Source of the DNA: an uncultured bacterium
Lineage (GTDB): Bacteria; Patescibacteriota; Kazan-3B-28
Assembly (NCBI GenBank): GCA_963695435.1
Contig: OY968788.1
Coordinates: 413,456 to 477,455 of the forward strand
Direction: 5' to 3'
DNA: 64,000 bases
Shown: positions 1 to 64,000 of the stretch, in pieces
Layout of the letters: every line of letters starts with the position of its first letter
Position numbering within the stretch: position 1 is the first letter of the stretch
Position numbers and translations under genes: made by a program
The notes under the pieces: model-generated
Told to the model about the DNA's origin: nothing
Databases searched by the model: none
What the model saw: only the letters and a program-made list of their open reading frames with translations

Positions 1-273
1 AAGATTCAATCAAAGTAAAACCACCATCGGAAGTGTTGATAGCATCAAGCCCTTCCACGCCAACGATAATAGATTCTTCGCTGTTGTTGTTGATAACTGC
101 CGTGTCGCTTTTAATTTCCCCTGGTTTTAGTGTGTAAACAAACCAGCTCCGCGATGGCTCGGCGGGAGTGGGTTGGGGCATAATACCGATTCCGCCAGCA
201 GCAGAAACTGATTGAACCAGCCAGAAAAATACTGCCAGTCCCCCAACAATAATTAGTCGCCAATTATATTTCA

Positions 274-1776
274 TCATTTGCGACGATTAGGTTTAGATTT
301 GGGTATAAGAAGTTCCTGACCAGCCCGCAAACGATACGGTGGGTGCAGACGATTCAGGCGAATAATAGTTTCGATTGTGGTACCAGCAAATTTAGCCACA
401 TCTTCAATCGTATCGCCACGGTCTACAATCACTACTTCGGCGGCAATATTTTTTTCAGTGGAAATAATTCCCTGCATCCGCTTGGAGATTTCGTGAGTGT
501 TGCGCCGACTAAAGAAATGAGTAAATGCTTTTGTGATAATATTCCGATGACCCAAAACTTGCTGGAGACGTTCTTGCCACTCGCTCTGTTGCAGTTTGCC
601 AATTGGGATTAGTAGCTTTTCACCAGCTTTGACTTCGTATGGCCAGCGCAAAAGATTAAACTTGGCCAATATCCGAGGATCGGCGCTCATCTTAGAAGCT
701 ATTTTGGTAAGTGTGTCGCCAGCTATTACGGTGTAGATGGTAGTTTTGGTTTTTAACCGATTCACAATTAGGTAATACAACCAAACTGAACGCAACAGGT
801 AGGCAACAAACAATGCGATTAGTAGGTAAAGTATCTCGGTCAACGGGAAGACCCAAAAAACATATCGTTTGGTAATCACAATTTCCGGTAGCTGAGTCTT
901 GGTACGATCTTTATTAACCTGCTCCCGAGCGGGAAGATGGAAAGTAAAATCGGCCACAAATCGACCGAAGTAAGGCGCTCTCCGTACCCATGCGCCTTCT
1001 AGTGTAGTAGTTTGACCTCGAGCGATGGTCCCATAAGTAGCACCTGTTTGTTCACCAACTTTGCCAAAAAATCCTCTAACTTTAATATCAATTTTGGGGG
1101 TAAGTCGAACATTGCCTTGATTATCAAATTTAATTCGGAAAAGTAATTTACGATTATCACCACGCCCCGAAACAACATGATGACCGATTTTTTTAATAAA
1201 CAAGTCTCTTTTAATGTCGCCGGGGACAATGTTATATACTCCAACTCCAATACGGGTCAGGATTTGAGCACCATTTCCTTTGGTTTGGGCTTCCGGTACG
1301 ATTTCTTGAGCATAGATTTCTCCTTGATAGTCGCCAACATCAGCATTATCAGGAACCTTGATAGTAAACTTTGCTACCGCCTCACTATGCGCTTTTAGCG
1401 TAAACCGATTTTTTTCAAAAGTAATCCAAGTACCAGTGTTGGGTTGTTTGTCGGGAGTGGTTTCAGCGGGCGACAAAGTATAGTCTGGATTAAGAGTTGA
1501 GCCACCACCGAAGAGGATGAATGTCTTGGTTTCGTTGGATGTATTTAAAACGGTGATAGCGTCATCCAGCTGTTCGCCTTCCGCCAAAACATAACCATAA
1601 TAGTTTCGATTTATCCCGCTACCTATGGTGGGGTCGAGGGCGATACCGTCATAGCCAATCTGACCAGCAACCACAACGGGTGCAAGTTGCTGAATAATCG
1701 GTAAAATGGCTATCAAAAACAAGCTTAACCTAACAACTGTCCAAATTCTTTTTTTCCCCAACACTTTCATAAACAA
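274..1776 (-). CDS. Surface protein: signal peptide, DUF916-like beta-sandwich N-domain, one TM helix, two C-terminal LysM domains. Paralog of 19473..20912.
   Basis: N-terminal hydrophobic signal. Motif KFTIKVPDNADVGDYQGEIYAQ matches KFTVNVPLDADVGDHIGGLAVY in the paralog. TM segment FWVFPLTEILYLLIALFVAYLL. Two LysM-like blocks (YTVIAGDTLTKIA...LLIPIG and VVIVDRGDTIEDVA...ELLIPK). Confidence 0.7.
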   Translation of the reverse strand: MFMKVLGKKRIWTVVRLSLFLIAILPIIQQLAPVVVAGQIGYDGIALDPTIGSGINRNYYGYVLAEGEQLDDAITVLNTSNETKTFILFGGGSTLNPDYTLSPAETTPDKQPNTGTWITFEKNRFTLKAHSEAVAKFTIKVPDNADVGDYQGEIYAQEIVPEAQTKGNGAQILTRIGVGVYNIVPGDIKRDLFIKKIGHHVVSGRGDNRKLLFRIKFDNQGNVRLTPKIDIKVRGFFGKVGEQTGATYGTIARGQTTTLEGAWVRRAPYFGRFVADFTFHLPAREQVNKDRTKTQLPEIVITKRYVFWVFPLTEILYLLIALFVAYLLRSVWLYYLIVNRLKTKTTIYTVIAGDTLTKIASKMSADPRILAKFNLLRWPYEVKAGEKLLIPIGKLQQSEWQERLQQVLGHRNIITKAFTHFFSRRNTHEISKRMQGIISTEKNIAAEVVIVDRGDTIEDVAKFAGTTIETIIRLNRLHPPYRLRAGQELLIPKSKPNRRK

Positions 1777-1831
1777 ACACTGCTCTAATACGGAGTATGC
1801 TTTTTTATTCTATTACAAACCCGACTGTAAG

Positions 1832-3337
1832 TTAAGAAATGGATGCGTTGTTCTTTGGCTGATATTGCCATAACAGAGAAAATTCGTCCGAGTAAATGAG
1901 TTTCCACCCCATGGGGTTATTTCCCAGCACATTATTAACCAGATGTTCTCTGGGCAACAGAATAATTTCAGGATGCCACTTGTCAACCATTTCGGTAATG
2001 TCTTTCGGGTTAAGAGATAGCAACTTAGTGTAGTCATCAAAGATTCGCAAACCGTTTTGACGCCAAATTGCCATTCTCCCGTCAATAAACAATTTGTATT
2101 CAGGCAATTGCCAGATAATATAACCGCCCCAACCATACTCGGTAACAAGTCTCACGTCGGGCGAAAAGTGTTGTTTAATGTAATCCGTTGCTTGAGTGGG
2201 GTAGCCAGTAGCTTGACCGTAACTAATAGACGAAGCAAGAGCCGTTCTCAAAACATCAACTCTGTTTAGCCCCCAACCAAATACTAATATCACCAGAATC
2301 AACAACAGCCATGTTCGACGAGCTAAATCCCGTAATCCGTGTTCGACTACCGGCCCTAATTGTTCAATCAGCAATGGCAAACTAACCAGAGCGAAAAGGG
2401 GCAAATGTCGCCAAGAGGTAACGCCGAAAAAGAAAAATGTGACAGCTAACACTAATTTAGTGAGGTCAAAATTGAACCTATTAATGAATATTAGAACGAT
2501 TATCAGAACACCCAAAATGACAGCATTGTAACTGCCGGATGATTGCAGAGTGACTGGCAACCATTCGGCAATTCGGTTCAAAATGTCGGACTGACTAAGG
2601 GTGTCGTAAATTTCTCGATAAATATGCCAACCGTAAGGATTAATCAGAGTAGCTAATAATCCCCCGCCTATGCCGATAAAGCCTAAGCGAAATAGTTCTT
2701 GCCAACTTAGGAGATGTAAATTTTTAGCAGGACGCGGACCAGCCAAAATTCGGCGGAGTGCCTCCCCTACTATAAACATACCAATTACGACAAAACCGCT
2801 TAAAAAGCCACCGTGAAAATTGACCCAGACAAAAAACAAAATAGGCAACCAGTACAACAATTTAATCCGCTGGTTTTCTCTCCAAGCAAATAGAATCAAC
2901 ATAGTAATAGCTGTGCCCACCAGCGTCAGCATTTGCGGACGCACACCGATGATGTTCCAACAAACCAACAGAGCGATGACAGACCCCACAATGGCGGATA
3001 ACGGAGTTTTTCTAAATTGTTGCATGCGAGTCGGTAGCCAGAAGGCTAAAACAATTATTAGTGAAAATAAAATTACCAATGGCCAGAGACCACCAATATG
3101 GTAGAGGACATACATAATTCGGTCTGTCATCCATTCATGGGCAATCCAAGGGAAATTTGGCATCGACCAAGAAAAAATATCGGTATGAGGCGGGAAAAGA
3201 TGAGCCCAAAGATAACGTCCGCTGCCCAAATGCCAGCCTAAATCTGGATCGCCCGGCAGACTAAGTGCGAAAAACAGCAAAAATGACAAAACGATACCTA
3301 TAAACCACCAATTTCGATTAAAAAAGATTTTATTCAT
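1832..3337 (-). CDS. GT-C fold polytopic membrane glycosyltransferase (ArnT/PMT/YfhO-like). Paralog of 17827..19395.
   Basis: More than 10 predicted TM helices. Conserved DPDLGWHL loop near the N-terminus and a C-terminal EYGWGGYIIWQLPEYKLFIDGRM block, both shared with 17827..19395. 4-bp overlap (ATGA) with the upstream gene. Confidence 0.6.
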   Translation of the reverse strand: MNKIFFNRNWWFIGIVLSFLLFFALSLPGDPDLGWHLGSGRYLWAHLFPPHTDIFSWSMPNFPWIAHEWMTDRIMYVLYHIGGLWPLVILFSLIIVLAFWLPTRMQQFRKTPLSAIVGSVIALLVCWNIIGVRPQMLTLVGTAITMLILFAWRENQRIKLLYWLPILFFVWVNFHGGFLSGFVVIGMFIVGEALRRILAGPRPAKNLHLLSWQELFRLGFIGIGGGLLATLINPYGWHIYREIYDTLSQSDILNRIAEWLPVTLQSSGSYNAVILGVLIIVLIFINRFNFDLTKLVLAVTFFFFGVTSWRHLPLFALVSLPLLIEQLGPVVEHGLRDLARRTWLLLILVILVFGWGLNRVDVLRTALASSISYGQATGYPTQATDYIKQHFSPDVRLVTEYGWGGYIIWQLPEYKLFIDGRMAIWRQNGLRIFDDYTKLLSLNPKDITEMVDKWHPEIILLPREHLVNNVLGNNPMGWKLIYSDEFSLLWQYQPKNNASIS

Positions 3338-4938
3338 AACGCAGAGCTGTTATTAAAAACGAACAGAATTTCACGATTATTTCTTAGCCAGTGAACGGTC
3401 GCCTCATCACTTAGGTCGTAATATGCCCAATCAATTTGGGGAAGAAGATTATAGATGGGATGTTCGTAACGCGCGCCTTCCGCCCCCAACACACTTTGAT
3501 CAGGAGTGCGTAAAACATATTTAATATTTGGACCGAGAGTAATGTTATCCAAGAATTCGTGCACTTGTTCTCCGCGAACATGCCAGATTGGGTTGGAACT
3601 CGAAAATGCCTTAGGCGCTAGAGAATAAACATCAAAATCGGGATAATAAAATTGATAGTGCCTAAGGCCAAAGAAAATATATCGATTGGAGGCAACAATA
3701 ACTGTATTCTCGGGAGTGAATTTTTCGTGAATTAATTTGGATGTTTCCGCCGATCCCCTATCCATCACCTGAACCGAGGGCAAACCAGCGCTTAAATAAT
3801 CGTAGGCGTCGGGATTAAGCGTATAAAATTGATAAATCTGGAAAGTTAGTACGGCTATAAAGCTCACCCCAATTACCAAATAGCCATAGATTTTAGAAAA
3901 TTTAGCTGCCACTTTGGCAATAGAGGCGGTACTTGCTCCAGCAAGAACCAATAATACTGGTGTAATAAATAGAAGGTAGCCGTTATTGGTCAGCCAGACA
4001 GTAATCACGAACAATAGACCGGGGATGATGGTTAATGACCAAAACCAGACCCAAGGCCAGCTGATTTTAAGATACTGTTTGGATTCGCGAGTAATAAACG
4101 GTATTGCACCCAAACCCAGCAACACCAAGACAGGCAGGAACGCCGAGCGTAATAAAGTAACCGCAAAACTTAAGCGACCAATCATAGCCTTGAAAGTAAT
4201 GGAGTTAGAAGGGTCGAGTGAAATTAGACTGGTCAACCGCCAATTGAGAGCGAGGTATTGGCCCAATCCCCCCGAGATGATTATCAGTGGGATTGCCCAG
4301 AGCAAATTGAGCCCAACCCAGAGTGGCAAAGCCCAGTTGATTTGTCGCCGCCAGTTTTTATAGTGCAGAAAGACAAAAACTATTAGTGGCAGGGTGATAA
4401 TAGCCGAGAATTGACGAATACCACCCAAAAAGGCGCTGATCACCAATAACCAGACTAGAGTAGTATTGCTAGGATGACGAAAGTGGCGATAAGCTACAAG
4501 AATCAAACCAGCAACCACAACTGTTTCAACGATGTAAACTTCAGCAACTAAACCGTGAAACCAAATTGATGAATTGAAAATAAACCAAATACCGGCTAAA
4601 CAACCAACTAATTCACCAAATGCTTCGCGACCAAGTTGATAAATTAACACAAAACCAACAATTGACGCCACAATCCCTAGAATAATTAATGCAAGATTGG
4701 GATCGTGAACAACATAATTTATTAATTTGGCAAGTTCTACATATAAAATGTAGCCTGGTGGGTGGGGTTGGTGTTTAATGAGATCAAAATTATTAATAGC
4801 CAAGGCAAACTGAGCTGAATCCCAGTGGTAGAGATAGTGAGCGTGATACATCCAGCGAGTAATGATAATCGTCAGTGCTCCGACTGTCAGGCCGATATAC
4901 CGCCACCAGTAGTAGTTGAAATTACGCAACTTAACCAT
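3334..4938 (-). CDS. GT-C fold membrane glycosyltransferase (PMT_2/GT39/GT83-like).
   Basis: Polytopic membrane protein. First extracytoplasmic loop carries an HPPGY motif resembling the HPP(L/F) loop-1 motif of GT39/GT83 enzymes. Large C-terminal soluble domain. Translationally coupled to 1832..3337. Confidence 0.55.
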   Translation of the reverse strand: MVKLRNFNYYWWRYIGLTVGALTIIITRWMYHAHYLYHWDSAQFALAINNFDLIKHQPHPPGYILYVELAKLINYVVHDPNLALIILGIVASIVGFVLIYQLGREAFGELVGCLAGIWFIFNSSIWFHGLVAEVYIVETVVVAGLILVAYRHFRHPSNTTLVWLLVISAFLGGIRQFSAIITLPLIVFVFLHYKNWRRQINWALPLWVGLNLLWAIPLIIISGGLGQYLALNWRLTSLISLDPSNSITFKAMIGRLSFAVTLLRSAFLPVLVLLGLGAIPFITRESKQYLKISWPWVWFWSLTIIPGLLFVITVWLTNNGYLLFITPVLLVLAGASTASIAKVAAKFSKIYGYLVIGVSFIAVLTFQIYQFYTLNPDAYDYLSAGLPSVQVMDRGSAETSKLIHEKFTPENTVIVASNRYIFFGLRHYQFYYPDFDVYSLAPKAFSSSNPIWHVRGEQVHEFLDNITLGPNIKYVLRTPDQSVLGAEGARYEHPIYNLLPQIDWAYYDLSDEATVHWLRNNREILFVFNNSSAL

Positions 4939-4959
4939 TAAGTTTATTGTCGCACAAAA

Positions 4960-4989
4960 TTGACCCCACTTTTATAAGCGGGGTCAATA
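4960..4989 (-). terminator. Intergenic hairpin (ttgaccccgc/gcggggtcaa, followed by a T-rich run on the minus strand) between the WxL-like gene and the downstream GT-C genes. Likely a partial terminator or attenuator.
   Basis: 8-9 bp GC-rich stem followed by ttttgtg on the minus strand. Same placement as terminator 17759..17788 in the paralogous locus. Confidence 0.45.
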
Positions 4990-5027
4990 TAATTCGAATA
5001 ACCTTCTAATTTATAAAAGGTAAAAGA

Positions 5028-5639
5028 TTAAGTACCATCGCTAGCCAGCAATGTTAGCACGAATTTACCCGTATATTCACCAGCAGGAAATACGGCTGGG
5101 ACAGGCACGGTGAATTTTATACCGTTGATTCTGGCTGCCATTGGTGCGTTGTAGGTTGAGTTGAAAATGTTGCGCAGAGTGCCGATTTCTACGTCGTTGC
5201 CTTCGCCAATTCCAATTTTTGTACCATCCCATGTGGCGACATTGCTGATGGTGGCGTTGCCGGGATGGACTTTAATGGTGCTGGCCAAAATTGAGTTAGT
5301 GCCACTATTCATATTGCTGGCGTTAACACGAACTGACCAGTAGGAGTTAGCTGCACCGCGTAGGTCACTAACAACATGGTTGCTTAAAACATTATTACCA
5401 GTGGCACCACTACCAACTCCAACAGCAGCAAAAGCCAAGGCAATATCACCATTGCTTAACGAAAGAGCACCGGCGGTAACTCCAATGTTGGTATCGATAT
5501 TATTAGTTAGTCCTGCAAAAACACCTGCTTGCGAATTGAACCACATCAAGCCGACGACCAAAAGAATTAGGCCGCCATAAATTTGTTGTGTTACCTTTGC
5601 TTGGACCTTGTGTAATACAAGATCATTACTGTTTTCCAT
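5028..5639 (-). CDS. Small secreted surface protein with N-terminal signal anchor and a WxL-like C-terminal domain. Paralog of 17108..17734.
   Basis: TM anchor GGLILLVVGLMWF. Gly/Ala/Asn/Thr-rich body. W-x-V/L motifs (SYWSVRV, ATWDG). C-terminal YTGKFVLTLL resembles the second WxL motif. Probable start at MENSND (5637-5639) preceded by AGGGGG; the ORF track extends to 5681. Confidence 0.55.
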   Translation of the reverse strand: MENSNDLVLHKVQAKVTQQIYGGLILLVVGLMWFNSQAGVFAGLTNNIDTNIGVTAGALSLSNGDIALAFAAVGVGSGATGNNVLSNHVVSDLRGAANSYWSVRVNASNMNSGTNSILASTIKVHPGNATISNVATWDGTKIGIGEGNDVEIGTLRNIFNSTYNAPMAARINGIKFTVPVPAVFPAGEYTGKFVLTLLASDGT

Positions 5640-6046
5640 TTTCCCCCTAATGGTACTCTTGTTGTTATTCGACATTTTCATTTTATTTTATTTTTGTTTT
5701 GTTGCGCAATAGTTTTTTTTCAAATTCTTTTTTCTGTGTTCTTCAACTGATTACTTTATTTTTTTATTCAATCAGTTTCTTTAGAATTTTCTTTTACTTT
5801 AGTTTGCACAAATTATTTTTCTTTTCTATTCAACAACTCTTGATTTGTAATAACTTTCTCAAAAAATGTTGTAAATCATTTTAGCAAGTGAAGGTCAGAG
5901 AAGTAAATTTATTTTCAAATTCGATTGGCGTTTTTTGGAAATTTCTAAATACTTTTTATCCTAATTACTTTAGTATATCACAATTATTATAAACTGTCAA
6001 TACCAACGGTTTCTTGAGATTGATGAGGGTATGCTAAAATCTAGGT

Positions 6047-7915
6047 ATGCCACCTTCGTCCAACAGATTAGCAAAGCAGATAACTAATTGGGCTACTGGC
6101 GTTCTATGGGGAGCTTGGGGGCTGGCTTTGGCGTTGGCGGCACGGGGCTTATTTAGCTCCAGCATTCACCGTACGCATGATACAACCCCATATCTGTGGG
6201 CAAAAGCAATGTTTGAGATGTGGCAAAGGGGTTGGTGGTGGCCTCAATGGTTGCCACAAGTTTGGGTTGGATTTGGGGCTCCGGTATTTCACTACTATGC
6301 TCCGTTGTATTATTGGTGGGTTAGTCTGTTCCAGCTGATGGGGCTAAATGCAATATTGGCCACCAAAGTAGTATTGATTATTAGCTTATTCCTCGGGGCA
6401 TGGGGAATGTACCGATTAGCCAGACATTGGTTTGGACTGGAAGCCTCACTGCTGGCAAGCGGGTTATTTGTTTGGGCACCATATTATCTGGCGTTGCTGT
6501 ACACTCGGGGAGCTTTCCCAGAATTTTTTGCTCTAAATCTAGTACCTTGGATTTTGTGGGCACTGGTGACCTACTATCGAAAACCAGCTCGCTGGATATG
6601 GATAGTATTGGTACTGGGTTTGGTCGGAGTGATTCTATCGCATACGCTGACTTCTTTTGTGACGGTAGCGGTGGTAATCGCCATGCTGTTTTATCTTTAT
6701 TATGGCGAGATAAAAAATCGCCGAGCGATTGGCCGAATTGGCCTAGCTGGTTTAGTAGCCTTAGGCCTGACGGCGTTTTATTGGCTGCCAGCACTAGTAG
6801 ATGCCAAACTAATCAATGCAATTTATCTAACCGTCAGTAAATTTGACTATCACCTTTCTTTCCCTAGTTTAGTCAATCTGATAAATCTGTATCGAGATCG
6901 TGAACAAGCTTGGCTGTCGGTTGGGGTGGTTCATTCGGCAACATGGTTAGCCGGATTATTGGTGTACTTTATTGTTCGGCGTCAGCCCTCGGCTAAATTA
7001 TTAGCTGTCCTACTAACCATCTCGGGGATTTTAATTTTTATGGCACTGCCGATTTCTCAATGGATTTGGCAAACTCTACCCGAACTGGCATATTTCCAAT
7101 TCCCTACTAGGTTCCTTGGTCCAGCGGCTATTTTTATTGGTCTAATCGGTGGTTGGTTAGTGCAACAAGCACCAACTGAAGCCAAGGCGCGAGCCAAATT
7201 GGCTAGTGTGATTTTGCTATTGGTTGTAATGGCCAACCTACCGGTATCATCCAATCTGGTTAGTTGGCTAGAGCACAACACAACCGCCGAAAGCTTAACG
7301 ATGAATGAGTATGTGGCTCTTAGATTTGCAACTTCATACGCAGGAGCTGTGAACGGCGTGGGATTGTTTGTTGCTGATTCGGGTATTATGCCGTCAGAAT
7401 ATTTACCTAGTGAATATGTAACAAATCCTAAAACTTATGTCGCCAATGACAGCGAGCCACTAATCACTTACGGTATTGATAACGCCGAACAGCGCTTGGT
7501 TGATGATAAAACATTGAGTCCGTTGCCACTGTTTGAAACTGTAAGTGGTCAGGCGACCATAAATATTCTGGTGGATAAGCCATGGCAAACTCAAGCCGAG
7601 ATTGATGCGACCACAAATACAACATTACAGATTAACCGCATGCGTTTCCCATTATGGAAAATTACTCTGGACGGTAAACCGGTTACGACTTATCTGAAAA
7701 CTGGGGTGTTGGGACAGTTTATGAGCATACCGGTCGGAAAGCACACTTTAGAAGTTAGCTGGAAAAACTCATTAGTTATGATTTGGTCGAGAGTTTTCTC
7801 TGGATTATCGGCGCTGGCACTGTTGGTCGTACTGGTTTTCTCTCGGCTAAGAACGAAAAAATCTGCTAAACTGGTTGCGTATGGCAAAAAAGATAAGAAA
7901 CGCAAAAGCAGATAA
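6047..7915 (+). CDS. GT-C fold membrane glycosyltransferase (YfhO/oligosaccharyltransferase-like) with large C-terminal extracytoplasmic domain.
   Basis: About 12 TM helices. Trp/Tyr-rich first loop (WQRGWWWPQWLPQVW...HYYAPLYYWW). About 230-aa soluble domain, then a final TM and a KKDKKRKSR tail. Confidence 0.5.
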   Translation: MPPSSNRLAKQITNWATGVLWGAWGLALALAARGLFSSSIHRTHDTTPYLWAKAMFEMWQRGWWWPQWLPQVWVGFGAPVFHYYAPLYYWWVSLFQLMGLNAILATKVVLIISLFLGAWGMYRLARHWFGLEASLLASGLFVWAPYYLALLYTRGAFPEFFALNLVPWILWALVTYYRKPARWIWIVLVLGLVGVILSHTLTSFVTVAVVIAMLFYLYYGEIKNRRAIGRIGLAGLVALGLTAFYWLPALVDAKLINAIYLTVSKFDYHLSFPSLVNLINLYRDREQAWLSVGVVHSATWLAGLLVYFIVRRQPSAKLLAVLLTISGILIFMALPISQWIWQTLPELAYFQFPTRFLGPAAIFIGLIGGWLVQQAPTEAKARAKLASVILLLVVMANLPVSSNLVSWLEHNTTAESLTMNEYVALRFATSYAGAVNGVGLFVADSGIMPSEYLPSEYVTNPKTYVANDSEPLITYGIDNAEQRLVDDKTLSPLPLFETVSGQATINILVDKPWQTQAEIDATTNTTLQINRMRFPLWKITLDGKPVTTYLKTGVLGQFMSIPVGKHTLEVSWKNSLVMIWSRVFSGLSALALLVVLVFSRLRTKKSAKLVAYGKKDKKRKSR

Positions 7916-9695
7916 GCAGTCGGATATCTCGAAAATCCGCCACTCCGCCAGTCATATCTTGGCGGAAGCGGTTTTGAATCTGTATCCCAAGACTAAACTC
8001 GCCATCGGCCCCGCCGTTGAGGATGGATTTTACTATGATTTGGATTTTCCCACTCCTCCCGAGGAGAAGGAGTTGGAAAAGATAGAAGCTGAAGCAAATC
8101 GGATAATTTCCGAAGAGCGGACTTTCAAGCGTTCCGAAATGCCGATTGATGAGGCAATTGAACAAGCGAAGGCGGAAAAACAACCTTACAAGACAGAATT
8201 GTTGGAAGATTTGAAAGCGCGGGGCGAGAAAATTGTTTCCTTCTATAGCTCGATGTCGGGCGATAAAATTACTTTTACCGATTTGTGCGCTGGTCCACAT
8301 GTGGATAATACCTCCGAAATTGGCGCGTTTAAAATTACAAAATTAGCCGGTGCCTACTGGCGCGGTGACGAAAAAAATAAACAACTCACTCGCATTTACG
8401 GAACTGCCTTTGCGACTAAAGAAGAATTGGACGAATATTTGTTGATGCTGGAAGAAGCAAAGAAACGCGACCATCGCAAACTCGGTCAAGAATTAGATTT
8501 GTTTTCACTACACGAAGAAGCTGGTTCGGGTTTGGTGTATTGGCATCCTAAAGGAAGTCGGGTTAGAAAAGTTGTTGAAGATTTTTGGCGGGAAGAACAT
8601 ATTCGCAACGGTTATGAAATTTTGTTCACCCCGCACATAGGAAGAGCGTGGTTGTGGGAAACTTCTGGACATCTTGGGTACTACAACGAAAATATGTACT
8701 CCCCAATGGAGATAGATAAGGATGATTATTACATCAAGCCGATGAATTGTCCTTTCCATATTTTGATGTACAAAACCCGCACTCGTTCATATCGGGATTT
8801 GCCAATGAGGTGGGCAGAGCTTGGAACAGTTTACCGCTACGAGCGCTCGGGTGTTTTGTATGGATTACTTCGGGTTCGCGGATTTACGCAAGATGACGCG
8901 CATATTTTCTGTACGCCTGAACAAATCGAAGATGAGGTTTCGGAAACTTTGCGATTCTCACTTTCAATGTGGAAAGCATTTGGATTTACTGATATCAAGG
9001 CATATCTTGCTACTAAGCCCGAAAAAAGTGTTGGTGATTCTGCTGATTGGGATGTTGCGATTGAATCTTTGCGCAAAGCTATAGATAAGGAAGGTTTGCA
9101 ATATGAAATGGACGAGGGCGGAGGCGCATTTTATGGACCGAAGATTGATTTGAAAATAAAAGATGCTCTGGGGCGGGAATGGCAGATGACCACGATTCAG
9201 TTCGATTTCACTCTGCCTGAAAGATTTGATATGACTTTTGTGGATGCCACTGGCAAAGAGCGCCGACCATTTATGGTGCATCGGGCGTTGCTTGGTTCTA
9301 TTGAAAGATTTTTTGGCGTATTGATTGAACATTACGCTGGAGCATTTCCGGTTTGGCTGGCTCCTGTGCAGGTGAAAGTTCTCCCTATTAGCGAAAAACA
9401 TTTGGAATATGCGGGGAAGGTTTATCAGGAATTACGCGAAGCGGGTTTGAGGGCAGAACTGGATGAAAGCAACGAATCGGTTGGCAAGAAAATCCGCGAA
9501 GCGGAAATAAATAAGATACCTTATATGTTGGTGGTTGGTGATAAGGAAAAAGAAGCTGGCACAGTTGCAGTTCGTAGTCGCGCTAAGGACCCCGCCTGCA
9601 ACGATGAGCGTAGCACTTCGGGCAGGGATTTGGGCGCGATGGATGTGAAAAAGTTTGTGAAATTAATTCACAATGAGATTAACGCGAAAAGATGA
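7875..9695 (+). CDS. thrS: Threonyl-tRNA synthetase.
   Basis: SASHILAEAV second-additional-domain signature. Class II catalytic core (HRKLGQELDLF, FTPHIGRAWLWETSGH). C-terminal anticodon-binding domain. 5' end overlaps the previous gene, so the true start may be an internal Met. Confidence 0.9.
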   Translation: MRMAKKIRNAKADKQSDISKIRHSASHILAEAVLNLYPKTKLAIGPAVEDGFYYDLDFPTPPEEKELEKIEAEANRIISEERTFKRSEMPIDEAIEQAKAEKQPYKTELLEDLKARGEKIVSFYSSMSGDKITFTDLCAGPHVDNTSEIGAFKITKLAGAYWRGDEKNKQLTRIYGTAFATKEELDEYLLMLEEAKKRDHRKLGQELDLFSLHEEAGSGLVYWHPKGSRVRKVVEDFWREEHIRNGYEILFTPHIGRAWLWETSGHLGYYNENMYSPMEIDKDDYYIKPMNCPFHILMYKTRTRSYRDLPMRWAELGTVYRYERSGVLYGLLRVRGFTQDDAHIFCTPEQIEDEVSETLRFSLSMWKAFGFTDIKAYLATKPEKSVGDSADWDVAIESLRKAIDKEGLQYEMDEGGGAFYGPKIDLKIKDALGREWQMTTIQFDFTLPERFDMTFVDATGKERRPFMVHRALLGSIERFFGVLIEHYAGAFPVWLAPVQVKVLPISEKHLEYAGKVYQELREAGLRAELDESNESVGKKIREAEINKIPYMLVVGDKEKEAGTVAVRSRAKDPACNDERSTSGRDLGAMDVKKFVKLIHNEINAKR

Positions 9696-9714
9696 CGCGA
9701 TATAGTTTTTGCGC

Positions 9715-9786
9715 GTCATCCTGAGCGAGCAAAGCGAGTCGAAGGATCTAAAAATATTATAGATTCTTCGTTTCACTCAGAATGAC
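9715..9786. repeat. Palindromic intergenic element, family 1 (GTCATCCTGAGCG..GAAGGATCT..AGATTCTTC..CAGAATGAC). Empty copy.
   Basis: Nested inverted repeats: outer gtcatcctgag/ctcagaatgac, inner gaaggatct/agattcttc. Four more copies in the window. Confidence 0.8.
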
Positions 9787-9955
9787 AAGAAGTTATGAGA
9801 CTAAGTAGAAAAGATAAGGTTGACAGTCTGGATCGTCATCATGCAGGACGGGATTTAAAATTGCGTAAACGCCAGACTTCCACTACCGATAATCGCAAAT
9901 CAATTCAGTTAATCTCGAAACTAGGTAAAAAAGTAAAATGACATCCCGAAGGGTG

Positions 9956-10290
9956 TCATCCTGAGCGTAGCGAAGGATCTATGGATAAAACCTATTATGT
10001 CTATATAATGGCAAGCCGATCAGGCGTGCTATATACTGGTGTAACCAGCAACTTGGAACGGAGAGTATACGAACATAAACATGGGATTATAGTCGGTTTT
10101 TCCAAAAAGTATCAGACCAACGCATTGGTTTATTACGAGCATACCGGAGACGTTGAATCAGCCATTGTTCGCGAGAAACAAATCAAGGGTTGGCTTCGCG
10201 CTAAAAAAGAAAAATTAATTCAAAATATGAACCCAAAATGGAATGATTTATCAGAAAGTTTTATAGATTCTTCACTGCGTTCAGAATGAC
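9956..10290 (+). mobile_element. Family-1 palindromic element whose central loop is replaced by a GIY-YIG nuclease gene (filled copy).
   Basis: Left arm tgtcatcctgagcgtagcgaaggatct runs directly into the ATG at 9981. Right arm atagattcttcactgcgttcagaatgac supplies the TGA stop at 10287-10289. Empty copies have aaaaatattat in place of the ORF. Confidence 0.7.
9981..10289 (+). CDS. GIY-YIG nuclease family protein (YhbQ/UPF0213-like, about 100 aa).
   Basis: YVYIMASRSGVLYTGVTSNLERRVYEHK is a canonical GIY-YIG motif. Small single-domain protein. Confidence 0.85.
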   Translation: MDKTYYVYIMASRSGVLYTGVTSNLERRVYEHKHGIIVGFSKKYQTNALVYYEHTGDVESAIVREKQIKGWLRAKKEKLIQNMNPKWNDLSESFIDSSLRSE

Positions 10291-10309
10291 AAAGAGAGGA
10301 GCTTTCAGA

Positions 10310-11197
10310 ATGACAAAAAATATATCACGGCAAAAAGTCATTGCAATAGTGGGGCCGACCGCCTCGGGAAAATCCGCGTGGGCGGTTGATTTGGCAAAAA
10401 AATATAACGGTGTAATAATCTCCGCCGATTCCAGACAAGTCTACAAGGGACTGAATGTCGCTACCGCCAAAATAACCAAAACGGAGATGAGTGGCATTCC
10501 CCACTATCTTTTGGATGTAGTAAAGCCAACCGAAAGTTTTGATGTGGCAACATATCAAAAACTAGTTTATGAATTGCTGAAAAAGTTGCGAAATAAAAAA
10601 CTTCCCATCATCGCGGGCGGAACGGGACTGTATGTTCAAGCGGTCACAGACGGTTATGTTTTTCCGACTACAAAGCCAAATTTGAAACTGCGCGCAAAGT
10701 TAGAAAAACAACCACTGTCAGAACTTGTCAGCAAACTAAAGAAACTCGCCCCTGACCTGCAGATTGATTTCAAAAATCCTAGACGAGTAATTAGAGCATT
10801 GGAAATTTATTCACAAACAGAAAGTCGTCCTGCCAAACATGAAACCCCCTTTGACACATTGAAAATAGGGATTAAATTATCCGTAGCAGAACAGGAAAAA
10901 CGGATTGCCAAACGAATCCAGCAAATGGATTTTGACGCACTGATTGCAGAAACTAAAAAACTAATCAAAGCAAAGTTTGATTTCGGGAGTAATCCCTTAA
11001 CCGCCTTTTACTATCGACTAGTTAAAGATTGGTTGGAGAAAAAAATAACTAAGTCGGAACTGATAGAAAAAATGATTCGCGCCGACCGCAAATATGCCAA
11101 GCGTCAAATGACTTGGTTCAAAAAAGACCCTCAAATCCATTGGGTAGAAAATCTAACCGACGCCGATCAGCTAGTCCGCCTTTTCCTAAAAAAATAA
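10310..11197 (+). CDS. miaA: tRNA dimethylallyltransferase.
   Basis: P-loop VIAIVGPTASGKS, DSRQVYKGLNVATAK motif. Length and order typical of MiaA. ORF-track start 10286 lies inside the repeat; Met at 10310 preferred. Confidence 0.9.
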   Translation: MTKNISRQKVIAIVGPTASGKSAWAVDLAKKYNGVIISADSRQVYKGLNVATAKITKTEMSGIPHYLLDVVKPTESFDVATYQKLVYELLKKLRNKKLPIIAGGTGLYVQAVTDGYVFPTTKPNLKLRAKLEKQPLSELVSKLKKLAPDLQIDFKNPRRVIRALEIYSQTESRPAKHETPFDTLKIGIKLSVAEQEKRIAKRIQQMDFDALIAETKKLIKAKFDFGSNPLTAFYYRLVKDWLEKKITKSELIEKMIRADRKYAKRQMTWFKKDPQIHWVENLTDADQLVRLFLKK

Positions 11198-11206
11198 CTT
11201 ATTCCC

Positions 11207-11230
11207 CAAAACTCACGATCGTGAGTTTTG
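11207..11230. terminator. Bidirectional rho-independent terminator between convergent miaA and the GT2 gene.
   Basis: Perfect palindrome caaaactcacgatcgtgagttttg flanked by A/T runs on both strands. Confidence 0.7.
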
Positions 11231-11231
11231 C

Positions 11232-11292
11232 GACTAGTGGCTAGTGGATAATTGTTTGTGGCTATTGTCTATTTGTCTGTCGTCTATTCGTC
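11232..11292. repeat. Low-complexity direct-repeat tract (ctagtggctagtgg / gtctatt units).
   Basis: Similar tracts at 50351..50445 and 55205..55310. Confidence 0.6.
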
Positions 11293-11295
11293 TAG

Positions 11296-12114
11296 CTACG
11301 GACGGCGAGGCAAAGTAAAATCTTGAATGTAACCAACCTGCAAATATTTTCCGCGCATCATATTCATTTTTATGCGGAATAAGTCTTTTAGTGTGCGAAT
11401 AGCTTCTTTTCCTGCGCGAACACGGCTATCTGGATCGTTGTACCATTCAATCCCCACCTCCTTGAACGGATATCCAAGTTGCCGAGCAATCACAAAAGCT
11501 TCGATATCGAAACCGAATCTTTCCAATCGAACATTGGCAAAAATATTCTTGCCAGCATTGCGTTCAAAAAGTTTGAAACCACATTGGGTGTCCCAAATTC
11601 CCGGCACTGCCACAATCCGAATTAGTAAGTTGGAAGCACGGGAAAGTAATTTGCGATGTTGAGCTTGGTGAATATGGATATGAGCACCCTTAATGTGACG
11701 AGAACCAAAAACGATTGGGAAAGTATCGACATACGGCCACATCTTCTCGATTTCCTCAATAGGAGTGGCGTTGTCGGCATCCGTAAAGAGCAGATATCTG
11801 CCTTTGGCGGACAACATTGCTCTCTTTACCGCTGCTCCCTTGCCCTGATTTTGGATGGCGGTAATCAGTTTCAGCTCTGGCCAGCCCTCCTGAATAATCT
11901 TTACGACTGGAACAGTGGTGTCTTTGCTCCCGTCATCAGAAACAATCACCTCATAGGTGTAAGATTGGGCATCCAGATATTTTCTCATCTGGGCGAGAGT
12001 TTTTCCGATACGGCGCTCTTCGTTATAGGCTGGAACAATAATTGAAAGCTGAACCTCCCCTACCGCAACGGTTGGTTGAGTTACTGGCTGGCTGGGGGCG
12101 ATTCCTACTTCCAT
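11296..12114 (-). CDS. GT2 family polyprenyl-phosphate glycosyltransferase (DPM1/GtrB/CsbB-like).
   Basis: LSIIVPAYNEERRI...VIVSDDGSKDTT (DxD-type GT-A signature). Start chosen at MEVGIAP; the longer ORF N-terminus (MDSRLRGNDRSGG) is a translation of a family-2 hairpin repeat. Confidence 0.8.
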   Translation of the reverse strand: MEVGIAPSQPVTQPTVAVGEVQLSIIVPAYNEERRIGKTLAQMRKYLDAQSYTYEVIVSDDGSKDTTVPVVKIIQEGWPELKLITAIQNQGKGAAVKRAMLSAKGRYLLFTDADNATPIEEIEKMWPYVDTFPIVFGSRHIKGAHIHIHQAQHRKLLSRASNLLIRIVAVPGIWDTQCGFKLFERNAGKNIFANVRLERFGFDIEAFVIARQLGYPFKEVGIEWYNDPDSRVRAGKEAIRTLKDLFRIKMNMMRGKYLQVGYIQDFTLPRRP

Positions 12115-12143
12115 ACCTCTTATTGTACCGTATCCTCCTGACC

Positions 12144-12170
12144 TGTCATTCCCGCGCAGGCGGGAATCCA
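12144..12170. repeat. Small hairpin repeat, family 2 (ATTCCCGC-loop-GCGGGAATGACA).
   Basis: 8-bp perfect stem. Copies at 30548..30574 and 38500..38526 with compensatory stem changes (cccgc/gcggg versus ccagc/gctgg). Confidence 0.7.
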
Positions 12171-12209
12171 TTTTCTCCGTCATGCTGAATTTAGTTCAGT
12201 ATCTTTTTT

Positions 12210-12284
12210 GTCATTCTGACGCTAGGAAGAATCTATAATATTCTCTTAGATCCTTCCCCCGACAAGTCGGGGTCGAGGATGACA
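12210..12284. repeat. Family-1 palindromic element, inverted orientation, with extra internal hairpin (ccccgacaagtcgggg).
   Basis: Reverse complement aligns with the copy at 16915..16995 along its whole length. Confidence 0.8.
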
Positions 12285-12292
12285 ATAAATTG

Positions 12293-12742
12293 TTACTTCT
12301 TGAATATCAGGAATTTGGGAGCGAGGAAGTTCCAAAGGAAAATCAAAACGACTGAAGTAAATTTCACAAGATTCAAATCGAAATGAAATATTAAACTCAT
12401 CAAATAAACAAATCCATTTGAGATGCCCAAGCCAACCAGACTAACAAAAACAAAAAACGGAAGTTGTGTTTGCCATTTCCCTGTTGTGTCGCCAAAGGTC
12501 CAATATTTGTTCATAAAGAAACTGTTGATAACAGCTACAACAAACGCAACTGTGTTGGCTGGCATAATCGGCCACGAATAGTAAACCAAAACATTCAATA
12601 GTCCAATATCGATAGCAGTATTCAAACCGCCCACAAGAGCGAACTTTGAGAATTGTCTAACCAGCTTCTCTACTTTCTCCGAATGAACACCAGTATATTT
12701 GCTAATCAGTTTGCTTGTCCAAACTATGAGATTGTTTAGCAT
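12293..12742 (-). CDS. GtrA-family small membrane protein (putative polyprenyl-phosphate-sugar flippase).
   Basis: About 150 aa with 4 TM helices. GtrA-like core FALVGGLNTAIDIGLLNVLV. Start set at MLNNLIV to avoid overlap with the upstream gene. Confidence 0.65.
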   Translation of the reverse strand: MLNNLIVWTSKLISKYTGVHSEKVEKLVRQFSKFALVGGLNTAIDIGLLNVLVYYSWPIMPANTVAFVVAVINSFFMNKYWTFGDTTGKWQTQLPFFVFVSLVGLGISNGFVYLMSLIFHFDLNLVKFTSVVLIFLWNFLAPKFLIFKK

Positions 12743-12746
12743 AATT

Positions 12747-13472
12747 TTATTTTTGAGCGAGAACAACCAAACTACTCCCCCATGGTAAGCGCCAGTTATG
12801 CGACAACCACCAAGCTTCAATTTTGCTGAGCCAGACTAAAATACCAGAGGTGTGAGTCGCCTCGCTGGCTGTTTCGTAGGTGGTTTTTTCCTTTCGACCC
12901 ATAATGAAACGCACTGCAACAAAAACTGGAAATACAAAAAAGAAAAATGGTGAAAGTAAAACTACTTTGAAACCAACTTGTTCTAATTTCCTTTTTAAGT
13001 CAGCCGGATTGTAGCGCCGTTGGTGATGTAAGGCTTTGTCGTGTCCTGTCCACATCCATTGATACGCAGGTACGGTAATAAAAACATATCCGTTTGGTTT
13101 GAGAGTGGTGTACCAATTTCGTAAAGCTGAAATATCATCTTGAATATGTTCTAAGACATCAAATGCGGTGAGCAAATCAAATTGAGAATCAAAGGAAAGA
13201 TTTGTTCCGTCAGTTTGAATCAATTCGTCATAGACATGTTTGTTCCGACAATAGTCGAGTGCTTCGGCGCTAGTATCCAACCCTGTCACCCTCCCCCAGT
13301 TTTTGAGCCAGTTGTAATTAATACCCGTACCACAACCAACATCTAAAATATCCAAATTTTGACCCTGAGGAATATGTTTCCCCAGTACCTTTTGCAAAAC
13401 TTCCCGACGGCCAATATGCCACCAGTAGTTCTGCTCTTCCTGCTCCATCCGACCGTATTCAGATAGCTCCAT
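12747..13472 (-). CDS. Class I SAM-dependent methyltransferase.
   Basis: Motif I LDILDVGCGTGINYNWL. About 240 aa. Co-directional with GtrA and the GT2 gene. Confidence 0.75.
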   Translation of the reverse strand: MELSEYGRMEQEEQNYWWHIGRREVLQKVLGKHIPQGQNLDILDVGCGTGINYNWLKNWGRVTGLDTSAEALDYCRNKHVYDELIQTDGTNLSFDSQFDLLTAFDVLEHIQDDISALRNWYTTLKPNGYVFITVPAYQWMWTGHDKALHHQRRYNPADLKRKLEQVGFKVVLLSPFFFFVFPVFVAVRFIMGRKEKTTYETASEATHTSGILVWLSKIEAWWLSHNWRLPWGSSLVVLAQK

Positions 13473-13579
13473 AAACCTATTATACGGACATAGGGATTTT
13501 CGGGTATAATAAACCCGTCGCAGAGCTGATTTTTACCAACCCTGTCGGGGCGTATAGTTGAAAGGTTGTGGCTTGGGGC

Positions 13580-13652
13580 CGGGGCGTAGCGCAGTTGGTA
13601 GCGCGCCGCGTTTGGGACGCGGAGGTCGCACGTTCGAATCGTGTCGCCCCGA
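13580..13652 (+). tRNA. tRNA-Pro (anticodon TGG).
   Basis: Cloverleaf readable: acceptor CGGGGCG/CGCCCCG, U8, D-stem GCGC, anticodon stem CCGCG/CGCGG with loop TTTGGGA, T-loop TTCGAAT. Flanked by complementary ggcttgggg/ccccaagcc. Confidence 0.85.
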
Positions 13653-13736
13653 CCCCAAGCCATCACAAAAATATGCGCGGTCCGACACTTCGGTCGGACA
13701 GGTCGTTTTGTCGCCCCGACCAGATACAATAGTCCT

Positions 13737-15029
13737 ATGAGATACACTCAATCTTTCATCAAAACTATTCGGGAAGTTCCCAAGGAAGCGGAGGTAATCA
13801 GCCACCAATATCTTCTGCGGGGTGGATTTGTCACGACACTAGCGGCGGGTTTTTACACTTACCTCCCGATGGGATTTCGGGTGTTTCGGAAAATCTACGA
13901 CATCATCACCGAAGAGCTGAACAAGATAGGTGTCGAAGATATGATAATGCCTGTCGTTCATCCAGCCAGACCGTGGAAAGAAACAAAGAGATTTTTTGAA
14001 GTTGGACCCGAATTGTGGAAAATCAAAAACCGTTCGGACGAAGATTTTGTATTGGCAATGACTCACGAGGAAATCGTGACAGACGCCGCCAAAAAAATTA
14101 TCAATTCATATAAAGATTTGCCGAAGTTGGTCGGTCAAATCCAAACCAAAGTTCGTGATGAAGCGCGAGTACGGGGCGGATTACTGCGTTTGCGCGAATT
14201 TACAATGCAAGATGCTTATTCTTTCAACCGAGACGAAAAAGGATTGGATGAAATTTATCTGAAGTTTATTGATGCCTATAAAAATATATTTGAACGGATG
14301 GGTGTCAAGACAGTAGTGATTGAATCCGACACGGGCGCAATGGGCGGAAGCGGTGCGCACGAATTTATGATGATTGCGGAATCCGGCGAGGATAAAATTG
14401 TCACCGATGGCGAGCGTGCGGTAAATGCGGAGAAATTAGGGATTACTCGGGAAGATGATTTGAAGTCGGTTGATTCCCGTCGCAAGATCGAGGCGTTTTT
14501 TGGCGCTGGCAAAAAAGTAGAATTCCTGCGAGGAATTGAAGTTGGAAACATCTTTAAGCTTGGGACGAAATACTCTACCCCCCAGAAACTGATGTATATA
14601 GATGAAAACAACGAATCCAAGCCGGTGATTATGGGAAGTTATGGAATCGGTTTGGATAGGTTAGTGGCCGCGATTGTGGAAGCCAGTCATGATGACAAAG
14701 GAGTCATTTGGCCAAAAGCAGTCGCCCCGCATCAAGTTCATTTAGTGAGTTTAGGAAACGATCCAATAGTGACAGCGGCGGCTACCAAACTTTATGAAAG
14801 TTTAAATTCATCCGGAATTGATGTTTTCTATGATGACCGCGAAGAAGTTAGCGCGGGAGAAAAATTTTCGGATGCGGATTTGATTGGAATCCCCTGCCGA
14901 GTGACCATTAGCAACAAAACATTGGCAGAAGATTCTGTCGAAATTAAATTGCGCAACTCTCAAGATGCAAAGCTGGTGAAATTGACAGAAATGACAAAAA
15001 AACTGAAGGAAGATTTTTTGTCATCCTGA
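13737..15029 (+). CDS. proS: Prolyl-tRNA synthetase.
   Basis: Class II aaRS motifs and C-terminal anticodon-binding domain. Start set at MRYTQSF because the ORF-track start overlaps tRNA-Pro. The TGA stop lies inside a family-1 repeat. Confidence 0.85.
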   Translation: MRYTQSFIKTIREVPKEAEVISHQYLLRGGFVTTLAAGFYTYLPMGFRVFRKIYDIITEELNKIGVEDMIMPVVHPARPWKETKRFFEVGPELWKIKNRSDEDFVLAMTHEEIVTDAAKKIINSYKDLPKLVGQIQTKVRDEARVRGGLLRLREFTMQDAYSFNRDEKGLDEIYLKFIDAYKNIFERMGVKTVVIESDTGAMGGSGAHEFMMIAESGEDKIVTDGERAVNAEKLGITREDDLKSVDSRRKIEAFFGAGKKVEFLRGIEVGNIFKLGTKYSTPQKLMYIDENNESKPVIMGSYGIGLDRLVAAIVEASHDDKGVIWPKAVAPHQVHLVSLGNDPIVTAAATKLYESLNSSGIDVFYDDREEVSAGEKFSDADLIGIPCRVTISNKTLAEDSVEIKLRNSQDAKLVKLTEMTKKLKEDFLSS

Positions 15030-15095
15030 GCGAAGCGAAGGATCTAAGATATTTTATAGATGCTTCGGTCGCCACGGTGACCTCGAGCATGACAG
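15020..15095. repeat. Family-1 palindromic element (empty copy), between proS and argS.
   Basis: gtcatcctgagcgaagcgaaggatcta...agatgcttcggtcgccacggtgacctcgagcatgacag. Confidence 0.8.
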
Positions 15096-15099
15096 TAAT

Positions 15100-16914
15100 A
15101 TGAATATTCCTGCAGACATCGAACAATCAGTTGCCAAAGCCGTAAAAAAATTATGGCCGACTGTTGATGTAAAAATAGATATTGTCACCCCGCCCAACAA
15201 AGAATTTGGTGATTATTCCTGCGCCGTAGCTTTGCAATTAGCAAAAGTTGCGGGTGAAAGCCCGACATCAATCGCCGAGAAGATAAAAGACTCTCTCGGG
15301 AAAATTGAATACATAGAGGAAGTCACTGTCACCGCCCCCGGTTATGTAAATTTCAAACTGGACTACCCTAAACTTGCCGAAGCTCTGCTCTGCCATGATT
15401 CTGGATTCTTGATTCATAATTCAACCCCCCTCAACATCAGCGTTGAACATACTTCGGTCAACCCCAACAAAGCCGCTCACATCGGGCATCTTAGAAATGC
15501 TTGTTTGGGAGATGCGCTGGCGCGAATCTTAAGAGGTGTCGGGCACACCGTCGAAGTGCAAAACTACATTGATGATTTGGGCGTACAGGTGGCGGATAGT
15601 GTAGTGGCTTTTGAAACTTTTGGCGACGCGCCAGAAGGTTACGAAATTGATAAGTGGCTTTGGAAGATTTATTCCGATATCAATAAAAAATACGAATCAG
15701 ACCCGAAACTTTTGAAGCGGCGGGAAGAAGTTTTGCATGAGATGGAGCAGGGCGAAAGTGAAACTGCTAAACAGATTGTAAAAGAAATCGTGGAAGCGCA
15801 GGGACAAACTTTTGCCCGATTTGGAATTGATTACGACCTGTTGGTGTACGAACACGACATCGTGAACAATCACTTGTGGGATAAATTGTTTGAAATATTA
15901 AAGAAAGAAAAGTTAATTATTCAACCTGGCACTGGCGAACATCAGGGCGCATGGGTGGTAAAGTTTGGTGAGTCTGAACGGGAGGATAAGATTTTGGTGA
16001 AAAGCGATGGATTACTTACCTACACCGCCAAAGATTTAGCATATGCACTGTGGAAATTTGGAAAAACGGATGAAATGAAAGGATATGAAAAACGGCTCTC
16101 CCCTATTAATCAGCATTTCAATATTGTTGATGAACGCCAGAGTTATCCGCAAGCAGTGATAAAACATGTGATTGGAAAACTGGGTTATAAAAAAGAAGCT
16201 GAAAACTATCTTCACCTGAAATATGGGGTAGTAAAACTCTCCAATAAGGCGGCGAAAAAAATGGGGGTAGATATTGAGCCTGATAAAAAATCGCAGTCGA
16301 TGTCGGGGCGCGCCGGAATTGGCGTTATGGTGGATGATTTGGTAGATACAACAACTGCGCAACAGATAAAAGAACACTCCACAGAAAAAGAGGTGGCGGA
16401 GAAGATTGCAATCGGCTCGATTCGCTATTATATGTTGAAATCTCGTCCTGAACGGGAAATCGTGTTTGATTTTGACGAAGCGCTGAAAACAGACGGTAAC
16501 ACTGGCGTATATCTGCAATATGCCTACGCCCGCGCCAATAATATTTTGTCTAAGGTTGTCCCTCCGTCCGTCGGGATAACAGACTCTGATTCTCCGAGGG
16601 TAAGCAAGGTTCCGAGTCCATCGAGGAAAGGAGATGCCTTGGTATTGAATGAATCAGAAAAGGAGTTGGTAAAGGTGTTGGGCGAGGCAAATCAAAGTGT
16701 CCAGCAAGCGGTTGAAAGTGCTGATCCTTCCCTTCTTTGTGATTATGCCTACAGATTAGCGAGCATTTTTGCCGGATTTTATGAAAATAGTCCTGTCCTA
16801 CAGGCTTCAGACGAAAAAACGAAGAGTTTTCGGCTGGGGCTGGTTTCCTCCTATAAGGAGATCTTAGGAACGACTTTAGATCTGTTGGGTATTCCCATTC
16901 TCCCCCGCCTCTAG
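15100..16914 (+). CDS. argS: Arginyl-tRNA synthetase.
   Basis: Class I HIGH motif (AAHIGHLRNA), N-terminal Arg-tRNA-binding add-on domain, DALR-type C-terminal domain. Confidence 0.9.
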   Translation: MNIPADIEQSVAKAVKKLWPTVDVKIDIVTPPNKEFGDYSCAVALQLAKVAGESPTSIAEKIKDSLGKIEYIEEVTVTAPGYVNFKLDYPKLAEALLCHDSGFLIHNSTPLNISVEHTSVNPNKAAHIGHLRNACLGDALARILRGVGHTVEVQNYIDDLGVQVADSVVAFETFGDAPEGYEIDKWLWKIYSDINKKYESDPKLLKRREEVLHEMEQGESETAKQIVKEIVEAQGQTFARFGIDYDLLVYEHDIVNNHLWDKLFEILKKEKLIIQPGTGEHQGAWVVKFGESEREDKILVKSDGLLTYTAKDLAYALWKFGKTDEMKGYEKRLSPINQHFNIVDERQSYPQAVIKHVIGKLGYKKEAENYLHLKYGVVKLSNKAAKKMGVDIEPDKKSQSMSGRAGIGVMVDDLVDTTTAQQIKEHSTEKEVAEKIAIGSIRYYMLKSRPEREIVFDFDEALKTDGNTGVYLQYAYARANNILSKVVPPSVGITDSDSPRVSKVPSPSRKGDALVLNESEKELVKVLGEANQSVQQAVESADPSLLCDYAYRLASIFAGFYENSPVLQASDEKTKSFRLGLVSSYKEILGTTLDLLGIPILPRL

Positions 16915-16995
16915 TGTCATCCTCGAGTCCCGACTTGTCGGAACGAAGGATCTATAATTTTATAGATTCTTCTCTTTACAGATCAGAATGACAGC
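16915..16995. repeat. Family-1 palindromic element (empty copy with internal cccgacttgtcgg hairpin).
   Basis: Begins immediately after the argS TAG stop. Outer arms gtcatcctcgag / tcagaatgacag. Confidence 0.8.
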
Positions 16996-17033
16996 TTCTT
17001 GGTAAGTTCATCGTCTATCGTCCAGCTTCACTC

Positions 17034-17062
17034 TTGACATAACCTGATTACTGTGCTATACT
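17034..17062 (+). promoter_or_regulatory. Sigma-70-type promoter (TTGACA-N17-TATACT) driving the WxL-like gene at 17108.
   Basis: Exact -35 consensus, 17-nt spacer, 5/6 match at -10. About 45 nt upstream of the ATG. Confidence 0.7.
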
Positions 17063-17107
17063 AAGAGAAAGTTAGTTGCCCTACAGGCAGAAAGCCCAAA
17101 AACAAAA

Positions 17108-17734
17108 ATGAAAAACAAGATTAGTAACCTTTTACAGGTTCAGGCAGAAATCAGCCGACAAGCCTTAGTGCTTGGCACGGTTTTGTTTTTCGCTGGTGTG
17201 ATGTCAATCGCAACAATCAAAGTTAGTAGTGCGGCTACCGGTGATACCAATATGCTGCAAAATGTTGAGGGTGGGGCTATGGCATTTGATAATGTTCCTA
17301 ATAATGTCAACTTTGGAGCTACTTCTCTGGGGGAGGTAAATGCAAATGTTAGTACTGGTAGCAGTGGTATTGTTCTTAACGATCTTCGTGGAACTAAGGC
17401 GGGTTGGTCAATTACTGGTTATGTAAATAGTAATTTTTATAGTGCTGCTACACCGGCCACCCAAATGGCTGTTGCGGATAGGTTGACTTGGCTCGCAAAT
17501 GCCGTAACAATCGCAAATATTACTGGTGATACTGGAGGCGTTGTCCAACAAGCTAATAATACTTTTACCGCAGCGGGTGATGCTGCTAATTTGACTCTTG
17601 CCCTTGATGTTGGTTCAGGTAATAATGGCGCGGGAGCTTACAATATTACTAATTTGGAATTTCAATATGATGTTCCTGCGTTAGCAACAGTTGCTGCTGA
17701 TTATAAAACAATGTTTACATTAACCATCGTCTAA
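17108..17734 (+). CDS. Small secreted surface protein with WxL-like C-terminal domain. Paralog of 5028..5639.
   Basis: Signal anchor ALVLGTVLFFAGVMSIA. Gly/Ala/Asn/Thr-rich body. GWSITGY and RLTWLANA (W-x-L) motifs. C-terminal YKTMFTLTIV. Monocistronic between a consensus promoter and a terminator. Confidence 0.55.
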   Translation: MKNKISNLLQVQAEISRQALVLGTVLFFAGVMSIATIKVSSAATGDTNMLQNVEGGAMAFDNVPNNVNFGATSLGEVNANVSTGSSGIVLNDLRGTKAGWSITGYVNSNFYSAATPATQMAVADRLTWLANAVTIANITGDTGGVVQQANNTFTAAGDAANLTLALDVGSGNNGAGAYNITNLEFQYDVPALATVAADYKTMFTLTIV

Positions 17735-17758
17735 TTACTTTACTTAGGAATAGTGGAT

Positions 17759-17788
17759 AAATCAGGGCTTATAAGCCCTGATTTTTTA
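17759..17788 (+). terminator. Rho-independent terminator after the WxL-like gene.
   Basis: aatcagggctt-ata-aagccctgatt followed by TTTTTTAT. Confidence 0.8.
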
Positions 17789-17826
17789 TTTGTACCGATA
17801 AATTAGTCTTATGGTAATCTAATACT

Positions 17827-19395
17827 ATGAGACGCCGTAAACAGCAACCGCGATTCTCTTTGCCACTAACGATAGCCAGAACAACTGTTGCTAAGAAGTG
17901 GCGAGAGTTTTGGAATCAATTCGATACGCTAACTTGGTTGCTGTTTGGTCTGCTTCTGACTTTTTGCTGGAGGATACCTACAACCGACCCTGATTTCGGC
18001 TGGCATTTGCGTTCAGGGTTAGACCTGCTAAAGAATTTTTTTGTCCCCAAATTTGACCCATATTCATACACTCTCCCCGATTGGCCGTGGGTGAACCACG
18101 AATGGCTGGCTGACGGGTTGGCAGCTCTAATTTACAAAGCAGGTGGAATCTGGGGGCTAAGCTTGGTGTTCGCAATCCTTCTGATAGGAATCTTTTTATT
18201 GGCTGCTTCTGCGACCAAAAAAGTAAAAAATAGATATAAAATATTGGCTGGTCTGGTAGCTATTTTGGCAGCATCACCGATTTTGGGGGTTCGAATGCAG
18301 ATGATTACCCTCTTGGGGATGGTCTGGCTCTTGTGGATTTTATATCGCTATCGTATTGGTGAAATTAAGCACCTGTGGTGGCTTCCTGTTATCTTTCTTT
18401 TTTGGGCAAACCTTCACGGTGGATTCTTAATGGGGTTTGTTGTTTTGGGAATATTCTGGTTAGTTGAGGGTATAAAGTTTATCGTCAAACAGTATCGGCT
18501 GAAGTGGTATAAGTGGTTAAAAATTGATGAGGCGAGTTTGGGTGGACCAAAACTTAAACATCTCCTTCTGATAAGCGGATTATCTTTTCTTGCGACCTTC
18601 ATCAATCCTTACGGCTGGGGGCTGTACTACGATTTTTACAAATTATTTACCAATCCTTTTGCAATAAAGAATATTTCGGAATGGCAACCAGTATCATTGG
18701 CTAGCACCTTGTCGGCGAACTTTACGCTGTATATGATTTTGTTCGCAGTGCTTTTACTTTTGACTTACCGAAAAGTTGAGCCGACTCGCTGGGCGATTAC
18801 GGGTTCATTTTTATGGCTTTCGTTTTTGTATTGGCGTAATCTCCCCTTCTTTATGGTGATGAGTGTTGGTTTTTTGGCGGAAACAATTCAAGAACATACG
18901 CATCTGATTTTTGACTATATAGCCCGACAACGCTGGATACTGGTCAGTTGGGTGATAATTGTTGGAATTATTGTGTCCCAACAGATTATTAGTATTAGTG
19001 ACCGGATACAGTACCCTACTATCGGCTTACAGGCGGCTGGTTATCCTGTGGAGGCGGTGAAATGGATTCAGCAAAACCGCGGAGAATTGGGTGACAAAAT
19101 GTTCAACGAATATGACTGGGGTGGTTATCTCATCTGGAAATTACCCGAATACAAAGTATTTCTAGACGGTCGGATGCCTTACTGGCAGATTGGCGACAGA
19201 TTCCCCTTTGTTGATCATCAGTATGCAATGTCGGCTCAAGCGGGTTCGATTGAAATGTTGGAAAATAAGTATGGGGTGGACTGGTTTCTAATTAGACAGG
19301 GACGACCGTTGGCCGTTGCGTTGTATGGGCAAACTGAAAAGTGGAAAGAAGTATATCGTGACGGAGCAGCAGTGATTTATCGGAAAATTATTTAG
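17827..19395 (+). CDS. GT-C fold membrane glycosyltransferase. Paralog of 1832..3337.
   Basis: Shares the DPDFGWHL loop and the C-terminal EYDWGGYLIWKLPEYKVFLDGRMPYW block with 1832..3337. More than 10 TM helices. Confidence 0.6.
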   Translation: MRRRKQQPRFSLPLTIARTTVAKKWREFWNQFDTLTWLLFGLLLTFCWRIPTTDPDFGWHLRSGLDLLKNFFVPKFDPYSYTLPDWPWVNHEWLADGLAALIYKAGGIWGLSLVFAILLIGIFLLAASATKKVKNRYKILAGLVAILAASPILGVRMQMITLLGMVWLLWILYRYRIGEIKHLWWLPVIFLFWANLHGGFLMGFVVLGIFWLVEGIKFIVKQYRLKWYKWLKIDEASLGGPKLKHLLLISGLSFLATFINPYGWGLYYDFYKLFTNPFAIKNISEWQPVSLASTLSANFTLYMILFAVLLLLTYRKVEPTRWAITGSFLWLSFLYWRNLPFFMVMSVGFLAETIQEHTHLIFDYIARQRWILVSWVIIVGIIVSQQIISISDRIQYPTIGLQAAGYPVEAVKWIQQNRGELGDKMFNEYDWGGYLIWKLPEYKVFLDGRMPYWQIGDRFPFVDHQYAMSAQAGSIEMLENKYGVDWFLIRQGRPLAVALYGQTEKWKEVYRDGAAVIYRKII

Positions 19396-19472
19396 CTGAC
19401 AGATATGTAAAGAATAAACTCACCTGTTGGCGAGATACTTTATCCTAGAGAAAAGTCACGAATTAGCATAAA

Positions 19473-20912
19473 ATGGAATCTGTGAACAATCGAAAATTGT
19501 TAGCACGAACAACTGGAATTTTACTCTTGACTGTAGCGTTGTCAGCTGTGGCAGCTTTGCCTATGTCGGCTTTAGCATTGTCTACGGGTAGTATGGGTAT
19601 ATTACCCGCTCATCCAGATCCGAGTATCCCTCTCTCTAGTAGCTGGTTTTTATATGAAGTGGATCCTGGTGCCACCATTGAAGACGCTGTTCAGATATCA
19701 AACCCCGGTGATAAATCAACTAAATTAAAATTGGAAGGTCTAGATGCGGGGATGAATGATGATGGCGGGTTTGGGTTGGCCAGTTCTTCTGAAGAAAATG
19801 AGGATATTGGCAAGTGGATTACTCTGGAAAGTAGCGAAATCAGTCTAGCACCTAAGGAAAAAAAGATTGTGAAATTTACCGTCAATGTTCCCCTTGATGC
19901 TGATGTGGGAGACCATATTGGAGGGTTGGCTGTATATAAGATGAGTGACGTGGCCGACGAGACTGTTAAGGCGGGCGGAGCTAGTGTGGGTATTTCTACT
20001 CGAGTTGGAGCTCGAATTTATTTGACGGTCAAAGGTGATATTGTCCGAAAGTTAATTTTGAAAAGTAAAAAGTTTTTTAGTCGAGGCAAGACAATGCTCT
20101 TTCGATTCAAGTGGGAGAATAAAGGAAATGTTCGCGCCAAACCAATTGCTAATGGAAAAATTTACGGGATTTTTGGAGTGTATCATGTTGTTGATAATGT
20201 TAGTTTGGGCGAAATTTTCCCCAAAAAGAATGTTGTGAGAGAAGTTGCATTACAAGGGAAGGACCGACCAATATTCGGACCGTATTTAGCGGTTCTAAAA
20301 ATCCAAGATGAATTTACAGGTCTTAACCCCACAAACCCAATCCCGACAACCGAACCGTTTACGGTCTGGATGTTCACCTTCTTCATCCCCTACACTCAAG
20401 TTTTGATTCTATTGATTCTGCTGTTCTTGGTTTGGTTCTTTATGCAACTTAGAAAATGGCGACAGATGATTAATCTTTCAAAAACACCAGTGGCCACTTA
20501 CAAAATAAACAAGGGCGATCATTTGACAAGTATCGCATCTCGGTACGGTGTGAATTGGAAATTGTTGGCAAAACTGAACGAAATCAAACCGCCGTACAGT
20601 CTCGACGGAGTTACCCAGATTTATGTGCCTGACGTCAGAGGCACTCGGCGAAATATCCGTGTCCCCCACTTTTTGACCTATATCACCAGACCATTACATC
20701 ATTTCTTGGTTGATTTTGTTGCTCGCTTCTTAAAGAAAAAGAAGCTATATTACACCATCGTGGTTGATGGGAATGATACTAAAGAAGATATTGAGAAGTT
20801 CACTAAAATGAGTTGGGCGGAAATTGCCAGATATAACGGAATTGGAGCAACTGCTCGTCCTAAAGTTGGTCAGGAACTTCGAATCCCTCACCGCCGACTA
20901 AAATCAAAATAA
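19473..20912 (+). CDS. Surface protein: signal peptide, DUF916-like domain, TM helix, two LysM domains. Paralog of 274..1776.
   Basis: Same architecture and conserved motifs as 274..1776. TM segment WMFTFFIPYTQVLILLILLFLVWFF. LysM blocks YKINKGDHLTSIASRYG... and YTIVVDGNDTKEDIEKF...GQELRIP. Confidence 0.7.
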   Translation: MESVNNRKLLARTTGILLLTVALSAVAALPMSALALSTGSMGILPAHPDPSIPLSSSWFLYEVDPGATIEDAVQISNPGDKSTKLKLEGLDAGMNDDGGFGLASSSEENEDIGKWITLESSEISLAPKEKKIVKFTVNVPLDADVGDHIGGLAVYKMSDVADETVKAGGASVGISTRVGARIYLTVKGDIVRKLILKSKKFFSRGKTMLFRFKWENKGNVRAKPIANGKIYGIFGVYHVVDNVSLGEIFPKKNVVREVALQGKDRPIFGPYLAVLKIQDEFTGLNPTNPIPTTEPFTVWMFTFFIPYTQVLILLILLFLVWFFMQLRKWRQMINLSKTPVATYKINKGDHLTSIASRYGVNWKLLAKLNEIKPPYSLDGVTQIYVPDVRGTRRNIRVPHFLTYITRPLHHFLVDFVARFLKKKKLYYTIVVDGNDTKEDIEKFTKMSWAEIARYNGIGATARPKVGQELRIPHRRLKSK

Positions 20913-20914
20913 GT

Positions 20915-23900
20915 ATGAGGTGTTTGATGGTTACTCGTCACCGAATTACTACACAGCGAGCCATTCCCCCATCATCAATCTGGTGGCTAACTGTACTCGT
21001 ATTAGTGAGTTTGTTTTGTGATTTACCAATGGCTGGTGCAGTAACCAACGACGCCATGATGGTCTATGACACTCAAACGATTACCTCAACTCCAAAGTAT
21101 CAACGATGGAACGGATCATGGGGTGGTGAAGCATCAGCTAACACGACCACTGGAGAGATTAGATACATGGAGCTGAAGTTTTCACCCGTAGCCGACCAAG
21201 CTATTTTAGTAACTCAAGGTAGCAGTGGAGTGTTAGAAGCTCAAGTCTGGACAGGAGGAGGAACTAATAGTTGGGGGGCAATCACGATTATTGGGACAGT
21301 CGGAGCTGGGACATTAGAAGGAGCTGGGATTAATGATGGTGAACAGTTTCGATGTTGGGATATTGAGTATGAACAAGTGTCTGGTGATGCGGTAATTGTC
21401 TACCAAGATGGAACGGCCGATCCAGATTACAAAGTGTATTCTAGTGGGGCTTGGTCTGTTAGCGGATCTGACATAAATATTCTCACTACTGGGGCACCGG
21501 CTTGGATCGAGTTAGCTTCATCACCAGGAGAAGATTATTTAGCGATGATTTCGATAGATGTGACGATTGATGTCTATGGTATGCGGTGGAACGGAAGCGC
21601 TTGGGATGATATGAATAGCGGTGGGGCGGAAGCAATTTGGGACACTGGTGGGTCAATCTATTACCGTAAGAGTATTGATGTGGCATTTGAAACTAACTCG
21701 GCTGATATTTTATTTATGTGGTATGACGCCACCCAAGATGTTCAAAACTACCGCAGATACACTCAAGGCACCACCACACTAGAAACACTGCAAACTCTGT
21801 CTATGACCAACCAAGCTGGGTTGGGTCAGTGGGTGCAATTGGCAGCCGACCCAACGGCTGGTTCGGACAAGATTATGTATGTGGAACAAGATGCGCAGTT
21901 AGACATTTGGTCAGCGTATTGGGATGGTTCAGCTTGGACGGCTGAGACTGTCGCCCATGATGCGACTGTGGAAATTGTGACTAACATGAACTTTGATGTA
22001 GCTTGGGAAACCTATACTGGTCATACTGGTCATTGCTGGATTGTGTATGGTGATGGGGCTGGTACGTCATCTCGACATTGGAACGGCAGTAGCTGGGACT
22101 CTGTCTCCACCACTCCAACTAGTGATGATGATACTGGGCATGTTCGAGTAGCTGTTCAACCGAATGATGGAACATTATTTGCCATGTCGTACGAAACAAC
22201 TGGTTCAGCTAGTGACAACATTGAAGTTTCATCCAATGCCAGTGGTTCGTCAACTTGGGGAGCCCAAAGTGAAATCTGGGCTGGACCGACTGTAACCGAC
22301 ACTGCGACGGTGGCATTAGGTGGCACTTTCCGGATGGCGATTGCGGCGGAGATATACAGCTCTTCAACCGACGCCATGATGGTCTATGACACTCAAACGA
22401 TTACCTCAACTCCAAAGTATCAACGATGGAACGGATCATGGGGTGGTGAAGCATCAGCTAACACGACCACTGGAGAGATTAGATACATGGAGCTGAAGTT
22501 TTCACCCGTAGCCGACCAAGCTATTTTAGTAACTCAAGGTAGCAGTGGAGTGTTAGAAGCTCAAGTCTGGACAGGAGGAGGAACTAATAGTTGGGGGGCA
22601 ATCACGATTATTGGGACAGTCGGAGCTGGGACATTAGAAGGAGCTGGGATTAATAATGGTGAACAGTTCCGATGTTGGGATATTGAGTATGAACAAGTGT
22701 CTGGTGATGCGGTAATTGTCTACCAAGATGGAACGGCCGATCCAGATTACAAAGTGTATTCTAGTGGGGCTTGGTCTGTTAGCGGATCTGACATAAATAT
22801 TCTCACTACTGGGGCACCGGCTTGGATCGAGTTAGCTTCATCACCAGGTGAGGATTATTTAGCGATGATTGTCCTAGACCAAAACACAGATGTCTACGGC
22901 ATGCGGTGGAATGGGAGTGGCTGGGATGACATGAACAGTGGTGGAGATGAAGCTGTCTGGGACACAGCTGCAGCTTTGTATTACCGCAAATGTATTGATG
23001 TAGCATTTGAAACTAACTCCAACGACATTTTATTTATGTGGTATGACGGTGTCCAAGATGTTCAAAACTACCGCAGATACACCCATGGCACCACCACACT
23101 AGAAACACTGCAAACTCTGTCTATGACCAACCAAGCTGGGTTGGGTCAGTGGGTGCAATTGGCAGCCGACCCAACGGCTGGTTCGGACAAGATTATGTAT
23201 GTGGAACAAGATGCGCAGTTAGACATTTGGTCAGCGTATTGGGATGGTTCAGCTTGGACGGCTGAGACTGTCGCCCATGATGCGACTGTGGAAATTGTGA
23301 CTAACATGAACTTTGATGTAGCTTGGGAAACCTATACTGGTCATACTGGTCATTGCTGGATTGTGTATGGTGATGGGGCTGGTACGTCATCTCGACATTG
23401 GAACGGCAGTAGCTGGGACTCTGTCTCCACCACTCCAACTAGTGATGATGATACTGGGCATGTTCGAGTAGCTGTTCAACCGAATGATGGAACATTATTT
23501 GCCATGTCGTACGAAACAACTGGTTCAGCTAGTGACAACATTGAAGTTTCATCCAATGCCAGTGGTTCGTCAACTTGGGGAGCCCAAAGTGAAATCTGGG
23601 CTGGACCGACTGTAACCGACACTGCGACGGTGACATTAGGTGGCACTTTCCGGATGGCGATTGCGGCGGAGATAGCTGAATCGGCAACACTGGGTATCAC
23701 CGCCCCAACTGATGTCACATTAACCACTGGCAATCCGGGAACAACCGTGGATACGACTTTTGGGACTGGTGAAAAAGTGACTCTGACGGATGGCGGCGCG
23801 GGCTGGACTTTGAGTGCACGGATGCTGGCTACTTTGACTTCAGGCAGTTATACGATTCCCAACACTAATGTGTACTTGCGCAAAGACGGAAATGTCGGAT

Positions 23901-24115
23901 CAAGTGATACTTACACGATTTGGTCAGGAACTTACACTAATGTATCCGAAACAAACGCCACCGAATCGCTGGACGCTTCTCGAACAGTTGGCATACGAAG
24001 CAGTGGAACAGGGGGTGATTCTACCGAAGTGCGACCTAGCATTCAATTGGTGATTCCGCCCAGCCAGACACCAGCCTCAGATTATGCTGGCTCAATCCGA
24101 TTTACTGTCATATAG
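20915..24115 (+). CDS. Giant secreted protein: signal peptide, two tandem 440-aa beta-propeller-like units (W-N-G-S-x-W blades), C-terminal WxL-like domain.
   Basis: Internal 1320-bp tandem duplication (21051..22370 and 22371..23690). Each unit has 7-8 blade-like subrepeats (YxxWNGSxW with DGxxxxxVY). C-terminus has GAGWTLSA (WxL) and ends YAGSIRFTVI, like the two small WxL-like proteins. Confidence 0.6.
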   Translation: MRCLMVTRHRITTQRAIPPSSIWWLTVLVLVSLFCDLPMAGAVTNDAMMVYDTQTITSTPKYQRWNGSWGGEASANTTTGEIRYMELKFSPVADQAILVTQGSSGVLEAQVWTGGGTNSWGAITIIGTVGAGTLEGAGINDGEQFRCWDIEYEQVSGDAVIVYQDGTADPDYKVYSSGAWSVSGSDINILTTGAPAWIELASSPGEDYLAMISIDVTIDVYGMRWNGSAWDDMNSGGAEAIWDTGGSIYYRKSIDVAFETNSADILFMWYDATQDVQNYRRYTQGTTTLETLQTLSMTNQAGLGQWVQLAADPTAGSDKIMYVEQDAQLDIWSAYWDGSAWTAETVAHDATVEIVTNMNFDVAWETYTGHTGHCWIVYGDGAGTSSRHWNGSSWDSVSTTPTSDDDTGHVRVAVQPNDGTLFAMSYETTGSASDNIEVSSNASGSSTWGAQSEIWAGPTVTDTATVALGGTFRMAIAAEIYSSSTDAMMVYDTQTITSTPKYQRWNGSWGGEASANTTTGEIRYMELKFSPVADQAILVTQGSSGVLEAQVWTGGGTNSWGAITIIGTVGAGTLEGAGINNGEQFRCWDIEYEQVSGDAVIVYQDGTADPDYKVYSSGAWSVSGSDINILTTGAPAWIELASSPGEDYLAMIVLDQNTDVYGMRWNGSGWDDMNSGGDEAVWDTAAALYYRKCIDVAFETNSNDILFMWYDGVQDVQNYRRYTHGTTTLETLQTLSMTNQAGLGQWVQLAADPTAGSDKIMYVEQDAQLDIWSAYWDGSAWTAETVAHDATVEIVTNMNFDVAWETYTGHTGHCWIVYGDGAGTSSRHWNGSSWDSVSTTPTSDDDTGHVRVAVQPNDGTLFAMSYETTGSASDNIEVSSNASGSSTWGAQSEIWAGPTVTDTATVTLGGTFRMAIAAEIAESATLGITAPTDVTLTTGNPGTTVDTTFGTGEKVTLTDGGAGWTLSARMLATLTSGSYTIPNTNVYLRKDGNVGSSDTYTIWSGTYTNVSETNATESLDASRTVGIRSSGTGGDSTEVRPSIQLVIPPSQTPASDYAGSIRFTVI
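21051..23690 (+). repeat. Two-copy 1320-bp in-frame tandem duplication inside the giant surface gene.
   Basis: Flanks of the units are nearly identical at the nucleotide level. A central stretch of roughly 220 bp (21551..21770 versus 22871..23090) is diverged at both synonymous and nonsynonymous sites. Confidence 0.9.
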
Positions 24116-24153
24116 ACTGGCTTTAGATTCCTTCTGGAAGGTATAATTGGAAT

Positions 24154-25281
24154 ATGCGATTTACCTCTGACCTGATAATTAGCGCTTTGGCCGTATTATT
24201 ACTACTGGCTGGCGCTTTGTGGTTGCCGTTAGTCGGGGCTAGTACTGGAAATATGGGGATGTCTCTGGCTGTTGTTGAAGAGGACGACGGTGGCGGCGGA
24301 AGTGGTGGCGGAGGTGGTGGAAATCCAAATCAACCGTCCACACCAGTTATCCCTGTTGTGCCTGTTGTACCCGTACCGCCGAAAGAGTTTAGATTGGTGG
24401 ATTATGTGCCCAAAGTTATACCTGCATATCGCGATACGCCAATCGTTCTGTACGGCTACAATTTCCCTTCAGATTTCAAAATTGTGGTGAAAGCCAGAGA
24501 TGCAATGTTGGTGGCAGATAGCGCTATGGTGAATAAGAAAACTGTCATAATAGAGGGGGCTGTATTAGAGGCCGTACAATATGTTGTTCCCGCAAAAACA
24601 CTAACGCCGGGTGAGGCGGTGTTGCTGATTCAGGAAGCCGACAAGGCGTTAACTTCTCCGTTACCGATATTAGTGTACGATTCTGTCAAAAGAATAAATT
24701 TGCGGGCGCAGATCGCCGAGCGAACAATTAATATAATTGTTGCTAGTGGTCAGTCAGCCAATGTCACCGTCAAATTTAAAAACATTGGGCTGACCGAATG
24801 GGACTATTTGCTCCAGCCGTTACATATCGGTACCAATAGCCCTCATGATCGGCAATCCCGATTTATTCACAAAGATTGGCCCTATAACAATCGGGTGGTA
24901 AAAGTAAGTTTGCCGCCGGATGTAAAGACGGGCGAAACATTTGATGCCACCTTTCCCATCCAAGCCCCCGTGGTAAAACGAACTACTCGTTACACCGAGA
25001 ACTTTGCACTGGTAGCAGAGGGCATCGCTTGGATTCCCGGTTCTAACTTTACCGTCCGGATTACCGTTTCCGCACCGGTGGCGGAGAAGATAGTAAAAGC
25101 GACTACCCAAAAAACTACGCCGGTACCCGCTGTCAAAAAGCCCGCTGCCCCCTACAAAATTCCTAATACCATACCAGCAACTGCTGTTAAGAGTGGTAGT
25201 TGGTTGAGCGGGATAAAATCATTCCTTGCGCAAGCACTTGGTCTTGTGGGAACATTAGCCAGTAATTTACTCCCTAAATAA
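24154..25281 (+). CDS. Secreted, C-terminally anchored hypothetical protein with Gly-rich and Pro-rich linker.
   Basis: Signal peptide. Linker GGGGSGGGGGGNPNQPSTPVIPVVPVVPVPP. C-terminal hydrophobic segment. Directly follows the giant surface gene. Confidence 0.45.
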   Translation: MRFTSDLIISALAVLLLLAGALWLPLVGASTGNMGMSLAVVEEDDGGGGSGGGGGGNPNQPSTPVIPVVPVVPVPPKEFRLVDYVPKVIPAYRDTPIVLYGYNFPSDFKIVVKARDAMLVADSAMVNKKTVIIEGAVLEAVQYVVPAKTLTPGEAVLLIQEADKALTSPLPILVYDSVKRINLRAQIAERTINIIVASGQSANVTVKFKNIGLTEWDYLLQPLHIGTNSPHDRQSRFIHKDWPYNNRVVKVSLPPDVKTGETFDATFPIQAPVVKRTTRYTENFALVAEGIAWIPGSNFTVRITVSAPVAEKIVKATTQKTTPVPAVKKPAAPYKIPNTIPATAVKSGSWLSGIKSFLAQALGLVGTLASNLLPK

Positions 25282-26306
25282 TGTTTCGAAATATGAAAGG
25301 GGTTAATTGGAGTATATTTTTGCTGGTGGCGGCCGTCTTTGTCGGCGCCGGACTTTGGTATGCGGCTGTCAGACCGGGGTTGGAAGAAAATGGCGTTCTG
25401 CCTACTGGTGATTCTAGTATCACGGTGATTGCTGGCGGAGATGTGAATCTGGGGCGACAGACCGGACAGAAAATTTTGGCTGGTGATATCAATTACCCAT
25501 TTGCGAATATGGGTGATACTTTGAAAAATGCTGATGTGGCATTTGTGAATTTGGAAAGTCAGCTGGCTGATTTGGGCGATGAAACTCAATCCCCCACTTC
25601 CGAATACCGCTTTGCCGGTCCGCCAGAAGGAGCGCAAAGTTTAGCAAACGCAGGAATTGATGTTGTATCTCTTGCCAACAATCATATGTGGGATTACGGC
25701 AAAGCGCGGCTGGAAGAAACCATAAGTGCGTTGACCGCTATGAACATTAAATATGTCGGTGCCAATATGGACACAGAAAAAGTTTGGGAACCTGTAATTA
25801 CCGAAGTAAAAGGCAAAAAAATCGCATGGCTGGCAATGACCAACTTGTTGAACGGATACGAAAACGCTGGTGCAAGTAAATATGTCGCGTTTCAGGATGG
25901 CGCAAAGCTAATTGAAGAAATAGGAAAAATAAAAGACAGTGTCGATTGGGTTTTTGTTTCACTGCATAGCGGAGCGGAATATGCTGAAAATCCAAGCTCG
26001 GCGTTGGAAACAATGGCACACGATTTGGTTGATGCAGGTGCAGATGCAGTGTTGGCGGGGCACCCGCATGTACCGCAAAAGATTGAGGTTTATAACGAAA
26101 AACCAATTTTCTATTCCCTCGGTAATTTTGCTTTCTGGCAACCGTTTTCTTTTTGGACACAAAATAGCTTTCTCGCCAAATTAAAACTTACCGAACCACA
26201 CAAAGTGGCGTATGAAGTTATTCCCATTGCCGCCGGCTGGCAACCCTCGCTCCTCACGGATAGTGATGCCATTGCCCAACTAATGGAAAGGATTGTGCCA
26301 CAATGA
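25281..26306 (+). CDS. CapA/PgsA-family metallophosphatase (poly-gamma-glutamate capsule synthesis-type).
   Basis: N-terminal signal anchor. Metallophosphoesterase motifs (GDVNLGRQ, ANNHMWDYG, GHPHVPQ). Membrane-anchored with an extracytoplasmic domain. Confidence 0.7.
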   Translation: MFRNMKGVNWSIFLLVAAVFVGAGLWYAAVRPGLEENGVLPTGDSSITVIAGGDVNLGRQTGQKILAGDINYPFANMGDTLKNADVAFVNLESQLADLGDETQSPTSEYRFAGPPEGAQSLANAGIDVVSLANNHMWDYGKARLEETISALTAMNIKYVGANMDTEKVWEPVITEVKGKKIAWLAMTNLLNGYENAGASKYVAFQDGAKLIEEIGKIKDSVDWVFVSLHSGAEYAENPSSALETMAHDLVDAGADAVLAGHPHVPQKIEVYNEKPIFYSLGNFAFWQPFSFWTQNSFLAKLKLTEPHKVAYEVIPIAAGWQPSLLTDSDAIAQLMERIVPQ

Positions 26307-26941
26307 ACATTCAAGAAATCCTAACTCAACGGCAAAAACTGTTGAAAAAAATACACCAGCTTGAGAAGATCGCGTTTTTTGATCAACTTACAGGTTTGCC
26401 CAATCGCCATGCCTTGGCAGCTGACCTCGTAAAACTCCCTCACGGTCGGACCAAAAGAAGGGGTCGGTTCTTGGGGGTACTTCTGCTTGATATTGACTGG
26501 TTCAAGCCTATCAACGATAAATTCGGGCATCTTACTGGTGACAAAGTACTAAAAAAAGCGGCCAAAATTATTGATGACAGTACTCGAAAAACATTGTTTC
26601 GTTCTGGCGACAAAGTCTACCGCTTTGGGGGCGAGGAGTTCGTGGTTATATTGCTCGGAGTTTCACTTAAGGGTATCTGGGTAATAGCTGAAAGAATTCG
26701 CAAAAATATCGCGAAAAATTTGGTAAAAGAATTTCCTGATATCAAGAAGGTAAGAAGTCGAATCACTATTTCTGTCGGGGGGAAAACCTACGATTTAATG
26801 GAGCTGCAGAAGCAAGCGCTAACCGTGGATCAACTGCAACAGCATCTCGTTGCTGAACCAGATGACTATTTGTACAAAGCTAAAAATTTGGGCAGAAATC
26901 GGATTGTCATAAACGGCAAAAGTTCCCGTCTGCCGTCTTAA
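26303..26941 (+). CDS. GGDEF-domain diguanylate cyclase with N-terminal coiled-coil.
   Basis: LTGLPNRHAL, LLDIDWFKPINDKFGH, RFGGEEFVVIL (GGEEF active-site motif). Confidence 0.8.
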   Translation: MNIQEILTQRQKLLKKIHQLEKIAFFDQLTGLPNRHALAADLVKLPHGRTKRRGRFLGVLLLDIDWFKPINDKFGHLTGDKVLKKAAKIIDDSTRKTLFRSGDKVYRFGGEEFVVILLGVSLKGIWVIAERIRKNIAKNLVKEFPDIKKVRSRITISVGGKTYDLMELQKQALTVDQLQQHLVAEPDDYLYKAKNLGRNRIVINGKSSRLPS

Positions 26942-26982
26942 GCCTACTAGGCGAGAATGCGAGGGAGGGATAGAATTGGGTC

Positions 26983-28497
26983 ATGGGGGTAGCGAGTTTA
27001 GCGAAAATTCAGAGTGCGGCAGTAGTTGGATTAGATGCTACTCCAGTCGAAGTTGAGGCAGATATTAGTAATGGTCTGCCGATGTTTAAAATTGTGGGGC
27101 TTCCAGACAAGGCAGTCGAGGAAGCTAAAGAGCGAGTGCGGTCGGCATTGAAAAATTCGGGAATGCATATGCCTGATAGGCGCATTACTGTAAATCTCGC
27201 GCCAGCGGATGTGAAGAAAATCGGACCAGCATATGACCTGCCGATTGCAATTGGACTATTGGTGGCTAGTGAACAACTTCGCCCAATTGAAAGCGCGATG
27301 TTTGTGGGCGAATTAGCGCTGGATGGAGAAATTCGCTCCTGTAGCGGAGTAATTGCAATGTCTGCAATGGCACGGCATTTGGGATATCAAAACTTTTATG
27401 TAGGAGAGAAAAATTCTGCCGAAGCGGCATTGATTCCTAATATCACCGTCTATCCTGTCAAAAATTTGCGAGATTTGATTTATCACTTGCGGGGAGAAAA
27501 AGAAATTGCTCCCGCTCCCCCGACTAAGATTACTATTACCGAAAATGAAAATCCGCACGACCTGAAATTTATCGCGGGACAAGAACAAGCAAAACGAGCG
27601 TTGGAAATTGCGGCGGCTGGCGGACACAACATGCTGATGAGTGGACCTCCGGGAAGTGGGAAAACAATGTTGGCAAAAGCGCTCCCCAGTATTTTACCGC
27701 CAATGACAATGCGCGAGATTTTGGATGTGACGAGAATTTATAGTGTAGTAGGATTGGCAAATGAAAATGCGGTGCAAACTGTTCGACCGTTTAGAAGTCC
27801 GCACCACACCGCTTCGTATGTCGCATTAGTTGGAGGCGGAAATTGGCCTCAACCGGGAGAGATATCTCTGGCTCATCGCGGAGTTTTATTTTTGGATGAG
27901 TTGCCGGAATTTCCTCGACAAGTCTTGGAAGTATTGCGCCAGCCCTTGGAAGACGGATTGGTAAATGTTGCCCGCTCGGCAGGGAAAGTGACTTTTCCTG
28001 CCCGATTTATGCTGGTGGCGGCAAAAAATCCCTGCCCATGCGGATATTACGGCGATACCCAAAAACAATGCACATGTAGTGCGGGACAAATCGCAGGATA
28101 CAACAAAAAGATTTCAGGACCGCTACTTGATAGAATAGACATTCACATTGATGTCCCGCGAGTAGAATATGACAAACTCCGCACTGCCACATTAGCGGAA
28201 GATTCGGCGACTGTTCGGGAACGAGTAGTTCAAGCGCGGAAAATCCAAAACGAAAGATTTGCTGACGCTGGCACAACCACAAATAGTGAAATGTCTGTGG
28301 AACAGGTCAAACAATTCTGCCAGCTCACACCCGACAGCGAAACCTTACTGGAACGAGCAGTGCAGACTTATCACCTCTCCCCTAGAAGTTATATGCGGAT
28401 ATTAAAATTGGCCCGCACCATCGCAGACCTCTCTTCGTCTTTAAATATTGAACCCCAACACCTCGCCGAATCCATCCGCTATAAAATCGTGGAATAA
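26983..28497 (+). CDS. yifB: YifB/ComM-family Mg-chelatase-like AAA+ ATPase.
   Basis: N-terminal Lon-protease-C-like domain. Walker A LMSGPPGSGKTMLAKAL. C-terminal Mg-chelatase ChlI-type domain. Confidence 0.85.
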   Translation: MGVASLAKIQSAAVVGLDATPVEVEADISNGLPMFKIVGLPDKAVEEAKERVRSALKNSGMHMPDRRITVNLAPADVKKIGPAYDLPIAIGLLVASEQLRPIESAMFVGELALDGEIRSCSGVIAMSAMARHLGYQNFYVGEKNSAEAALIPNITVYPVKNLRDLIYHLRGEKEIAPAPPTKITITENENPHDLKFIAGQEQAKRALEIAAAGGHNMLMSGPPGSGKTMLAKALPSILPPMTMREILDVTRIYSVVGLANENAVQTVRPFRSPHHTASYVALVGGGNWPQPGEISLAHRGVLFLDELPEFPRQVLEVLRQPLEDGLVNVARSAGKVTFPARFMLVAAKNPCPCGYYGDTQKQCTCSAGQIAGYNKKISGPLLDRIDIHIDVPRVEYDKLRTATLAEDSATVRERVVQARKIQNERFADAGTTTNSEMSVEQVKQFCQLTPDSETLLERAVQTYHLSPRSYMRILKLARTIADLSSSLNIEPQHLAESIRYKIVE

Positions 28498-28504
28498 AAA
28501 AAAT

Positions 28505-28521
28505 GGCCGCTTCAGGCGGCC
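28505..28521 (-). terminator. Hairpin between convergent yifB and 28512..29477, followed by T7 on the minus strand.
   Basis: ggccgc-ttca-ggcggcc with the minus-gene stop codon in the loop, and aaaaaaa immediately 5' on the plus strand. Confidence 0.5.
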
Positions 28522-29477
28522 AGTCTCAAGGTTCGTCTCTGAAAAGTATTCAGAGTATAAATAACAGATGAAGTTGTCAGCAACGGCTTACCGTAATCAG
28601 CGTTGATGTGCTGAACAAAGCGCGAGTCAACCGCGTCGTGATACGGCACACCAAGAACTGGTAGTGCTCGCCACGAACCATCCGGTCTTTGACTGTTTAT
28701 CAGACAATCAATCATCGCCTCTCCCACCCTGTCATAGCCGGAGTCTCTCATCAACTCAATGGCTAGTACTGCCATTGCCGTAACAAGCGGGTGGTGGCAA
28801 AGTTCCCAATCAAGTTCCGCCTCGGATGTTGGGATTGGTAATGGCGGTAATTGGGATAATGAAATGCCAGATTCGATAGCGAAGGCTGCAGCAGTGACCG
28901 GAGACCAGTACCAGTAGTTGCGATACCCGTTTTCACGAATATGCGACAAGATGTACTGTTCTGTGGTCGCCAGAAGATCACCTGCACCGGGTTCGTTAGC
29001 TTGAAGCGTGACAAGTTTTCTTAGGTTGGTTGCAATTTCCGGGTGAGAGCTAACCCACCCTTCAACCGATTTACCTGGGCGAAGTGTCGTTGCATCAGCT
29101 AAGGTATAGGTTCCGAACCCGCCGTCAGCGTGTTGGATACCGCGTAGATTTTGCAAACTGACAAGAGTGTCTCCCCAGTTGTGCAAAAATCTTGCAGTCT
29201 CCAGTGTGGAGTCCAAGTCGGATACTACCCTATCGTTATAGCCCCAGCCCTTACCGTAGTCAGGGTGCGGCTGCATCCGACTAATCAGAAAGTTGCGCGC
29301 TTTTTCTAGCGCAGACCGGAAAATCTTTGGCAGACGGTTGCCTACCCACGCAGTAGTCCAAGCTTGTGCCGGACCATGACGGAAACCGAAGTCAGCACAC
29401 CAACTTCCATCAGGCTCTTGTGAAGCCAGAAGGAAATCAGTGCCTTTTTCGATTGCGATCTGTAATACTGTAGACAT
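28512..29477 (-). CDS. Prenyltransferase/squalene-oxidase-repeat (alpha/alpha-toroid) protein.
   Basis: Repeated QxPDGSW-type units (LASQEPDGSWCA, LINSQRPDGSWRA) typical of terpene cyclase and prenyltransferase beta-subunit folds. Confidence 0.45.
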   Translation of the reverse strand: MSTVLQIAIEKGTDFLLASQEPDGSWCADFGFRHGPAQAWTTAWVGNRLPKIFRSALEKARNFLISRMQPHPDYGKGWGYNDRVVSDLDSTLETARFLHNWGDTLVSLQNLRGIQHADGGFGTYTLADATTLRPGKSVEGWVSSHPEIATNLRKLVTLQANEPGAGDLLATTEQYILSHIRENGYRNYWYWSPVTAAAFAIESGISLSQLPPLPIPTSEAELDWELCHHPLVTAMAVLAIELMRDSGYDRVGEAMIDCLINSQRPDGSWRALPVLGVPYHDAVDSRFVQHINADYGKPLLTTSSVIYTLNTFQRRTLRLAA

Positions 29478-29746
29478 TATTTTCTCCTCCCATACCAGTG
29501 CATCTGCCAGACCAGACCAGCTGACAAAATAAATCCTGGAATATCGGCGGTGATAATAAACACATCGTGTTTAACCAACCCGTAGATACCCCAGAAAAAG
29601 TAGATGACAGCGGCTGACCACGCTAGATCGGGCGAGAGGCCTTCGCAGCTCTTCCGCTTCCAGTTGAGCCAGATTTGCTTCGGAAGACCCCAAACAATAA
29701 TAGTTAGCGACGCGATGGCCGCTAGAGTACCGAAAAATGACACCAT
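29477..29746 (-). CDS. Small 3-TM membrane protein (hypothetical).
   Basis: Start codon overlaps the stop of 28512..29477. Likely start at MVSFFGTL. Confidence 0.4.
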   Translation of the reverse strand: MVSFFGTLAAIASLTIIVWGLPKQIWLNWKRKSCEGLSPDLAWSAAVIYFFWGIYGLVKHDVFIITADIPGFILSAGLVWQMHWYGRRK

Positions 29747-29867
29747 TGCTGGAGCCCTCCTTTTCCTAGTTTGTCGGGGTGCACAGTGCCCCCGTGTTGT
29801 CTGCACTATACCCTAACTACAAAAAATCCGCAACTGATGTGCTTTTCTGGCCATTGCCACTTTCGTT

Positions 29868-30110
29868 CTCCTACCCCCTGCCATAGGAGGAGGGCTGTAC
29901 TGAATTGAGATAAATTGCCGTCGCGGGGGCATGTTTGAACCCGATAGCTATCGGGTGAGTTTGCCCTTTAAGCGGTAAGGTAATTTATCCAATGAATAAG
30001 CCTGACGACGTGGGCAAGCGGTTTCCGTCGCTTTGACAAGACAAAGCGACAATCGGTCGAGCGCGATTCGGCGCTCGGAAAAAATAACATAAAAAAATGG
30101 CCTTTCGGCC
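29868..30110. repeat. About 250-nt structured intergenic element, copy 1 of 3 (candidate ncRNA or MITE).
   Basis: Shares a 5' block with the other two copies (ccataggaggagggctg versus ccattggaggagggatg). With the copy at 38269 it shares a near-identical core (gcatgtttgaacccgatagctatcgggtgagtttgcc) and a series of hairpins with compensatory substitutions. Confidence 0.6.
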
Positions 30111-30151
30111 TAGATGCTTCGCTCCGCTCGAGCATGACAAAAGAAAATTCC

Positions 30152-30472
30152 CTAGCGGATGCTACTGCCAAGATTCACAATCCAACTCGCCAACGCAGTA
30201 TTATTAACCAACCAATCCAATCCAAATAATAATCCAATCATCACTATCATAAGGATGACGACGAATACTAGGTCGCGGCGGATTACTTTGTAATGCTCGG
30301 GTGTACCGATTGCCATTGTGAACGTCGAACGTTCTCCAGCAGAAGCGATGGGAGTAGCTGAAACGGCTGTACCAGAAATCACCGGTGCTCCGATTGGAGC
30401 AACGGGTTGATTTTGATGGAGTGCGGCAACTTTTTGGAGTTCGCGCAAACGTTTGTTGAGGTTTTTGGACAT
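30152..30472 (-). CDS. Hypothetical small protein with C-terminal TM segment.
   Basis: ORF only, no recognisable domain. Confidence 0.35.
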   Translation of the reverse strand: MSKNLNKRLRELQKVAALHQNQPVAPIGAPVISGTAVSATPIASAGERSTFTMAIGTPEHYKVIRRDLVFVVILMIVMIGLLFGLDWLVNNTALASWIVNLGSSIR

Positions 30473-30547
30473 AAGAATAAGGATGATCCGTAATCCCCAA
30501 CTTGATTGGGGAACTAAACAGAAACAAAAACATTTTCTGTTCTTGTT

Positions 30548-30574
30548 TGGATTCCCGCCTACGCGGGAATGACA
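30548..30574. repeat. Family-2 hairpin repeat.
   Basis: ggattcccgc-cta-cgcgggaatgacaa. Confidence 0.7.
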
Positions 30575-30612
30575 ATTATCTAATTAATAAGGTGTGTCAT
30601 CTTCGGCTTGCA

Positions 30613-30732
30613 ATTCCCGCGACGACCTACTTTGGCAGGACCTTGCGGTCCAACTATCATCGGCGCTGGGGAGCTTAACTTCTCTGTTCGGGATGGGAAG
30701 AGGTGTTGCCTCCCCGCTATCATCACGAGAAT
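30613..30732 (-). rRNA. rrf: 5S ribosomal RNA.
   Basis: Reverse complement contains CCGAAC...AGAAGTTAAGC...AGCGCCGATGATAGT at canonical 5S positions. Helix I pairs ATTCTCGTGA with TCGCGGGAAT. About 120 nt. Confidence 0.85.
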
Positions 30733-30779
30733 TCCAAGCCCAAGAGAAACTTGGGTCATCAATTCAATTTACCAATGTG

Positions 30780-31070
30780 TTATTTCTTACTGAAGAATGT
30801 ACGAATCTTTTTCACATCTTCATACGAATCTATCATCAGCACCAGCATTTCAGCGCTGGCTAACCACATAATTGTCAGAATAAATGTCACCAGCAATACA
30901 ACGAATCCGGTAACAATTGGCGAATGCAAAACGAGTGGCATATGCAACTGCATAATCCAAGTGTTATTGATAAATGAAGCGGCGGCCAAGACAATTCCAA
31001 AAATGAAAGTCAGCCAGCCGAGGCCAATAAACACATAGATCATTGCACGAAGCATTTTGAATTGATTCAT
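30780..31070 (-). CDS. ORF for a hydrophobic 96-aa protein inside the 23S-5S spacer. May be spurious.
   Basis: Three predicted TM helices, no Shine-Dalgarno. Sits within the rRNA operon on the same strand. Confidence 0.2.
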   Translation of the reverse strand: MNQFKMLRAMIYVFIGLGWLTFIFGIVLAAASFINNTWIMQLHMPLVLHSPIVTGFVVLLVTFILTIMWLASAEMLVLMIDSYEDVKKIRTFFSKK

Positions 31071-31307
31071 AACATCAATGAAGTTATTTTTACTTATTTA
31101 GCATAAGCCAAAACAACCAATTTTTCCAATGGTTTCCTTAGATCACCGATCTAAGATAAAGCACTAAACTACAAAAGCGAAAAAGCGATTGGCCTATTAG
31201 TACAACTCGGCTGAACGTATTACTACGCTTACACCTGTTGCCTATCAACCAAGTGGTCTACTTGGGGCCTTGCGTCCTTACGGACATGGAAATTGATTTT
31301 GAAGTAT

Positions 31308-31338
<31 letters not shown>

Positions 31339-31477
31339 ATTTCCATACGTAGCTACTCGACAATGCTCTTGGTAGAACAGCCGATACACCAGCGGTATGT
31401 TCACTGAGGTCCTCTCGTACTATCAGCGACTCTCCTCAAATTTCCTCCATCCACAGCAGATAGAGACCGAACTGTCT

Positions 31478-32236
31478 CACGCATGATTGTCCATTATTAC
31501 TAATGGCATAGACTATATCTTCATCCTTTCTGCCCACCGGCAGAGGAGGAGGTGGCGTGTGATAGCGATGATTAACTTTGCGCTATCTCATCAACCCATT
31601 TTGCTTTTAATGAATTGAATCAGTCGTTACGGGGAACGAGTTTATGTTCTTGCAGAAATTGTTTGACCGTTGCTTGTGTGGTCGTGCGTTTCTTGGAGTA
31701 ATTATACTTTGCGGTTTCGTCCACAAGCTTTGCTCTTTTAAGCAATTCTTGGGGCGAGATTCTTTCGTACGAAGAGCCAATTCCTAGCAAACATAAAGCA
31801 ATAACTTTTTGCGCTAGGACTTGTTTCAGCCGTAAATACGGAAGCAACTTGGTTAAAACTTCGTAGACCGGCTGATACCCGACAATCGTGTATTCAGCCA
31901 TATGGTCATTACGAATACGAACATACCCATACTTCAGTTGGCTTTTTAGCCATTCGAGAAAGTCTTTTCTTTCTTCTTTTTGATAAAAGACAATACTAAC
32001 TCGAATCTGATAACCATAGATATATCCGCTACGTTTCACTAGTTGCGCCATAATGCAACCATCTCCGTCTAAGAATCCCGCAATGTAAGCAAGTAATTTT
32101 TCTGCCATAATCTCGATCTTCCCTCGGAATTGCCCTCTTTTCGTTCGGTAAGAGAAAAGTAGGGTTTCTCCGATACAGCCACGTTTATTGTACCGCATTT
32201 CTGCGGTAGAACGCAATGTGATTTACGTTCTGAACC
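31478..32236 (-). mobile_element. Group I intron 1 in 23S (domain V, between GACCGAACTGTCTCACG and ACGTTCTGAACCCAGC) carrying a LAGLIDADG gene.
   Basis: Exon sequence is continuous across the insertion when compared with the 23S consensus. Contains a group-I S-like element (aagatatagtct in RNA sense) and the shared cagtcgttacgggg block. Confidence 0.75.
31620..32216 (-). CDS. LAGLIDADG homing endonuclease (intron-encoded).
   Basis: [19 protein letters not shown] motif, about 200-aa single-motif family. Embedded in 23S intron 1. Confidence 0.8.
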
Positions 32237-32247
32237 CAGCTCGCGTG

Positions 32248-32279
<32 letters not shown>

Positions 32280-32318
32280 AACCTGCTCCAGCTCCAGGAT
32301 GTGACGGGCCGACATCGT

Positions 32319-32608
32319 ACATAATTCCATAGTTTCATATGGTGTAGACTATATCTTCATCCTATCGCAAACCTTAGGTCTAATGGCCATAGTCTTGCTT
32401 TAATGTGATAGGAGGCGGCGTATTACCCTATTTTTGATAATAGAGTTTCCTCTTTCGAGTCAGTCGTTACGGGGTTAATTTTTGCATAGCAAAAATAACT
32501 TCCCACGGTATTGCCCTTCATCTTTTTTGTATACCACTGATGAGTAGGGTTTCACCGTTATAAGCCGCATTTTTGGTATGAGATTGCTCTCATAGCACCC
32601 CAATGTAT
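32319..32608 (-). mobile_element. Group I intron 2 in 23S (between GACATCG and AGGTGCCAAAC). No ORF.
   Basis: About 290-nt insertion. Shares agactatatcttcatc and cagtcgttacgggg blocks with introns 1 and 3. Confidence 0.65.
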
Positions 32609-32649
32609 TAAGGTGCCAAACCAGACCGTCGATATGGACTCTTGGGTCT

Positions 32650-32688
<39 letters not shown>

Positions 32689-33160
32689 GCTTCGGCGCAC
32701 CCATGTGCAACCGTCGGATCACTATATCCTGCTTTCGCATCTGCTTGACTTGTAGGTCTCGCAGTTAAGCTCCCATATACTATTGCGCTATCATCCCGAT
32801 TTCCATCCGGGATTAGGGAACCTTTGAACGCCTCCGTTACATTTTAGGAGGCAACCGCCCCAGTTAAACTACCCGCCAAACGCTGTTCTCCCACCAGATA
32901 ATGGTAAGGAGTTAGAATTAAAAATGTGCTAGGGTGGTATTTCACCGTTGACTCGCCGATGGCTAGCGCCACCGGGTCATAGTCTCCCACCTATCCTACA
33001 CAAACAAATTTCTAACCCAACGCCAGGCTGTAGTAAAGCTCCACGGGGTCTTTTTGTCTTGCTGCGGAAATCCGGCATCTTCACCGGCAATGTAGTTTCG
33101 CCGAGTCCCTCGTTGAGACAGTCTTCAGACCGTTATGCTATTCGTGCGGGTCGGAACTTC

Positions 33161-33506
<346 letters not shown>

Positions 33507-34376
33507 AGGGCTTAGATTCAAAGCTGCACCTTGCGGTTGACCTCTCCTCTTGACCTACTGGCACTGGGCAAGCATCAGTCCCTATACGTCATCTTTCGAT
33601 TTAGCAGAGACCTGAGTTTTTGTTAAACAGTCGCCTGAAGTCTTTAGCTGCGGCCTGTCTTGCGACAGGCAATCCTTATTCCAAAGTTACGGATGATTTT
33701 TTGCCGAGTTCCTTAACGAGGGTTCTCTCGTACGCCTGAGGCTACTCGCCCTATCCACCTGTGTCGGTTTCGGTACGGATGCTTTGAAGTCTCGCTAGAA
33801 GTTTTTCTTGTCAGTCTGGATCAATCGAATCGTCTCATCCCGAAGGAATCAACTTTCCCACAGCTTGGGTTCGGTCCGATAAATCGGACCAGTCTCCCGG
33901 ATTTGCCTAAGAGACACCTTAACTGCTTAGACTCGGAAACCTGTCCGAGCTCAACCTACCAGTCCGCGTCACTCCATTGCTAAACGCGCGAGCCAGCGAA
34001 ACCGACATTTACTTCACCTTGCGGCAAAGCAATCATTCGGCTCACCAATTCGCTTGTTTTGGTCGACTTCAACGCAGTACAGGAATATTAACCTGTTGTC
34101 CATCGCTTACGCCTTGCGGCCTCAGCTTAGGTCCGACTAACCCTGAGACGAAAACCGTTGCCCAGGAAACCTCGGATAAATCGGCGTCGAAGGTTTTCAC
34201 TTCGATCTCGCTACTCGTGCCAACATTCTCACTTCTATGCGCTCCACCCAACCTCACAGTTGAACTTCACTGCAGCATAGAACGCTCCCCTACCACTGCC
34301 ATCTTGCGATGACAATTCGTATCTTCGGTATCCAACTTAGCCCCGTTACATTTTCGGCGCAGACACACATCGACCA

Positions 34377-34433
<57 letters not shown>

Positions 34434-34929
34434 TAATGTGTCTCCACTTCCTTTCACACTTAGTTGGAATTAGGGACCTTAGATGACGATCTGGGCTGTT
34501 TCCCTTTTGATTTACGACGCTTAGCCGCCGTTTTCTGACTCCCAGGCTTTAACCGGTCAGTATTCGGAGTTTAATTGGACGTGGTACCTTGCGGCCCAAA
34601 TCCATTCAGTAGCTCTACCACTGCCGGGAACGCTCTGAGGCTATACCTAAATATATTTCGGGGAGAACCAGCTATCTCTGAGTTCGATTGGCATTTCACC
34701 TCTAACCACAGTTCATCCCCCCACTTTTCAACGTAGGTGGGTGCGGCCCTCCACTGCTTTTTACGGCAGCTTCGGCCTGACCATGGTTAGCTCACTCAGT
34801 TTCGGGTCTAATCCCTGCCACTTCAATCGCGCTATTCGCACTTGCTTTCGCTTCGGCTCCTCTGTCTAAACAGATTAGCCTTGCGGCAGAGATTAACTCG
34901 TTGGCTCATTCTACAAAAGGCACGCCGTC

Positions 34930-35207
34930 GCCCCGCCAATTTAAAGCTCGTATCTAGACGTTGTTTCAGTCTTGTCCACGTGGTTCCATAGTTCTTCAAC
35001 ACTAACTCGCGTTTGCGAGCAGCGTGAGGATCTTGATACGCCTCGTAATAGACAAGTTCATATGCACCACGTTTCTGATGTTCAGACAACCTGCGACGCA
35101 AATCGGGCGTTTGCCCGATGTACGGTTTTCCAGTGTCAGCATTTATCAGTACGTAAAGATAATGCATAAATTAATTATACGTCCATACCAACTCTAAATT
35201 GGCGGGG
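34930..35207 (-). mobile_element. Insertion in the 23S helix-25 region: a 19-bp-arm palindromic element (cccgccaatttaaagctcg/agctctaaattggcggg) carrying a GIY-YIG gene. Likely an RNase III-excised intervening sequence.
   Basis: The arms form a perfect extended stem replacing the helix-25 tip. An empty 48-bp copy of the same palindrome is at 35692..35739. Confidence 0.6.
34945..35167 (-). CDS. GIY-YIG nuclease (YhbQ-like) encoded inside the 23S helix-25 insertion.
   Basis: HYLYVLINADTGKPYIGQTPDLRRRLSEH. The ORF-track C-terminal extension (to 34832) is read-through into the palindrome arm and rRNA. Confidence 0.7.
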
Positions 35208-35265
35208 CTCCGACTCTTAAACGAACACACGGTTTCAGGTACTATTTCACTCCCCTCACAGGGGG

Positions 35266-35305
<40 letters not shown>

Positions 35306-35691
35306 GAGAAATGATATTTAGCCTTACCAGATGGTCCTGGCAGTTTCCGGCAGGATTTCACGGGTCCCACCGTACTTAAGAAAGAATATATCAGAGTGAT
35401 TTGCTTTTCGTTTACGGGACTTTCACCCTCTATGGTTACCCTTTCCAGGGACCTTCAACTAAGCAAACCATTTTTGACTCCTGAGTCGGTTCTACTGTCC
35501 GACAAAATATTCCCCTTGCAACCCTCTCCTACACAACGCCAGTAGGCTATAAGTGTAAGAAAGTTTAGGCTCTTCCCTTTTCGCTCGCCGCTACTAAGGG
35601 AATAAACATTTGTTCTATTTTCCTCGTGTTACTAAGATGTTTCAGTTCACACGGTTCCCTCCTCACTATCTATGTATTCAATAGTGGGTTC

Positions 35692-35739
35692 CCGCCAATT
35701 TAAAGCTCGTATAAAAACCAGCTCTAAATTGGCGGGAGG
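35692..35739. repeat. Empty copy of the 23S-embedded palindrome (cccgccaatttaaagctcg-tataaaaacc-agctctaaattggcggg) within 23S domain I.
   Basis: Replaces a short native hairpin. Both copies begin the loop with tat. Confidence 0.7.
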
Positions 35740-36298
35740 ATTACTCCATTCGGACATTCCCGGATCAGCGGGTGTTTGGCCCCTCCCCGAGACTTTTCGC
35801 AGCCTACTACGTCCTTCTTCGGTCATTTCTCCCAAGGCATCCACCGAGTGCTCTTATGTAGCTTGATCGCTTTTGTTTTCTTAATAAGGCTAGTGCCTTA
35901 TAACTTAAATCGGCGATTTAAGAAAACCATTGCTTTCATTTTTTCATTGATGCCCAAGTTGTCAATGAACCAAATTTCCAAAATCGTTACTGAAAAAACT
36001 CAAAAAAATAGCAGGGATCACCCTGCTTGTGCGAGAACCAATTTAGGTCCGCTTTATGCAGGCGTGAAAGTTAACAAATTCAAATCAGCCGTGTTGGTGT
36101 AACTGGAAAGACTAATATATATGTAGGTGTAACTCAAACGCTTAATTAGTGAGTGATATATAGCTGATATTCAGCTAGTTGGTATTCTATAATATATCCA
36201 AAATCAACGCAAGAGGTTTTCGCCATTTTGTGGGGCAAAAGTCAAGGCAAGGCCGATTTATATCTGGAAATAAGGTTAGACTGGTACAATAAACCCGT

Positions 36299-36568
36299 AT
36301 GGAAGATTTGAAAAAGTCCCTAGAGACTAAGAAATACCAGAGGAATCCCCACCTCCACTCGGAGCTTCATTTGCTGGTGGATGAGGTACGGCGGAAGTTC
36401 GGAGAAACGGCCACTAAGGGAGTTGGCTCGTTCAGTTTTTACTTAGGATTTTTTAAGCGGTTAGGGGTACAAAAAGTCCGCCGAATTCTGGCGGAGATAG
36501 AACAAGCTAACGTGGACCATCCAGAGAAATTATTTTGGTGGAAAGTAAAACAGGAATCAAAGAAGTAG
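36299..36568 (+). CDS. Hypothetical protein (89 aa).
   Basis: ORF only. Confidence 0.35.
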   Translation: MEDLKKSLETKKYQRNPHLHSELHLLVDEVRRKFGETATKGVGSFSFYLGFFKRLGVQKVRRILAEIEQANVDHPEKLFWWKVKQESKK

Positions 36569-36577
36569 AATATAAGT

Positions 36578-37084
36578 ATGAAGAAAAAGATATTACTTGG
36601 AGAAGTAAAAGAAGAAGTGGCGGGTTTGCGAAAAATCAGCAAACCGGTCGCAGTCGTTGATAATGAAACACGCAAGTTAGTTGTGGATATGTTTGATTCT
36701 ATGCACGGCGATAATGGCATTGGACTTTCCGCTCCGCAACTTGGCGTACTGCAAAGAATTATTGTTGCGGAATATAAAGAAGCAAAACCAGCGGTGCCAA
36801 AAACCGTAATTATCAACCCAAAAATTACTTGGAGTTCGAAACAAATGGTACTCGACGAGGAAGGGTGTTTGTCGTTCCCGAATTTATACGGAATGGTGCT
36901 ACGCTCGGAAAAAATTAAATACAGTGGTTTGGATGAAAACGGAAAAAAGATTGAAGGAAAAGTTAGTGGACTTTTGGCACGAATTATCCAACACGAGTAC
37001 GACCATCTCGACGGAACACTATTTATAGACAAAGTCGAGGGCGACCTCTACACCTACGAAAAAGAAGATGGAAAAGCGTTATAG
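36578..37084 (+). CDS. def: Peptide deformylase.
   Basis: GLSAPQLG, EGCLSFP, QHEYDHLDG motifs. Confidence 0.95.
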   Translation: MKKKILLGEVKEEVAGLRKISKPVAVVDNETRKLVVDMFDSMHGDNGIGLSAPQLGVLQRIIVAEYKEAKPAVPKTVIINPKITWSSKQMVLDEEGCLSFPNLYGMVLRSEKIKYSGLDENGKKIEGKVSGLLARIIQHEYDHLDGTLFIDKVEGDLYTYEKEDGKAL

Positions 37085-38000
37085 AGTTGTCTTTATGGGA
37101 ACGCCGGAGTTTGCTGTGCCTTCTTTGCAGGCACTTTTAGCAGACGAACGATTTGAAATTGTCGCCGTTGTCACCCAGCCAGATAAACCGGTAGGGAGAA
37201 AACAGATTATTACCCCGTCCCCTGTCAAAGTGGTGGTGGAGGGAAAAGGAATCGCAGTTCTTCAACCTAGCAAAGTAAAAACTAATTCTGATTTTTGGAC
37301 TGAACTTCGGGAGCTGAATCCTGATGTAATTGTGGTTGCCGCCTACGGAAAGATTTTGCCGCAGGAAGTTTTGGATATCCCAGAAAAAGGCATCGTGAAT
37401 GTTCATGCATCATTTTTACCTAAATACCGCGGAGCTTCGCCGATTTCTGCCAGTATTTTAAATGGCGACTTTGAGACCGGTGTGACAATTATGAAAATGG
37501 AACTTGCTATGGATACAGGAGAGATTATTGCTCAAAGCCCGCCTGTCGCAATCTCCCCCACCGATACCACCGAAACACTTACAAAAAAATTAGCAGAAGT
37601 GGGGGCACAAACATTGGCTGAAACTTTGCCGAAATATTTGGATGGTGAAATCACGCTCACTTCGCAAGATGAATCTCAAGCGACTTATGTAAAACCTATC
37701 AGCAAAGAAGAAGGGCTGATTGATTGGAATAATGAAGAAGATTATATTTCCCGCCAAGTGCGCGCTTATTCCCCATGGCCAAGCGCATACACAAATTGGC
37801 AGGGGCAGATGATGAAGATTCTATCCGCCGAAGTAAATCCGTCAGTCGAAAATTCAAAAGGCACAATTGCCAAAATCGACGGACAGCTTTACATCGGCAA
37901 ACTAAAAATCAGTCAACTACAGTTGTCTGGCCGGAAACCTTCGGATGGAAAAGCATTTTTGGCAGGTTATCCACAGAGCATCGGTCAAAGCTTGATATAA
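37068..38000 (+). CDS. fmt: Methionyl-tRNA formyltransferase.
   Basis: VFMGTPEFAVPSL N-terminus, formyltransferase core (NVHASFLPKYRG), C-terminal domain. Overlaps the def stop. Confidence 0.95.
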   Translation: MEKRYRVVFMGTPEFAVPSLQALLADERFEIVAVVTQPDKPVGRKQIITPSPVKVVVEGKGIAVLQPSKVKTNSDFWTELRELNPDVIVVAAYGKILPQEVLDIPEKGIVNVHASFLPKYRGASPISASILNGDFETGVTIMKMELAMDTGEIIAQSPPVAISPTDTTETLTKKLAEVGAQTLAETLPKYLDGEITLTSQDESQATYVKPISKEEGLIDWNNEEDYISRQVRAYSPWPSAYTNWQGQMMKILSAEVNPSVENSKGTIAKIDGQLYIGKLKISQLQLSGRKPSDGKAFLAGYPQSIGQSLI

Positions 38001-38061
38001 TGTAAGTGGTCTTATTTTGCACACTACAAGTCATATTAAATAAAGAGGAGGGAGGCCCAAC

Positions 38062-38205
38062 ATGGCATATCTCTATCTCTTAATCGGTATTGTGGACCTG
38101 ATTTTGGTCTTCATTAACCGTGATTGGGGCTTCACATTAGCTGTGGTGCTTGGCATCATCTATGTGATTTTCGGTCTGTACGAAGTCTTTATGCCCCGCA
38201 AATAG
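38062..38205 (+). CDS. Small membrane protein (47 aa, hypothetical).
   Basis: Strong SD (gaggagggagg) 7 nt upstream. Two hydrophobic helices. Followed by hairpin taaaatcccgtgtaaacgggatttta. Confidence 0.45.
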   Translation: MAYLYLLIGIVDLILVFINRDWGFTLAVVLGIIYVIFGLYEVFMPRK

Positions 38206-38268
38206 GACTTATCCAGTTCTTATAGGATCCTAGTTAAAATCCCGTGTAAACGGGATTTTAATTTGTGC

Positions 38269-38498
38269 CTCTCCTATCCGCCATTGGAGGAGGGATGTAT
38301 TGAGCCAACAAAATTAGCGCAGGCGAAGGCATGTTTGAACCCGATGGCTATCGGGTGAGTTTGCCGATAGCGAAGAAAGCTAATTTTGTTAGGCGAACAA
38401 TCCCGACGACTGGCGGGACGGTTTGGTTACTTTGCCAAGACAAAGTAACCGCGGTACAAGGGTCGCGCAGACCCTTGAAAAGAAAAACAAAAAGAAAA
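38269..38498. repeat. About 250-nt structured intergenic element, copy 2 of 3.
   Basis: See copy 1. ggttactttgccaagacaaagtaacc hairpin covaries with gtcgctttgacaagacaaagcgac (copy 1) and ggttactttcctcaagcggaaagtaac (copy 3). Confidence 0.6.
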
Positions 38499-38499
38499 T

Positions 38500-38526
38500 G
38501 GATTCCAGCCTTCGCTGGAATGACAA
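38500..38526. repeat. Family-2 hairpin repeat (attccagc-cttc-gctggaatgaca).
   Basis: Compensatory stem variant of 30548 and 12144. Confidence 0.7.
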
Positions 38527-38531
38527 AAAGA

Positions 38532-38978
38532 TTATCTAATCAACAAAAATAACAAGACACCAATCAAAACCACCTGCGGAAGCAATCCAATCACCCAACC
38601 GGCAGGTTCTCTCGCAAACTGCAGAATCGGTCCGTGCCAATTGTGAAATTGTTTTTGGATGGGAAGTGAATTCCACTTTTCCCAAAAAATTCCGGGGACT
38701 TCAAATAGATCGGGCAAACAAGCAAACATTCCAATTGTAAAAGCGTACCAACGATTTGTTTCTGGCACCAACCACCACCAAAGCGCCAGTGCCAACAAAC
38801 CATCCACAAGCACGAGAACTAAATTACCGACATTCAAATGATGCCCGCCGACTGTATCGCGGTGTGGGATAGCGTCTAAAACAAAATGAGAACTAACCGC
38901 AGCAAGCGCGGCTGGAGCAGTTTCGGGAATGCCTTGAGAAATTGCGACCCCAGTTAGAAAGTGAGGCGTAATCAGCAT
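38532..38978 (-). CDS. Hypothetical membrane protein (4 TM).
   Basis: ORF with hydrophobic helices and conserved His residues. No family assignment. Confidence 0.4.
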   Translation of the reverse strand: MLITPHFLTGVAISQGIPETAPAALAAVSSHFVLDAIPHRDTVGGHHLNVGNLVLVLVDGLLALALWWWLVPETNRWYAFTIGMFACLPDLFEVPGIFWEKWNSLPIQKQFHNWHGPILQFAREPAGWVIGLLPQVVLIGVLLFLLIR

Positions 38979-39241
38979 TATTTAAGTGTTGGCAAAGCAT
39001 TATCCATCAGCTGGCTAATGCGGGAAAAAAATCCCCCAACCACAGGGAGAACCCCGAGGTGGTCTAAAACTAGCCCAGCTAATCCTAGTATCAATGCCAA
39101 GCCGACAGTTGCTCCAAGGGCAGTAAACAACCCGCTTACAAATGAGCGGGCCATGAGATTACTCCAACTGTTGTAGTATTTTTCTAAAGCGGTAGCGAAC
39201 TGACCAAGTGTCTGGGTCGGATTGACCTTTTTGGTTTTCAT
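38978..39241 (-). CDS. Hypothetical small protein with C-terminal TM.
   Basis: Start overlaps the downstream gene stop (ATGA). Confidence 0.35.
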   Translation of the reverse strand: MKTKKVNPTQTLGQFATALEKYYNSWSNLMARSFVSGLFTALGATVGLALILGLAGLVLDHLGVLPVVGGFFSRISQLMDNALPTLK

Positions 39242-39258
39242 ATTTGTATTATACCAAT

Positions 39259-39750
39259 CTAAGCGCTTTTTGACTTGGCGACAGCAATAACATTTTCCTG
39301 AATGTCATTCAGGGAATAATTTACATTCCCTAGCCAACCGCCGAACGGACGAATGTATTTCCATCGCGCCACCATTGCCTTTGGTTCGGGCGAACCACTT
39401 TCGTCATACTTGAATAGTAGCTCGGAGGTGTAAGCAATTGACTCATCCCACGACACGAAGTCGCGGTAACCGCGATAGTGTTTACTGGCTACTCGAAAAT
39501 CTTTTATCCCCCACGCGTTGTAGTCACCCGCCAATTTTTTACCATAACCACTTTCAGCCGCAGAAAGCGCAACTATCATTTGCCAGTTGGGATATTTTAC
39601 TAAAACTTCCGCCGGCATTGGGCTTTTCTTTTCAGCCAAAAAATCCTGCAGTTCTAAAACAATCGGGTCAACTGCCGGTTGGGGCTGATAGATAGGGTTG
39701 GAAACCGAAGAAATAAGGGCAAATATTGCCCCCAACAGATTGTCCATTTT
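39259..39750 (-). CDS. Secreted glucosaminidase-domain (FlgJ-like) peptidoglycan hydrolase.
   Basis: SAAESGYGKKL...YNAWGIK matches the mannosyl-glycoprotein endo-beta-N-acetylglucosaminidase signature. Start at MDNLLGAIFAL with signal peptide. Confidence 0.65.
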   Translation of the reverse strand, partial: KMDNLLGAIFALISSVSNPIYQPQPAVDPIVLELQDFLAEKKSPMPAEVLVKYPNWQMIVALSAAESGYGKKLAGDYNAWGIKDFRVASKHYRGYRDFVSWDESIAYTSELLFKYDESGSPEPKAMVARWKYIRPFGGWLGNVNYSLNDIQENVIAVAKSKSA

Positions 39751-40017
39751 CACCTCCTTACGCCTAAACCTAGCCCCCATCAGGCGTAGGGTTAGAATAG
39801 CACAAACTGGGTAAGTGGTCAAGCCCAAAAATCCGCTCTAGAAACGGATTTCCTTGCTAAAACTGGAGATATAATTAGGAGCTTCTAAGCTTCAAACCGA
39901 CAGTAAATTCATATATTGGTCCTGCCAGCATCCCCCACGCGAACCCCCATATCAGTTCTTCGATGGAGAAAATTAGGGGAAATGGTCTAGACAGTCGGAT
40001 TATCGTATTATGTCATT

Positions 40018-41004
40018 ATGTGGAAAGGCTTAGGTTGGAAATTGGGTGGCATCGGTCTGGTGGTAGGGATATTGATTGGTTTTTGGATTAGCTACAGCTT
40101 TGGTGGCGACATTGCCGTGTCCCGCTGTGACTATCAATTCATTAGCCCCGTCAGGTGTTTTCAGCCAGCCCTAGAGCAAGAAGGTGGATATGGAAAGCTA
40201 GAAACCAATCTGACGACTTATATTAACCAACAAAAACAGACCAATGGCGCGACTAGGGTGGGACTGCACTTTCGGAACTTGCGCAACGGTGCCACTATCG
40301 GCATAAACTCTAATGAATTTTTCTATCCAGCCAGCCTGTTTAAGGTTCCAGTAGCGATGGTGTATTACCGCATGGCACAAAATGATGGGAGTATTTTGAA
40401 ACAATCCTTAACCGCACCGAACAATTTCAATAATATGACTACCCAAACCGTGCCAGCTGTCACAGAAGAAATCCAACCAAAACAAACCTACACCGTTGAT
40501 GATTTAATCAGACGGATGTTGGTTTATTCCGACAATCGAGCGTTGAGCGTACTAAAACAACAACTGGCAAAGTTGGCGGCCCAAAATAATGATGATGATC
40601 TGACTGGACAGATTCTAGAAGACTTAGGGATATTGTATCAATCTCGTGAAGGAGAATTGGTAGTGAGTGCTCGGCAATATTCATCAATTATGCGAATTTT
40701 ATTCAATACCAACTTCCTTGATAACGAATACTCGGAAAAACTATTAAAGATTTTGTCGGAAACTGATTTTCAAGATGGTCTGGAGAAATATTTACCAGAT
40801 GATATAAAAATAGCTCACAAATACGGCATAACCAGACTACCCCCCAGCAAGGCAGTTCAGCTGATGGACTGCGGAGTGATATACCATCCAAAAGTAAGTT
40901 ATTCGGCTTGTGTAATGGTAGAAGCCAAAGATTACGATACCGCTGCAAATATAGTGGCGAATCTATCGAAAATCATCTATCAAGAGATAGACGATCGGTA
41001 TTAG
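40018..41004 (+). CDS. Membrane-anchored serine hydrolase of the class A beta-lactamase / penicillin-binding fold.
   Basis: N-terminal TM anchor. SxxK (ASLFKV), SDN (YSDN), KTG-like (HKYG) motifs in canonical order. Confidence 0.6.
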   Translation: MWKGLGWKLGGIGLVVGILIGFWISYSFGGDIAVSRCDYQFISPVRCFQPALEQEGGYGKLETNLTTYINQQKQTNGATRVGLHFRNLRNGATIGINSNEFFYPASLFKVPVAMVYYRMAQNDGSILKQSLTAPNNFNNMTTQTVPAVTEEIQPKQTYTVDDLIRRMLVYSDNRALSVLKQQLAKLAAQNNDDDLTGQILEDLGILYQSREGELVVSARQYSSIMRILFNTNFLDNEYSEKLLKILSETDFQDGLEKYLPDDIKIAHKYGITRLPPSKAVQLMDCGVIYHPKVSYSACVMVEAKDYDTAANIVANLSKIIYQEIDDRY

Positions 41005-41039
41005 ATTAAGACTAGTTCGTGGTGGACCCGGCGGGAATC

Positions 41040-42526
<1,487 letters not shown>

Positions 42527-42606
42527 CATCTCCTTCTCATCATAAACTAAAAAGCTCTTAGGTTTATCCCTAAGAGTCATCTGCCAGCTAGTCTAGCTGG
42601 GTTTGG

Positions 42607-43608
42607 TTAGATTGCCAAGTTGGAAGTTGAGTCCGTAGTGTCTTCAACCTGCACAGACTTGCGAGTAGCAAGCTTGGTGTAGGTCAGACCAGCCATACCG
42701 AAGGCGGACATCGCCAGCCCTAGGAACGGTAACATTTCTGGTCCAGAGTGAGGCAACATATCGTAAGTGTAGCCTACGAAGGTTGCTTCCTCTCCGTCGT
42801 TACGGTGAACTTTGATTTGACGAGTGCTGGCTTCACTCAAGTCTGGTTCGGATTCAATATCAATAACGATTCGAGTGTCGCTCCAAGAAGTGATCACGGC
42901 AAGCTTGGTGCCGATATAAACTTTGGAATCAGCGCCCTCTACTCCGAAATTAGTACCGGTGATGGTGACTGATTGTGCTAAGTTCTTACTCCCGTGAGTC
43001 GGACTAATGCTAGTAATAGTTGGCGTAGTCGGAAGCACTTCGGCTTCGGCAACGGTGAAGGTTGCGCTAGAACCGGCACTCAAAATGTCAGTACTAGTGC
43101 TGCTGATTACATTGCTGTCAGTGGTTGCGCCAAGGCTGGTAAAACCTAGTGTCAAAGCTACAGTTGAATTAATCGGAGCCAATGTTTTGAAAGTGAGGGT
43201 GGCAACATTACCCGTCCCAGTTGGATAAGCGTTAGGAAGTGTACCTGGCTTTACCGAGTGACCAATATCAACTGTGCCAGCTAGTTTGTCAGTATCACGT
43301 GTAACGAAAGAGTCTTCGTGATTGACATCGCCTGGGGTCCAATAGAAATCATTTGTGGCAGGTCTGGTCGCGGAAACATATTCCAATTTTGCGGGATCAA
43401 AAGTGACTACTATATCGGCACCAGAAGTTCTGCTGGTACCATTGGTGTTGATTACTACATCAACTTTGAAGTTGGAATTGACTGCCACCGAACCGCTGGA
43501 CGGACTGAATGTCATGGTAGCAGGATGAGTATCATCGGCAAACGCAAAAGCCGGTAGAGCAGCTACCAGATAGATCGCCAGAATGCTGATTTTTGCGAAG
43601 TTTTTCAT
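42607..43608 (-). CDS. Membrane-anchored surface protein with cohesin-like N-domain and IPT/TIG domain.
   Basis: Signal peptide. Cohesin-like pattern NFKVDVVINTNGTSRTSGADIVVTFDPAKLEYVS...GNVATLTFKTLAPI. TIG-like ITSISPTHGSK...VTITGTNFG. C-terminal TM (GPEMLPFLGLAMSAFGMAGLTYTKLATRK). Confidence 0.5.
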   Translation of the reverse strand: MKNFAKISILAIYLVAALPAFAFADDTHPATMTFSPSSGSVAVNSNFKVDVVINTNGTSRTSGADIVVTFDPAKLEYVSATRPATNDFYWTPGDVNHEDSFVTRDTDKLAGTVDIGHSVKPGTLPNAYPTGTGNVATLTFKTLAPINSTVALTLGFTSLGATTDSNVISSTSTDILSAGSSATFTVAEAEVLPTTPTITSISPTHGSKNLAQSVTITGTNFGVEGADSKVYIGTKLAVITSWSDTRIVIDIESEPDLSEASTRQIKVHRNDGEEATFVGYTYDMLPHSGPEMLPFLGLAMSAFGMAGLTYTKLATRKSVQVEDTTDSTSNLAI

Positions 43609-43649
43609 TTTTATTTTTTGCCTGCCTTTGTTTTTATTATACTATACTT

Positions 43650-44825
43650 TTAGCTTTCTGTCAAGTCCCCTTGACCATATTGCTCAAGCAACACCTGCAT
43701 ATCCATCCCATTGACTTTGCCATCACCATTGAGATCGGCAGAGTTGCTGGAAGTGTTGCTCTGACCCGCCTCAAACGCGCCCAAAGGCACTGTTTGGGTA
43801 TCTTCGCCTGTTGCCTCAAAAGGCACTATGATCTCTCTCGTAGTCGGGCTGGTAACGACTATCGTGTAGGTGCCAGCTCGAAGCTTGAGTGGGATGACAT
43901 ATTCCCCACCGCTTGCGGATAGGTCAATTTTGTCTTTGTTGTAAATCGGGTTGAGCGCAAGGTCAGTGCAAAGCAGCTTGATGGTCGCATCACTAGGAAT
44001 ATTTTGCGTACCACCGCTAAACGATAGGGTGAGCGCAGAAGTTTCGCTGGTGGACAATACTGCATCAGACGAATCGGCTGCAGAAGTTTGACCATATTCG
44101 ATTATCCAACCGTAAACTGCTGGTCGGTCATCAACCGCAAATGTGCTGAAATCAATTTCCATTCTCAAATATTGTTTGACTGCCCTATCCAAAGTAATTG
44201 TGGCGGATTTAATATTTTCATTTGCTGGAACGGAGACGAAAGCGGGACTAGCCAAATCATGCAGTTCGCTAGTGTCAGATAGATCTTTCTCGTCAGCGGT
44301 GCGATAACCAAAATTAGCCATAGTGGTATCTGGCAAATAGGCGTAAACAGTGATTGAATTCACCAGCACGCCAGTTGTCCCTAAATTGACGGCAGGAGAA
44401 GTGTAGCGATGATTAGCGGAAGTGTCTTCTCCCTCTACCAGCGAAGATACCACCGGCATAACAAATCCTGCTTCGTCAGCCCCCGGAACCATAAAGTCCG
44501 GCTCACCGGCAAAATTGGAAAAGATGCCTGTCCCATCAAAAATAGCAGCGGGCCAATCTTTCGTTTCACCATTAGCAGTTTCAGCACCAGAGGGCACTAT
44601 CCAACTATCTGCTGTGGGGTTTCCTTCAAGATCTGGCAAACCTGCCAAAACATAAGTATTTTCGATGCCAGCCCTGGAACCAAAAATGCGAGACAGCACT
44701 TCGAAACCGCCGGCATAAATAAGAAAAGCCGCAACTGTGACCAGCACGATTACTATCAGCGCAATCGCCCGCCAGCTAATGTGGCGAAGATTATGTTCTG
44801 GAAGTTGATTGAGCAATTGTTCCAT
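43650..44825 (-). CDS. N-terminally anchored surface protein ending in a dockerin-like calcium-binding repeat.
   Basis: N-terminal TM. C-terminal DLNGDGKVNGMDMQVLLEQYG matches the DxNxDGxVNxxD dockerin/EF-hand loop. Confidence 0.5.
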   Translation of the reverse strand: MEQLLNQLPEHNLRHISWRAIALIVIVLVTVAAFLIYAGGFEVLSRIFGSRAGIENTYVLAGLPDLEGNPTADSWIVPSGAETANGETKDWPAAIFDGTGIFSNFAGEPDFMVPGADEAGFVMPVVSSLVEGEDTSANHRYTSPAVNLGTTGVLVNSITVYAYLPDTTMANFGYRTADEKDLSDTSELHDLASPAFVSVPANENIKSATITLDRAVKQYLRMEIDFSTFAVDDRPAVYGWIIEYGQTSAADSSDAVLSTSETSALTLSFSGGTQNIPSDATIKLLCTDLALNPIYNKDKIDLSASGGEYVIPLKLRAGTYTIVVTSPTTREIIVPFEATGEDTQTVPLGAFEAGQSNTSSNSADLNGDGKVNGMDMQVLLEQYGQGDLTES

Positions 44826-44830
44826 TTTGT

Positions 44831-47014
44831 TTAGCGGATTTCGTCTGGTAATTTAGTGCCCCACAAAGCAAAATTGTTAATTATCCAGTTGAGATCCGCC
44901 ATGTTCACCGTCCCATCGTTATTCAAATCACCTAACAAATTGGCAACTGTTTCACCATAGTGAGCAGCAATCGCATCGAAGTCGACCATATTGATTTTGT
45001 TGTCTACGGAAACATTACCGGCTTTGAGGATCGGGAAAGTAACGCCGTAAGCGTTGTTGTCGCCGTTGATAGTAAGAGTATCGGCAAATTTACTCCACAA
45101 GTGGCGATCGCTACGGACGAATACGGAGTAAGTGTCGGCAGGAATTTCAGTACGAGTAGCGGTAATAACCTTAGTGTATTGAGTTTCGTCAGCACTGATG
45201 GTGCCGTGAAAGTTAAGATTCTCGTAAACCTTAGCACCAGTAGTAGTGTTATATAACCTCAAAGTAAATAGTGGGTGTTCTGGGGCGGTAAAGTTGTCTG
45301 GAGAGGTTTCTTCTACTGGAATTGTGAGATTCAAAGTAACCGTGTCACTTTCGCCGAGAATAGTAAGCAAGGCGGTAGCAACGGGGCCGGCTTGGCCGAG
45401 GTCGACAATTGTGCCTGTTACGGTAAGGGTTTTTGCACTGGTTGCTGTTGCCATATCAGTTGCTGTAACAGTCAGTAGTGAAGTTTTGGTTAAAACTGGT
45501 CCGCCGGGGACAATTATCTCATCTGCCCTAAAAGTAATTGATGTTGGGTTAAAGTTGGCCGTTACGCCAGCACCGAAAACCGTAGCAATATCGCTAGACA
45601 AGGCAACTGTACCGGCAAAAGTAGAAACTCGAGTTACTGTGATGGTGTAAGTGGCTGGTGCATCATTTTTTACGACATTATTGGTTGCGGGAACTATCGA
45701 CAAAGTGACTGGCTGATTGGTTTGTGATTCAGATTGGTAATTTAGCGTTATGCTGGTAACAGAAGGCTCGTAGAGATTCAAATCAGTGGAAGACATTGCA
45801 ATGCGGAAGCGAGCTGAACTGATTTCAGCAAGTAAATCGTCATCTGGTAATGACGGGAGAATCGTCCCAGACGATTTCAGCAAGTCTTCACTATCTTCGA
45901 GAATCAAATAATAACCATCTGCACCAAAACCATTTATTGAACTATACACCGGAGTGATACCATCGGCTTTAAATAAACCAATGGAAAATTTAATATTGGA
46001 TCCTGTTGGCTGATCATATTCCGCGGTAAGCGAATTTATGGATGCTACGGGAACTGTAGAAGCAATATTGAATTTTGGTGAGGTATAAACAATTGGAGCT
46101 GGGTCAGTACCGACAAGAAGAGGTGTCCCAATCATCGTGAATGCTGGTTGGAGATCTTCGGTAAAATCTTCATCGTTATCGAACCCCGCATAAAAATTAC
46201 TGGGGATACTTATTGCTTTGGGATACAGATAAAAGCGTGTCTTATAACCAATTAAATCAGCTTTAGGGATGAGCGGGATGGAGTCTCCGTTGGGTCCGGC
46301 TTGGTAATATCCCAGTTTTTTATATGTGAAAAATCCATCTTCCATGTTGGGAAAATCGTCTGTCACTTTGTTATAAACCGGAGCACTGCCGTCTGTTTTC
46401 CAAGTCACTAAATATAAGTCGGCTTTGGCGGTTAGGTTGGTTTCCCAAGTAAGAGTAATGGGCAAACCGTATACCGGAGATTCCAAATAAGTGAGATCCT
46501 TATACAGCAATATCGCAAAGAGGTTGTCGAGAAAATCTGCCCCGACATTATTGCCGTCTGGCTGATTTAATTTCACCAAAATGCGACGGTCGTATGGGTT
46601 GGGGTCAGTCATTAAGCTCGCCCCATCTTCTGTTGGTATTGTCCAATTGTAGATACCAATCCCACTACCGCTACCCTCTGTTTCTGCTGGCAAAGCAGTC
46701 TTGATTATCGATGCGGTGTTACCAGTACCTTCTTGTCTTATCAGCCAAATATCTACAGTCCAGCCGGCGTAGCCTGTCTGCGAGGTTGCTAGTGACCAAC
46801 TAATCGGAACCGTATTCCCAACCAAAAATTTTTGCGAAGAAGCGTTCGAAGGAGAAGTGAGCGTAATTAAATCAGTAGCGGCTTGGGTAGTGCCCAGCGA
46901 ACCGTAAAGAGAATATCCTACGGCGATAGATATAAAACCCAGCGCTATTACTAATTGGAGGGCCCATGGGTGGCGATGAATTGCGGAATTAAATTTTTGT
47001 TTTATTCGTTTCAT
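44831..47014 (-). CDS. Large N-terminally anchored surface protein with C-terminal dockerin-like module (two repeats).
   Basis: N-terminal TM. C-terminus VDNKINMVDFDAIAAHYG + DLNNDGTVNMADLNWIINNF. Confidence 0.5.
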   Translation of the reverse strand: MKRIKQKFNSAIHRHPWALQLVIALGFISIAVGYSLYGSLGTTQAATDLITLTSPSNASSQKFLVGNTVPISWSLATSQTGYAGWTVDIWLIRQEGTGNTASIIKTALPAETEGSGSGIGIYNWTIPTEDGASLMTDPNPYDRRILVKLNQPDGNNVGADFLDNLFAILLYKDLTYLESPVYGLPITLTWETNLTAKADLYLVTWKTDGSAPVYNKVTDDFPNMEDGFFTYKKLGYYQAGPNGDSIPLIPKADLIGYKTRFYLYPKAISIPSNFYAGFDNDEDFTEDLQPAFTMIGTPLLVGTDPAPIVYTSPKFNIASTVPVASINSLTAEYDQPTGSNIKFSIGLFKADGITPVYSSINGFGADGYYLILEDSEDLLKSSGTILPSLPDDDLLAEISSARFRIAMSSTDLNLYEPSVTSITLNYQSESQTNQPVTLSIVPATNNVVKNDAPATYTITVTRVSTFAGTVALSSDIATVFGAGVTANFNPTSITFRADEIIVPGGPVLTKTSLLTVTATDMATATSAKTLTVTGTIVDLGQAGPVATALLTILGESDTVTLNLTIPVEETSPDNFTAPEHPLFTLRLYNTTTGAKVYENLNFHGTISADETQYTKVITATRTEIPADTYSVFVRSDRHLWSKFADTLTINGDNNAYGVTFPILKAGNVSVDNKINMVDFDAIAAHYGETVANLLGDLNNDGTVNMADLNWIINNFALWGTKLPDEIR

Positions 47015-47397
47015 TATTCCTGATCAAAATAGCTGTAATTCAACATCAATTTGCCGTCATTGGTGACGGTGAATGCCTCATTAACAGGTGAGGCAGACCA
47101 ACCAGAACCCATAAAGTTAGGAGTACTTGTATTGCTCAACGTTACTGATTCACCGGCCTTACTCCCCCGCAGATTCAAGAGCGTAGTCAAACGAGGACCG
47201 AATAAAATTGCTAACAGTACAACTACGACACCAGCGGAAATTAAACCAGCTCGCCAAAAATTGCGACGGGGTTTGATGGGGGTAGATTTGTTAGCTGTTT
47301 CCAGTTGAAGAACTGGAGTAGCTACTGGCAATTGGACTGGCTGATCCTCAAGAGGATCCGGTAACAGCGGAAGTGGATTTTCGTTTTGATTTGTCAT
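47014..47397 (-). CDS. Small membrane-anchored protein, co-operonic with the dockerin proteins.
   Basis: Start overlaps the upstream stop (ATGA). One TM. Confidence 0.4.
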   Translation of the reverse strand: MTNQNENPLPLLPDPLEDQPVQLPVATPVLQLETANKSTPIKPRRNFWRAGLISAGVVVVLLAILFGPRLTTLLNLRGSKAGESVTLSNTSTPNFMGSGWSASPVNEAFTVTNDGKLMLNYSYFDQE

Positions 47398-47403
47398 CGA
47401 GCT

Positions 47404-47601
47404 TTATAACTTAGATTCAAAGGTTTGTTCCATGGCCAAAACAGGCTTTTGGGTCAGCTGGTCAAGCTGATAAGAGATCTGATCATAAACAAACCAACCG
47501 GTTAGCATAGTCACGAGCATCAAAAACAAAGTCAGCTGACCATAGATAGGACTGGGTCGGCTGGGTTGTTCCCGTAAGCGTTGAGAGAGTCTCTCTAACA
47601 T
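47404..47601 (-). CDS. Small membrane protein (65 aa), first gene of the operon.
   Basis: ORF with one TM. 6-nt gap to the next gene. Confidence 0.35.
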   Translation of the reverse strand: MLERLSQRLREQPSRPSPIYGQLTLFLMLVTMLTGWFVYDQISYQLDQLTQKPVLAMEQTFESKL

Positions 47602-47664
47602 AGGTTTTGTTTTTGATTTTTTACTTTTGATTATTATGACATTATATCTTATTTTTCGGCTTTT

Positions 47665-47820
47665 GTCAACCCAGTAGAAGATTTTGGAGAATATGCCTCT
47701 TTGTTTTAGCGAAGTTGAGATAATCCAATGAACCTAAAAAATAATTTTATCCTTATATTTATCTGGACTACCGGCATATTTGAGTAGCTAAAACACTCCA
47801 AAATTCTCTACTGGGTCAAC
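47665..47820. mobile_element. MITE-like element (family 3).
   Basis: TIRs gtcaacccagtagaagattttggag / ctccaaaattctctactgggtcaac (25 bp). Confidence 0.7.
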
Positions 47821-47995
47821 TCCTACGCCTATTTGACGAGAGTAACCACCTATGATAAGGTTGCTGTTGTGAAATCCCGTTAGAAATCACCTAACGGCAT
47901 TCTCATAGAGAAAATATAGTAGCGATTGCCGATAAGAATAGTATCTATACATCTGATGTCGGTACAGAAACGCTAGGTTTCTTATTTCTAACGGG

Positions 47996-48241
47996 ATGAA
48001 AAAGGATACCCACCCAACTTATCACCCGAAAGCCAAAGTCACCTGTTCCTGCGGGAATGTGATGGAAGTTGGCTCGACGGCGGAAGATATGCGGACGGAC
48101 AGTTGTTCTGCCTGTCATCCTTTCTATACGGGCAAACAAAAGCAGATTGAGCGAGGCGGACGGATTGAACGATTCAAGGCAAAGGTGGAAAAAGCCGCCG
48201 GTGCCAAGAAAGTGGTCAAGAAACCCAAAAAGACAGTCTAA
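47996..48241 (+). CDS. rpmE: 50S ribosomal protein L31.
   Basis: [22 protein letters not shown]...CHPFYTG (zinc-ribbon L31 signature). Confidence 0.9.
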
Positions 48242-48292
48242 CAATTTTAGTAGTAACTACGGCTCTTCCTATATGGCAGGGCTGTTTTTGTG

Positions 48293-48436
48293 CCCAGTAG
48301 AGAATTTTAGATTTGATTATGCCGGTAATACTCGTCTCTAATCTGGCAATCGTACTCTAACTTGGTTAGTGCTGGTCGGAGTGCGTATTGAATAGCATAA
48401 TCAAAGAGTATTACCATCTAAAATCTTCTACCGGGT
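48293..48436. mobile_element. MITE-like element (family 3) between rpmE and prfA.
   Basis: TIRs cccagtagagaattttagat / atctaaaatcttctaccggg. Confidence 0.65.
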
Positions 48437-48458
48437 GTGTCAGAATAAGGATATCGTT

Positions 48459-49511
48459 ATGAAATTCGACCAATTCCAACAAGAATATGAAAAAATCCAG
48501 AGCCAGTTGGAGGATTTATCGAAACTGTCGCCAGTCGAGCAAGGAAAAATGTTCAAGCGACAAGGAGAATTGAAAGAAATTCTAAATATGGCAACTCGGG
48601 CAGAAAAAATTGAAGAAGAAGTTGCTGAACATAAACAGACTATCAAGGATGGTGGTGAATTATCAGAGTTGGCAACAGAGGAATTGCCGCGACTGGAAGC
48701 GGAATATCAACAACTTCAAGCCAAACTAGTTGAGACGACTATTCCAAAAGACCCGGCGGATGATGGAGATGCGATTGTGGAAATTCGCGCAGGTGCCGGG
48801 GGAGATGAAGCAGCGTTATTCGCGGGAGAATTGTTTAGAATGTACTCTCGATTTGCCGAAAAACAGGGTTGGAAAACAGAATTAATCGACAGTAGCGGAA
48901 GCGATGGTGACGGGTTCAAGGAAATAACTTTTCAGATCTTGGGGACGAGAGTATTCGGACAATTGAAATGGGAAAGTGGAGTGCATCGAGTTCAGCGAGT
49001 ACCGGTGACAGAAGCAAAGGGAAGAGTGCACACCTCTACTGCAACTGTTGCCGTATTGCCTGTAGCGGACGAATCTGAAATAGAAATCCGCCCCGAAGAT
49101 TTGCGAATTGATGTTTTTCGTTCGGGCGGACATGGTGGACAAAGCGTGAACACAACCGATTCCGCAGTGCGTATCACTCACCTACCGACTGGGCTGGTCG
49201 CTACTTGCCAAGATGAGAAATCGCAGACGAAAAATAAATTGAAAGCGATGGGTGTGCTTCGGGCAAGAATTTCTGATTTTGAGCGTGCCAAGAAACAGCA
49301 GGAACGGGGTGATACTCGTCGTCAGCAGATTGGTACTGGAGATAGGAGTGAAAAAATCCGAACCTATAATTTCCCGCAAGATAGAATCACCGACCACCGC
49401 ATAAATGAGAGTTGGCACAATATCGCGGGTATCTTGGAAGGTAATTTATCCCCTATCGTAGATACTTTGCGGGCTGAAGAAATTAAACGATTGACCGGCA
49501 ATGCCGACTAA
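48459..49511 (+). CDS. prfA: Peptide chain release factor 1.
   Basis: GGQ motif ([24 protein letters not shown]). Start at MKFDQ with AAGGA SD 8 nt upstream. Confidence 0.9.
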
Positions 49512-50328
49512 CCCATTGCGCGTAAGTGAGGCATTACGGTGGGGACAGCAACAATTGAAGATGGGCCGTACTGCCAATTTGGATGCGCGAGTTTTGCTGG
49601 CGGATGTTTTGGGTTATTCAACAACAGAATTGTTGAGTAATTTGCAAAGAACATTACCTGCTAGTATTCATAAAAAATATAAGTTGCTTATCAAACAACG
49701 GGTAAATGGTGTACCGGTGGCGTATTTGGTTGGAGAAAAAGAATTCGGCGATATAACTTTGAAAGTAAATCGTAATGTATTAATACCTCGCCCTGCTACC
49801 GAAGCAATAGTTGAAGAAGCAATAAAAACTGCAAAATTGCAGAAAGCAAAATCTATTTACGAAATTGGCACAGGCAGTGGAGTAATTGCTATTTCTATCG
49901 CCAAAAAACTTCCTAAAGTAAAAATAGTCGCTAGTGATATTTCCCCAAAAGCACTCCTTGTTGCTAAAGAAAATATTCGCCGATACAAGCTGAATGGACA
50001 AATCAAATTGGTGAAAAGTAATCTGGGAGAACATATCAAAAAACCTGCTTTGGTAGTGGCAAATCTACCGTATTTGCCAAACATTTTACGAAAGAAAAAT
50101 GAATTGAAATTCGAACCGAGCAAGGCACTCTTTGCTGGCGAAACTGGATTGGAATTGTATAAAAAAATGTTCGCCGATTTGTTATTCACCACGGCAATTA
50201 TCGAACTTGGAGCAAAACAATACCCACCGATAAATAAATGGCTAAAACAAAAATATCCCTGCGCTGATATTGTGCCTGTGCGGGATTTGGATAAAACAAT
50301 TTGTGGAATAAAAATAATTAAAAGTTAA
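49501..50328 (+). CDS. prmC: Release-factor glutamine N5-methyltransferase (HemK/PrmC).
   Basis: SAM motif [15 protein letters not shown] (NPPY-type) catalytic motif. Overlaps the prfA stop. Confidence 0.85.
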
Positions 50329-50350
50329 AAATGAAAAATGAAAAATTTTG

Positions 50351-50445
50351 GTAGCTCCTTCGTTGCCTTCTAGTGGCTAGTGGCTATTCGCTAGTGGCTG
50401 CTCCTAGATACTAGATACTAGACGCTAGATACTAGATGCTATTTA
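50351..50445. repeat. Low-complexity tract (ctagtggctagtgg... ctagatactagat...).
   Basis: Direct 7-bp-scale repeats between convergent prmC and rnhA. Confidence 0.6.
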
Positions 50446-50853
50446 GCGTGCATCCAATGCACGATTGACCAGACTATCGGCGTGAGTATTTTTTTCGCGG
50501 CGAATATGGGTAAAAACAATGTGTCCAAATGTTTGGCTAAGTTTTTGGACTTTAGCGAACAGGGGTTTCAAGTCTTCGTCTTTCACGCGATATTCCCCTT
50601 TCATTTGTTTGACCACCAATTCGCTATCCAAAAAAGCTCGCAGAGCAACACCTGCTGGTTTTGATAATTTGCCGACTTGTTCAAGCCCAGCAATTAGCGC
50701 TTTGTATTCGGCTTGATTGTTGGTGGTTTCGCCAAGATAACGGATAAATTCTTTTACCACTTTTCCCGATTCATCCATTATCACTACCCCCAGAGCCGCT
50801 GGCCCGGGGTTGCCTCTGGCACCACCGTCAGTATAAACAGAGAGTTGTTTCAT
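50443..50853 (-). CDS. rnhA: Ribonuclease HI.
   Basis: VYTDGGARGNPGPAALGVVI, TNNQAEYKALI, catalytic DEDD arrangement. Confidence 0.9.
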   Translation of the reverse strand: MKQLSVYTDGGARGNPGPAALGVVIMDESGKVVKEFIRYLGETTNNQAEYKALIAGLEQVGKLSKPAGVALRAFLDSELVVKQMKGEYRVKDEDLKPLFAKVQKLSQTFGHIVFTHIRREKNTHADSLVNRALDAR

Positions 50854-50901
50854 AATGGTTTACTCAGATAATCTCACACCACGCACCGACTGGTGCTGTG
50901 G

Positions 50902-50979
50902 TGGTCGGGGTGGGGAGATTTGAACTCCCGATCTCAAGACCCCCAGCCTTGCGCCTTAGACCAACTAGGCCACACCCCG
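50902..50979 (-). tRNA. tRNA-Pro (anticodon GGG) with encoded CCA.
   Basis: Acceptor CGGGGTG/CACCCCG, T-loop TTCAAAT, anticodon loop CTGGGGG. Confidence 0.7.
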
Positions 50980-50996
50980 AAAGTTATCTTTTTAAT

Positions 50997-51071
50997 TGGT
51001 GCCCTCGGCAGGAATTGAACCTGCATTTAAGGCTTAGGAGTCCCTTGTTCTATCCGTTGAACTACGAGGGC
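50997..51071 (-). tRNA. tRNA-Arg (anticodon CCT) with encoded CCA.
   Basis: Acceptor GCCCTCG/CGAGGGC, D-stem GTTC/GAAC, anticodon loop CTCCTAA, T-loop TTCAATT. Confidence 0.7.
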
Positions 51072-51685
51072 ATACTCGTATATAAATTTTTTAAGGCTAT
51101 TATCTTTTTTAGTATAATACCTCCCTTACGGACTCTTACCCGGCACATTCCATAAGGAAGTTTTGCTATTTTTGACCCGCAAGAGTGTTCCACACTCACT
51201 TCATTGAGATTAAGTTTTTTACCTGTTATTTTTGACCAGAACCGTGCAGATGCATCTAAATCGAGACCTGGATATGTGCGCAAAGAGATTATTAGTTGTT
51301 CGTTTGAGATTCCAAAACACTTTCGTAAGAATACAAGAAATAACTTAATCATTTCAGCATCACTATTCATAAAACTCAAATCCTTCTTTGTACCCTCTGC
51401 CCAATACAAAGCAGTCCCTAACAACATCAATTCTGGTACGCCGATGGTTTTTGTATGTTGGTGGGCAAAATTTTTCGCTTCTATCCATTGCTTCTGAGAA
51501 GCTATCGTGCTGGTGTTCTGGCGAGCCTGCAGTCTGGCCTGATGTTGTGGTAAGACGGGAACAATTCGAACAAGTCTGTATACGGTAGAACGAGGCATTT
51601 TTGCGAGACGGCTAATCTCCGGGATGCTGTGTCCCGTACGTCTTAAATTGACGATACTCTCTTTGATCTGAGGAGAAAGCACCAT
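51062..51685 (-). CDS. HTH-domain protein with LAGLIDADG-like C-terminal domain (putative homing-endonuclease-derived).
   Basis: N-terminal HTH IPEISRLAKMPRSTVYRLV. LLGTALYWAEGTKKD resembles a LAGLIDADG motif. 3' end overlaps tRNA-Arg. Confidence 0.35.
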   Translation of the reverse strand: MVLSPQIKESIVNLRRTGHSIPEISRLAKMPRSTVYRLVRIVPVLPQHQARLQARQNTSTIASQKQWIEAKNFAHQHTKTIGVPELMLLGTALYWAEGTKKDLSFMNSDAEMIKLFLVFLRKCFGISNEQLIISLRTYPGLDLDASARFWSKITGKKLNLNEVSVEHSCGSKIAKLPYGMCRVRVRKGGIILKKIIALKNLYTSMPS

Positions 51686-51887
51686 ACATAAATTGTAAAA
51701 TATAACTTATCCTAGGACAAGTTTGGATTTCTAGTTGTCAAACCGTCCTATCCCCTAATAGAACGAGCTGATTGTATAGGGTAGAATAAGACTAATGGCT
51801 AGGACAATCAATAAGATTATCCAGATTAGCCGTTCTGACTTGCGTGATTTTTTCGTCATAAGTTTATTATAGAGAGGCATCTGTCTA

Positions 51888-52463
51888 ATGGCTAACCCCC
51901 AAGAATTTATTCCCGAGTTTATTGGTCAGCGTGAAAGCGAACAAATTAAGTTCGTACTGTTTCGGCATTGGTATTTCATTGCTTTTCCGATTGTTGAAGC
52001 CATTGGCATTATCCTGATTTCGCTCGTCGTTCCGATTTGGTTCCATTGGACCAAGTGGATTTTCAGCTACGGGCTAAGCACTCTAATTTATTACGGCTGG
52101 ATGGTATTTTGGATTTTATTCATGATTTACAGATATATGAATTGGTACCGTGACCGATTTATCATTACCAGTGAACGGATTGTCGATATTGACCAACGCG
52201 GATTATTCAGCCGAAAAGTTTCCGAGGTAGAGCTGGATAAGGTGCAAAATATCACTCATTCCGTGGATGGAGTAGCCGCAACAATGTTTAATTTTGGGAC
52301 CATCATCGTTCAATCGGCAGGAGCGGGAGAATTGACATTGGAGCAAGTGACAGACCCAGCGGGAGTCCAAGAAGAAATTACCCGCTTGGTCAAAATCGCT
52401 TCAGAAGACAAGCCCGTAACAGCGAATGAATTAATAGATTACATTAAGCAGAATAGACAATGA
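51888..52463 (+). CDS. Membrane protein with bacterial PH domain (YdbS/YdbT-like, bPH_2).
   Basis: Two N-terminal TM helices followed by a PH-like domain (FIITSERIVDIDQRGLFSRKVSEVELDKVQNI). Confidence 0.6.
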   Translation: MANPQEFIPEFIGQRESEQIKFVLFRHWYFIAFPIVEAIGIILISLVVPIWFHWTKWIFSYGLSTLIYYGWMVFWILFMIYRYMNWYRDRFIITSERIVDIDQRGLFSRKVSEVELDKVQNITHSVDGVAATMFNFGTIIVQSAGAGELTLEQVTDPAGVQEEITRLVKIASEDKPVTANELIDYIKQNRQ

Positions 52464-52987
52464 AAATATTTTGGCAAATCTTTTCAGGGATAGTTCTTAT
52501 CGCTCTGTTTTGGGTAACCTACAGCTTGGTTTCAATGATAAAACCACCGACCATACCCGAAGGTTTTTCTAATAAACCGCAGGTTATCGGACAAGAAGGA
52601 GGTTTTCACCTGCTAAACGATATCAAGATTCTTCGGTATGACAAATACGATACAGTGGCAATTTATACTAATCTCAATCGCAGTAGTGCAGCGGAGGATG
52701 TTGAAACGCCAACTACTAGTATGGCTATAGGCACTACCGATGATCAAACCCCTATTCTCAAAGTTGCGCTAACCGATACTAAGATGTCAGACAAATTATC
52801 ACAGGCAGACATCAGTCGTATTTCAAGACAGTTAGTACCAAAAAGCCCAATCGAAGAAGTGATTGTTACAAACCCAAAAAATCCTGATATGCAACAGATT
52901 GAAATTAGGATTACCAAGGGCGGCCAGTACCGCTTGAGTGCTGATACGAAAAATGCTGGTACTATTCTTGTTGATATACTAAAATAG
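52460..52987 (+). CDS. Hypothetical N-terminally anchored protein.
   Basis: Start overlaps the upstream stop. One TM then a soluble domain. Confidence 0.4.
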   Translation: MKIFWQIFSGIVLIALFWVTYSLVSMIKPPTIPEGFSNKPQVIGQEGGFHLLNDIKILRYDKYDTVAIYTNLNRSSAAEDVETPTTSMAIGTTDDQTPILKVALTDTKMSDKLSQADISRISRQLVPKSPIEEVIVTNPKNPDMQQIEIRITKGGQYRLSADTKNAGTILVDILK

Positions 52988-52999
52988 CTTCGTTCTTGT

Positions 53000-53076
53000 G
53001 GGGGTGTAGCTCAGCTGGTTAGAGCGCCTCCCTGTCACGGAGGAGGTCGCGGGTTCGAGCCCCGTCACTCCCGCCA
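53000..53076 (+). tRNA. tRNA-Asp (anticodon GTC) with encoded CCA.
   Basis: TAGCTCAGCTGGTTAGAGC D-arm, anticodon stem-loop CCTCC-CTGTCAC-GGAGG, T-loop TTCGAGC. Flanked by complementary cttgtgg/ccacaag. Confidence 0.85.
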
Positions 53077-53118
53077 CAAGAAAAACAACTCTGTAATAGA
53101 GTTGTTTTTGTATGTTGG

Positions 53119-53271
53119 GTTGACCCCGTAGAGAATTTTGGAGTGTTTTAGTTATTCAATATGCCGGTAGTTAAAAGCAATAATACGCATTAATATCTTT
53201 TGACCCTATCAGCTTACCCAGCTCCACTAAAACAAGGAGGCGGATTCTCCAAAATCTTCTACGGGGTTGAC
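53119..53271. mobile_element. MITE-like element (family 3) just downstream of tRNA-Asp.
   Basis: 25-bp TIRs gttgaccccgtagagaattttggag / ctccaaaatcttctacggggttgac. Confidence 0.7.
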
Positions 53272-53349
53272 TAATCAGATTCGAGAGACTAAACTCGCGG
53301 AGGTTGGTCTTAACTAACCACCTCTCAATCCCATCTTTGGAGGTGCGGT

Positions 53350-53661
53350 ATGAAATTGCACTTTTTCGGATTTATCAGGCTTGCGGCGATACGTTTTCTT
53401 TTTCCCAAGCATAAGGAAACTCCCGAGGATAGTCTTGCAAGTTATGTACTGTTCGTTGATAGCACCTTAACAGAGGTGCAAACAGAATGTCTTGAAGCTG
53501 ATTCTGGTTTAGTTGAGCTCAAAGAAAAGCTCAATAGCCAATTTGGCGCTTGCCGAAACAGAGAGGTGGCAGAAACTTTGGTCCGATACTGTTTGTCCAA
53601 GTCTGATCTACCTCCATCAATCCAGAACCTCGTTGCAGAGCGCTTGAAAGCACAGGCCTGA
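53350..53661 (+). CDS. Hypothetical protein (103 aa).
   Basis: Strong SD ggaggtgcggtATG. No recognised domain. Confidence 0.4.
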   Translation: MKLHFFGFIRLAAIRFLFPKHKETPEDSLASYVLFVDSTLTEVQTECLEADSGLVELKEKLNSQFGACRNREVAETLVRYCLSKSDLPPSIQNLVAERLKAQA

Positions 53662-53743
53662 AAATTCGTATAATTAGTGCCGCCCTGTTTCCAGCAGGGT
53701 GGCACTTACCATATCTATCGTATAATTAGACCTGTTAGAATCT

Positions 53744-53817
53744 GCGAGTGTGGTTCAGTGGCAGAACGCGACCTTCCCAAGGTTGAGACGGGAGTTCGAT
53801 TCTCCTCACTCGCTCCA
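53744..53817 (+). tRNA. tRNA-Gly (anticodon CCC) with encoded CCA.
   Basis: Acceptor GCGAGTG/CACTCGC, anticodon loop TTCCCAA, T-loop TTCGATT. Followed by terminator hairpin at 53827..53851. Confidence 0.8.
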
Positions 53818-53826
53818 GAAACAAAG

Positions 53827-53851
53827 AAATCGGATTTACTCCGATTTTTTT
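53827..53851 (+). terminator. Rho-independent terminator after tRNA-Gly.
   Basis: aatcggatttactccgatt followed by TTTTTTTG. Confidence 0.7.
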
Positions 53852-53928
53852 GTTTGGGTGAGAGAGAATTGAGCTCTGCGAAGCATGAGTTCGCGCACGA
53901 GACCACTTTATAAATTTGTTGTCTTCTA

Positions 53929-53997
53929 TTAGGTGGCGAGTGAAGGGCCCCCACAGCCAGTGGGGAAAATCTTCTACCTCACTCGCTCCAGAAAACA
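53929..53997 (+). pseudogene. Truncated tRNA-Gly remnant: acceptor halves retained (gcgagtg...cactcgctcca), core replaced.
   Basis: 18-nt direct repeat of the tRNA-Gly 3' end (cctcactcgctccagaaa) at 53804 and 53978. Confidence 0.5.
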
Positions 53998-54019
53998 TAA
54001 CCCCCTATCCATTCTTCTA

Positions 54020-54275
54020 TCCGCCATTGGAGGAGGGATGTTTTTGTCTTTTACCCCATCGAGCAAATTGCGTTATCCAATTAGAAAATCAGCCGGTATG
54101 GATAGCGTTGTTTGAGCGTAGCGAGTATAGCGTATAGTCCAGAAAGGTCTGATTTTCTATTTTGGATAGCAATTTGTGAGTGGGGAGCGACTTTGGTTAC
54201 TTTCCTCAAGCGGAAAGTAACAATCGCTGAAGCGCGATTCGGCGCTTCAAAACAAAAAAGAAAAGAAAAAAGGGT
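54020..54275. repeat. About 250-nt structured intergenic element, copy 3 of 3 (most diverged).
   Basis: Shares the 5' block ccgccattggaggagggatgt and two hairpins with compensatory changes (gaagcgcgattcggcgcttc versus cgagcgcgattcggcgctcg). Confidence 0.5.
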
Positions 54276-54501
54276 TAATAGGAACTCCTATTACTCAACT
54301 AAAAGACACCACTAGTTCGTTCCGTGTAGATTCTTGGTTCCGAGCAACCAAGTGGGTTCTCACACCCCACCCCCACGGGGGCGAGAAATATTGAGATCCC
54401 GTATCTAAAGTTTGTTGGCCAAAATTACAGGAACGAATCAATGGTGCTACTCTTATTTTACACCCGATTTTTTCTGCCTAATTTTGAACGGTGGATAAAA
54501 G

Positions 54502-55158
54502 TCAGAATGGCAGAGTGCTAGAGCCAACAATCCATTGTAAAACGGCAATTATTGGTTCCAGAAGCCGATAAAGTAACCCTGTGTTAAATATCGTATCGGA
54601 AAAAATCAGCAGTAGGAGCGCAATTGGCCCCATTTGTTCAATGCGTAAAATTGTCTCTTGACGCACATTAAAACTATCCAAAATTAGGTACAAAATCTTG
54701 GAGCCATCTAATGGTGGGATTGGTATCAAATTGAATGCCGCCAGAAAAATATTTAGCGTCACGACTGTTGCCAAAAAAATGTAAAGTTGTCCTTCTGGCA
54801 GGGCTTGATGTTGAATTAAATAAATTCTTCCCGGCAACGCAAAGACAAACGCCAATAATATATTTGATATCGGACCGCTAATTGCAATAAGCACTTCACT
54901 GAATCTTCCGCGAGTAAGTCGTGCTGGATTATATGGAACTGGTTTGCCCCAACCGAACCCCACCAACAAAATCATAATAGTTCCCATTGGGTCCAGATGT
55001 GCTAGCGGATTTAGAGTCAATCGACCGAGATGTTTGGCAGTCGAATCCCCTAGTTGGTTCGCCATCCACGCGTGAGCAAACTCATGAAAGGTAATCGCTA
55101 TTGTAAGAGCAACTAGTAGGAAAACCACAGTGTCGAGCTGAAAATTAGATAACAACAT
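54502..55158 (-). CDS. Site-2 protease family (M50) zinc metalloprotease.
   Basis: HEFAHAW (HExxH) in TM1. Polytopic. LDGSKIL third-ligand region. Confidence 0.8.
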   Translation of the reverse strand: MLLSNFQLDTVVFLLVALTIAITFHEFAHAWMANQLGDSTAKHLGRLTLNPLAHLDPMGTIMILLVGFGWGKPVPYNPARLTRGRFSEVLIAISGPISNILLAFVFALPGRIYLIQHQALPEGQLYIFLATVVTLNIFLAAFNLIPIPPLDGSKILYLILDSFNVRQETILRIEQMGPIALLLLIFSDTIFNTGLLYRLLEPIIAVLQWIVGSSTLPF

Positions 55159-55204
55159 AAAAACCTTGTCCTAAATTACCTTTTTTGCTAACCTGATATA
55201 GACT

Positions 55205-55310
55205 GATGGACTTATAGTCCTATAGACTTATAGCCAGAACATTTCAGACCGTCTGTCTATTAGTTTATCCGTCCATCGTCTATTAGTCTATTAGTCTATC
55301 GTCTAACCTT
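55205..55310. repeat. Low-complexity tract of GTCTATT-type direct repeats (tctattagtctattagtctatcgtcta).
   Basis: Same motif class as 11232..11292. Confidence 0.6.
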
Positions 55311-55520
55311 ATGTCTAAGATTTGCTATATCTGCAACAAGCAGGCAGTGTCGGGCAACAATGTCAGCCACTCCAAACGCCGAACCAAGCGTACTTTTAGT
55401 GCGAATTTGATTTCCACAAAAATCGCTGGTAAGAGCGTATTGGTTTGTACTCGGTGTCTAAAGACTCTGAGCAAGCCTGCGGTTCCTAGTCGAGCCGCCA
55501 AACGAGCTGCGAAAAAGTAA
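55311..55520 (+). CDS. rpmB: 50S ribosomal protein L28.
   Basis: [33 protein letters not shown]. Confidence 0.85.
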
Positions 55521-55537
55521 AAAGAATACCGCCTGTG

Positions 55538-55572
55538 GCGGTACTTCTTTTTCTGGTCGGGGTGACAGGATT
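55538..55572 (+). terminator. Rho-independent terminator after rpmB.
   Basis: aataccgcc-tgt-ggcggtact followed by tctttttct. Confidence 0.7.
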
Positions 55573-55585
55573 CGCACCTGCGACC

Positions 55586-55660
55586 TCGTCGTCCCGAACG
55601 ACGCGCGCTACTCCTGCGCTACACCCCGTGGAGCCGCCTCTGGGATTCGGACCCAGGATC
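55586..55660 (-). tRNA. tRNA-Pro (anticodon CGG) with encoded CCA.
   Basis: Near-paralog of tRNA-Pro(TGG). Anticodon loop TTCGGGA. Confidence 0.8.
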
Positions 55661-55736
55661 TCTACTTTACGAAAGTATTGCTCTACCAGCTGAGCTAAGG
55701 CGGCAACTACAACAGCCAGACTACATTGTTAGTATA
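55661..55736 (-). tRNA. tRNA-Thr (anticodon CGT) with encoded CCA, abutting tRNA-Pro.
   Basis: Acceptor GCCGCCT/AGGCGGC, D-arm TAGCTCAGCTGGTAGAGC, anticodon loop TTCGTAA, T-loop TCCGAAT. Confidence 0.75.
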
Positions 55737-55799
55737 GCTAAGTCAAAAGGATAAAAAAGGTGCGTTCAGCTTATTCAGCAGAACGCACAAGTTCCTTAA

Positions 55800-55948
55800 T
55801 GATCATCATCGGCTTTTTCCCCCTCTCAGGTTGGCAATGTCTGAGTTGTTTTCTTGCTTACCGCCTTTCCTGTTGGGTGGGATTACTCCTTTTGATGACC
55901 GTTTCTTTTTCTTCGGTTCTTTTTTGGGCCGATCGCGTTTACCCATGA
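55800..55948 (-). CDS. Small highly basic protein (about 49 aa), hypothetical.
   Basis: MGKRDRPKKEPKKKKRSSKG... with consensus SD (tttGGAGGAcatcATG). Not in the ORF track (below 60 aa). Confidence 0.4.
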
Positions 55949-56008
55949 TGTCCTCCAAAGTACAAGTTCTTGACAGACAATAGAAATCTTCTGGTCAGTG
56001 AATGCGAA

Positions 56009-56224
56009 CTAAACGAAGATTATGGGGCGTCGTCTAATGGCGCTAATACGCCGAATCCTGTCGTCAATCTCCTTGCCTGCTTCTTCCGCAATTCGGTTTA
56101 ATTCAGCTCTTTCTTTCGGATCTAATCCTGCCCAGTTTTCGAAAAGACCTGATTGACTTGCGTCGGATTCACACTCATAGAGGTGAATCGTATCGTCGTC
56201 TTCTTTATCCGCCTCACGGCTCAT
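56009..56224 (-). CDS. Small acidic protein (71 aa), hypothetical.
   Basis: Consensus SD (GGAGGAGG). Leader resembles that of the neighbouring small basic ORF. Confidence 0.45.
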   Translation of the reverse strand: MSREADKEDDDTIHLYECESDASQSGLFENWAGLDPKERAELNRIAEEAGKEIDDRIRRISAIRRRPIIFV

Positions 56225-56295
56225 AGGGATCCTCCTCCAAGGTACAAAGATACCCGCAGACTATACCTCGAGAGGTGGAATGTCTAGCAGGAAAG

Positions 56296-56859
56296 CTATT
56301 TGTTCTCTAATTCTTTCCGAATAATATCGGCTGTTTCGGCGACTATCTTTTCCAGCTTGCCGTCATAGTTAGTGACGCGATAAGTAAATCGAGGTGCTTC
56401 GGCAATTTCCTCACGGGCAATCTTCAGACGATTGCGAATTTCTTCTTTGGATAGAGCACGATTCTCTAGTCGCGTACGAAGAATTTCAAAAGAACTGGGC
56501 ACAATAAAAATAACTCTTGCCTCGGGATAATGCTCATGCAAAAATTCCGCTCCCCTTACATCCACCACCCAAAGTGGAGATTTGCCAGACTGGACGATAG
56601 TTTCGACATCTCGTTTTTGACTGCCATAATGTTCATCGTTGTAAATCGCCCATTCGAACATTTCGTCTTTTTCAATCATCTGCAGGAATTCTTCCCTAGT
56701 GACAAAATGATATTCTCTATCATCCACCTCCCCTTCCCGAGCGGGGCGGGTGGTTGTGGTGATAACTTTAGCAATTGGTAAATTAGTTTTTAGCAACTCT
56801 CTGGCGAGAGTAGTTTTGCCGACAGCGGAAGGACCGGTAATAACAAAAAATTTATCCAA
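56296..56859 (-). CDS. gmk: Guanylate kinase.
   Basis: P-loop ITGPSAVGKTTL, TTTRPAREGEVDDREYHFV guanylate-kinase signature. Confidence 0.85.
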   Translation of the reverse strand: MDKFFVITGPSAVGKTTLARELLKTNLPIAKVITTTTRPAREGEVDDREYHFVTREEFLQMIEKDEMFEWAIYNDEHYGSQKRDVETIVQSGKSPLWVVDVRGAEFLHEHYPEARVIFIVPSSFEILRTRLENRALSKEEIRNRLKIAREEIAEAPRFTYRVTNYDGKLEKIVAETADIIRKELENK

Positions 56860-57508
56860 TGCTTTTAATAAAATTATTTAAATCGGCTGGGAGAGGTGAA
56901 ATAAATTTTCGTAGCTTACCTTTCCAGTCAGTAAAAGAAATTTGATGAGCATGCAGAAATTGGCGGGGCGCTGAATCGGTTTTTCCATAAACTTTATCCC
57001 CCGCCACGGGGTATCCAAGACTTCCAAAATGAACACGCAGTTGGTGAGTGCGGCCAGTTTTAGGATAAGCAAAAAGGTAAGTGTAGCGCGGATAATAATG
57101 CTTCACTTGGTAGATTGTTTCAGCTAACCGACCACCCATGGCTGGTTCAAACTTAGTGCGATGAATAAGATGACGAGACAAGGGAATTTGAATCGATCCT
57201 TTTTCAGGGCTCAGCCTTCCGTGCACCAGCACCAAGTATTCTTTGGTGATTTCATGTTTCTTGAATAGTTGTTTTAGATATTCAAATGTCGGTTTAGTTT
57301 TGGCAACTAATAACAACCCAGAAGTGTCTTTATCCAGCCGATGAAGAAGACCAAATCTTTCTTTAGCAAGTGGCGAGCGAGGAAGATGTTTCTTTAGCCA
57401 GTCCACCAAAGTGGTTCCGTGATGACCGGCGCCTTCATGCACAACCAAACCAGCTGGCTTATCCAGCACCAACAAATCCGCATCTTCAAAAATTATTTTT
57501 GGTTCCAT
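56852..57508 (-). CDS. RluA-family pseudouridine synthase (no S4 domain).
   Basis: HRLDKDTSGLLLVAKT catalytic motif. Confidence 0.85.
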   Translation of the reverse strand: MEPKIIFEDADLLVLDKPAGLVVHEGAGHHGTTLVDWLKKHLPRSPLAKERFGLLHRLDKDTSGLLLVAKTKPTFEYLKQLFKKHEITKEYLVLVHGRLSPEKGSIQIPLSRHLIHRTKFEPAMGGRLAETIYQVKHYYPRYTYLFAYPKTGRTHQLRVHFGSLGYPVAGDKVYGKTDSAPRQFLHAHQISFTDWKGKLRKFISPLPADLNNFIKSIG

Positions 57509-57912
57509 GAATTTTTGATAAGTATCCCTAACGCCATGATTATGCCAAAAGTAATAGCAACATCAGCCAAATTGATAAAACTCAAACTTCCTAAATTCCA
57601 GTAATCAGCCACGCCGCCAGAGAGCAACACTCTATCCAGCAAATTACTCGCTCCCCCGCCCACAATCAACCCCAATGCCCACGCCCAACCAACCCCAATT
57701 CTTTTTTGCGAATAGAACAACCAAAGCATCGCCATCAAAAAAACAATCATCACCGCAAAAACTATTGCGGTCGGAAGCATAATATTGAACGCCAGCCCCA
57801 TATTGAGGGTGCTAGATTCGGCAAAATACCAGCGCGCTAATTGGCAAAGCGCCAGCGTGAAGAGCGCGGCCAGCCAAAAAGTGGTAGTCGTTTTTGTTTG
57901 TTGAGAAAACAT
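57493..57912 (-). CDS. lspA: Lipoprotein signal peptidase (signal peptidase II).
   Basis: Four TM helices. GGGASNLLDR and FNIADVAI-type conserved blocks. Confidence 0.8.
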   Translation of the reverse strand: MFSQQTKTTTTFWLAALFTLALCQLARWYFAESSTLNMGLAFNIMLPTAIVFAVMIVFLMAMLWLFYSQKRIGVGWAWALGLIVGGGASNLLDRVLLSGGVADYWNLGSLSFINLADVAITFGIIMALGILIKNSWNQK

Positions 57913-57915
57913 ATT

Positions 57916-58284
57916 TTAGTCGTCAGTACAGGCGCGAGCCGCCGGATAGGCCACTAGACGGTCTTCGTCAATCCAATCACCCGTTGATTCACACCGACCA
58001 TAAGTGCCAGCAGCGAATTTTTCCAGAGCGTTATCGATTTCAACTAAAGATTTTTCCAGTTCTGACACCTGGGCTTGATGTTCCTGCAAAGCTTGGGATT
58101 CGTCTCCGCTTTCCCCCTCATCTTCCGGGCTCCCGGATTCGTAGTCTGGTTGAAGTGCCACCCAGCCGCCAGCCGATTGGTCAAACCTGGCAATCTGTTT
58201 CAATTCCTCTTCTAACTCCCCCTTTTGACGCAAAAGTTCTTCTTTTCTTATCTGTAAAAATTCTGGTGAGTAGTGAGAGTCCAT
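57916..58284 (-). CDS. DksA/TraR-family C4-type zinc-finger protein (putative).
   Basis: Coiled-coil N-terminus and C-terminal Cys-containing segment (GTYGRCESTG...AARACTDD). Divergent. Confidence 0.45.
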   Translation of the reverse strand: MDSHYSPEFLQIRKEELLRQKGELEEELKQIARFDQSAGGWVALQPDYESGSPEDEGESGDESQALQEHQAQVSELEKSLVEIDNALEKFAAGTYGRCESTGDWIDEDRLVAYPAARACTDD

Positions 58285-58294
58285 AACCTACCTC

Positions 58295-59320
58295 CTATTT
58301 ACGAATATTCGCACCTAGCAAGCTTAGCACAGCTTCTAGTTTTTCTTGGGTGCCGAGCAGGATCAGCCGATCTCCTGCGTCTACCAGCACATCGCCGGTT
58401 GGGTTGATGATCGCCTCTCCGTCTTGTTTGTGAATCGCCAGCACAGTGGCGCCGTAGTTCCGATTTGATAATTTATCAGCAATGGTGTGACCCGCTACTG
58501 GCGAGTGGGCAGGAACGATGACCTCATCGATTCGCACTTCGCGATTGGATAAATCTTGAATGTCGTCAATAAAGTCAGCCACTGTTGGGCTAAGTGCGAA
58601 ACTTGCCATCCGAAATCCGCCGATGTGATGAGGTGAAACAACGCGGTTGGCGCCGATCTTCAATAATTTATTTGCGGTGCCTTCGCCGTTGGCGCGAGCA
58701 ACTATAAACAAATCTTTGTTCATTGTGCGGGCGGTTACTACTGTCATTACCGCGTCGCTATCCTCGCCCAAACAAATGATTAGCCCTTTGGCGTCCAGAA
58801 TGCCGGCGCGCTTGAGAGTTTCTTCGCTGGTCGCGTCTCCGATGAGATAGGGGTAGCCTGCTTTTTCGCATTCCTCTGCGACAGTGGGGTGGCGTTCAAT
58901 AATTACAAAATTGGCGTGTTCCTGAACAAGCTCGCTTACAACCTGGCGACCAACTCGACCAAAACCGCAGATAATATAATGACCAGACAAATTGCGTAGA
59001 GTTTTTTCCATCTTCTTATATTTTAGCGCCTCTTCCAGCTTATTTTCTAGGATATATTCACTGACTACTCTGATTACATAATAAATCGTAATCAGTCCAA
59101 AAATAATTAATATGATTGTAAAAATTGTTCCAGCTGATGTCTGTAGCTCAGGATGAGCAAACCCGAGAGTGGAAAAAATAGTGACAACAACATAAAGCGA
59201 TGTCAGAGGGTCCCATCCTTCAATGAACATAAAACCAATCGTACCGACTATCACCAGAACAATAATCAGCAGTAATAGTCCCCAGAGATTAATTTTTTTT
59301 GTCGGTTGATTGTCCCCCAT
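58295..59320 (-). CDS. Potassium channel with RCK/TrkA-N domains (Kch-like).
   Basis: 2-TM pore module with selectivity-filter-like TLGFA. Rossmann RCK motif YIICGFGRVGRQV. Second RCK-C domain. Confidence 0.75.
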   Translation of the reverse strand: MGDNQPTKKINLWGLLLLIIVLVIVGTIGFMFIEGWDPLTSLYVVVTIFSTLGFAHPELQTSAGTIFTIILIIFGLITIYYVIRVVSEYILENKLEEALKYKKMEKTLRNLSGHYIICGFGRVGRQVVSELVQEHANFVIIERHPTVAEECEKAGYPYLIGDATSEETLKRAGILDAKGLIICLGEDSDAVMTVVTARTMNKDLFIVARANGEGTANKLLKIGANRVVSPHHIGGFRMASFALSPTVADFIDDIQDLSNREVRIDEVIVPAHSPVAGHTIADKLSNRNYGATVLAIHKQDGEAIINPTGDVLVDAGDRLILLGTQEKLEAVLSLLGANIRK

Positions 59321-59688
59321 TAGACCAGACGATTAAGTATCACTATTAGTGTAGCAATACTAATAGCAAAATATATCAGCCACATTACGAGCCAAGCCAA
59401 ATTAGTAAGCCAAAACCATCGAGCATTTCTCCACTTTGGGATAAACCAGCCGACAAGGATTGCCGTGGCGATTAGCCACGCTCCTACGCTCAAAACCCAA
59501 AGCCAAATCGGTGTGCCCGAGTTGCGAATTATTTCCATAAACTTGCCTGGATCGGCTGAAAGCAGTTCGCGGCTAAGCGCGTCCTTAACGGACAAATATT
59601 TCTCGTAAAGCTTGTATAAGTTAAAACTCAAAAACAGCCAAAGGAAAATTTGACCGAGAATAACAAGTGCTTTTACGAAGTACTTCAT
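59320..59688 (-). CDS. Hypothetical 4-TM membrane protein.
   Basis: ORF. Start/stop overlap with neighbours (operonic). Confidence 0.4.
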   Translation of the reverse strand: MKYFVKALVILGQIFLWLFLSFNLYKLYEKYLSVKDALSRELLSADPGKFMEIIRNSGTPIWLWVLSVGAWLIATAILVGWFIPKWRNARWFWLTNLAWLVMWLIYFAISIATLIVILNRLV

Positions 59689-60674
59689 TGGGGTTGTCCA
59701 ATTTTAGGATGTTCTTCTGTCGCCTGTAAATTCAACGAGTCACCGCGAATTTTGCTGACTGCTTGCTTAAAATCGTTGTAGGCGTTGCTGACCATCACAT
59801 TGCCTCGGGCGATTTTGTTATCCAAGATTTCATCCATTTGAGATAACGAATGACTCAATTCAACCAAAAACGCTTTCACTCTTTCTTCGTCCAAATGGAC
59901 GGCGTGCTTGCGATGAAGGTCAAGGAAGGTCAAAAGATACGGAATTGTCATACCGTAAGGAATAATAATGACGTGATGTTCGCGGTACGCCCGCATTACC
60001 GAATCTTTCAATAAATGATGCAGGGCATCAGGCACTGCCATAATCGCCCATTCGTAAGTAGCGGGCGGAGAAATGTATTGGCTCACTTCGCGAGCTTGGC
60101 GAAGAACCAGCAGTTCGATTTTTTGAATAATTCTCAATTTCGCCGCTTCGTCTTGCGATTGGTCCAATACAGTTAGTTCATCCACCGCTAAAATCTTGGA
60201 ATCGATGGGAACAATTCTGCCGTCCGGCAACTTCAGCCCAAATTCCACAACTTTGGAGCCAACTTTCACATTGTATGCCATGGCATCTGGAGGGAATATT
60301 TTCAGGATTTCGCGGATGATGTTCTCCCCCGCCATGCCCTTCGTCTTACTCCCGCGCATCACACTTTCGATATTTTTTGAGGCTTCCAGCAAATTTCTAA
60401 AATAAACTTGGTCGCGTTGTTCACGCTCTTCTGATGTTACTGCCAGATTTTTGAGATGGTCGGAGGTCAGACGCAGTTCGTCTTTTAGACCGCGCTCAAC
60501 TTCCTGACTGGCGCGCTGTTCGGTTTGTACCTTTTGAATTGACTGCGCAATGATTTCCATATTCCGCCCAAGACCTTCATCGGTCAGTGGTTTTGATTTT
60601 TGCCAAATCACCACCAGCGCGGTAATAAGCGCAAGTGCCAAAATCCCAATTACAACCGCTTCAACGATGCCCAT
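59685..60674 (-). CDS. rmuC: DNA recombination protein RmuC family.
   Basis: N-terminal TM, long coiled-coil, RmuC core (LKLPDGRIVPIDSK...). Confidence 0.7.
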   Translation of the reverse strand: MGIVEAVVIGILALALITALVVIWQKSKPLTDEGLGRNMEIIAQSIQKVQTEQRASQEVERGLKDELRLTSDHLKNLAVTSEEREQRDQVYFRNLLEASKNIESVMRGSKTKGMAGENIIREILKIFPPDAMAYNVKVGSKVVEFGLKLPDGRIVPIDSKILAVDELTVLDQSQDEAAKLRIIQKIELLVLRQAREVSQYISPPATYEWAIMAVPDALHHLLKDSVMRAYREHHVIIIPYGMTIPYLLTFLDLHRKHAVHLDEERVKAFLVELSHSLSQMDEILDNKIARGNVMVSNAYNDFKQAVSKIRGDSLNLQATEEHPKIGQPQ

Positions 60675-60697
60675 TCCCGGTAGAAGAATTTAGAACT

Positions 60698-60972
60698 TAT
60701 ATTACTTGGTTATTATACCGATAGTCTTTGAGTCTGCGATGGAGCAGTCTTCGGCCTTGGGTAGTTTTGAGATATCTCTCGCGTCTTCGAGCATCTGATT
60801 CGGTGAGACAAGCTTCGTAATAAATCAGTGCCCAAGGCCGATAAGGTTTAGTCGATTGATCGCGCCCCTGATTATGTTCTAGGAACCTCTTTTTAAGATT
60901 GTCCGTAAAGCCGACATATAGATTGCCGTGTTCAACACTTTCTAACACATAAGTATAGAACATAATCATTCT
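60698..60972 (-). CDS. GIY-YIG nuclease (YhbQ-like). Third copy in the window.
   Basis: FYTYVLESVEHGNLYVGFTDNLKKRFLEHNQG. ORF-track N-terminal extension overlaps the lgt 3' end and is probably not translated. Confidence 0.7.
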
Positions 60973-60980
60973 AAATTTCT

Positions 60981-61847
60981 CTACCGGGCATGTTTGTAGA
61001 GATAAATTAGTATAGTCACTCCTGCGACAATTATTCCCAAGCTCCCCCATTGTGCGACGGTTAGAACTCCCAGATGTTCACTATCGATACGGAAGTATTC
61101 CACGACAAACCGCCAGCTACTATATAGTATCAGATACCAAAGAGCGATGCTCCCCGCAGACAGATTGCGACGGGAACGCAGTAACCACCATAAAATACCA
61201 GCAATAATTAGGTTCCCGACCGCTTCATATAAAAAGGTAGGGTGAAAAAAGCTTGACGATAAAAGCTCTGGCGGACGAAATTGGGGCGCGACATACATTT
61301 TCCAAGGAAGATTGGTCGGACCACCGAATGCTTCGGAGTTGAAAAAGTTCCCGAATCGTCCAATCGCCTGACCAATTGGCAGGACAACAGCAATAAGGTC
61401 GGCTATTTTAAAAACATTTAGTTTGAAAAGTTTTGCACAGAGCCAAAGAGCCAGCGCTCCACCAATTAGTGCTCCGTGAATACTCATCCCGCCATGAGAC
61501 ACTCGCCAAATTTCGTTCAAGTTAGCAGAATAAAACGACCACTCCAAAATTACAAATAGAATTCTGGCGCCAATAAATCCGCCGAAAATTGTCCAGACCA
61601 ATGTGAAGAATAACGGATCAACGGAAAAATGAGTAAATCGGCGATTGAGCCAAAAAAACAGTGCCATACAAAGAAGTACGGCAATTGCCATCAGTAGACC
61701 ATACCAATAAAGCTCGATTCCGCCCAATTCCAGCCAGATGGGGCTGGGCACTAGCGCTCCTGCGAAATACGGCCTCAACCACCAGCCGATTATATAAATA
61801 AAAATCGCGCCTAGAGCCAATTTTATCCAAACACTTGCTCGTTGCAT
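60981..61847 (-). CDS. lgt: Prolipoprotein diacylglyceryl transferase.
   Basis: Seven TM helices. Lgt signature (HPTFLYEA), GGPTNLPWKMYV. Confidence 0.85.
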   Translation of the reverse strand: MQRASVWIKLALGAIFIYIIGWWLRPYFAGALVPSPIWLELGGIELYWYGLLMAIAVLLCMALFFWLNRRFTHFSVDPLFFTLVWTIFGGFIGARILFVILEWSFYSANLNEIWRVSHGGMSIHGALIGGALALWLCAKLFKLNVFKIADLIAVVLPIGQAIGRFGNFFNSEAFGGPTNLPWKMYVAPQFRPPELLSSSFFHPTFLYEAVGNLIIAGILWWLLRSRRNLSAGSIALWYLILYSSWRFVVEYFRIDSEHLGVLTVAQWGSLGIIVAGVTILIYLYKHAR

Positions 61848-61963
61848 ATTGTCTTTCTCCCGTCCCTATCCTATCATAAGGCGTCAGGGGGTGCGGTAAA
61901 AACGCAGTTGGCAAGTCACTTTCTCTATCGTTATAATGAGTTTGCTTTCAAGAGAAGTACTTT

Positions 61964-64000
61964 ATGGCTATCGCCACAAGAAAAGGACTAGAAACCCGAA
62001 TCGGCAAAGTTCTGTCACACCAAAAAGCGCGTGGTGGTTTTTCGACTTCTATTGCATACGAACCGGATGATGAGGTGGAGAGACAGCACGGCAGTCTGTA
62101 TTTTGTGATTGATATCGGAAGCCCTTCGCCGCTCACTGCCGACATCGCCTACAATATTATCGATATTATTAAGGAAGAGTATTACAGCGACTTGGAGCTA
62201 ACTCCCTCCGAAAGTTTTGAAAATGCGTTGAAGGCGGCAAATGACGAATTGTCCGCGATTGCCAAGCAAGGTGAAAAGGACTGGATCGGTAAGTTCAACG
62301 CGGTTATCGCGGCGGTTGCTGGCAAGAATGCTTATATCGTTCAGCGTGGTACGGCAGAAATGCATCTTCTTCGGAGCAACACCATCACCAACCTGACCAA
62401 AGGAATGTATACCCCCGGCGAAACTTATCGCCCGGAGGAAACTTTGGTAAATCTGATCGAAGGAGAGATTGAAGTCAGCGACAAGCTGGTGTTGTCCACC
62501 TCCGAGCTTTTCTATTATGTATCGATGGAGAAATTGAAGCGGCTAATCGAGGGGCACACCCCCGCCCAGGCTGCCAAAAAGTTGGCTGGGCTTCTTGAAC
62601 AGGAGGCCGAAGTCAACCACACTAGCGTATTGATTTCTGAATTTTCTCTGCCAGAACTTTTGGCGCAAGAAGAAGAAACCGAACCAACCGAAAACTGGAT
62701 AGGGACTCCTGCTGAACCGCCGGTTCGCAGAACTGGTTTGTTTGGCGGAACTCCGGCACCGATTATCGACAAAGAGCAGACTGTGGAAGAAGCGATGGAC
62801 CAAAAGGTAGAAGAAATCGAAGAAGAGCTGCGCAAAGTCGAGCAGGAACCGGCCACCGAAACTATCACCAGAGAAGAACTAGTGATTGATGAATCCAGCG
62901 AGGAGGCAGACACAGAAGAAACTTACAAACTGCGGATGCCGAAAATCAGTATCCCCCGCCCATCATTTGATAACTTCAAGGGTGGCATCAGCCGCGCGGG
63001 AGATTACGCCAAGGGAGTAAAGTTTGATTCAAAACAACTTGGCCGTGCCGGGAAGATCACTTGGCAACTACTTCGTGTAATCGGAGCCGTTGGCTTGGTA
63101 GTAATTGATTGGTTTGTAAAAGTCATTTCCCAAGGAGTCCGGACTATCAAGCGCCATCCGAAAGGAAATTATATTTTAGTAGGTATAGTGGCGGTGTTGG
63201 CGGTAGTGGTAATTGCCTCCACCATTGGTTTATCGAGCAGCCACTCAACCGTATTGAGTACCAAGAAGGCGACAGCAGCATTGAGTGATGCGCAACAAAA
63301 ACGAGATGCCGCGCAGGCGGCTTTGATTTATGAAGACACCGCGAAAGCCAGAACTTTATTGGCTGAAGCCTACGCTTCGGCTCAATCGGCTGCGACCAAC
63401 AAGCGAACTAAAGCGCAGGCAGATACTTTACTTGTCGATTTGCAAAAACAGCTCGATACCGTTAGTAATGTAAAACGGTTCAACGATATTCAGCCGTTGG
63501 GTGATTTCAACGTGCTGACTTCGCAAGTCGCTGGTAGCGATACCACCAAGCAGGTTAAGGTGGGGCAGACTACTATCTTGGCAGGTAATGTTTACGCCGT
63601 TGATCCTGACAACAATAAAGTTTATAAATTCAAATCTAGCAGCGGTGACGCGGCCATCGTAAATTCTCTGGTCAGTACCGACCGTAAGCTGAAGCTAATT
63701 ACAGCCTCAAGCGCCGAAGAGCTAATTTTATATACTACCCCGCCGAACATTTACAGTCTGAATTTGGTAAACAACAGCATGACTGGCAAGGCTTTGGATG
63801 CTGGCGCGTGGAATAACGCTGACTTCCTTATCTCCTACACCAACAAACTTTATATGTTGGATATTCCGAATAATCAGGTTTGGAAATATCAGACTATCCC
63901 AGAAGGCTACACCAAGGTTGCTCCGTATTTTGAAACTAACACTGGGCTGAATCTAACCGGAGCAATGGACTTCGCGATTGATGGCAGTATCTACATGCTC
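61964..64000 (+). CDS. Large membrane protein, partial (continues beyond the window): N-terminal cytoplasmic domain, acidic linker, one TM, extracytoplasmic coiled-coil and beta-rich domain.
   Basis: Uninterrupted reading frame from the ATG at 61964 to the window end (more than 675 codons). Absent from the ORF track because no stop lies within the window. TM segment YILVGIVAVLAVVVIASTI. Confidence 0.6.
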   Translation, partial: MAIATRKGLETRIGKVLSHQKARGGFSTSIAYEPDDEVERQHGSLYFVIDIGSPSPLTADIAYNIIDIIKEEYYSDLELTPSESFENALKAANDELSAIAKQGEKDWIGKFNAVIAAVAGKNAYIVQRGTAEMHLLRSNTITNLTKGMYTPGETYRPEETLVNLIEGEIEVSDKLVLSTSELFYYVSMEKLKRLIEGHTPAQAAKKLAGLLEQEAEVNHTSVLISEFSLPELLAQEEETEPTENWIGTPAEPPVRRTGLFGGTPAPIIDKEQTVEEAMDQKVEEIEEELRKVEQEPATETITREELVIDESSEEADTEETYKLRMPKISIPRPSFDNFKGGISRAGDYAKGVKFDSKQLGRAGKITWQLLRVIGAVGLVVIDWFVKVISQGVRTIKRHPKGNYILVGIVAVLAVVVIASTIGLSSSHSTVLSTKKATAALSDAQQKRDAAQAALIYEDTAKARTLLAEAYASAQSAATNKRTKAQADTLLVDLQKQLDTVSNVKRFNDIQPLGDFNVLTSQVAGSDTTKQVKVGQTTILAGNVYAVDPDNNKVYKFKSSSGDAAIVNSLVSTDRKLKLITASSAEELILYTTPPNIYSLNLVNNSMTGKALDAGAWNNADFLISYTNKLYMLDIPNNQVWKYQTIPEGYTKVAPYFETNTGLNLTGAMDFAIDGSIYML

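Follow-up and report, generated by a model that had tools for sequence, protein, structure and literature searches.

The WxL (csc) clusters of the Lactobacillales and Bacillales (Siezen 2006; PMC9772566; PMC10599100) place in one cluster, with the small gene first, a small WxL protein, a large passenger protein ending in a WxL domain, and a DUF916/PGBD protein with a C-terminal membrane helix, the WxL-interacting protein (WxLIP). By the published definition, such a cluster has one or more WxLIPs and two or more WxL proteins within four genes (PMC10599100). Clusters of this type have so far come from lactobacilli and enterococci; the survey of Hassan et al. 2023 lists one Kazan DUF916, only as an orphan (PMC10599100). 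The same components, again in one cluster and again with the small gene first, are found in the 64,000-nucleotide stretch of DNA analysed here (the window), which comes from a single uncultured Kazan bacterium of the CPR, and in Kazan they are always accompanied by a gene for a membrane sugar transferase.

The reading favored here, with a probability of about 0.72, is that the window holds two anciently duplicated, divergently oriented csc-type WxL surface-display clusters of the Kazan-lineage CPR, with embedded GT-C glycosyltransferases. Most of the interpretation offered in a preliminary description of this DNA survives, supported by HMM evidence and by synteny. Its statement that the arrangement had not been described for CPR needs qualification: an automatic UniRef name, "WxL domain-containing protein", already attached to a Kazan homologue, and the orphan listing of a Kazan DUF916 both pre-exist.

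Two mirror-image clusters

Locus A (1-6000, minus strand) and locus B (17034-25281, plus strand) are mirror images with a common gene order: small WxL-like protein, GT-C, WxLIP. All nine ORFs of the preliminary description are present where it placed them, and the common order that it reported is confirmed; the corresponding genes are paralogous, and the order has been retained despite an identity of only 26-32%. Two of its points fall. The loci are ancient paralogues, their duplication being neither recent nor, as had been proposed, internal to one locus; and locus A continues past 274, with another DUF916-like gene that begins at 277 and leaves the window across its left edge. Spacing is tight: gaps of 61-77 nt separate the GT-C genes from the WxLIP genes, and the PMT-like and GT-C genes of locus A overlap by 4 nt.

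The small genes had been seen as promoter/terminator units in their own right, and elements of both kinds can be made out at each. Promoter-like sites of identical type (TTGACA, 17 nt, TATACT, with a TG extension; 11/12, by consensus match only) lie upstream of both, at 5972..6000 on the minus strand in locus A and at 17034..17062 on the plus strand in locus B. On the 3' side of the locus-B gene is a terminator-like hairpin (17759..17784, plus; 11-bp stem, 4-nt loop) followed by a T-run. Its locus-A counterpart (about 4955..4988, minus; found by eye) consists of ATTGACCCCGC, an 8-nt loop and GTGGGGTCAAT, followed by TTTTGTG, and was missed by the scanner because of one G-T pair.

The WxL proteins

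The small secreted protein of locus A is encoded at 5028..5639 (minus): the ORF reaches 5681, and the most likely start is at 5639, behind an AGGGGG ribosome-binding site, which yields the 203-aa product on record. Its locus-B counterpart (17108..17734, plus) is 26% identical to it (5028-5681) end to end, with a BLAST E value of only 0.005. The proposal that these proteins are WxL-like holds at the level of profiles and fails at the level of a direct Pfam match: the WxL model, PF13731, finds none of the window proteins. Two close homologues do match it (best E 1.3e-5), and P0005, a homologue of the locus-B protein, carries PF13731. A profile of the small-protein family recovered 176 relatives among 1.84 billion proteins; Pfam WxL is present in 92 of the 135 that were scanned (best E 1.6e-27), in many of them at the extreme C-terminus. 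A further profile, made from 114 distant relatives only and excluding the window proteins, scores the locus-A protein at 124 bits and the locus-B protein at 118 bits; both belong to the WxL family. The first motif of the locus-B protein, DLRGTKAGWSI, is conserved and its C-terminal motif is Y-x3-FTLTIV; in the second Trp-x-Leu motif of the window's WxL modules, Phe or Leu stands in place of Trp.

The large protein of locus B (20915..24115, plus; 1066 aa) is made of two ~430-aa repeat units, in both of which the motif W-[ND]-G-S-x-W recurs, and a C-terminal WxL-like domain; the repeat halves correspond to a 1311-nt tandem repeat with 95.7% DNA identity. The domain occupies the last 144 residues (aa 923-1066, nt 23681-24112) and, as the preliminary description had it, is WxL-like: it scores 39.5 bits against the distant-relative HMM, the best of 2000 shuffles reaching 8.2 bits, and with this second WxL protein locus B falls within the published cluster definition. 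In the large protein of L001, the closest relative, conservation is confined to the C-terminus (59% over 141 aa), the N-terminal part being DUF7483 instead. The last gene of locus B (24154..25281, plus) encodes a 375-aa accessory protein with N- and C-terminal hydrophobic segments joined by a Gly/Pro-rich linker; it gave no significant Pfam match and no WxL signal with the distant-relative HMM. The gene is missing from L001, in which PGA_cap comes directly after the gene for the large protein, and it is only a possible member of the system.

The WxL-interacting proteins

The WxLIP of locus A (274..1770, minus; ORF 274-1776; 498-aa product on record) comprises a signal peptide, a PGBD (DUF916), a second beta-rich region, a membrane helix and two LysM domains, and that of locus B (19473..20912, plus) has the same succession from the PGBD onward. 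The two are 28% identical over their full length (E 5e-42). Their designation as DUF916-like is borne out directly in locus B (PF06030, 44.3 bits; cut-off 27.3) and falls below the cut-off in locus A (24.0 bits); PF06030 matches at E <= 1 in all nine Kazan relatives. The two LysM domains are where they had been noted in each protein (64.8 bits in A; 58.3 bits, in two stretches, in B). Eight of the nine relatives keep the whole architecture, the ninth having one LysM; DUF3324/HBD was detected in none of the nine. The LysM pair follows the membrane helix, on its positively charged side, and is accordingly predicted to be cytoplasmic, which is at odds with a wall-binding role.

The gene that leaves the window (1..277, minus) begins in an ATGA overlap with the upstream stop codon; the WxLIP ectodomain HMM gives it 31.9 bits. 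Its product on a Logan contig has 427 aa, with a weak PF06030 and a faint LysM match, and genes for a 706-aa protein and a PaaX_M protein follow there.

GT-C enzymes and a possible sugar supply

The embedded membrane glycosyltransferases of locus A (1832..3337, minus; 503 bits against the family HMM, no match in a Pfam scan) and locus B (17827..19395, plus) are paralogues, 32% identical (E 9e-81), with a GT-C fold whose best matches, STT3, AglB, PglB and DPY19, are all protein glycosyltransferases; their C-terminal domain is similar to the globular, peptide-binding domain of AglB. Locus A alone has the extra GT-C noted previously (3334..4938, minus), which has no sequence relation to this shared STT3-like protein. 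It is of the PMT_2/TMEM260-like type, scoring 24.2 bits, exactly at the cut-off, with the TMEM260-like model and 22.0 bits, below the cut-off, with PMT_2; a 39% identical Kazan orthologue (L021:8302-9894) exceeds both (34.7 and 34.2 bits). A third type, a GT-C-like membrane protein (PTPS_related; 6047..7915, plus; PF10131, 50.0 bits), is transcribed divergently from locus A and has orthologues adjoining the clusters in L021 and L001; three different GT-C types are thus clustered in the window.

Between the two loci lie adjoining genes for a GT2 glycosyltransferase (11296..12183, minus; PF00535, 94 bits) and a GtrA-like small membrane protein (12293..12820, minus; PF04138, 84.7 bits). The former is likely to be a polyprenyl-phosphate-sugar synthase supplying the GT-C enzymes, and the latter may flip the lipid-linked sugar. 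Counterparts of the GT2 are found in L001 (87% identical) and L021 (73%), and in 31-33 of 80 loci from a range of phyla the STT3-like GT-C has a more distant GT2 homologue (36-40% identity) next to it; the GtrA-like neighbor is conserved in L001 and L083.

Conservation in other genomes

The loci are conserved as units in related genomes. L001 keeps a B-type unit and L021 an A-type unit, L081 and L083 have the same modules, and Kazan GW2011_GWA1_50_15 resembles the window in having an A locus (minus) and a B locus (plus), ~18 kb apart. Metagenomic contigs agree: a GT-C gene is inside the cluster in all ten with enough context, and directly upstream of the WxLIP gene in eight of these, although the counts are not independent, several of these loci being from organisms already represented among the genomes.

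What do the glycosyltransferases modify?

Why should a surface-display cluster contain a glycosyltransferase at all? The GT-Cs might be general envelope enzymes, working on a wall polymer or lipid, that have come to sit beside WxL genes by inherited order, in a small genome that rearranges slowly, the two functions being uncoupled. This is a possibility to be taken seriously, though doubtful. The STT3-like family is not tied to WxL proteins by nature: of the 80 species representatives, 78 (Nitrospira, Acidobacteriota and other CPR among them) lack a WxL or WxLIP neighbor; its commonest neighbor across phyla is a GT2 (31 loci). Housekeeping genes, such as those for ArgRS and ProRS, stand between the modules and share in the synteny; with tRNA-synthetase genes interleaved in this way in L083, conserved order in such small genomes does not prove function. 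No cluster protein shows an excess of N-x-S/T sequons. Inherited order is harder to reconcile with the placement of the GT-C between small WxL and WxLIP genes in both ancient paralogous loci, with the same placement in L001, L021, L081, L083 and all ten metagenomic contigs, and with the tight or overlapping gene spacing. Alternatively, the coupling is real and the acceptor is the wall, the GT-Cs modifying peptidoglycan or a wall glycopolymer and thereby making or masking the ligand of the WxL/PGBD proteins. Three-component GT2/GtrA/GT-C systems add sugars from polyprenyl-phosphate monosaccharides to O-antigen and teichoic acids, and the window has their layout, as well as three GT-C types together. 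Nevertheless, the best fold matches, all of them protein glycosyltransferases, and the AglB-like C-terminal domain speak against it, and wall-polymer synthesis genes were not identified in the loci; this version is rather unlikely. Far less probable is that the small proteins and the C-terminal module of the large one form some other beta-sandwich surface family (strand-exchange pilin-like, for example), with the DUF916 protein as chaperone or anchor. The missing second Trp and the missing direct Pfam match would fit. Such a family does not account for Pfam WxL in two-thirds of the scanned relatives (92/135, E down to 1.6e-27), for 118-124 bits against a profile containing neither small protein, or for the UniRef name of the Kazan homologue, and the small-protein structure model behind the pilin match, with a pLDDT of 50.4, is not to be trusted.

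If the loci are indeed WxL surface-display clusters, they might work as follows. [quoted passage not shown] By analogy with Firmicutes, the membrane-anchored WxLIP may hold both at the wall through its PGBD. The embedded STT3-like GT-C, its active site facing outward, would most likely use a sugar from a polyprenyl-phosphate carrier that the GT2 would charge and the GtrA-like protein flip, and the acceptor could be either the cluster's own proteins or a wall polymer bound by them. The surface complex may thus be glycosylated, and the clusters point to a way in which Kazan cells may assemble and decorate their surface.

Comparison with known systems

Like csc WxL proteins, those of the window conserve the first motif, D-x-R-G-x-x-A-G-W-x-[VL]. 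The distance from it to the C-terminal motif is 92-103 residues in the small proteins, compared with about 106 reported for csc WxL, and 99 residues in the large protein, compared with about 68. The differences are of host (CPR, not a Firmicute), of content (a GT-C glycosyltransferase inside every Kazan cluster, and no LPxTG protein in these clusters) and of detail: the WxLIP of the window has two LysM after the membrane helix and no detectable DUF3324/HBD, and the second motif of the window modules is without Trp, the Pfam WxL model missing these proteins.

The STT3-like GT-Cs share with STT3, AglB and PglB an acidic [DE]-P-D motif just past the first membrane helix. They are much shorter (~500 aa), are only ~11% identical to those enzymes, give no HMM match to PDB sequences, and have Y-D-W-G-G-Y, WWDYG not being present as such; their conserved partner is a GT2 of polyprenyl-phosphate-monosaccharide type rather than an oligosaccharide assembly pathway. 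The extra gene of locus A resembles the PMT/TMEM260-type protein O-mannosyltransferases, matching the PMT_2 model below its cut-off and the TMEM260-like model at it, and its orthologue passes both. With the GtrA/GtrB/GtrC-type systems the window has in common a GT2, a GtrA-like protein and outward-facing GT-Cs encoded together; unlike theirs, its GT-Cs are set not in O-antigen, teichoic-acid or phage contexts but within surface-protein operons.

Two ancient loci on opposed strands

Three gene pairs connect locus A (minus strand, running off the left edge of the window) with locus B (17034-25281, plus strand): the DUF916/LysM proteins (274-1776, minus, and 19473-20912, plus; 28% identity, E 5e-42), the membrane proteins (1832-3337, minus, and 17827-19395, plus; 32%, E 9e-81) and the small proteins (5028-5681, minus, and 17108-17734, plus; 26%, E 0.005). 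The last of these matches is weak, and is backed by scoring against the distant-relative WxL profile introduced below. The preliminary description was right to call the loci paralogous, and its nine open reading frames are all present; it was wrong to end locus A at 274: a second DUF916-like gene, whose start at 277 overlaps the stop codon of its predecessor, carries the locus past the window edge. On a short-read contig this second gene (427 aa) is followed by the gene of a 706-aa protein and then by a PaaX_M gene. (A technical note: the first DUF916 protein of locus A was also considered as a 500-aa product with a TTG start; that version is absent from the record, in which the 498-aa, ATG-start version is present.)

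A recent duplication can be discarded: the paralogues are 26-32% identical, as against 37-58% for orthologues in other Kazan genomes, and the duplication is therefore older than those Kazan lineages. CP011216 (Kazan GW2011_GWA1_50_15) also carries its A-type locus on the minus strand and its B-type locus on the plus strand, with ~18 kb between them, so that this divergent arrangement is older than the separation of the lineages concerned.

Both small genes have an identical, strong promoter-like site on their 5' side (TTGACA and a TG-extended TATACT, 17 nt apart), and a hairpin with a T-run lies 3' of both (found by scan at locus B, read by eye at locus A). As sequence matches, then, the promoter/terminator unit proposed for each small gene is there at both loci. 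The leader from promoter-like site to small-gene start is ~330 nt, very A-rich and unusually long in locus A (5640-5971, minus), and only 46 nt in locus B.

Probable WxL domains in the small proteins and at the C-terminus of the large protein

No window protein matches the Pfam WxL model PF13731, even at E <= 10; among close homologues of the small proteins, two of six reach it (best E 1.3e-5) and one carries it. One Kazan homologue bears the automatic UniRef name "WxL domain-containing protein". A word-indexed homologue search with the small protein returned only 5-9 relatives, and an exhaustive search of representatives was needed: among 1.84 billion representative proteins, a profile of ten family members finds 176 relatives at E <= 0.001, many of them 341-924 aa long and matching at the very C-terminus. 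Pfam WxL is matched by 92 of the 135 relatives scanned (best E 1.6e-27). Because circularity was to be avoided, a second profile was built from the 114 most distant relatives alone. Against it, the small proteins of the window score 124 and 118 bits, and the only other match among the 189 window ORFs, at 39.5 bits, is aa 923-1066 of the 1066-aa protein of locus B (20915-24115, plus), to which a WxL-like C-terminus had been correctly attributed. Isolated as a 160-residue fragment, this C-terminus scores 48.1 bits, while the best of 2000 shuffles reaches 8.2. (Another technical note: HMMER's default filters remove the large protein, so that the --max option is needed.) In Pfam's own terms the WxL assignment accordingly fails for the window proteins and succeeds for most of their scanned relatives: the probable membership of the window modules in the WxL family rests on profile transitivity, without a direct PF13731 match.

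The first WxL motif is conserved as D-x-R-G-x-x-A-G-W-x-[VL], reading GWSI, YWSV and GWTL in the window modules, with the Trp kept in 121 of 135 relatives. It is the only one of the two Trp-x-Leu motifs that the window modules have: in the second, Phe or Leu replaces Trp (FTL, FVL, FTV), and the consensus of the whole environmental branch, Y-x-x-T-L-T-L-T-L, has no Trp either. The domain is the entire mature protein in the small forms and aa 923-1066 of 1066 in the large one; in both it forms the very C-terminal end, and N-terminal hydrophobic segments, seen by inspection, mark the proteins as secreted. This small-and-large architecture is the reported layout of WxL proteins and matches the profile relatives with a C-terminal hit. 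Searched against PDB sequences, the small-protein profile finds nothing significant.

Inside the large-protein gene lies a tandem duplication (21046-23674) of 1311 nt, 95.7% identical and containing 300-nt stretches at 100% identity; the 19 residues at which the repeat units differ are clustered within the stretch aa 213-284. Where short-read contigs contain the upstream gene, they stop near the start of the repeat. The last gene of locus B (24154-25281) was considered as a WxL or sortase-anchored protein and rejected: the profile finds no WxL signal and no LPxTG is seen by eye.

The WxL-interacting proteins and their LysM tails

The DUF916 protein of locus B scores 44.3 bits against PF06030 (current name WxLIP_PGBD), above the 27.3 cut-off; that of locus A, at 24.0 bits, falls below it, though it is homologous to the locus-B protein (E 5e-42). 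The DUF916 assignment holds by the model for the one and by homology for the other, and all nine Kazan relatives match PF06030 at E <= 1. At the same threshold none of the nine matches DUF3324, the HBD of WxL-interacting proteins (WxLIPs); a region of ~140 residues occupies its position after the PGBD (DUF916).

A C-terminal transmembrane helix is evident on inspection of the alignment, as a conserved hydrophobic stretch (PYTQVLILLILLFLVWFFMQL) followed by a basic one. It is here that the Kazan proteins depart from the WxLIPs of Firmicutes: the helix is trailed by ~140 residues with two LysM domains. Two stretches in each window WxLIP match LysM (PF01476; 64.8 and 58.3 bits), as had been described, and LysM is present in all nine Kazan relatives. 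The tail covers aa ~305-479 of the locus-B protein (19473-20912) and ~320-498 of the locus-A protein (274-1770); in nine of nine Kazan homologues it follows the single membrane helix on the side of the basic residues (RKWRQ...; C-terminal RRRR), one of them (L021:12918-14138) being exceptional in having a single LysM. Because a basic stretch stands between helix and LysM, the positive-inside rule predicts a cytoplasmic LysM pair. LysM domains normally bind peptidoglycan outside the cell, and a cytoplasmic pair would not fit wall binding.

Under the definition of Hassan et al. 2023 (PMC10599100), locus B is a WxL cluster: within four genes it encodes a small (17108-17734) and a large WxL protein (20915-24115) and, between them, a WxLIP (19473-20912). 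Of locus A, the window contains one WxL protein and two WxLIPs; its large WxL protein is likely the 706-aa protein beyond the left edge, whose orthologue in GW2011_GWA1_50_15 carries a C-terminal WxL-like domain.

The embedded GT-C proteins

The membrane protein shared by the loci matches nothing in Pfam or NCBIfam, and its family, with more than 1100 homologues, has no Pfam model. It has a multi-pass membrane core of GT-C architecture. For an AF2 model built from 50 sequences (pLDDT 92.5), Foldseek's best 12 hits are without exception STT3, AglB or PglB, which upholds its naming as a GT-C; the comparison values are 15.9 for AglB, 15.7 for STT3B, 15.2 for DPY19, 14.3 for ArnT, 13.5 for PglB and 13.0 for Pmt4. 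The family profile finds nothing significant among PDB sequences. An acidic motif, [DE]-P-D-F-G-W-H-L (P55, D56, G58 and W59 invariant in 50 sequences), adjoins helix 34-48 of the model, directly after the first helix; its acidic residue(s), placed in the predicted first extracytoplasmic loop, constitute a candidate catalytic feature. Also invariant are WANLHGGF and, after the last helix, Y-x-W-G-G-Y and D-G-R-M. At the WWDYG position the protein reads N-E-Y-D-W-G-G-Y-L-I-W (Y429, G432, G433 and W437 invariant), a stretch merely reminiscent of WWDYG; since a true WWDYG motif is missing, the protein is not filed as an oligosaccharyltransferase. On the evidence of the model, it is a GT-C enzyme whose fold is nearest to the oligosaccharyltransferases.

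The extra, putative GT-C of locus A (3334-4938, minus) scores 24.2 bits, exactly the cut-off of PF11028, and 22.0 bits against PF13231, below the cut-off of 26.1; its 39% identical orthologue in GW2011_GWA1_50_15 passes as TMEM260-like (34.7 bits) and PMT_2 (34.2 bits). The interval separating the two loci encodes a GT-C of a third type (PTPS_related) as well as a GT2, a GtrA-like protein and a methyltransferase. N-x-S/T sequons are not enriched in any of the nine proteins (all |z| <= 1.5), a result that is neutral, speaking neither for nor against glycosylation.

Conservation and genomic surroundings

A genome scan with the GT-C alignment, one genome per species, kept 80 loci. WxL and WxLIP genes stand beside the GT-C only in the two closest, L001 and L021; the other 78 (in Nitrospira, Acidobacteriota, Chloroflexota, other CPR and other taxa) have no such neighbours, and their commonest one, in 31-33 loci, is a GT2 homologous to that of the window. 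L001 mirrors locus B: small protein, GT-C, WxLIP/LysM and a 1105-aa large protein, in which conservation is limited to the WxL-like C-terminus (59% identity), the N-terminal part being DUF7483. L021, the locus of GW2011_GWA1_50_15, mirrors locus A: small protein, PMT-like protein, GT-C, WxLIP/LysM, second WxLIP and a 1112-aa large protein with a WxL-like C-terminus. Conservation of the loci as units, on which the preliminary description had staked its interpretation, is thereby established, and two more Kazan genomes (L081, L083) have the same modules in other combinations. A metagenome scan with six B-type WxLIP sequences yields 14 loci; the GT-C is in the cluster in all ten contigs with enough context and directly upstream of the WxLIP in eight, counts that are not fully independent, since some contigs and genomes share a source organism.

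A distant metagenome locus (L098, 7099-9716, OBEQ012548269.1) combines two WxL-like genes with one for a 593-aa DUF916-like protein and has neither GT-C nor LysM; both features are therefore lineage-specific additions. Across loci L002-L080, the shared GT-C family occurs in Nitrospira, Acidobacteriota, Chloroflexota and many CPR lineages, often beside a GT2; in Nitrospira a neighbour also resembles a carbamoyltransferase, judged by eye.

Several neighbouring genes of the window deserve mention. Immediately 3' of locus B (25281-26941, plus), with overlaps of 1 and 4 nt, come a PGA_cap gene for capsule synthesis and the gene of a GGDEF diguanylate cyclase; they may be envelope and signalling genes that are transcribed together. 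The genes for ThrRS and MiaA flank a small GIY-YIG nuclease gene (9981-10289, plus), which has a homologue in another Kazan genome (L083, 1767-2051), there next to GtrA and methyltransferase genes. The 23S rRNA gene (32170-35868, minus) has two group I introns (33172-33460 and 32326-32620), and a 5S gene is at 30614-30730; no 16S gene was found anywhere in the 64 kb, and therefore none adjoins the 23S gene. Of the homologues of the window's proteins, the best-named ones belong to 'candidate division Kazan'.

A glycosyltransferase-linked display system?

[quoted passage not shown] The protein interactions, the sugar donor and the acceptor are what we infer; in Firmicutes, PGBD-WxL binding is based on AF2 prediction.

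Why should a glycosyltransferase sit in such a cluster? The main rival explanation sees in the GT-C a general envelope enzyme that owes its position only to inheritance. The distribution of the GT-C outside Kazan and the tRNA-synthetase genes interleaved with the modules in L083 favour this rival; against it stands the fact that both ancient paralogues, and all related clusters, have kept the GT-C. The display reading can be pushed further: the embedded GT-C, of ~500 aa, would found a so far uncharacterised family of bacterial protein glycosyltransferases, compact and STT3-like, that is widespread in CPR, Nitrospirota and Acidobacteriota and was recruited in Kazan as dedicated modifier of a WxL adhesin complex for partner attachment, with the cytoplasmic LysM tail coupling display to the wall-precursor pool. 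We consider this extended version improbable.

The general view of CPR bacteria is that they live attached to other cells. Divergent WxL clusters in these ultra-small bacteria widen the range of the system and supply a specific candidate for the structure by which the uncultured Kazan lineage attaches. The constant presence of an STT3-like GT-C and the LysM tail of the anchor suggest two hypotheses, that the complex or its wall ligand may be glycosylated and that LysM may have an intracellular role; to our knowledge neither has so far been considered for Firmicutes systems. The GT-C family itself is unannotated, its nearest solved folds being oligosaccharyltransferases.

Relation to known WxL systems

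Searches of a literature library found no paper relevantly linking WxL, or oligosaccharyltransferases, with Patescibacteria/CPR. The claim that such loci were undescribed for CPR stands to that extent, and is qualified by the UniRef name and by Table S5 of Hassan et al. 2023 (PMC10599100), which has, each without a cluster identifier, a 476-aa Kazan DUF916 protein (VE98_C0001G0381) and a 329-aa orphan of Candidatus Nanosynbacter lyticus TM7x (TM7x_00820). The former corresponds to the WxLIP found in L081 three genes beyond the GT-C P0039 (VE98_C0001G0378); the survey saw only an orphan because the cluster is invisible at Pfam thresholds. Other hidden WxL clusters may exist elsewhere. TM7x is a cultivated episymbiont, and overlooked WxL partners could exist there.

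The literature treats WxL clusters as a feature of Lactobacillales and Bacillales and links them with virulence and with colonisation of the gut. The Kazan clusters differ from these in phylum, in the embedded GT-C and the LysM-tailed anchor, in the degeneracy of the second motif and in that no HBD is detected.

Follow-up and report, generated by a model that had tools for sequence, protein, structure and literature searches.

A probable Ssn/SRM system of a GIY-YIG nuclease and inverted hairpin repeats in a candidate-phyla-radiation bacterium

The Ssn proteins are single-domain GIY-YIG nucleases of about 94 amino acids, first described in Neisseria (Chenal et al. 2025, Nat Commun 16:2388, PMC11893778). 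On single-stranded DNA they bind hairpin repeats, termed NTS or SRM, and cut a short way upstream of them, and they are inactive on double-stranded DNA or RNA; SsnA does not bind RNA (PMC11893778). The SRM is a hairpin-forming semi-palindrome of 20-50 nt, with a GTC 5' of the palindrome that matters for cleavage and a C 3' of it that matters for binding (PMC11893778). The genes are typically flanked by hairpins, and SRMs were reported nearby in 71% of homologues and on both sides in 42% (PMC11893778).

We analysed a stretch of 64,000 nucleotides, here called the window, from an uncultured bacterium of the candidate phyla radiation. An earlier note had recognised in it a family of palindromes, one of them occupied by a nuclease gene. 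Our analysis indicates that this locus is most probably an Ssn/SRM system, made up of the nuclease and its hairpin repeats, and the phenomenon is thus already known, since palindromes and gene together are an example of the system described in 2025. The likeness extends to the size of the protein (around 95 amino acids in a single GIY-YIG domain, with the catalytic Tyr/Tyr/Glu kept), to the position of the gene between inverted GTC-palindrome-C hairpins and to the presence of more copies dispersed in intergenic DNA, clustered near the gene. The window differs from the published systems in its host, in gene-flanking arms with a stem of 5 bp, a tandem G-A mismatch and either a GCGNAGC mini-hairpin or an inserted stem-loop, and in having mostly inverted doublets whose two arms are unlike; it is also known here from sequence alone.

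The nuclease gene and its flanking arms

The ssn gene (9981-10289, plus strand, with its ATG at 9981) is free-standing, between thrS and miaA, and encodes a protein of 102 amino acids. The Pfam GIY-YIG domain (PF01541) covers residues 5-77 with an E value of 1e-14, and Pfam identified neither a second domain nor a DNA-binding domain beside it. Tyr8, Tyr18 and Glu65 are invariant among 30 homologues in the family alignment and are equivalent to Tyr6, Tyr17 and Glu64 of SsnA, mutation of which abolishes cleavage (PMC11893778). In the homologue from locus L051, which has NTS-consensus hairpins at its flanks, these residues are Y6, Y17 and E64 in its own numbering, and this protein is 61% identical to that of the window. 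Taking the NTS-flanked proteins of L051, L047, L086 and L089 together, identity to the window protein is 55-61% (E 1e-35 to 1e-38), a placement within Ssn (cd10448) that is made by proxy, through NTS-flanked proteins. No named Neisseria protein was among the best 120 matches of a protein search seeded with L051. From these similarities the protein is probably a single-domain GIY-YIG nuclease of the Ssn family. The YhbQ-type label that it had been given did not hold. UPF0213/YhbQ shares the GIY-YIG catalytic fold, but no repeat association has been described for it, unlike the system in the window; the UPF0213 structures 1zg2 and 1ywl, the best PDB matches, reach E values of only 1.3e-5 and 5.5e-4, compared with 1e-35 or better for the SRM-flanked members, and membership of UPF0213/YhbQ was rejected for want of close similarity.

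Inverted hairpin arms enclose the gene on both sides. The left arm, a C-type hairpin GTCATCCTGAGCGTAGCGAAGGATC (9955-9979, plus strand), runs into the ATG, with its AAGGA 4 nt ahead of the start codon. The right arm, a T-type hairpin GTCATTCTGAACGCAGTGAAGAATC (10266-10290, minus strand), supplies the TGA, and the last seven codons of ssn (DSSLRSE) together with the stop codon are this arm, translated. These boundaries agree with the earlier description of a left arm that meets the ATG and a right arm that gives the TGA. A truncated second copy of the right-arm end, which that description missed, follows at 10304-10314 on the minus strand (TTCAGAATGAC on the plus strand) and contains the likely start codon of miaA (ATG at 10310). 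Similar arm-end stacks are found in L091 and L086. Between thrS and the cassette lies a conserved basic ORF of 48 amino acids (9795-9941, plus strand) that has no Pfam match and is context, outside the Ssn/SRM system.

Hairpin repeats in the window

The four empty palindromes of the earlier note are real, measure 72-77 bp and begin at 9715, 12210, 15020 and 16916. Doublet 1 (9715-9786, plus strand) begins 20 nt after the end of thrS at 9695, and joins a C-type arm (9715-9748, plus; GTC-ATCCT...AGGAT-C) across a 13-nt spacer to a T-type arm (9762-9786, minus; GTC-ATTCT...AGAAT-C). Doublet 2 (12210-12283, minus strand), inverted relative to the others, has a T-type arm at 12210-12233 on the plus strand and a C-type arm at 12249-12283 on the minus strand, and sits between minus-strand GT2 and GtrA genes. 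Doublet 3 (15020-15093, plus strand) consists of a C-type arm (15020-15044, plus) and a G-type arm (15059-15093, minus). The stop codon of proS (TGA, 15027-15029) lies within its left arm, as the note had seen. Doublet 4 (16916-16992, plus strand; C-type 16916-16952 plus, T-type 16965-16992 minus) starts 2 nt beyond the stop codon of argS (16912-16914), and with doublets 1 and 3 bears out the reported placement at the ends of aminoacyl-tRNA synthetase genes.

Five solo hairpins had been overlooked. A Neisseria-type hairpin GTCATTCCCGCGCAGGCGGGAATC at 12145-12168 (plus strand) folds as single-stranded DNA at -8.9 kcal/mol, and is followed at 12179-12203 (plus strand) by GTCATGCTGAATTTAGTTCAGTATC, which has an orthologue in L081 at 12109-12133. 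On the minus strand are a type-A hairpin GTCATGCTCGAGCGGAGCGAAGCATC at 30113-30138 and two NTS-like hairpins, GTCATTCCCGCGTAGGCGGGAATC at 30550-30573 and GTCATTCCAGCGAAGGCTGGAATC at 38501-38524. As in the Neisseria NTS, the hairpins at 12145-12168 and 30550-30573 carry ATTCCC-N8-GGGAAT, and that at 38501-38524 is a close variant (ATTCCAGCGAAGGCTGGAAT); unlike the NTS-associated proteins, which have KKWNRxWK, the window protein has KGWLR.

The 64-kb window thus has 15 hairpins in all, of which 12 lie between 9.7 and 17 kb. The core GTCATYCTGAG, with at most one mismatch, occurs nine times in the 64 kb compared with 1.66 expected, a number that 0 of 100 shuffles reached, and eight of the nine matches fall inside 9715-16992. 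All ten doublet and cassette arms, and the five solo hairpins, read GTC-AT...AT-C. Arm length in the window is 24-37 nt and the copies are 69-96% identical.

Every palindrome consists of two SRM-type hairpins in inverted orientation, each of the form GTC-stem-loop-stem-C, rather than the single palindrome with a loop that had been described. We collected 243 arms across loci using anchors that leave one base pair within the arm free. This pair was Watson-Crick in 241 of the 243 arms, where 100 would be expected, and was T-A in 123, C-G in 91, G-C in 25 and A-T in 2. At the same covarying pair the partner arms of a doublet were unlike in 31 of 37 cases. On the sense strand of the doublets the helix between arms has a C-A mismatch, and pairing within the arm stays Watson-Crick. 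Whole doublets fold as RNA at -24 to -31 kcal/mol (z -2.3 to -5.3). The hairpin status of type-A arms rests on the covariation because nearest-neighbour folding of single arms as single-stranded DNA is weak, at -1 to -3 kcal/mol with z not significant.

None of the 257 type-A arms across all loci matches the published SRM search motif, HGTCWYN(0-2)YYVSBRHN(0-5)WNVSBRGN(0-2)RNCYNB, and in the window this motif finds only 12144-12171 and 38498-38525. As the motif was built by hand from 29 genomes (PMC11893778), we take the mismatch as a gap in the search pattern and not as exclusion of these arms from the SRM.

Association of gene and arms across loci and relatives

Correctly oriented arms lie on both sides of the gene in 42 of 81 homologous loci, spread over many phyla, and at least one arm is present in 61 of 81. 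In most homologous loci the spacer between arm and start codon is 10-30 nt. The correlation between ssn and SRM was measured on loci of 8-20 kb; there are 6-9 SRMs per kb in the 150 nt next to ssn and 0.1-0.3 per kb further off, with 0.1 in shuffles. In 47 of 80 loci the gene flanks had inverted-repeat scores beyond the 99th percentile for controls. Nuclease gene and repeats therefore belong together, and the filled arrangement in the window is not a unique one, as the earlier note had allowed that it might be. The type of arm also tracks a motif in the protein. Perfect 8-bp hairpins accompany proteins with KQIKKWNRxWK in 6 of 6 cases, arms with a 5-bp stem (GAG...CGAAG) accompany those with KQIKGW.R.KK, and among five proteins with KQIKG[GC]SR, ATTGCGAGC arms accompany all three for which arms were detected.

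Relatives that carry ssn at the thrS-miaA site have 2-17 SRM-like hairpins per locus, compared with 0-2 in those whose locus lacks ssn (L087, L088, L090 and L092). In the ssn-less L087 and L088 genes abut or overlap, and proS and argS share an ATGA overlap with no insert at the site of doublet 3. Doublet 1 is missing from the syntenic L087, L088 and L089, the orthologue of doublet 4 in L086 has an identical right arm, and L081 has a type-A gene and doublets at the same sites, its protein being 84% identical. Among the relatives the thrS-miaA junction holds three different ssn types, each with different arms, and the remnants there are a type-A left arm in truncated form (GTCATCCTGAGC) and arm-end stacks. 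Relative to L087 and L088, the doublets and the cassette are insertions.

Mechanism and origin of the repeats

By analogy with four characterised homologues, the arms are very probably the recognition sites of the nuclease. The enzyme would bind the hairpin only in single-stranded DNA, on the GTC-hairpin-C strand, when this is exposed during replication, DNA uptake or repair, and would then nick a few nucleotides upstream. That the window enzyme would cleave single-stranded DNA specifically is taken from the literature. Since ssn lies between inverted hairpins, a cleavable site would be found at either outer edge of the cassette, one on each strand. The empty palindromes have the cassette architecture minus the gene, and entered what had been minimal intergenic junctions of a compact genome.

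The literature further suggests that the repeats may have spread with the help of the nuclease, or been selected under it, in a manner like REP/RAYT, and that they may limit recombination of incoming single-stranded DNA. In REP/BIME and REPIN-RAYT systems, as here, hairpin repeats flank the one gene whose product acts on them, and inverted doublets are scattered through intergenic DNA. Their enzyme recognises single-stranded hairpins, as that of the window probably does, and the gene seems for the most part vertically inherited beside its repeat population. The window gene differs in encoding a GIY-YIG protein and not an HUH/Y1 transposase like the TnpA of IS200/IS605, its repeats have no GTAG-type cleavage tetranucleotide, and neither a covalent intermediate nor strand transfer is known for the GIY-YIG system.

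It is possible, if doubtful, that the cassette is an autonomous transposon with the GIY-YIG nuclease as its transposase, and the doublets gene-less MITEs mobilised in trans. This explanation overlaps with the Ssn/SRM one and does not exclude it. The terminal-inverted-repeat layout around a single gene would fit, and an IS-like layout was remarked on by the authors of PMC11893778. The absence of doublets and cassette from L087 and L088 points the same way, as do the three ssn types at one junction that leave GTCATCCTGAGC and arm-end stacks behind, and doublet spacers that resemble the first and last bases of the gene (ATG.../...TTTTAT). Doublet 1 is in addition flanked by a 23-nt duplication; the left copy ATGAGATTAACGCGAAAAGATGA (9673-9695, plus strand) ends thrS and the right copy (9795-9817) opens the 48-aa ORF, and relatives that lack doublet 1 have one copy, where the two genes overlap. 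However, we saw no duplication at the other three doublets, and the window copies are diverged, with none near-identical. The shared sites and 84% protein identity of L081 argue for vertical inheritance, and strand transfer is not known for a nuclease of 95 aa. As each strand carries a single cleavable hairpin, it would be cut once, unlike in IS200/IS605 excision, and homologous recombination in the housekeeping genes on either side could equally give the patchy distribution at one site. As in bacterial MITEs such as the Correia elements of Neisseria, these are palindromic insertions of about 75 bp at gene ends, which can supply stop codons and vary in presence between orthologous sites; unlike in MITEs, the termini here are hairpins in their own right and covary internally, the parent element lacks a DDE transposase gene and target-site duplication is not consistent. 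Of the earlier suggestion that the empty copies are MITE derivatives or homing targets, the first part fits their status as insertions relative to ssn-less relatives, and the second is unlikely.

Classical homing, in which the nuclease cuts the intact palindrome as double-stranded DNA and the gene is copied into the break, is very unlikely. GIY-YIG enzymes do include homing endonucleases, and the gene lies exactly between the halves of a sequence also found uninterrupted, but characterised Ssn enzymes neither bind nor cut double-stranded DNA (PMC11893778). I-TevI-type enzymes share the catalytic fold, cut double-stranded DNA, have a separate DNA-binding domain and reside in introns or phage genes, whereas the window protein is a bare catalytic domain. 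Against homing also stand the ssn-less relatives, where the whole doublet is an insertion and no unoccupied palindrome is present, the independence and usual unlikeness of the arms, and the 10-30 nt between arm and start codon in most loci. The other origin proposed earlier, a chance insertion of the gene into a host structural hairpin such as a terminator or mRNA stabiliser, is favoured by the position of the doublets at gene ends, their good RNA folding and, in the window, an orientation in line with that of the neighbouring genes, but is hardly credible given 42 of 81 loci in many phyla with the gene between arms that co-vary with protein type, the lack of a T-run after the hairpins and of any Rfam match, the C-A mismatch of the inter-arm helix on a sense strand where each arm is Watson-Crick, the hairpin-free junctions in relatives and the failure of SsnA to bind RNA (PMC11893778).

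The Ssn/SRM reading files a striking, homing-like pattern correctly as an instance of the system described in 2025. Partly new are the systematic unlikeness of doublet arms at the covarying base pair, the tracking of protein motif by arm type, and the finding that the published motif misses the arm class that is most common among relatives of this protein, so that the reported association frequencies of 71% and 42% are probably underestimates. The clean co-variation of KGWLR and KKWNRxWK with arm class makes these residues candidate specificity determinants, and the enzyme-site pairs candidates for single-stranded DNA tools. The syntenic series of small genomes, in which hairpins and cassettes appear as insertions in step with the presence of ssn, bears on whether such systems are mobile or domesticated. 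We would suggest only tentatively that cassette and doublets form an active, unrecognised class of mobile element, driven by a 95-aa GIY-YIG nuclease of single-stranded DNA and inserting preferentially at or beside existing hairpins. If true, this would explain the succession of three specificity types at thrS-miaA, the leftover truncated arms, the stacked arm ends and the hairpin-less, ssn-less relatives, and the unlike arms may then mark left and right ends or guard against palindrome instability.

Palindromes, arms and the nuclease cassette

The window contains four palindromes, at 9715-9786, 12210-12283, 15020-15093 and 16916-16992, and a fifth copy interrupted by a GIY-YIG open reading frame, and on reading the sequence we found these as an earlier note on this DNA had claimed. 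The placement it described at gene ends also holds, with 20 nt separating the end of thrS from the first palindrome, the proS stop codon TGA (15027-15029) lying within an arm and the argS stop adjoining the last palindrome. The copy at 12210-12283 has the opposite orientation, and the genes on either side of it are on the minus strand. In the fifth copy the left half (9955-9979, GTCATCCTGAGCGTAGCGAAGGATC) leads into an ATG at 9981 and the right half (10266-10290) supplies the TGA (10287-10289) of a 102-codon frame encoding a GIY-YIG domain (PF01541, E 1e-14), which we refer to as ssn. The left arm further provides, in this lineage, an AAGGA resembling a Shine-Dalgarno sequence, 4 nt upstream of the ssn ATG. 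Allowing up to one mismatch, we found the core GTCATYCTGAG nine times in the window where 1.66 occurrences were expected; none of 100 shuffles reached nine. Eight of the nine fall in 9715-16992, inside the interval reported in the earlier note. An Rfam scan of 9000-17500 at E values up to 1 returned tRNA-Pro only; the repeats match no described RNA family.

Every half consists of GTC, a stem beginning with AT, a variable centre, a complementary stem ending in AT, and then C. The two halves of the window palindromes are unlike, one carrying ATCCT/AGGAT and the other ATTCT/AGAAT (ATGCT/AGCAT once), so that Watson-Crick pairing is held within each half and pairing between halves would be mismatched. 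We counted covariation in the window and all fetched loci using the anchors GTCAT-x-CT...GAAG-y-ATC, which leave x and y free. These two positions form a Watson-Crick pair in 241 of 243 arms (T-A 123, C-G 91, G-C 25, A-T 2), against 100 expected if they were independent. In addition, the arms differ in 31 of 37 head-to-head doublets, the inverted pairs of hairpins; they are alike in 16% against 41% expected (p ~0.001; the doublets come from only 18 loci and not all of them are independent). This within-arm covariation, together with the unlike arms of the doublets, shows that the unit is a short hairpin and the palindrome an inverted pair of unlike hairpins. Folded as single-stranded DNA under nearest-neighbour rules, single arms of the class that flanks ssn (type A, with a 5-bp stem) are weak, at -1 to -3 kcal/mol, and not better than shuffles, and we therefore argue hairpin status from covariation and not from predicted energy. 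The centre of the type-A arm is a tandem G-A mismatch plus either a GCGNAGC mini-hairpin or an inserted stem-loop. In the window the C-type arm is always upstream relative to the direction of the flanking genes. We rejected this orientation as a general rule, as other loci show the left and right arm types in both orders, and it is a local feature.

Several further features were observed in this region. The right-arm end (TTCAGAATGAC) also occurs in additional, truncated copies, at 10277-10317 in the window and in two syntenic loci from other genomes (L091, 2930-3020; L086, 4590-4665), and the second such copy in the window contains the likely miaA start codon. A conserved, basic 48-aa frame without a Pfam match lies at 9795-9941 (+). 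The proS frame as mechanically listed begins at GTG 13641 and overlaps tRNA-Pro(TGG) at 13580-13654; the true start probably lies downstream.

Homologous loci and the Ssn system

Homologues of the window protein were detected in many phyla, more than 5800 in all, and in about one third of the best 120 the C-terminus is DSSLRSE or a close variant, which is the translated right arm. We inspected the flanks of 80 homologous loci taken from one-genome-per-species contigs. In most, the left arm lies 10-30 nt upstream of the start and the right arm at or just past the stop. The stop codon precedes the right arm in some loci and falls within it in others, so that the arm is a feature of the nucleic acid and not of the protein. 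For 47 of the 80 loci, the gene flanks gave a best inverted-repeat score above the 99th percentile of controls with the same geometry. The density of hairpins of the form GTC-stem-stem-C is 6-9 per kb up to 150 nt from the gene, 0.1-0.3 per kb farther away and 0.1 per kb in shuffles. Correctly oriented arms were found on at least one side in 61 of 81 loci and on both sides in 42, which contradicts the possibility, raised in the earlier note, that other copies of the gene lack such flanks and that the filled arrangement is unique.

The arms of two homologous loci (L047 and L051) are GTCATTCCCGCGNAGGCGGGAATCC and contain the core of the Neisseria dRS3 repeat, which led us to the Ssn system (Chenal et al. 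2025, PMC11893778). The N. meningitidis enzyme SsnA (94 aa; CDD cd10448) consists of a GIY-YIG domain alone and binds the hairpin repeat NTS, the Neisseria-type Ssn-related motif (SRM), solely as single-stranded DNA and in one orientation, cutting a few nucleotides upstream; it is inactive on double-stranded DNA and RNA. The bordering bases matter, GTC 5' of the palindrome for cleavage and C 3' of it for binding. Three further Ssn homologues cut their own repeats, and SRMs lie near 71% of homologues and on both sides of 42%. The authors likened NTS-ssnA-NTS to an insertion sequence and drew a comparison with REP/RAYT (PMC11893778). The window protein is likewise single-domain, and its Y8, Y18 and E65, the equivalents of mutated SsnA residues, are invariant in the family alignment. 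It is 55-61% identical to proteins with canonical NTS hairpin flanks, GTC and C border every window arm as they do in NTS, and the copies in the window lie between genes, in a cluster around ssn. A third protein search, begun from the product of the NTS-flanked L051 gene, gave no named Neisseria sequence among the matches listed. The window system is very probably a member of the Ssn/SRM family in a candidate-phyla-radiation genome, with the cd10448/SsnA placement made by proxy, through identity to NTS-flanked proteins. The phenomenon itself is thus already known, the system having been published in 2025. The protein had previously been called YhbQ-type; it is not close to YhbQ/UPF0213, and matches solved structures at E 1e-5.

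The window differs from the published description in its arm class, which escapes the published search motif. In the window, just two Neisseria-like hairpins match the degenerate SRM search sequence, at 12144-12171 and 38498-38525; no arm described here does, nor does any of 257 type-A arms across all loci. We observed that the arm class follows a protein motif located past the catalytic glutamate. All six proteins with KQIKKWNRxWK have 8-bp perfect NTS-type hairpins, and those with KQIKGW.R.KK, the window protein included, have 5-bp-stem GAG...CGAAG arms. Arms were detected for three of the five proteins with KQIKG[GC]SR, all ATTGCGAGC. Both hairpin classes are present in the window, but ssn of type A alone. 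The NTS/dRS3-type hairpins read ATTCCC-N8-GGGAAT at 12145-12168 (+) and 30550-30573 (-), with a close variant, ATTCCAGCGAAGGCTGGAAT, at 38501-38524 (-). An NTS-type ssn is absent from the window and present at the thrS-miaA junction in the close relatives L086 and L089. The hairpin at 30550-30573 and a type-A hairpin on the same strand (30113-30138) bracket a 106-aa frame at 30152-30472 with a weak Imm17 match (E 0.004).

Two other GIY-YIG frames in the window are not Ssn and lack SRM flanks. The first (34832-35167, -) encodes 111 aa within a 23S rRNA gene (33500-35868, -; Rfam LSU, 1480 bits). Its match to the group I intron endonucleases is weak; it resembles a homing endonuclease encoded by an intron and is unrelated to ssn. 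The second (60697-61050, -), with a core of ~90 aa from MFYTYVLE, shows just 38% identity to the Ssn protein across 66 residues. A small GIY-YIG frame in the syntenic locus L088 (10243-10509), also without hairpin flanks, seems broadly similar to it. In another fetched locus (L084, 4360-11381) a ComM-like Mg-chelatase gene is apparently split into an N-terminal part (4360-5052) and a C-terminal part (10551-11381) ~5.5 kb apart, with a large serine recombinase in between. The intervening DNA looks like an integrated element, and two LAGLIDADG frames lie farther downstream.

Insertion at gene junctions and possible mobility

Syntenic relatives were located through MiaA homologues and their loci fetched. 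They share the order thrS, 48-aa frame, miaA, GT2, GtrA, methyltransferase, proS, argS, except that L090 has no thrS upstream and L092 is rearranged. L081 (MiaA 74% identical) has a type-A ssn, 84% identical, and doublets in all four corresponding positions. L086 (MiaA 86%) and L089 (68%) carry an NTS-type ssn with NTS arms, and in L086 a truncated type-A left arm (GTCATCCTGAGC) lies directly upstream. L091 (74%) has a third type of ssn and, like L086, a left arm of type A that is truncated. Four arm ends are stacked ahead of its miaA, and this stack suggests that insertion or replacement has taken place more than once at the thrS-miaA junction. Three relatives have no ssn there: L087 (79%) and L088 (74%) are without credible hairpins, and L090 (83%) has only a decayed doublet. 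Neighbouring genes in L087 and L088 adjoin or overlap: proS shares ATGA with argS, and the small frame shares bases with the thrS end and, through its stop codon, with the miaA start. SRM-like hairpins number 17, 16, 17, 5 and 2 in loci with ssn and 0, 1, 1 and 2 in those without, so that hairpin presence follows ssn presence. As the ssn-less relatives are hairpin-poor with abutting genes, the doublets and the cassette (the gene with its two arms) have been inserted at junctions that used to be minimal. L086 also has, at 3750-3990 between thrS and the small frame, repeats of the GAGTAACGAGT type in tandem and, in an NTS-type hairpin, a loop enlarged by ~60 nt (GTCATTCCCGCG...GGCGGGAATCC).

It is possible, if rather doubtful, that the cassette is an active insertion sequence with the doublets as its MITE derivatives, a reading that would not exclude membership of the Ssn/SRM system and that fits much of the insertion pattern among the relatives. 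Exchange through the flanking housekeeping genes could, however, give the same pattern, and the reading has neither recent identical copies nor a plausible strand-transfer activity in its favour. Target duplications are not consistent either. A 23-nt duplication (9673-9695 and 9795-9817) brackets the first doublet, keeping both the thrS end and the start of the small frame, which overlaps the thrS stop in relatives without the doublet. None was seen at the other three doublets in comparison with relatives, and a duplication at just one of four is not taken as evidence of a transposition mechanism. Classical homing on double-stranded DNA, chance insertion of the gene into a host hairpin and hairpins acting purely in RNA are each highly improbable, given that Ssn homologues are inactive on double-stranded DNA and RNA, the protein has no DNA-binding domain, the ssn-less relatives have no empty palindrome, the arms co-vary across phyla, and the repeats have neither an Rfam family nor a T-run after the hairpins. 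The observation in the earlier note stands and its interpretation was right in part; its two proposals, that the palindrome is the homing site of the nuclease or that the gene entered a pre-existing hairpin, are contradicted by this evidence.

By analogy with the characterised homologues of the Ssn/SRM system, the enzyme would bind an arm in single-stranded DNA and nick the same strand just 5' of the GTC. A doublet or cassette would then present cleavable sites at both outer edges, on opposite strands. More tentatively, the nuclease might help the repeats to spread, or cause them to be retained, in a REP/RAYT-like relationship, and, as in Neisseria, nuclease and repeats together may restrict the recombination of single strands that come in from outside.

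Follow-up and report, generated by a model that had tools for sequence, protein, structure and literature searches.

The window, that is the whole 64,000-nucleotide stretch of DNA analyzed here, contains two related gene clusters, locus 1 (1-5681, minus strand) and locus 2 (17108-25281, plus strand). Locus 2 encodes, in this order, a small WxL-like protein (B), a polytopic membrane protein, a WxLIP-like protein, a large WxL-like protein (G) and a secreted protein of 375 aa. The small, membrane and WxLIP genes are present in locus 1 as in locus 2. The annotated features are as follows.

1..277, minus strand: start of a further WxLIP_PGBD-like gene; the translation resembles the N-terminus of the 19473..20912 protein
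274..1776, minus strand: WxLIP-like paralogue, locus 1; WxLIP_PGBD 24 bits (below 27.3) and two LysM domains
1832..3337, minus strand: polytopic membrane protein paralogue, locus 1; 32% identity, E 9e-81
5028..5681, minus strand: small WxL-like protein A, 217 aa from the first ATG
5028..5639, minus strand: database form of protein A (P0041), 203 aa from Met15 at 5639
17108..17734, plus strand: small WxL-like protein B, 208 aa; signal/TM segment and one WxL-like domain
17827..19395, plus strand: polytopic membrane protein, locus 2, 522 aa, conserved; between the B and WxLIP genes
19473..20912, plus strand: WxLIP-like protein, locus 2; Pfam PF06030 WxLIP_PGBD (DUF916) 44.3 bits, cut-off 27.3
20915..24115, plus strand: large WxL-like protein G, 1066 aa; signal/TM segment, cargo and WxL-like tail
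from 20927, plus strand: database form of protein G (P0008), starting at Met5
21027..23704, plus strand: cargo of G, a tandem duplication with a 1320-nt period
23675..24115, plus strand: WxL-like tail domain of G, residues 921-1066 by HMM boundaries
24154..25281, plus strand: secreted protein downstream of G, 375 aa; Gly run, Pro-rich linker and Ig-like region

Locus 1 extends past the window, as the gene at 1..277 runs off its edge. The two complete WxLIP-like proteins are 28% identical over their full length (E 5e-42), and the one in locus 2 consists of a signal peptide, the WxLIP_PGBD domain, a second beta region, a hydrophobic stretch (296-329) and two LysM domains (58 bits in Pfam) which are preceded by this stretch and by a Lys/Arg-rich patch. 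Neither a DUF3324/HBD domain in the WxLIP-like proteins nor any family for the polytopic membrane protein of locus 2 was matched in Pfam at E<=10. In tblastn, residues 31-287 of the locus 2 protein are colinear with L. plantarum proteins annotated as 'DUF916 and DUF3324', with E values of 0.01-0.1. The 375-aa secreted protein was found to be syntenic in three related genomes. The minimal WxL cluster described in the literature has its WxLIP_PGBD (DUF916) gene flanked by those of a small and a large WxL protein. B, the membrane protein, the WxLIP_PGBD protein and G are encoded by consecutive genes, an arrangement that agrees with the cluster definition of Hassan et al. 2023 when the WxL-like domains are counted as WxL.

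The three open reading frames picked out by the sequence-only reading as sharing a C-terminal module (5028..5639, 17108..17734 and the giant protein) were all found, with the motifs it had given. Protein A carries YWSVRV and ends with EYTGKFVLTLLASDGT, B carries GWSITG and ends with DYKTMFTLTIV, and G carries GWTLSA and ends with DYAGSIRFTVI. The interval proposed for the module in G, 23690..24115, differs by no more than 15 nt from the domain that the HMM defines at 23675..24115. An N-terminal hydrophobic segment occurs in A, B and G alike. The description of three otherwise different proteins, with cargo from 200 aa upwards, was not borne out, as A and B are made only of a signal segment and the WxL-like domain and are homologous along their whole length (BLASTP, 26% identity, full length, E 0.005). 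They are 'small WxL' partners, paralogues that carry no cargo. The cargo of G is formed by two tandem 440-aa repeats, rich in Trp and Gly and 93% identical to each other, with the mismatches between the copies concentrated in one patch and a W[ND]GSxW motif occurring three times in each copy.

In BLASTP the alignment of the G tail was limited to the last ~25 aa, both with A (E 0.014) and with B (E 0.096), and a small-family HMM of 6 sequences did not detect the tail, so that deeper profiles were needed. Using hhalign, the tail family (30-32 sequences) matched the small family with a probability of 83.5-94% and E values of 8e-6 to 2.6e-8 over 140-152 columns, where W falls on W and the C-terminal motif is aligned. 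A canonical WxL profile was built from 15 annotated WxL proteins of Lactobacillales and Bacillales plasmids, which were obtained via the DUF916 gene; tblastn of P0005, a protein 40% identical to B, against plasmids returned chance Rhizobium matches only. The small family matched this profile at 96.5-97.5% probability (E 1e-9 to 2e-11, 153-174 columns), with A and B aligning to canonical small WxL proteins from the signal peptide through the C-terminus, and the tail family at 92-94% (E 5.8e-7 to 3.4e-8), where the two W1 positions coincide and F/L falls on W2. When the canonical-WxL HMM was run over all 313 window ORFs, its top matches were exactly A, B and G.

The short BLASTP matches and the failure of the 6-sequence HMM could also be expected if these were beta proteins rich in Thr, Gly, Ser and Asn, with a hydrophobic final strand, whose unrelated C-termini resemble each other by composition. 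However, the profile matches span 137-174 columns at 83-97.5% probability (E about 1e-5 to 2e-11), the canonical HMM singles out the same three proteins, and the gene context gives independent support. Controls of identical composition, namely reversed profiles and 20 column-shuffled ones, gave probabilities of at most 1% and E values of at least 0.05. As these shuffling controls were negative, a compositional origin of the resemblance is taken as refuted, with only the slightest probability left to it. The profile-profile alignment of the C-termini that had been suggested as a check thus turned out in favor of the module, since the C-termini align significantly. Judged from the profiles, the G tail (~146 aa), mature A and B and the canonical WxL domains are mutually related.

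Scans of A, B, G and the G tail with the Pfam WxL (PF13731) and NCBIfam models gave no match, even at E<=10. The gathering cut-off of PF13731 is 25 bits and was exceeded by P0005, with 25.7 bits. Eight of the 30 tail homologues were matched by Pfam WxL at E<=1 (best 3.9e-5), and other families matched at most two each. Tails scoring below the cut-off include P0025 (22.7 bits), P0026 (21.5 bits) and P0028 (17.8 bits), the matches of the first two being colinear with the model. PDB sequence searches using the tail and small profiles returned noise only (e.g. Fab chains, claudin). The assignment of the module to WxL domains made by the sequence-only reading therefore stands as regards homology to the canonical profile (hhalign 92-97.5%) and the first Trp, but not as regards the Pfam WxL model and the second Trp. 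A sorting signal of the T9SS or sortase type was considered and dropped, as an LPxTG motif is lacking and the module, at 146 aa, is a folded domain and not a short signal; none of the locus ORFs has an LPxTG-like motif near its C-terminus.

The first motif of B, NDLRGTKAGWSI, is canonical and matches D-x-R-G-T-x-A-G-W exactly, with D at W-8, R at W-6 and GTxAG forming the conserved turn of PMC9772566. A one-residue insertion is present in that of A (SDLRGAANSYWSV), and the G tail (LTDGGAGWTL) keeps W-x-L with a shorter turn from which Asp-x-Arg is absent. Conservation of the first W in homologue alignments, also proposed beforehand as a check, was seen in 26 of the 30 tails and all six small proteins. 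At the second Trp position, Phe occurs in 29 of the 30 tails (F-T-V in G, within the strand IRF-T-V-I) and Leu in six of the six small proteins (L-T-L in A and L-T-I in B). The expected replacement by Phe or Val is thus correct for Phe in G and wrong for Val, since A and B have Leu. The second-motif strand and the Tyr before it are conserved despite the loss of Trp, and the W1-W2 spacing in the three window proteins (94, 105 and 99 residues) lies within that of the fetched canonical WxL proteins (84-127). These alignments show that the second Trp is not essential to the WxL fold family.

An exhaustive HMMER search detected the tail in 34 representative proteins ranging from 83 to 1092 aa. Almost every full-length match has it at the very C-terminal end, P0035 and P0037 being exceptions, and the N-terminal parts of these proteins differ, including a DUF5122 propeller, WD40 and DUF7483. 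In three related genomes (L001, L016 and L017), the gene order of locus 2 is conserved and the tail is 66-87% identical, with a cargo unrelated to that of G. These sequence comparisons support the tail as a portable C-terminal module on unrelated cargos; the related-locus search, made with a 3-sequence alignment, reached only two genomes, which leaves the taxonomic range under-sampled.

The WxL/Csc clusters of Lactobacillales, Listeria and Bacillus (PMC9772566, PMC10599100, PMC1534035) are the nearest known system. Shared features are a domain of ~150-170 aa forming the very end of the protein, the first motif D-x-R-G-T-x-A-G-W-x-L (in B) with equal W1-W2 spacing, a last strand of the form Y-x-x-x-[LIF]-x-[aromatic/Leu]-T-[LIV], a small domain-only and a large cargo-bearing protein on either side of the DUF916 gene, and signal segments on all window members. 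In contrast to that system, the window proteins have Phe or Leu for the second Trp and stop 1-6 residues past the motif without an x-x-x-P tail, the G tail lacks the Asp/Arg turn, and the Pfam WxL model is blind to them. The standard WxLIP is made up of PGBD (DUF916), HBD (DUF3324) and a C-terminal TM helix (Hassan et al. 2023), whereas the window WxLIP-like proteins have no detectable DUF3324 and two LysM domains after the membrane segment. The polytopic membrane protein and the 375-aa secreted protein are fixed cluster members here, an LPxTG protein (frequent but not obligatory in WxL clusters) is missing, and the host is a CPR (Kazan-like) bacterium and not a Firmicute.

Similar small proteins were found, unannotated, on actinobacterial plasmids of Clavibacter phaseoli (pCCh, L004 6119-6745) and Arthrobacter caoxuetaonis (L020 4242-4751). 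Like those of the window, they have 169-208 aa, a signal peptide and a first motif with Trp (TDTRD..GAGWYVL in Clavibacter, TDERAGELGWVASV in Arthrobacter), and they lack the second Trp (ITLSLFE and TIVHSVI, respectively). Their genes sit immediately upstream of a DUF916 gene whose product is, among the plasmid relatives of the window WxLIP, the closest one (28% identity, E 7e-19), and the HMM matches of the small proteins to the CPR small family are weak (E 2e-7 and 1.6e-5 in an 8-sequence search). Unlike in the window, neither a large tail-bearing protein nor a LysM fusion was seen in these loci.

The AF2 model of the G tail (pLDDT 94.7, pTM 0.87) is all-beta with 12 strands, and both WxL motifs are located within beta strands (50-62 and 144-151); in the WxL family the two motifs occupy neighboring antiparallel strands that make up a buried hydrophobic platform. 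The model built for B on 6 sequences could not be used (pLDDT 43). Foldseek of the tail model against the PDB gave no match with E<1e-3, and the best matches were weak (E at least 5e-3, TM 0.35-0.49) and were to pilin-like or GH123 beta domains. Among them are chaperone-usher pilins (FimA, CfaB, Csu), archaeal bundling pili (7ueg) and CanA cannulae (7uii, 9h8b), which share with the tail an Ig-like beta sandwich of ~150 aa. The tail could accordingly be imagined as a donor-strand-complemented, pilin-like subunit of a fibre formed by the small proteins, with the WxLIP as base and the large protein as tip, and not as a peptidoglycan anchor. Such an architecture would fit the constant combination of a small and a large protein in the clusters, the former made of the domain alone, published AF2 modelling in which a DUF916 beta-hairpin is inserted into WxL beside its N-terminal strand, and the rearrangement of that strand proposed in the literature. 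Yet fold matches of this quality (rmsd 6-14 A) are typical of any Ig-like sandwich, identity to these pilins is 8-20%, amounting to no sequence similarity, chaperone or usher genes are absent near the window loci, the AF2 monomer needs no donated strand to be complete and confident, and the cited WxL literature holds no polymerisation evidence for any WxL protein. The fibre is thus regarded as distinctly unlikely, and on the predicted model the resemblance of the tail to pilins is one of fold class only.

Taken together, the two clusters in the window are very probably paralogous WxL cell-surface clusters of the Csc type that have diverged strongly, and they belong to a Kazan/CPR-like bacterium, so assigned from how its nearest homologues are labelled. 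Viewing the domain as a highly diverged variant of the known WxL system is essentially right, with its function taken from the family, that is from the WxL clusters of PMC9772566, PMC10599100 and the work cited there. G would be exported by Sec and then held non-covalently at the cell surface by its C-terminal domain, which may bind peptidoglycan and/or dock on the membrane-anchored WxLIP together with the small WxL protein. The variable cargo would be exposed outward and, in an episymbiotic CPR cell, would likely serve in adhesion to the host or a substrate.

Non-covalent binding to the cell wall or peptidoglycan is known only for enterococcal WxL domains (cited in PMC9772566), and the domain may instead be a docking tag for the WxLIP-like protein only, in which case the LysM domains would attach to the wall and the tail would not bind peptidoglycan. 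The two LysM domains are unique to the CPR WxLIP-like proteins, the second Trp motif is lost and a direct WxL-DUF916 contact has been proposed (PMC10599100), all of which would suit a pure docking role. On the other hand, the Trp and Leu side chains of WxL are described as buried and structural and not as ligand contacts, so that replacement by Phe or Leu says little about binding. The LysM domains are perhaps cytoplasmic because they are located after the hydrophobic stretch and the Lys/Arg-rich patch, and would be so if that stretch is a single helix. We consider exclusive docking possible, though rather improbable, and retain the diverged WxL anchor with both potential contacts.

More than 91% of the known WxL sequences are from Firmicutes (PMC9772566), and WxL clusters have hitherto been regarded as a gut Firmicute speciality. 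The survey touching on CPR recorded orphan DUF916 only, in a Kazan bacterium and TM7x (PMC10599100, Table S5), and a WxL cluster in an ultrasmall Kazan/CPR-type bacterium is previously unreported. The finding that such 'orphan' DUF916 genes are actually flanked by diverged WxL-like genes implies that the system reaches CPR and probably Actinobacteria, that the second Trp is dispensable for the fold family, and that a conserved anchor with exchangeable cargo exists in CPR.

Only tentatively, we propose that the Firmicute WxL is one branch of a wider CPR/Actinobacteria surface-display system and that the CPR platform is a host-attachment apparatus. If this is true, a wider WxL-like system without the second Trp, invisible to Pfam, would exist among wall-bearing monoderm-type bacteria, and CPR host attachment would operate through a conserved tail/WxLIP/LysM platform with rapidly swapped, internally duplicated cargo, the assembly of which might use strand insertion between WxLIP and WxL-like domains. 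The window proteins are useful for a better WxL family model and, with the surface-attachment biology of CPR being largely unknown, are candidates for host-adhesion studies.

All three open reading frames described in the sequence-only reading were found in the window with the features noted there, and each of their products, two small WxL-like proteins (A and B) and a giant one (G), has an N-terminal hydrophobic segment. They lie in two loci, at 1-5681 on the minus strand (locus 1) and at 17108-25281 on the plus strand (locus 2), with the following features:

1-277, minus strand: start of a further DUF916-like gene (MMKYNWRL...GIGIMPQPTPAEPSRSWFVYTLKPGE...), overlapping the stop of the next gene and leaving the window
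274..1776, minus strand: WxLIP-like (WxL-interacting protein) gene with two LysM domains, paralogue of its locus 2 counterpart
1832..3337, minus strand: membrane protein, paralogue of 17827..19395
5028..5681, minus strand: A, 217 aa from the first ATG (203 aa from Met15 in databases, P0041)
17108..17734, plus strand: B, 208 aa
17827-19395, plus strand: polytopic membrane protein, about 8-10 hydrophobic segments, 'DPDFGWHL' near the N-terminus
19473..20912, plus strand: WxLIP_PGBD (DUF916) gene between B and G, above the Pfam cut-off, two LysM domains
20915..24115, plus strand: G, 1066 aa (database start Met5, P0008)
21027-23704, plus strand: tandem duplication in the G cargo, period 1320 nt, copies 93% identical in DNA
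23675..24115, plus strand: G tail, about 146 aa (residues 921-1066), limits from the HMM
24154-25281, plus strand: 375-aa secreted protein directly after G, with a signal segment, a GGGGSGGGGGG run and a Pro/Val-rich linker

In G, two tandem 440-aa repeats precede the tail, whose HMM-defined limits differ by at most 15 nt from the interval first proposed (23690..24115). Nearly all mismatches between the repeats fall in a single patch (gene nt ~615-850, aa ~205-285 of each copy), outside which the copies are almost identical, and each copy contains three W[ND]GSxW motifs. The short-read contigs that carry gene B terminate within the G gene.

A and B are paralogues, with a weak BLASTP alignment over their full length (26% identity, E 0.005). 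The BLASTP matches of the G tail to A and to B are confined to the last ~25 residues, and the tail was not detected by an HMM built from six small-family sequences; relatives were therefore gathered for profile comparison. The small family proved rare, with about nine clusters among 5.8 billion sequences. For the tail, exhaustive HMMER searching gave 34 representative proteins, 83-1092 aa long. The tail module lies at the extreme C-terminus in nearly all of the full-length matches (the exceptions are P0035 and P0037), and the N-terminal parts vary, including a DUF5122 propeller, WD40 and DUF7483 among others. The two families align with each other over 140-152 columns (probability 83.5-94%, E 8e-6 to 2.6e-8), Trp motif on Trp motif and terminal strand on terminal strand. 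Reversed or column-shuffled profiles of the same composition gave a probability of at most 1%, which excludes a chance compositional likeness of the C-termini. Judged from these profiles, the proposed C-terminal module shared by A, B and the G tail is real.

None of the three proteins matches the Pfam WxL model (PF13731) or NCBIfam, although PF13731 gives 25.7 bits (cut-off 25) for P0005, a database protein with 40% identity to B. The same model matches eight of 30 tails at E<=1 (best 3.9e-5), and every other Pfam family matches two of them at most; the PF13731 matches are colinear with the model. For a canonical set, tblastn with the DUF916 protein of the window was used to reach annotated clusters, on plasmids of L. 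plantarum and E. mundtii. The canonical profile built from this start comprised 15 sequences annotated as "WxL domain-containing", taken from plasmids of Enterococcus, Melissococcus, Vagococcus, Lactococcus, Listeria and Bacillus. Both families align significantly with it, as the sequence-only reading had anticipated (small family, probability 96.5-97.5%, E 1e-9 to 2e-11; tail family, 92-94%, E 5.8e-7 to 3.4e-8), and the controls were negative. When an HMM of the 15 sequences was run over the window, its top three among the 313 ORFs were B, A and the G tail. The first Trp motif aligns with its canonical counterpart, and the second Trp position is occupied by Phe in the tail family and by Leu in the small family. 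The suggested replacement by Phe or Val thus holds for Phe (G and 29 of 30 tails) and fails for Val, with Leu found instead in A, B and all six small-family sequences. B reproduces exactly the conserved WxL turn, namely Asp at W-8, Arg at W-6 and GTxAG (PMC9772566), and the spacing between the two motif positions is 94-105 residues in A, B and G compared to 84-127 in the canonical set. For the G tail, AF2 predicts an all-beta structure with high confidence (pLDDT 94.7), and both motifs lie within strands.

[quoted passage not shown] The pattern is repeated in paralogous form in locus 1 with A, the membrane protein and the WxLIP-like gene. As a further DUF916-like gene starts at 1-277 and leaves the window, locus 1 extends beyond it and may have its large WxL-like gene there. 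The order of small protein, polytopic membrane protein, WxLIP with LysM, tail-bearing large protein and ~375-aa protein is kept in two Kazan MAGs and in one MAG labelled Saccharibacteria, where the tails are 66-87% identical to that of G and the cargos have no similarity to its cargo. The idea that a single module serves different cargos is supported in this way across genomes and within the tail family, but does not extend to a comparison of the 200-aa proteins with the 1066-aa one. A and B are not cargo proteins and contain nothing but a signal segment and the domain (the "small WxL" class). The orthologous large protein of Kazan bacterium RIFCSPHIGHO2_01_FULL_49_10 (locus L001, 8892-10447) is interrupted by N runs and annotated solely as a 148-aa fragment (P0006); its Gly-rich cargo with repeated H-x-H motifs is unrelated to that of the window.

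Particular to this variant are the polytopic membrane protein, the LysM fusion, the conserved 375-aa protein and the lack of a detected DUF3324 domain or LPxTG protein. Canonical WxL clusters lack the polytopic membrane gene, whereas the window clusters have one each. Pfam scanning at E<=10 gave nothing for this protein, which is constant in both window loci and in the syntenic loci L001, L016 and L017. Both WxLIP-like proteins have a single 34-aa hydrophobic stretch followed by a Lys/Arg-rich patch and two LysM domains; with one transmembrane helix, these peptidoglycan-binding domains would be cytoplasmic. Pfam detected no DUF3324 domain in these proteins, and no LPxTG protein was detected in the loci. 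The 375-aa protein, with a weak Ig-like match (N_BRCA1_IG) and 69-76% identity in three related genomes, may correspond to the small anchored protein that canonical clusters encode. Glycosylation-type genes occur around and between the loci at 3334-4938 (minus), 6047-7915 (plus) and 11296-13472 (minus). They comprise a PMT_2/TMEM260-like membrane glycosyltransferase inside locus 1, a PTPS_related membrane protein, GT2, GtrA and a methyltransferase, and may be a sign that the Thr/Ser/Asn-rich surface proteins are glycosylated.

Firmicutes use the WxL domain for non-covalent attachment of proteins to the wall (PMC9772566). Because of the homology and the conserved gene order, a comparable surface attachment is the best reading here: the G tail would keep a variable cargo on the CPR cell surface through wall binding, docking to the WxLIP-like protein, or both. 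A less likely but plausible alternative is that the tail is purely a docking tag, with LysM providing the wall binding. The fold matches to chaperone-usher pilins, archaeal bundling pili and CanA, all weak, point to a pilin-like, strand-exchange role, as does published modelling of a DUF916 hairpin inserted into WxL; this role is a minority possibility.

Over 91% of known WxL sequences are from Firmicutes (PMC9772566), and a 2023 survey listed a Kazan genome and TM7x with orphan DUF916 only and no WxL partner (PMC10599100). Our literature search found no report tying WxL to Patescibacteria/CPR. The Kazan/CPR-like label used here for the window comes from its closest homologues. The family and the cluster type are already known, and the WxL-like cluster described here is a new variant. 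Two actinobacterial plasmids carry a 'hypothetical protein' directly upstream of a DUF916 gene:

L004 6119-6745: Clavibacter phaseoli pCCh (CPR small-family HMM, E 1.6e-5)
L020 4242-4751: Arthrobacter caoxuetaonis plasmid (same HMM, E 2e-7)

The DUF916 protein of the window is nearer to these actinobacterial DUF916 proteins than to those of Lactobacillales. Both small plasmid proteins have a WxL-like first motif and, as in the window proteins, no second Trp (they end in ITLSLFE and TIVHSVI). This shared loss of the second Trp hints at a wider, so far unrecognised branch of the family.

Follow-up and report, generated by a model that had tools for sequence, protein, structure and literature searches.

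Two old beta-propeller units, arranged in tandem in a surface protein gene of an ultrasmall CPR (Patescibacteria) bacterium, have most likely been homogenised recently by intragenic gene conversion, except for a centre of 238 bp; we put the probability of this reading at roughly 0.7. The gene lies in the window, by which we mean the whole stretch of 64,000 nucleotides that was analysed, and its parts are listed in Table 1 together with those of the neighbouring surface genes. The first-pass annotation had already proposed gene conversion homogenising the flanks of the repeat. This is still the best explanation, and it is now based on comparison with three relatives, the loci L001, L003 and L035.

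Table 1. Coordinates of the propeller gene, its repeat tracts and the adjoining surface genes in the window
Feature	Position	Strand	Basis or remark
Two cluster genes: 208-aa small WxL-like protein and 522-aa protein	17108..19395	+	Syntenic in L001
479-aa protein with WxL-interacting-protein peptidoglycan-binding domain and LysM, upstream	19473..20912	+	PF06030 2.2e-11, LysM 7e-16
Secreted/surface protein gene, 1066 aa	20915..24115	+	ORF list and translation
Left homogenised tract; partner 22369-22848; 478/480 bases the same	21049..21528	+	dS 0.009
Propeller unit 1, protein residues 46-485; linker YSSST at 22355-22369	21050..22369	+	Self-comparison, model
Diverged centre of unit 1; partner 22849-23086 in unit 2; 77.7% identity	21529..21766	+
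Right homogenised tract; partner 23087-23674; 587/588 bases the same	21767..22354	+
Propeller unit 2, residues 486-925, ending AESAT	22370..23689	+	Self-comparison
C-terminal 146-aa beta-rich domain	23675..24112	+	Poor model, pLDDT <50
Downstream 375-aa secreted protein, Gly- and Pro-rich linkers	24154..25281	+	Syntenic in L001

Repeat layout and distribution of the differences

When the gene was compared with itself at an offset of 1320, the tandem repeat of 1320 bp described earlier was found at its place. The comparison was ungapped and the match spans positions 21049 to 22354 (1306 bp). Both units are in frame, each of the 1320-bp copies encodes 440 aa, and their amino-acid identity is 95%. 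The gene had been called giant; it is large, but its product is of 1066 aa only. A public collection holds the protein as P0001, with 1062 aa, on a 560-kb contig.

The mismatches between the units were distributed very unevenly. Their total number was 56 in 1306 bp, and 53 of them fell inside 21529-21766, where 185 of 238 bases matched, as against two in the left flank (21335 and 21349) and a single one in the right flank (22313). The longest exact runs between the window units measured 546, 286 and 179 bp. For this clustering, uniform divergence gave a binomial P of about 1e-35, and in 20,000 uniform permutations the maximum per 238-bp window was 25 mismatches. Thus, the near-identity of the flanks and the non-uniform divergence that had been noticed from the sequence were both confirmed. 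The diverged stretch itself had been placed at 21551-21770; it exists, but its start had to be moved, as the divergence begins slightly earlier, at 21529. The last 14-15 bp of the units differ as well and code for YSSST in unit 1 and AESAT in unit 2. The boundaries between same and diverged stretches are abrupt, and the identical tracts are longer than expected by chance, in the window as well as in L001 and L003.

Phasing and copy number of the units were taken from the assembly alone. An assembly artefact would mean that two strain alleles of the centre were threaded via the repeat graph, or that polishing equalised similar copies. The identical flanks of 480-590 bp would allow this, as a short-read graph permits both orders of the centres and does not show whether the copies belong to a single genome or to two strains. 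Nevertheless, the junction between the units is unique sequence, with orthologues in L001 and throughout the family, which argues that the two units are real, and the three single-base differences in the flanks indicate that the copies were resolved separately. Comparable mosaics are present in two independent assemblies (L001 and L003), the contig is 560 kb long, and polishing cannot raise an identity of about 77% to about 100%. Altogether, we regard an artefact as improbable.

Age of the duplication and concerted evolution across lineages

Two tandem units were found in 26 proteins, the window protein included, and about 25 CPR homologues share the linker too. In the family consensus the units are joined by Y-x-S-S, after which [DE]-A-M follows, and outside the clade of the window protein the two units of one protein are 42% to 68% identical in amino acids. 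The two-unit architecture with its linker is thus ancient and found across the family. Single-unit family members were also found. The homologues come from genomes of Saccharibacteria, Peribacteria, Gracilibacteria, WWE3 and Paceibacterota. Like the group I introns in the 23S rRNA gene of the window, this indicates a CPR/Patescibacteria host. The propeller domain as such matched 1003 representative clusters at E <=1e-3, with one to sixteen matched stretches per protein; truly giant proteins carry it, namely P0049 (6719 aa), P0050 (7926 aa) and P0053 (2681 aa), with up to 16 stretches. At 90% clustering of 15 billion proteins, the cluster of the window protein consisted of one member. Neither alternative alleles nor intermediates of recombination were encountered. 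Single-protein scans of genome and metagenome contig collections found no close relatives, whereas alignment-based scans gave homologues. The propeller family is not mentioned in the Cell 2023 Patescibacteria paper.

In L001 (GCA_964354145.1) the gene order is the same as in the window: a HisRS-like gene, ArgRS, genes for proteins of 205 aa and 515 aa, the LysM gene, the propeller gene, a 480-aa protein gene, PGA_cap and ChlI. When the unit ends of the window and L001 were compared, each matched its positional counterpart (YSSST and YGSST, AESAT and AEGAT), with 75% identity against 33-50% for the cross comparisons. As the linkers pair by position and not by genome, the duplication predates the split of the window and L001 lineages. 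A simple recent duplication is ruled out by these orthologous linkers and by the family-wide two-unit build.

Outside the linker, the relationship was reversed. In all 60-nt segments apart from the linker, identity was 75-100% between the units of the window gene and 63-100% between those of L001, as against 37-82% between units of the two genomes. The homogenised tracts lie at different places in different lineages. Between the L001 units an exact tract of 689 bp at the 5' side was followed by a remainder with dS 0.80, and in L003 (Peribacteria, 44% identical to the window protein) an exact repeat of 479 bp (6811-7289 and 8074-8552) occupies the 3' third of both units, although both tracts come from short-read assemblies (NODE contigs), in which small differences between copies are possibly collapsed. 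In L001 the segment that matches the window centre is 100% homogenised, and the divergence lies in another part of the units. The 5' two-thirds of the L003 units, outside the tract, are about 60-70% identical. Since units are closer within than between genomes and the tract boundaries are specific to each lineage, the pattern points to recurrent intragenic gene conversion.

In the third syntenic relative (L035, protein P0005) the units are only 42% identical in amino acids, and they provide the unhomogenised baseline. When P0005 is taken as outgroup, the homogenised units of the window, like those of L001, form a patchwork of segments that resemble either unit 1 or unit 2, and both window centres are unit-2-like over residues 161-200. 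The patchwork fits repeated conversion in both directions. More distant family members gave a mixed signal for the direction of conversion; the syntenic P0005 was more informative in this respect.

In three independent lineages the tract boundaries lie no more than about 27 residues apart, at unit residues of about 225-252 (window 21722-21805 and 23042-23125; L001 about 10843; L003 about 6811). These sites adjoin the least conserved stretch of the unit, where the nucleotide identity between window and L001 is 37-39% (alignment columns 721-780). The coincidence may reflect a homology barrier or the boundary of a half-propeller; its rough chance probability is about 0.01-0.02.

The gene is a clear case of concerted evolution among the repeat domains of one protein, a phenomenon that is already known. 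As in the tandem repeats of bacterial surface antigens (PMC4534519) and of spidroins (PMC3933166), repeats within the gene resemble each other more than their orthologues, with abrupt boundaries and lineage-specific tract positions. Unlike these systems, the gene studied here has only two units, each of 1320 bp and corresponding to a complete propeller domain; its host is an uncultivated CPR bacterium, and copy-number or phase variation is undocumented here.

According to the proposed mechanism, an ancient tandem of two eight-blade lectin-like beta-propellers in a CPR/Patescibacteria surface protein would have undergone homologous recombination between the units, by which one unit was recently overwritten with the other. 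We suggest that the direct repeats recombined, on one chromosome or between sister chromosomes, by a RecA-type process that acted as intragenic gene conversion or, equivalently, as cycles of linker-keeping unequal exchange (expansion and contraction). Homogenisation in this way would have reached 480 bp at the start of the unit and 588 bp at its end. Under this reading the locus would illustrate cleanly how gene conversion acts on whole protein domains in reduced CPR genomes, and would show that homologous recombination is active in CPR bacteria and shapes their surface proteins.

The diverged centre

Of the eight blades, the centre comprises blade 4 together with the first two strands of blade 5, and blade 4 holds 16 of the 21 amino-acid differences found in the homologous part of the units. 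Between the two centres dS was 1.47, dN 0.13 and omega 0.09, compared with a dS of at most 0.009 in the flanks. Of 39 changed codons in the centre 21, i.e. about half, differ by synonymous changes only; together with the high dS and the low omega this indicates purifying selection on the centre. All 12 classes of substitution occur, and no adenine bias was seen, with adenine involved in 11 of 56 differences when read one way and in 14 of 56 when read the opposite way. The GC3 values of the centres (0.43 and 0.46) are close to that of the gene (0.41). When the 64 kb were searched with tblastn and blastn, only the two units matched, and no third or donor copy of the unit or of the centres was detected.

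The centre had initially been interpreted as a variable cassette. This is not what the codons suggest, and in L001 the very same segment is fully homogenised; neither omega, nor the substitution spectrum, nor the window search gave a sign of diversifying selection or of a programmed cassette. The surface-variation mechanism that had been attached to the cassette has neither a donor copy in the window nor foreign composition behind it and must be considered speculation. In its specific form, this idea would have a diversity-generating retroelement or silent donor cassettes supply new versions of the centre, resulting in surface or antigenic variation. The protein is indeed a surface protein, with differences concentrated in one blade and its loops, but adenine specificity is absent in either direction, the changes are to a large part synonymous under a low omega, the window holds no third copy and the L001 orthologue is homogenised at this segment. 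Programmed diversification is thus largely refuted and, in our estimate, extremely improbable. No reverse transcriptase was found among the 30 window ORFs scanned with Pfam. A diversity-generating retroelement is ruled out by the unbiased spectrum and the half-synonymous changes, a donor cassette does not exist in the window, and a foreign origin of either centre by composition was rejected on the ordinary GC3.

The left and right flanking tracts are equally young. Their origin would require a pair of recent events, a single tract of patchy shape, or conversion over the full length with later import of a centre. In the last case, the whole unit would recently have been homogenised or expanded and contracted, and one unit would then have received a diverged centre from a related strain or allele. 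The few differences in the flanks (2/480 and 1/588) are what a single full-length event would give, and cultivated Saccharibacteria are naturally competent (PMC10633639). On the other hand, dN between the two centres (0.13) is lower than dN between either of them and L001, the nearest known relative (0.32-0.34). The centres have therefore either diverged in this lineage after an older homogenisation, or one of them comes from a fairly close relative. Neither centre is compositionally unusual, no donor-like sequence was found in the window or among the 15 billion proteins clustered at 90%, and a one-sided conversion tract suffices for the mosaics of L001 and L003. Altogether, import appears unlikely, as a minority alternative to conversion.

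With intragenic conversion as the preferred reading, the 238-bp centre would have been left out of the latest event or events and would keep an older divergence, both of its versions being under purifying selection. At a divergence of about 22%, strand exchange would be inefficient in the centre, which would tend to persist as an island; this may be why it escaped. Alternatively, selection could hold the blade-4 island different while conversion holds the rest identical, giving two ligand specificities on a constant scaffold. We consider this rather unlikely; if it were true, swapping of blades between units or strains might retune the recognition of host surfaces by CPR episymbionts. In any case, the locus reveals no new variation mechanism.

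Predicted fold, surface-gene cluster and further features of the window

The N-terminus of the protein contains a basic stretch, a hydrophobic helix (residues 20-35 in the AlphaFold2 model) and an A-x-A-like site recognised by eye, and it reads by eye as a Sec signal or anchor. In the full-length AlphaFold2 model the mean pLDDT was 73.7, with values of about 80-90 in the propellers and below 50 at the C-terminus. A single unit was modelled as a beta-propeller with pLDDT 87.6 and pTM 0.91. Its strands form eight blade-like groups of four according to DSSP on the model and sequence periodicity. Blade repeats of the type W-N-G-S-x-W had been described before; six blades match the related pattern [WY]-x-[GS]-[GST]-x(0-4)-W, and blade 8 (GSSTW) looks similar by eye, which makes seven, so that the description stands for the repeats but in a relaxed form of the motif.

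When the unit model was searched against the PDB with Foldseek, nearly all of the top 39 matches were propeller lectins, including PHL and PLL of Photorhabdus, BP39L, AFL, FleA, AAL and RSL. The top matches were PHL, PLL and BP39L, with E 3e-10, TM 0.56 (query) and 0.70 (target), and 9-13% identity. The lectin-type propeller proposed in the first-pass annotation is thus in agreement with structure prediction, as a statement on fold only: the solved folds nearest to the model are bacterial and fungal propeller lectins. The propeller matched no family of Pfam or NCBIfam, and no match at E <=1 was obtained when PDB sequences were searched with a profile. In PHL, seven blades are present and fucose is bound between blades by paired tryptophans (PMC5584973). 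The window unit resembles the PLL/PHL lectins in its beta-propeller fold and its four-stranded blades with W motifs; these lectins have two conserved tryptophans per repeat, and W-x-G-S-x-W motifs are found in most blades of the window unit. Unlike the lectins, with seven blades of about 48 residues, the unit has eight of about 55 residues, and the propellers form a tandem pair within a secreted multidomain protein. Sequence homology to these lectins was undetectable in the Pfam and PDB searches, and sugar binding is putative here. The propeller protein may function in glycan binding or as an adhesin.

The C-terminal domain is conserved to 69% in L001 and 65% in L035. By eye, this domain, which contains a GWTL motif and ends in DYAGSIRFTVI, and the 208-aa neighbour protein seem to resemble WxL proteins. 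No Pfam match at E <=10 was obtained for either of them, and the C-terminal domain is also without an NCBIfam match. Three neighbour proteins gave no Pfam or NCBIfam match.

In Firmicutes, WxL/Csc cell-surface clusters encode WxL-domain proteins together with a DUF916/WxLIP peptidoglycan-binding protein. Similarly, the propeller gene adjoins a gene with a WxLIP peptidoglycan-binding domain, homologues of which adjoin a propeller gene at 12 or more loci. The window cluster also resembles the WxL/Csc clusters in encoding small and large secreted proteins with a GW-x-L-like motif and a Y-x-G-x-hydrophobic ending at their C-termini. It differs in that the Pfam WxL model is unmatched even at E = 10, another sequence stands in place of the second WxL motif, LysM is present in the neighbour, and the organisms are CPR bacteria. 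As the propeller adjoins a peptidoglycan-binding partner, the protein is a plausible candidate for host attachment in episymbionts. The propeller family in this CPR surface protein is uncharacterised, and the locus draws attention to a widespread lectin-like propeller domain of about 1000 representative clusters for which no Pfam family exists.

Directly downstream of the surface cluster, a PGA_cap gene (poly-gamma-glutamate capsule synthesis-like) and a stand-alone GGDEF diguanylate cyclase gene are located at 25281-26941; synteny of the PGA_cap gene extends to L001 and L035. Another surface-protein cluster, paralogous to the first and devoid of a propeller gene, lies at 274-5681 on the minus strand. 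It encodes a 217-aa small WxL-like protein and proteins of 534 aa, 501 aa and 500 aa, the last one with LysM. The 501-aa protein is 32% identical to the 522-aa protein (17827-19395), and the 500-aa LysM protein is 28% identical to the peptidoglycan-binding LysM protein next to the propeller gene.

Further features were observed elsewhere in the window. The rRNA region occupies 30614-35868 on the minus strand. Its 23S rRNA gene spans 3.7 kb and is interrupted by two group I introns, at 33172-33460 and at 32326-32620; the ORF of a LAGLIDADG endonuclease (31620-32216) begins within the 3' end of 23S, and the 5S gene is at 30614-30730. The 16S gene is not adjacent to the 23S gene; this rRNA layout is typical of CPR genomes. 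Short intergenic direct repeats of about 75% identity are found at 29880-30097, 38280-38386 and 54214-54268. An inverted pair of 56 nt (47662-47717 and 53219-53274), 86% complementary and 5.5 kb apart, brackets a tRNA-rich region. Finally, a tRNA-Pro gene (13580-13654) overlaps the listed GTG start of a class II aminoacyl-tRNA synthetase ORF (13641-15029), the true start of which is probably located further downstream.
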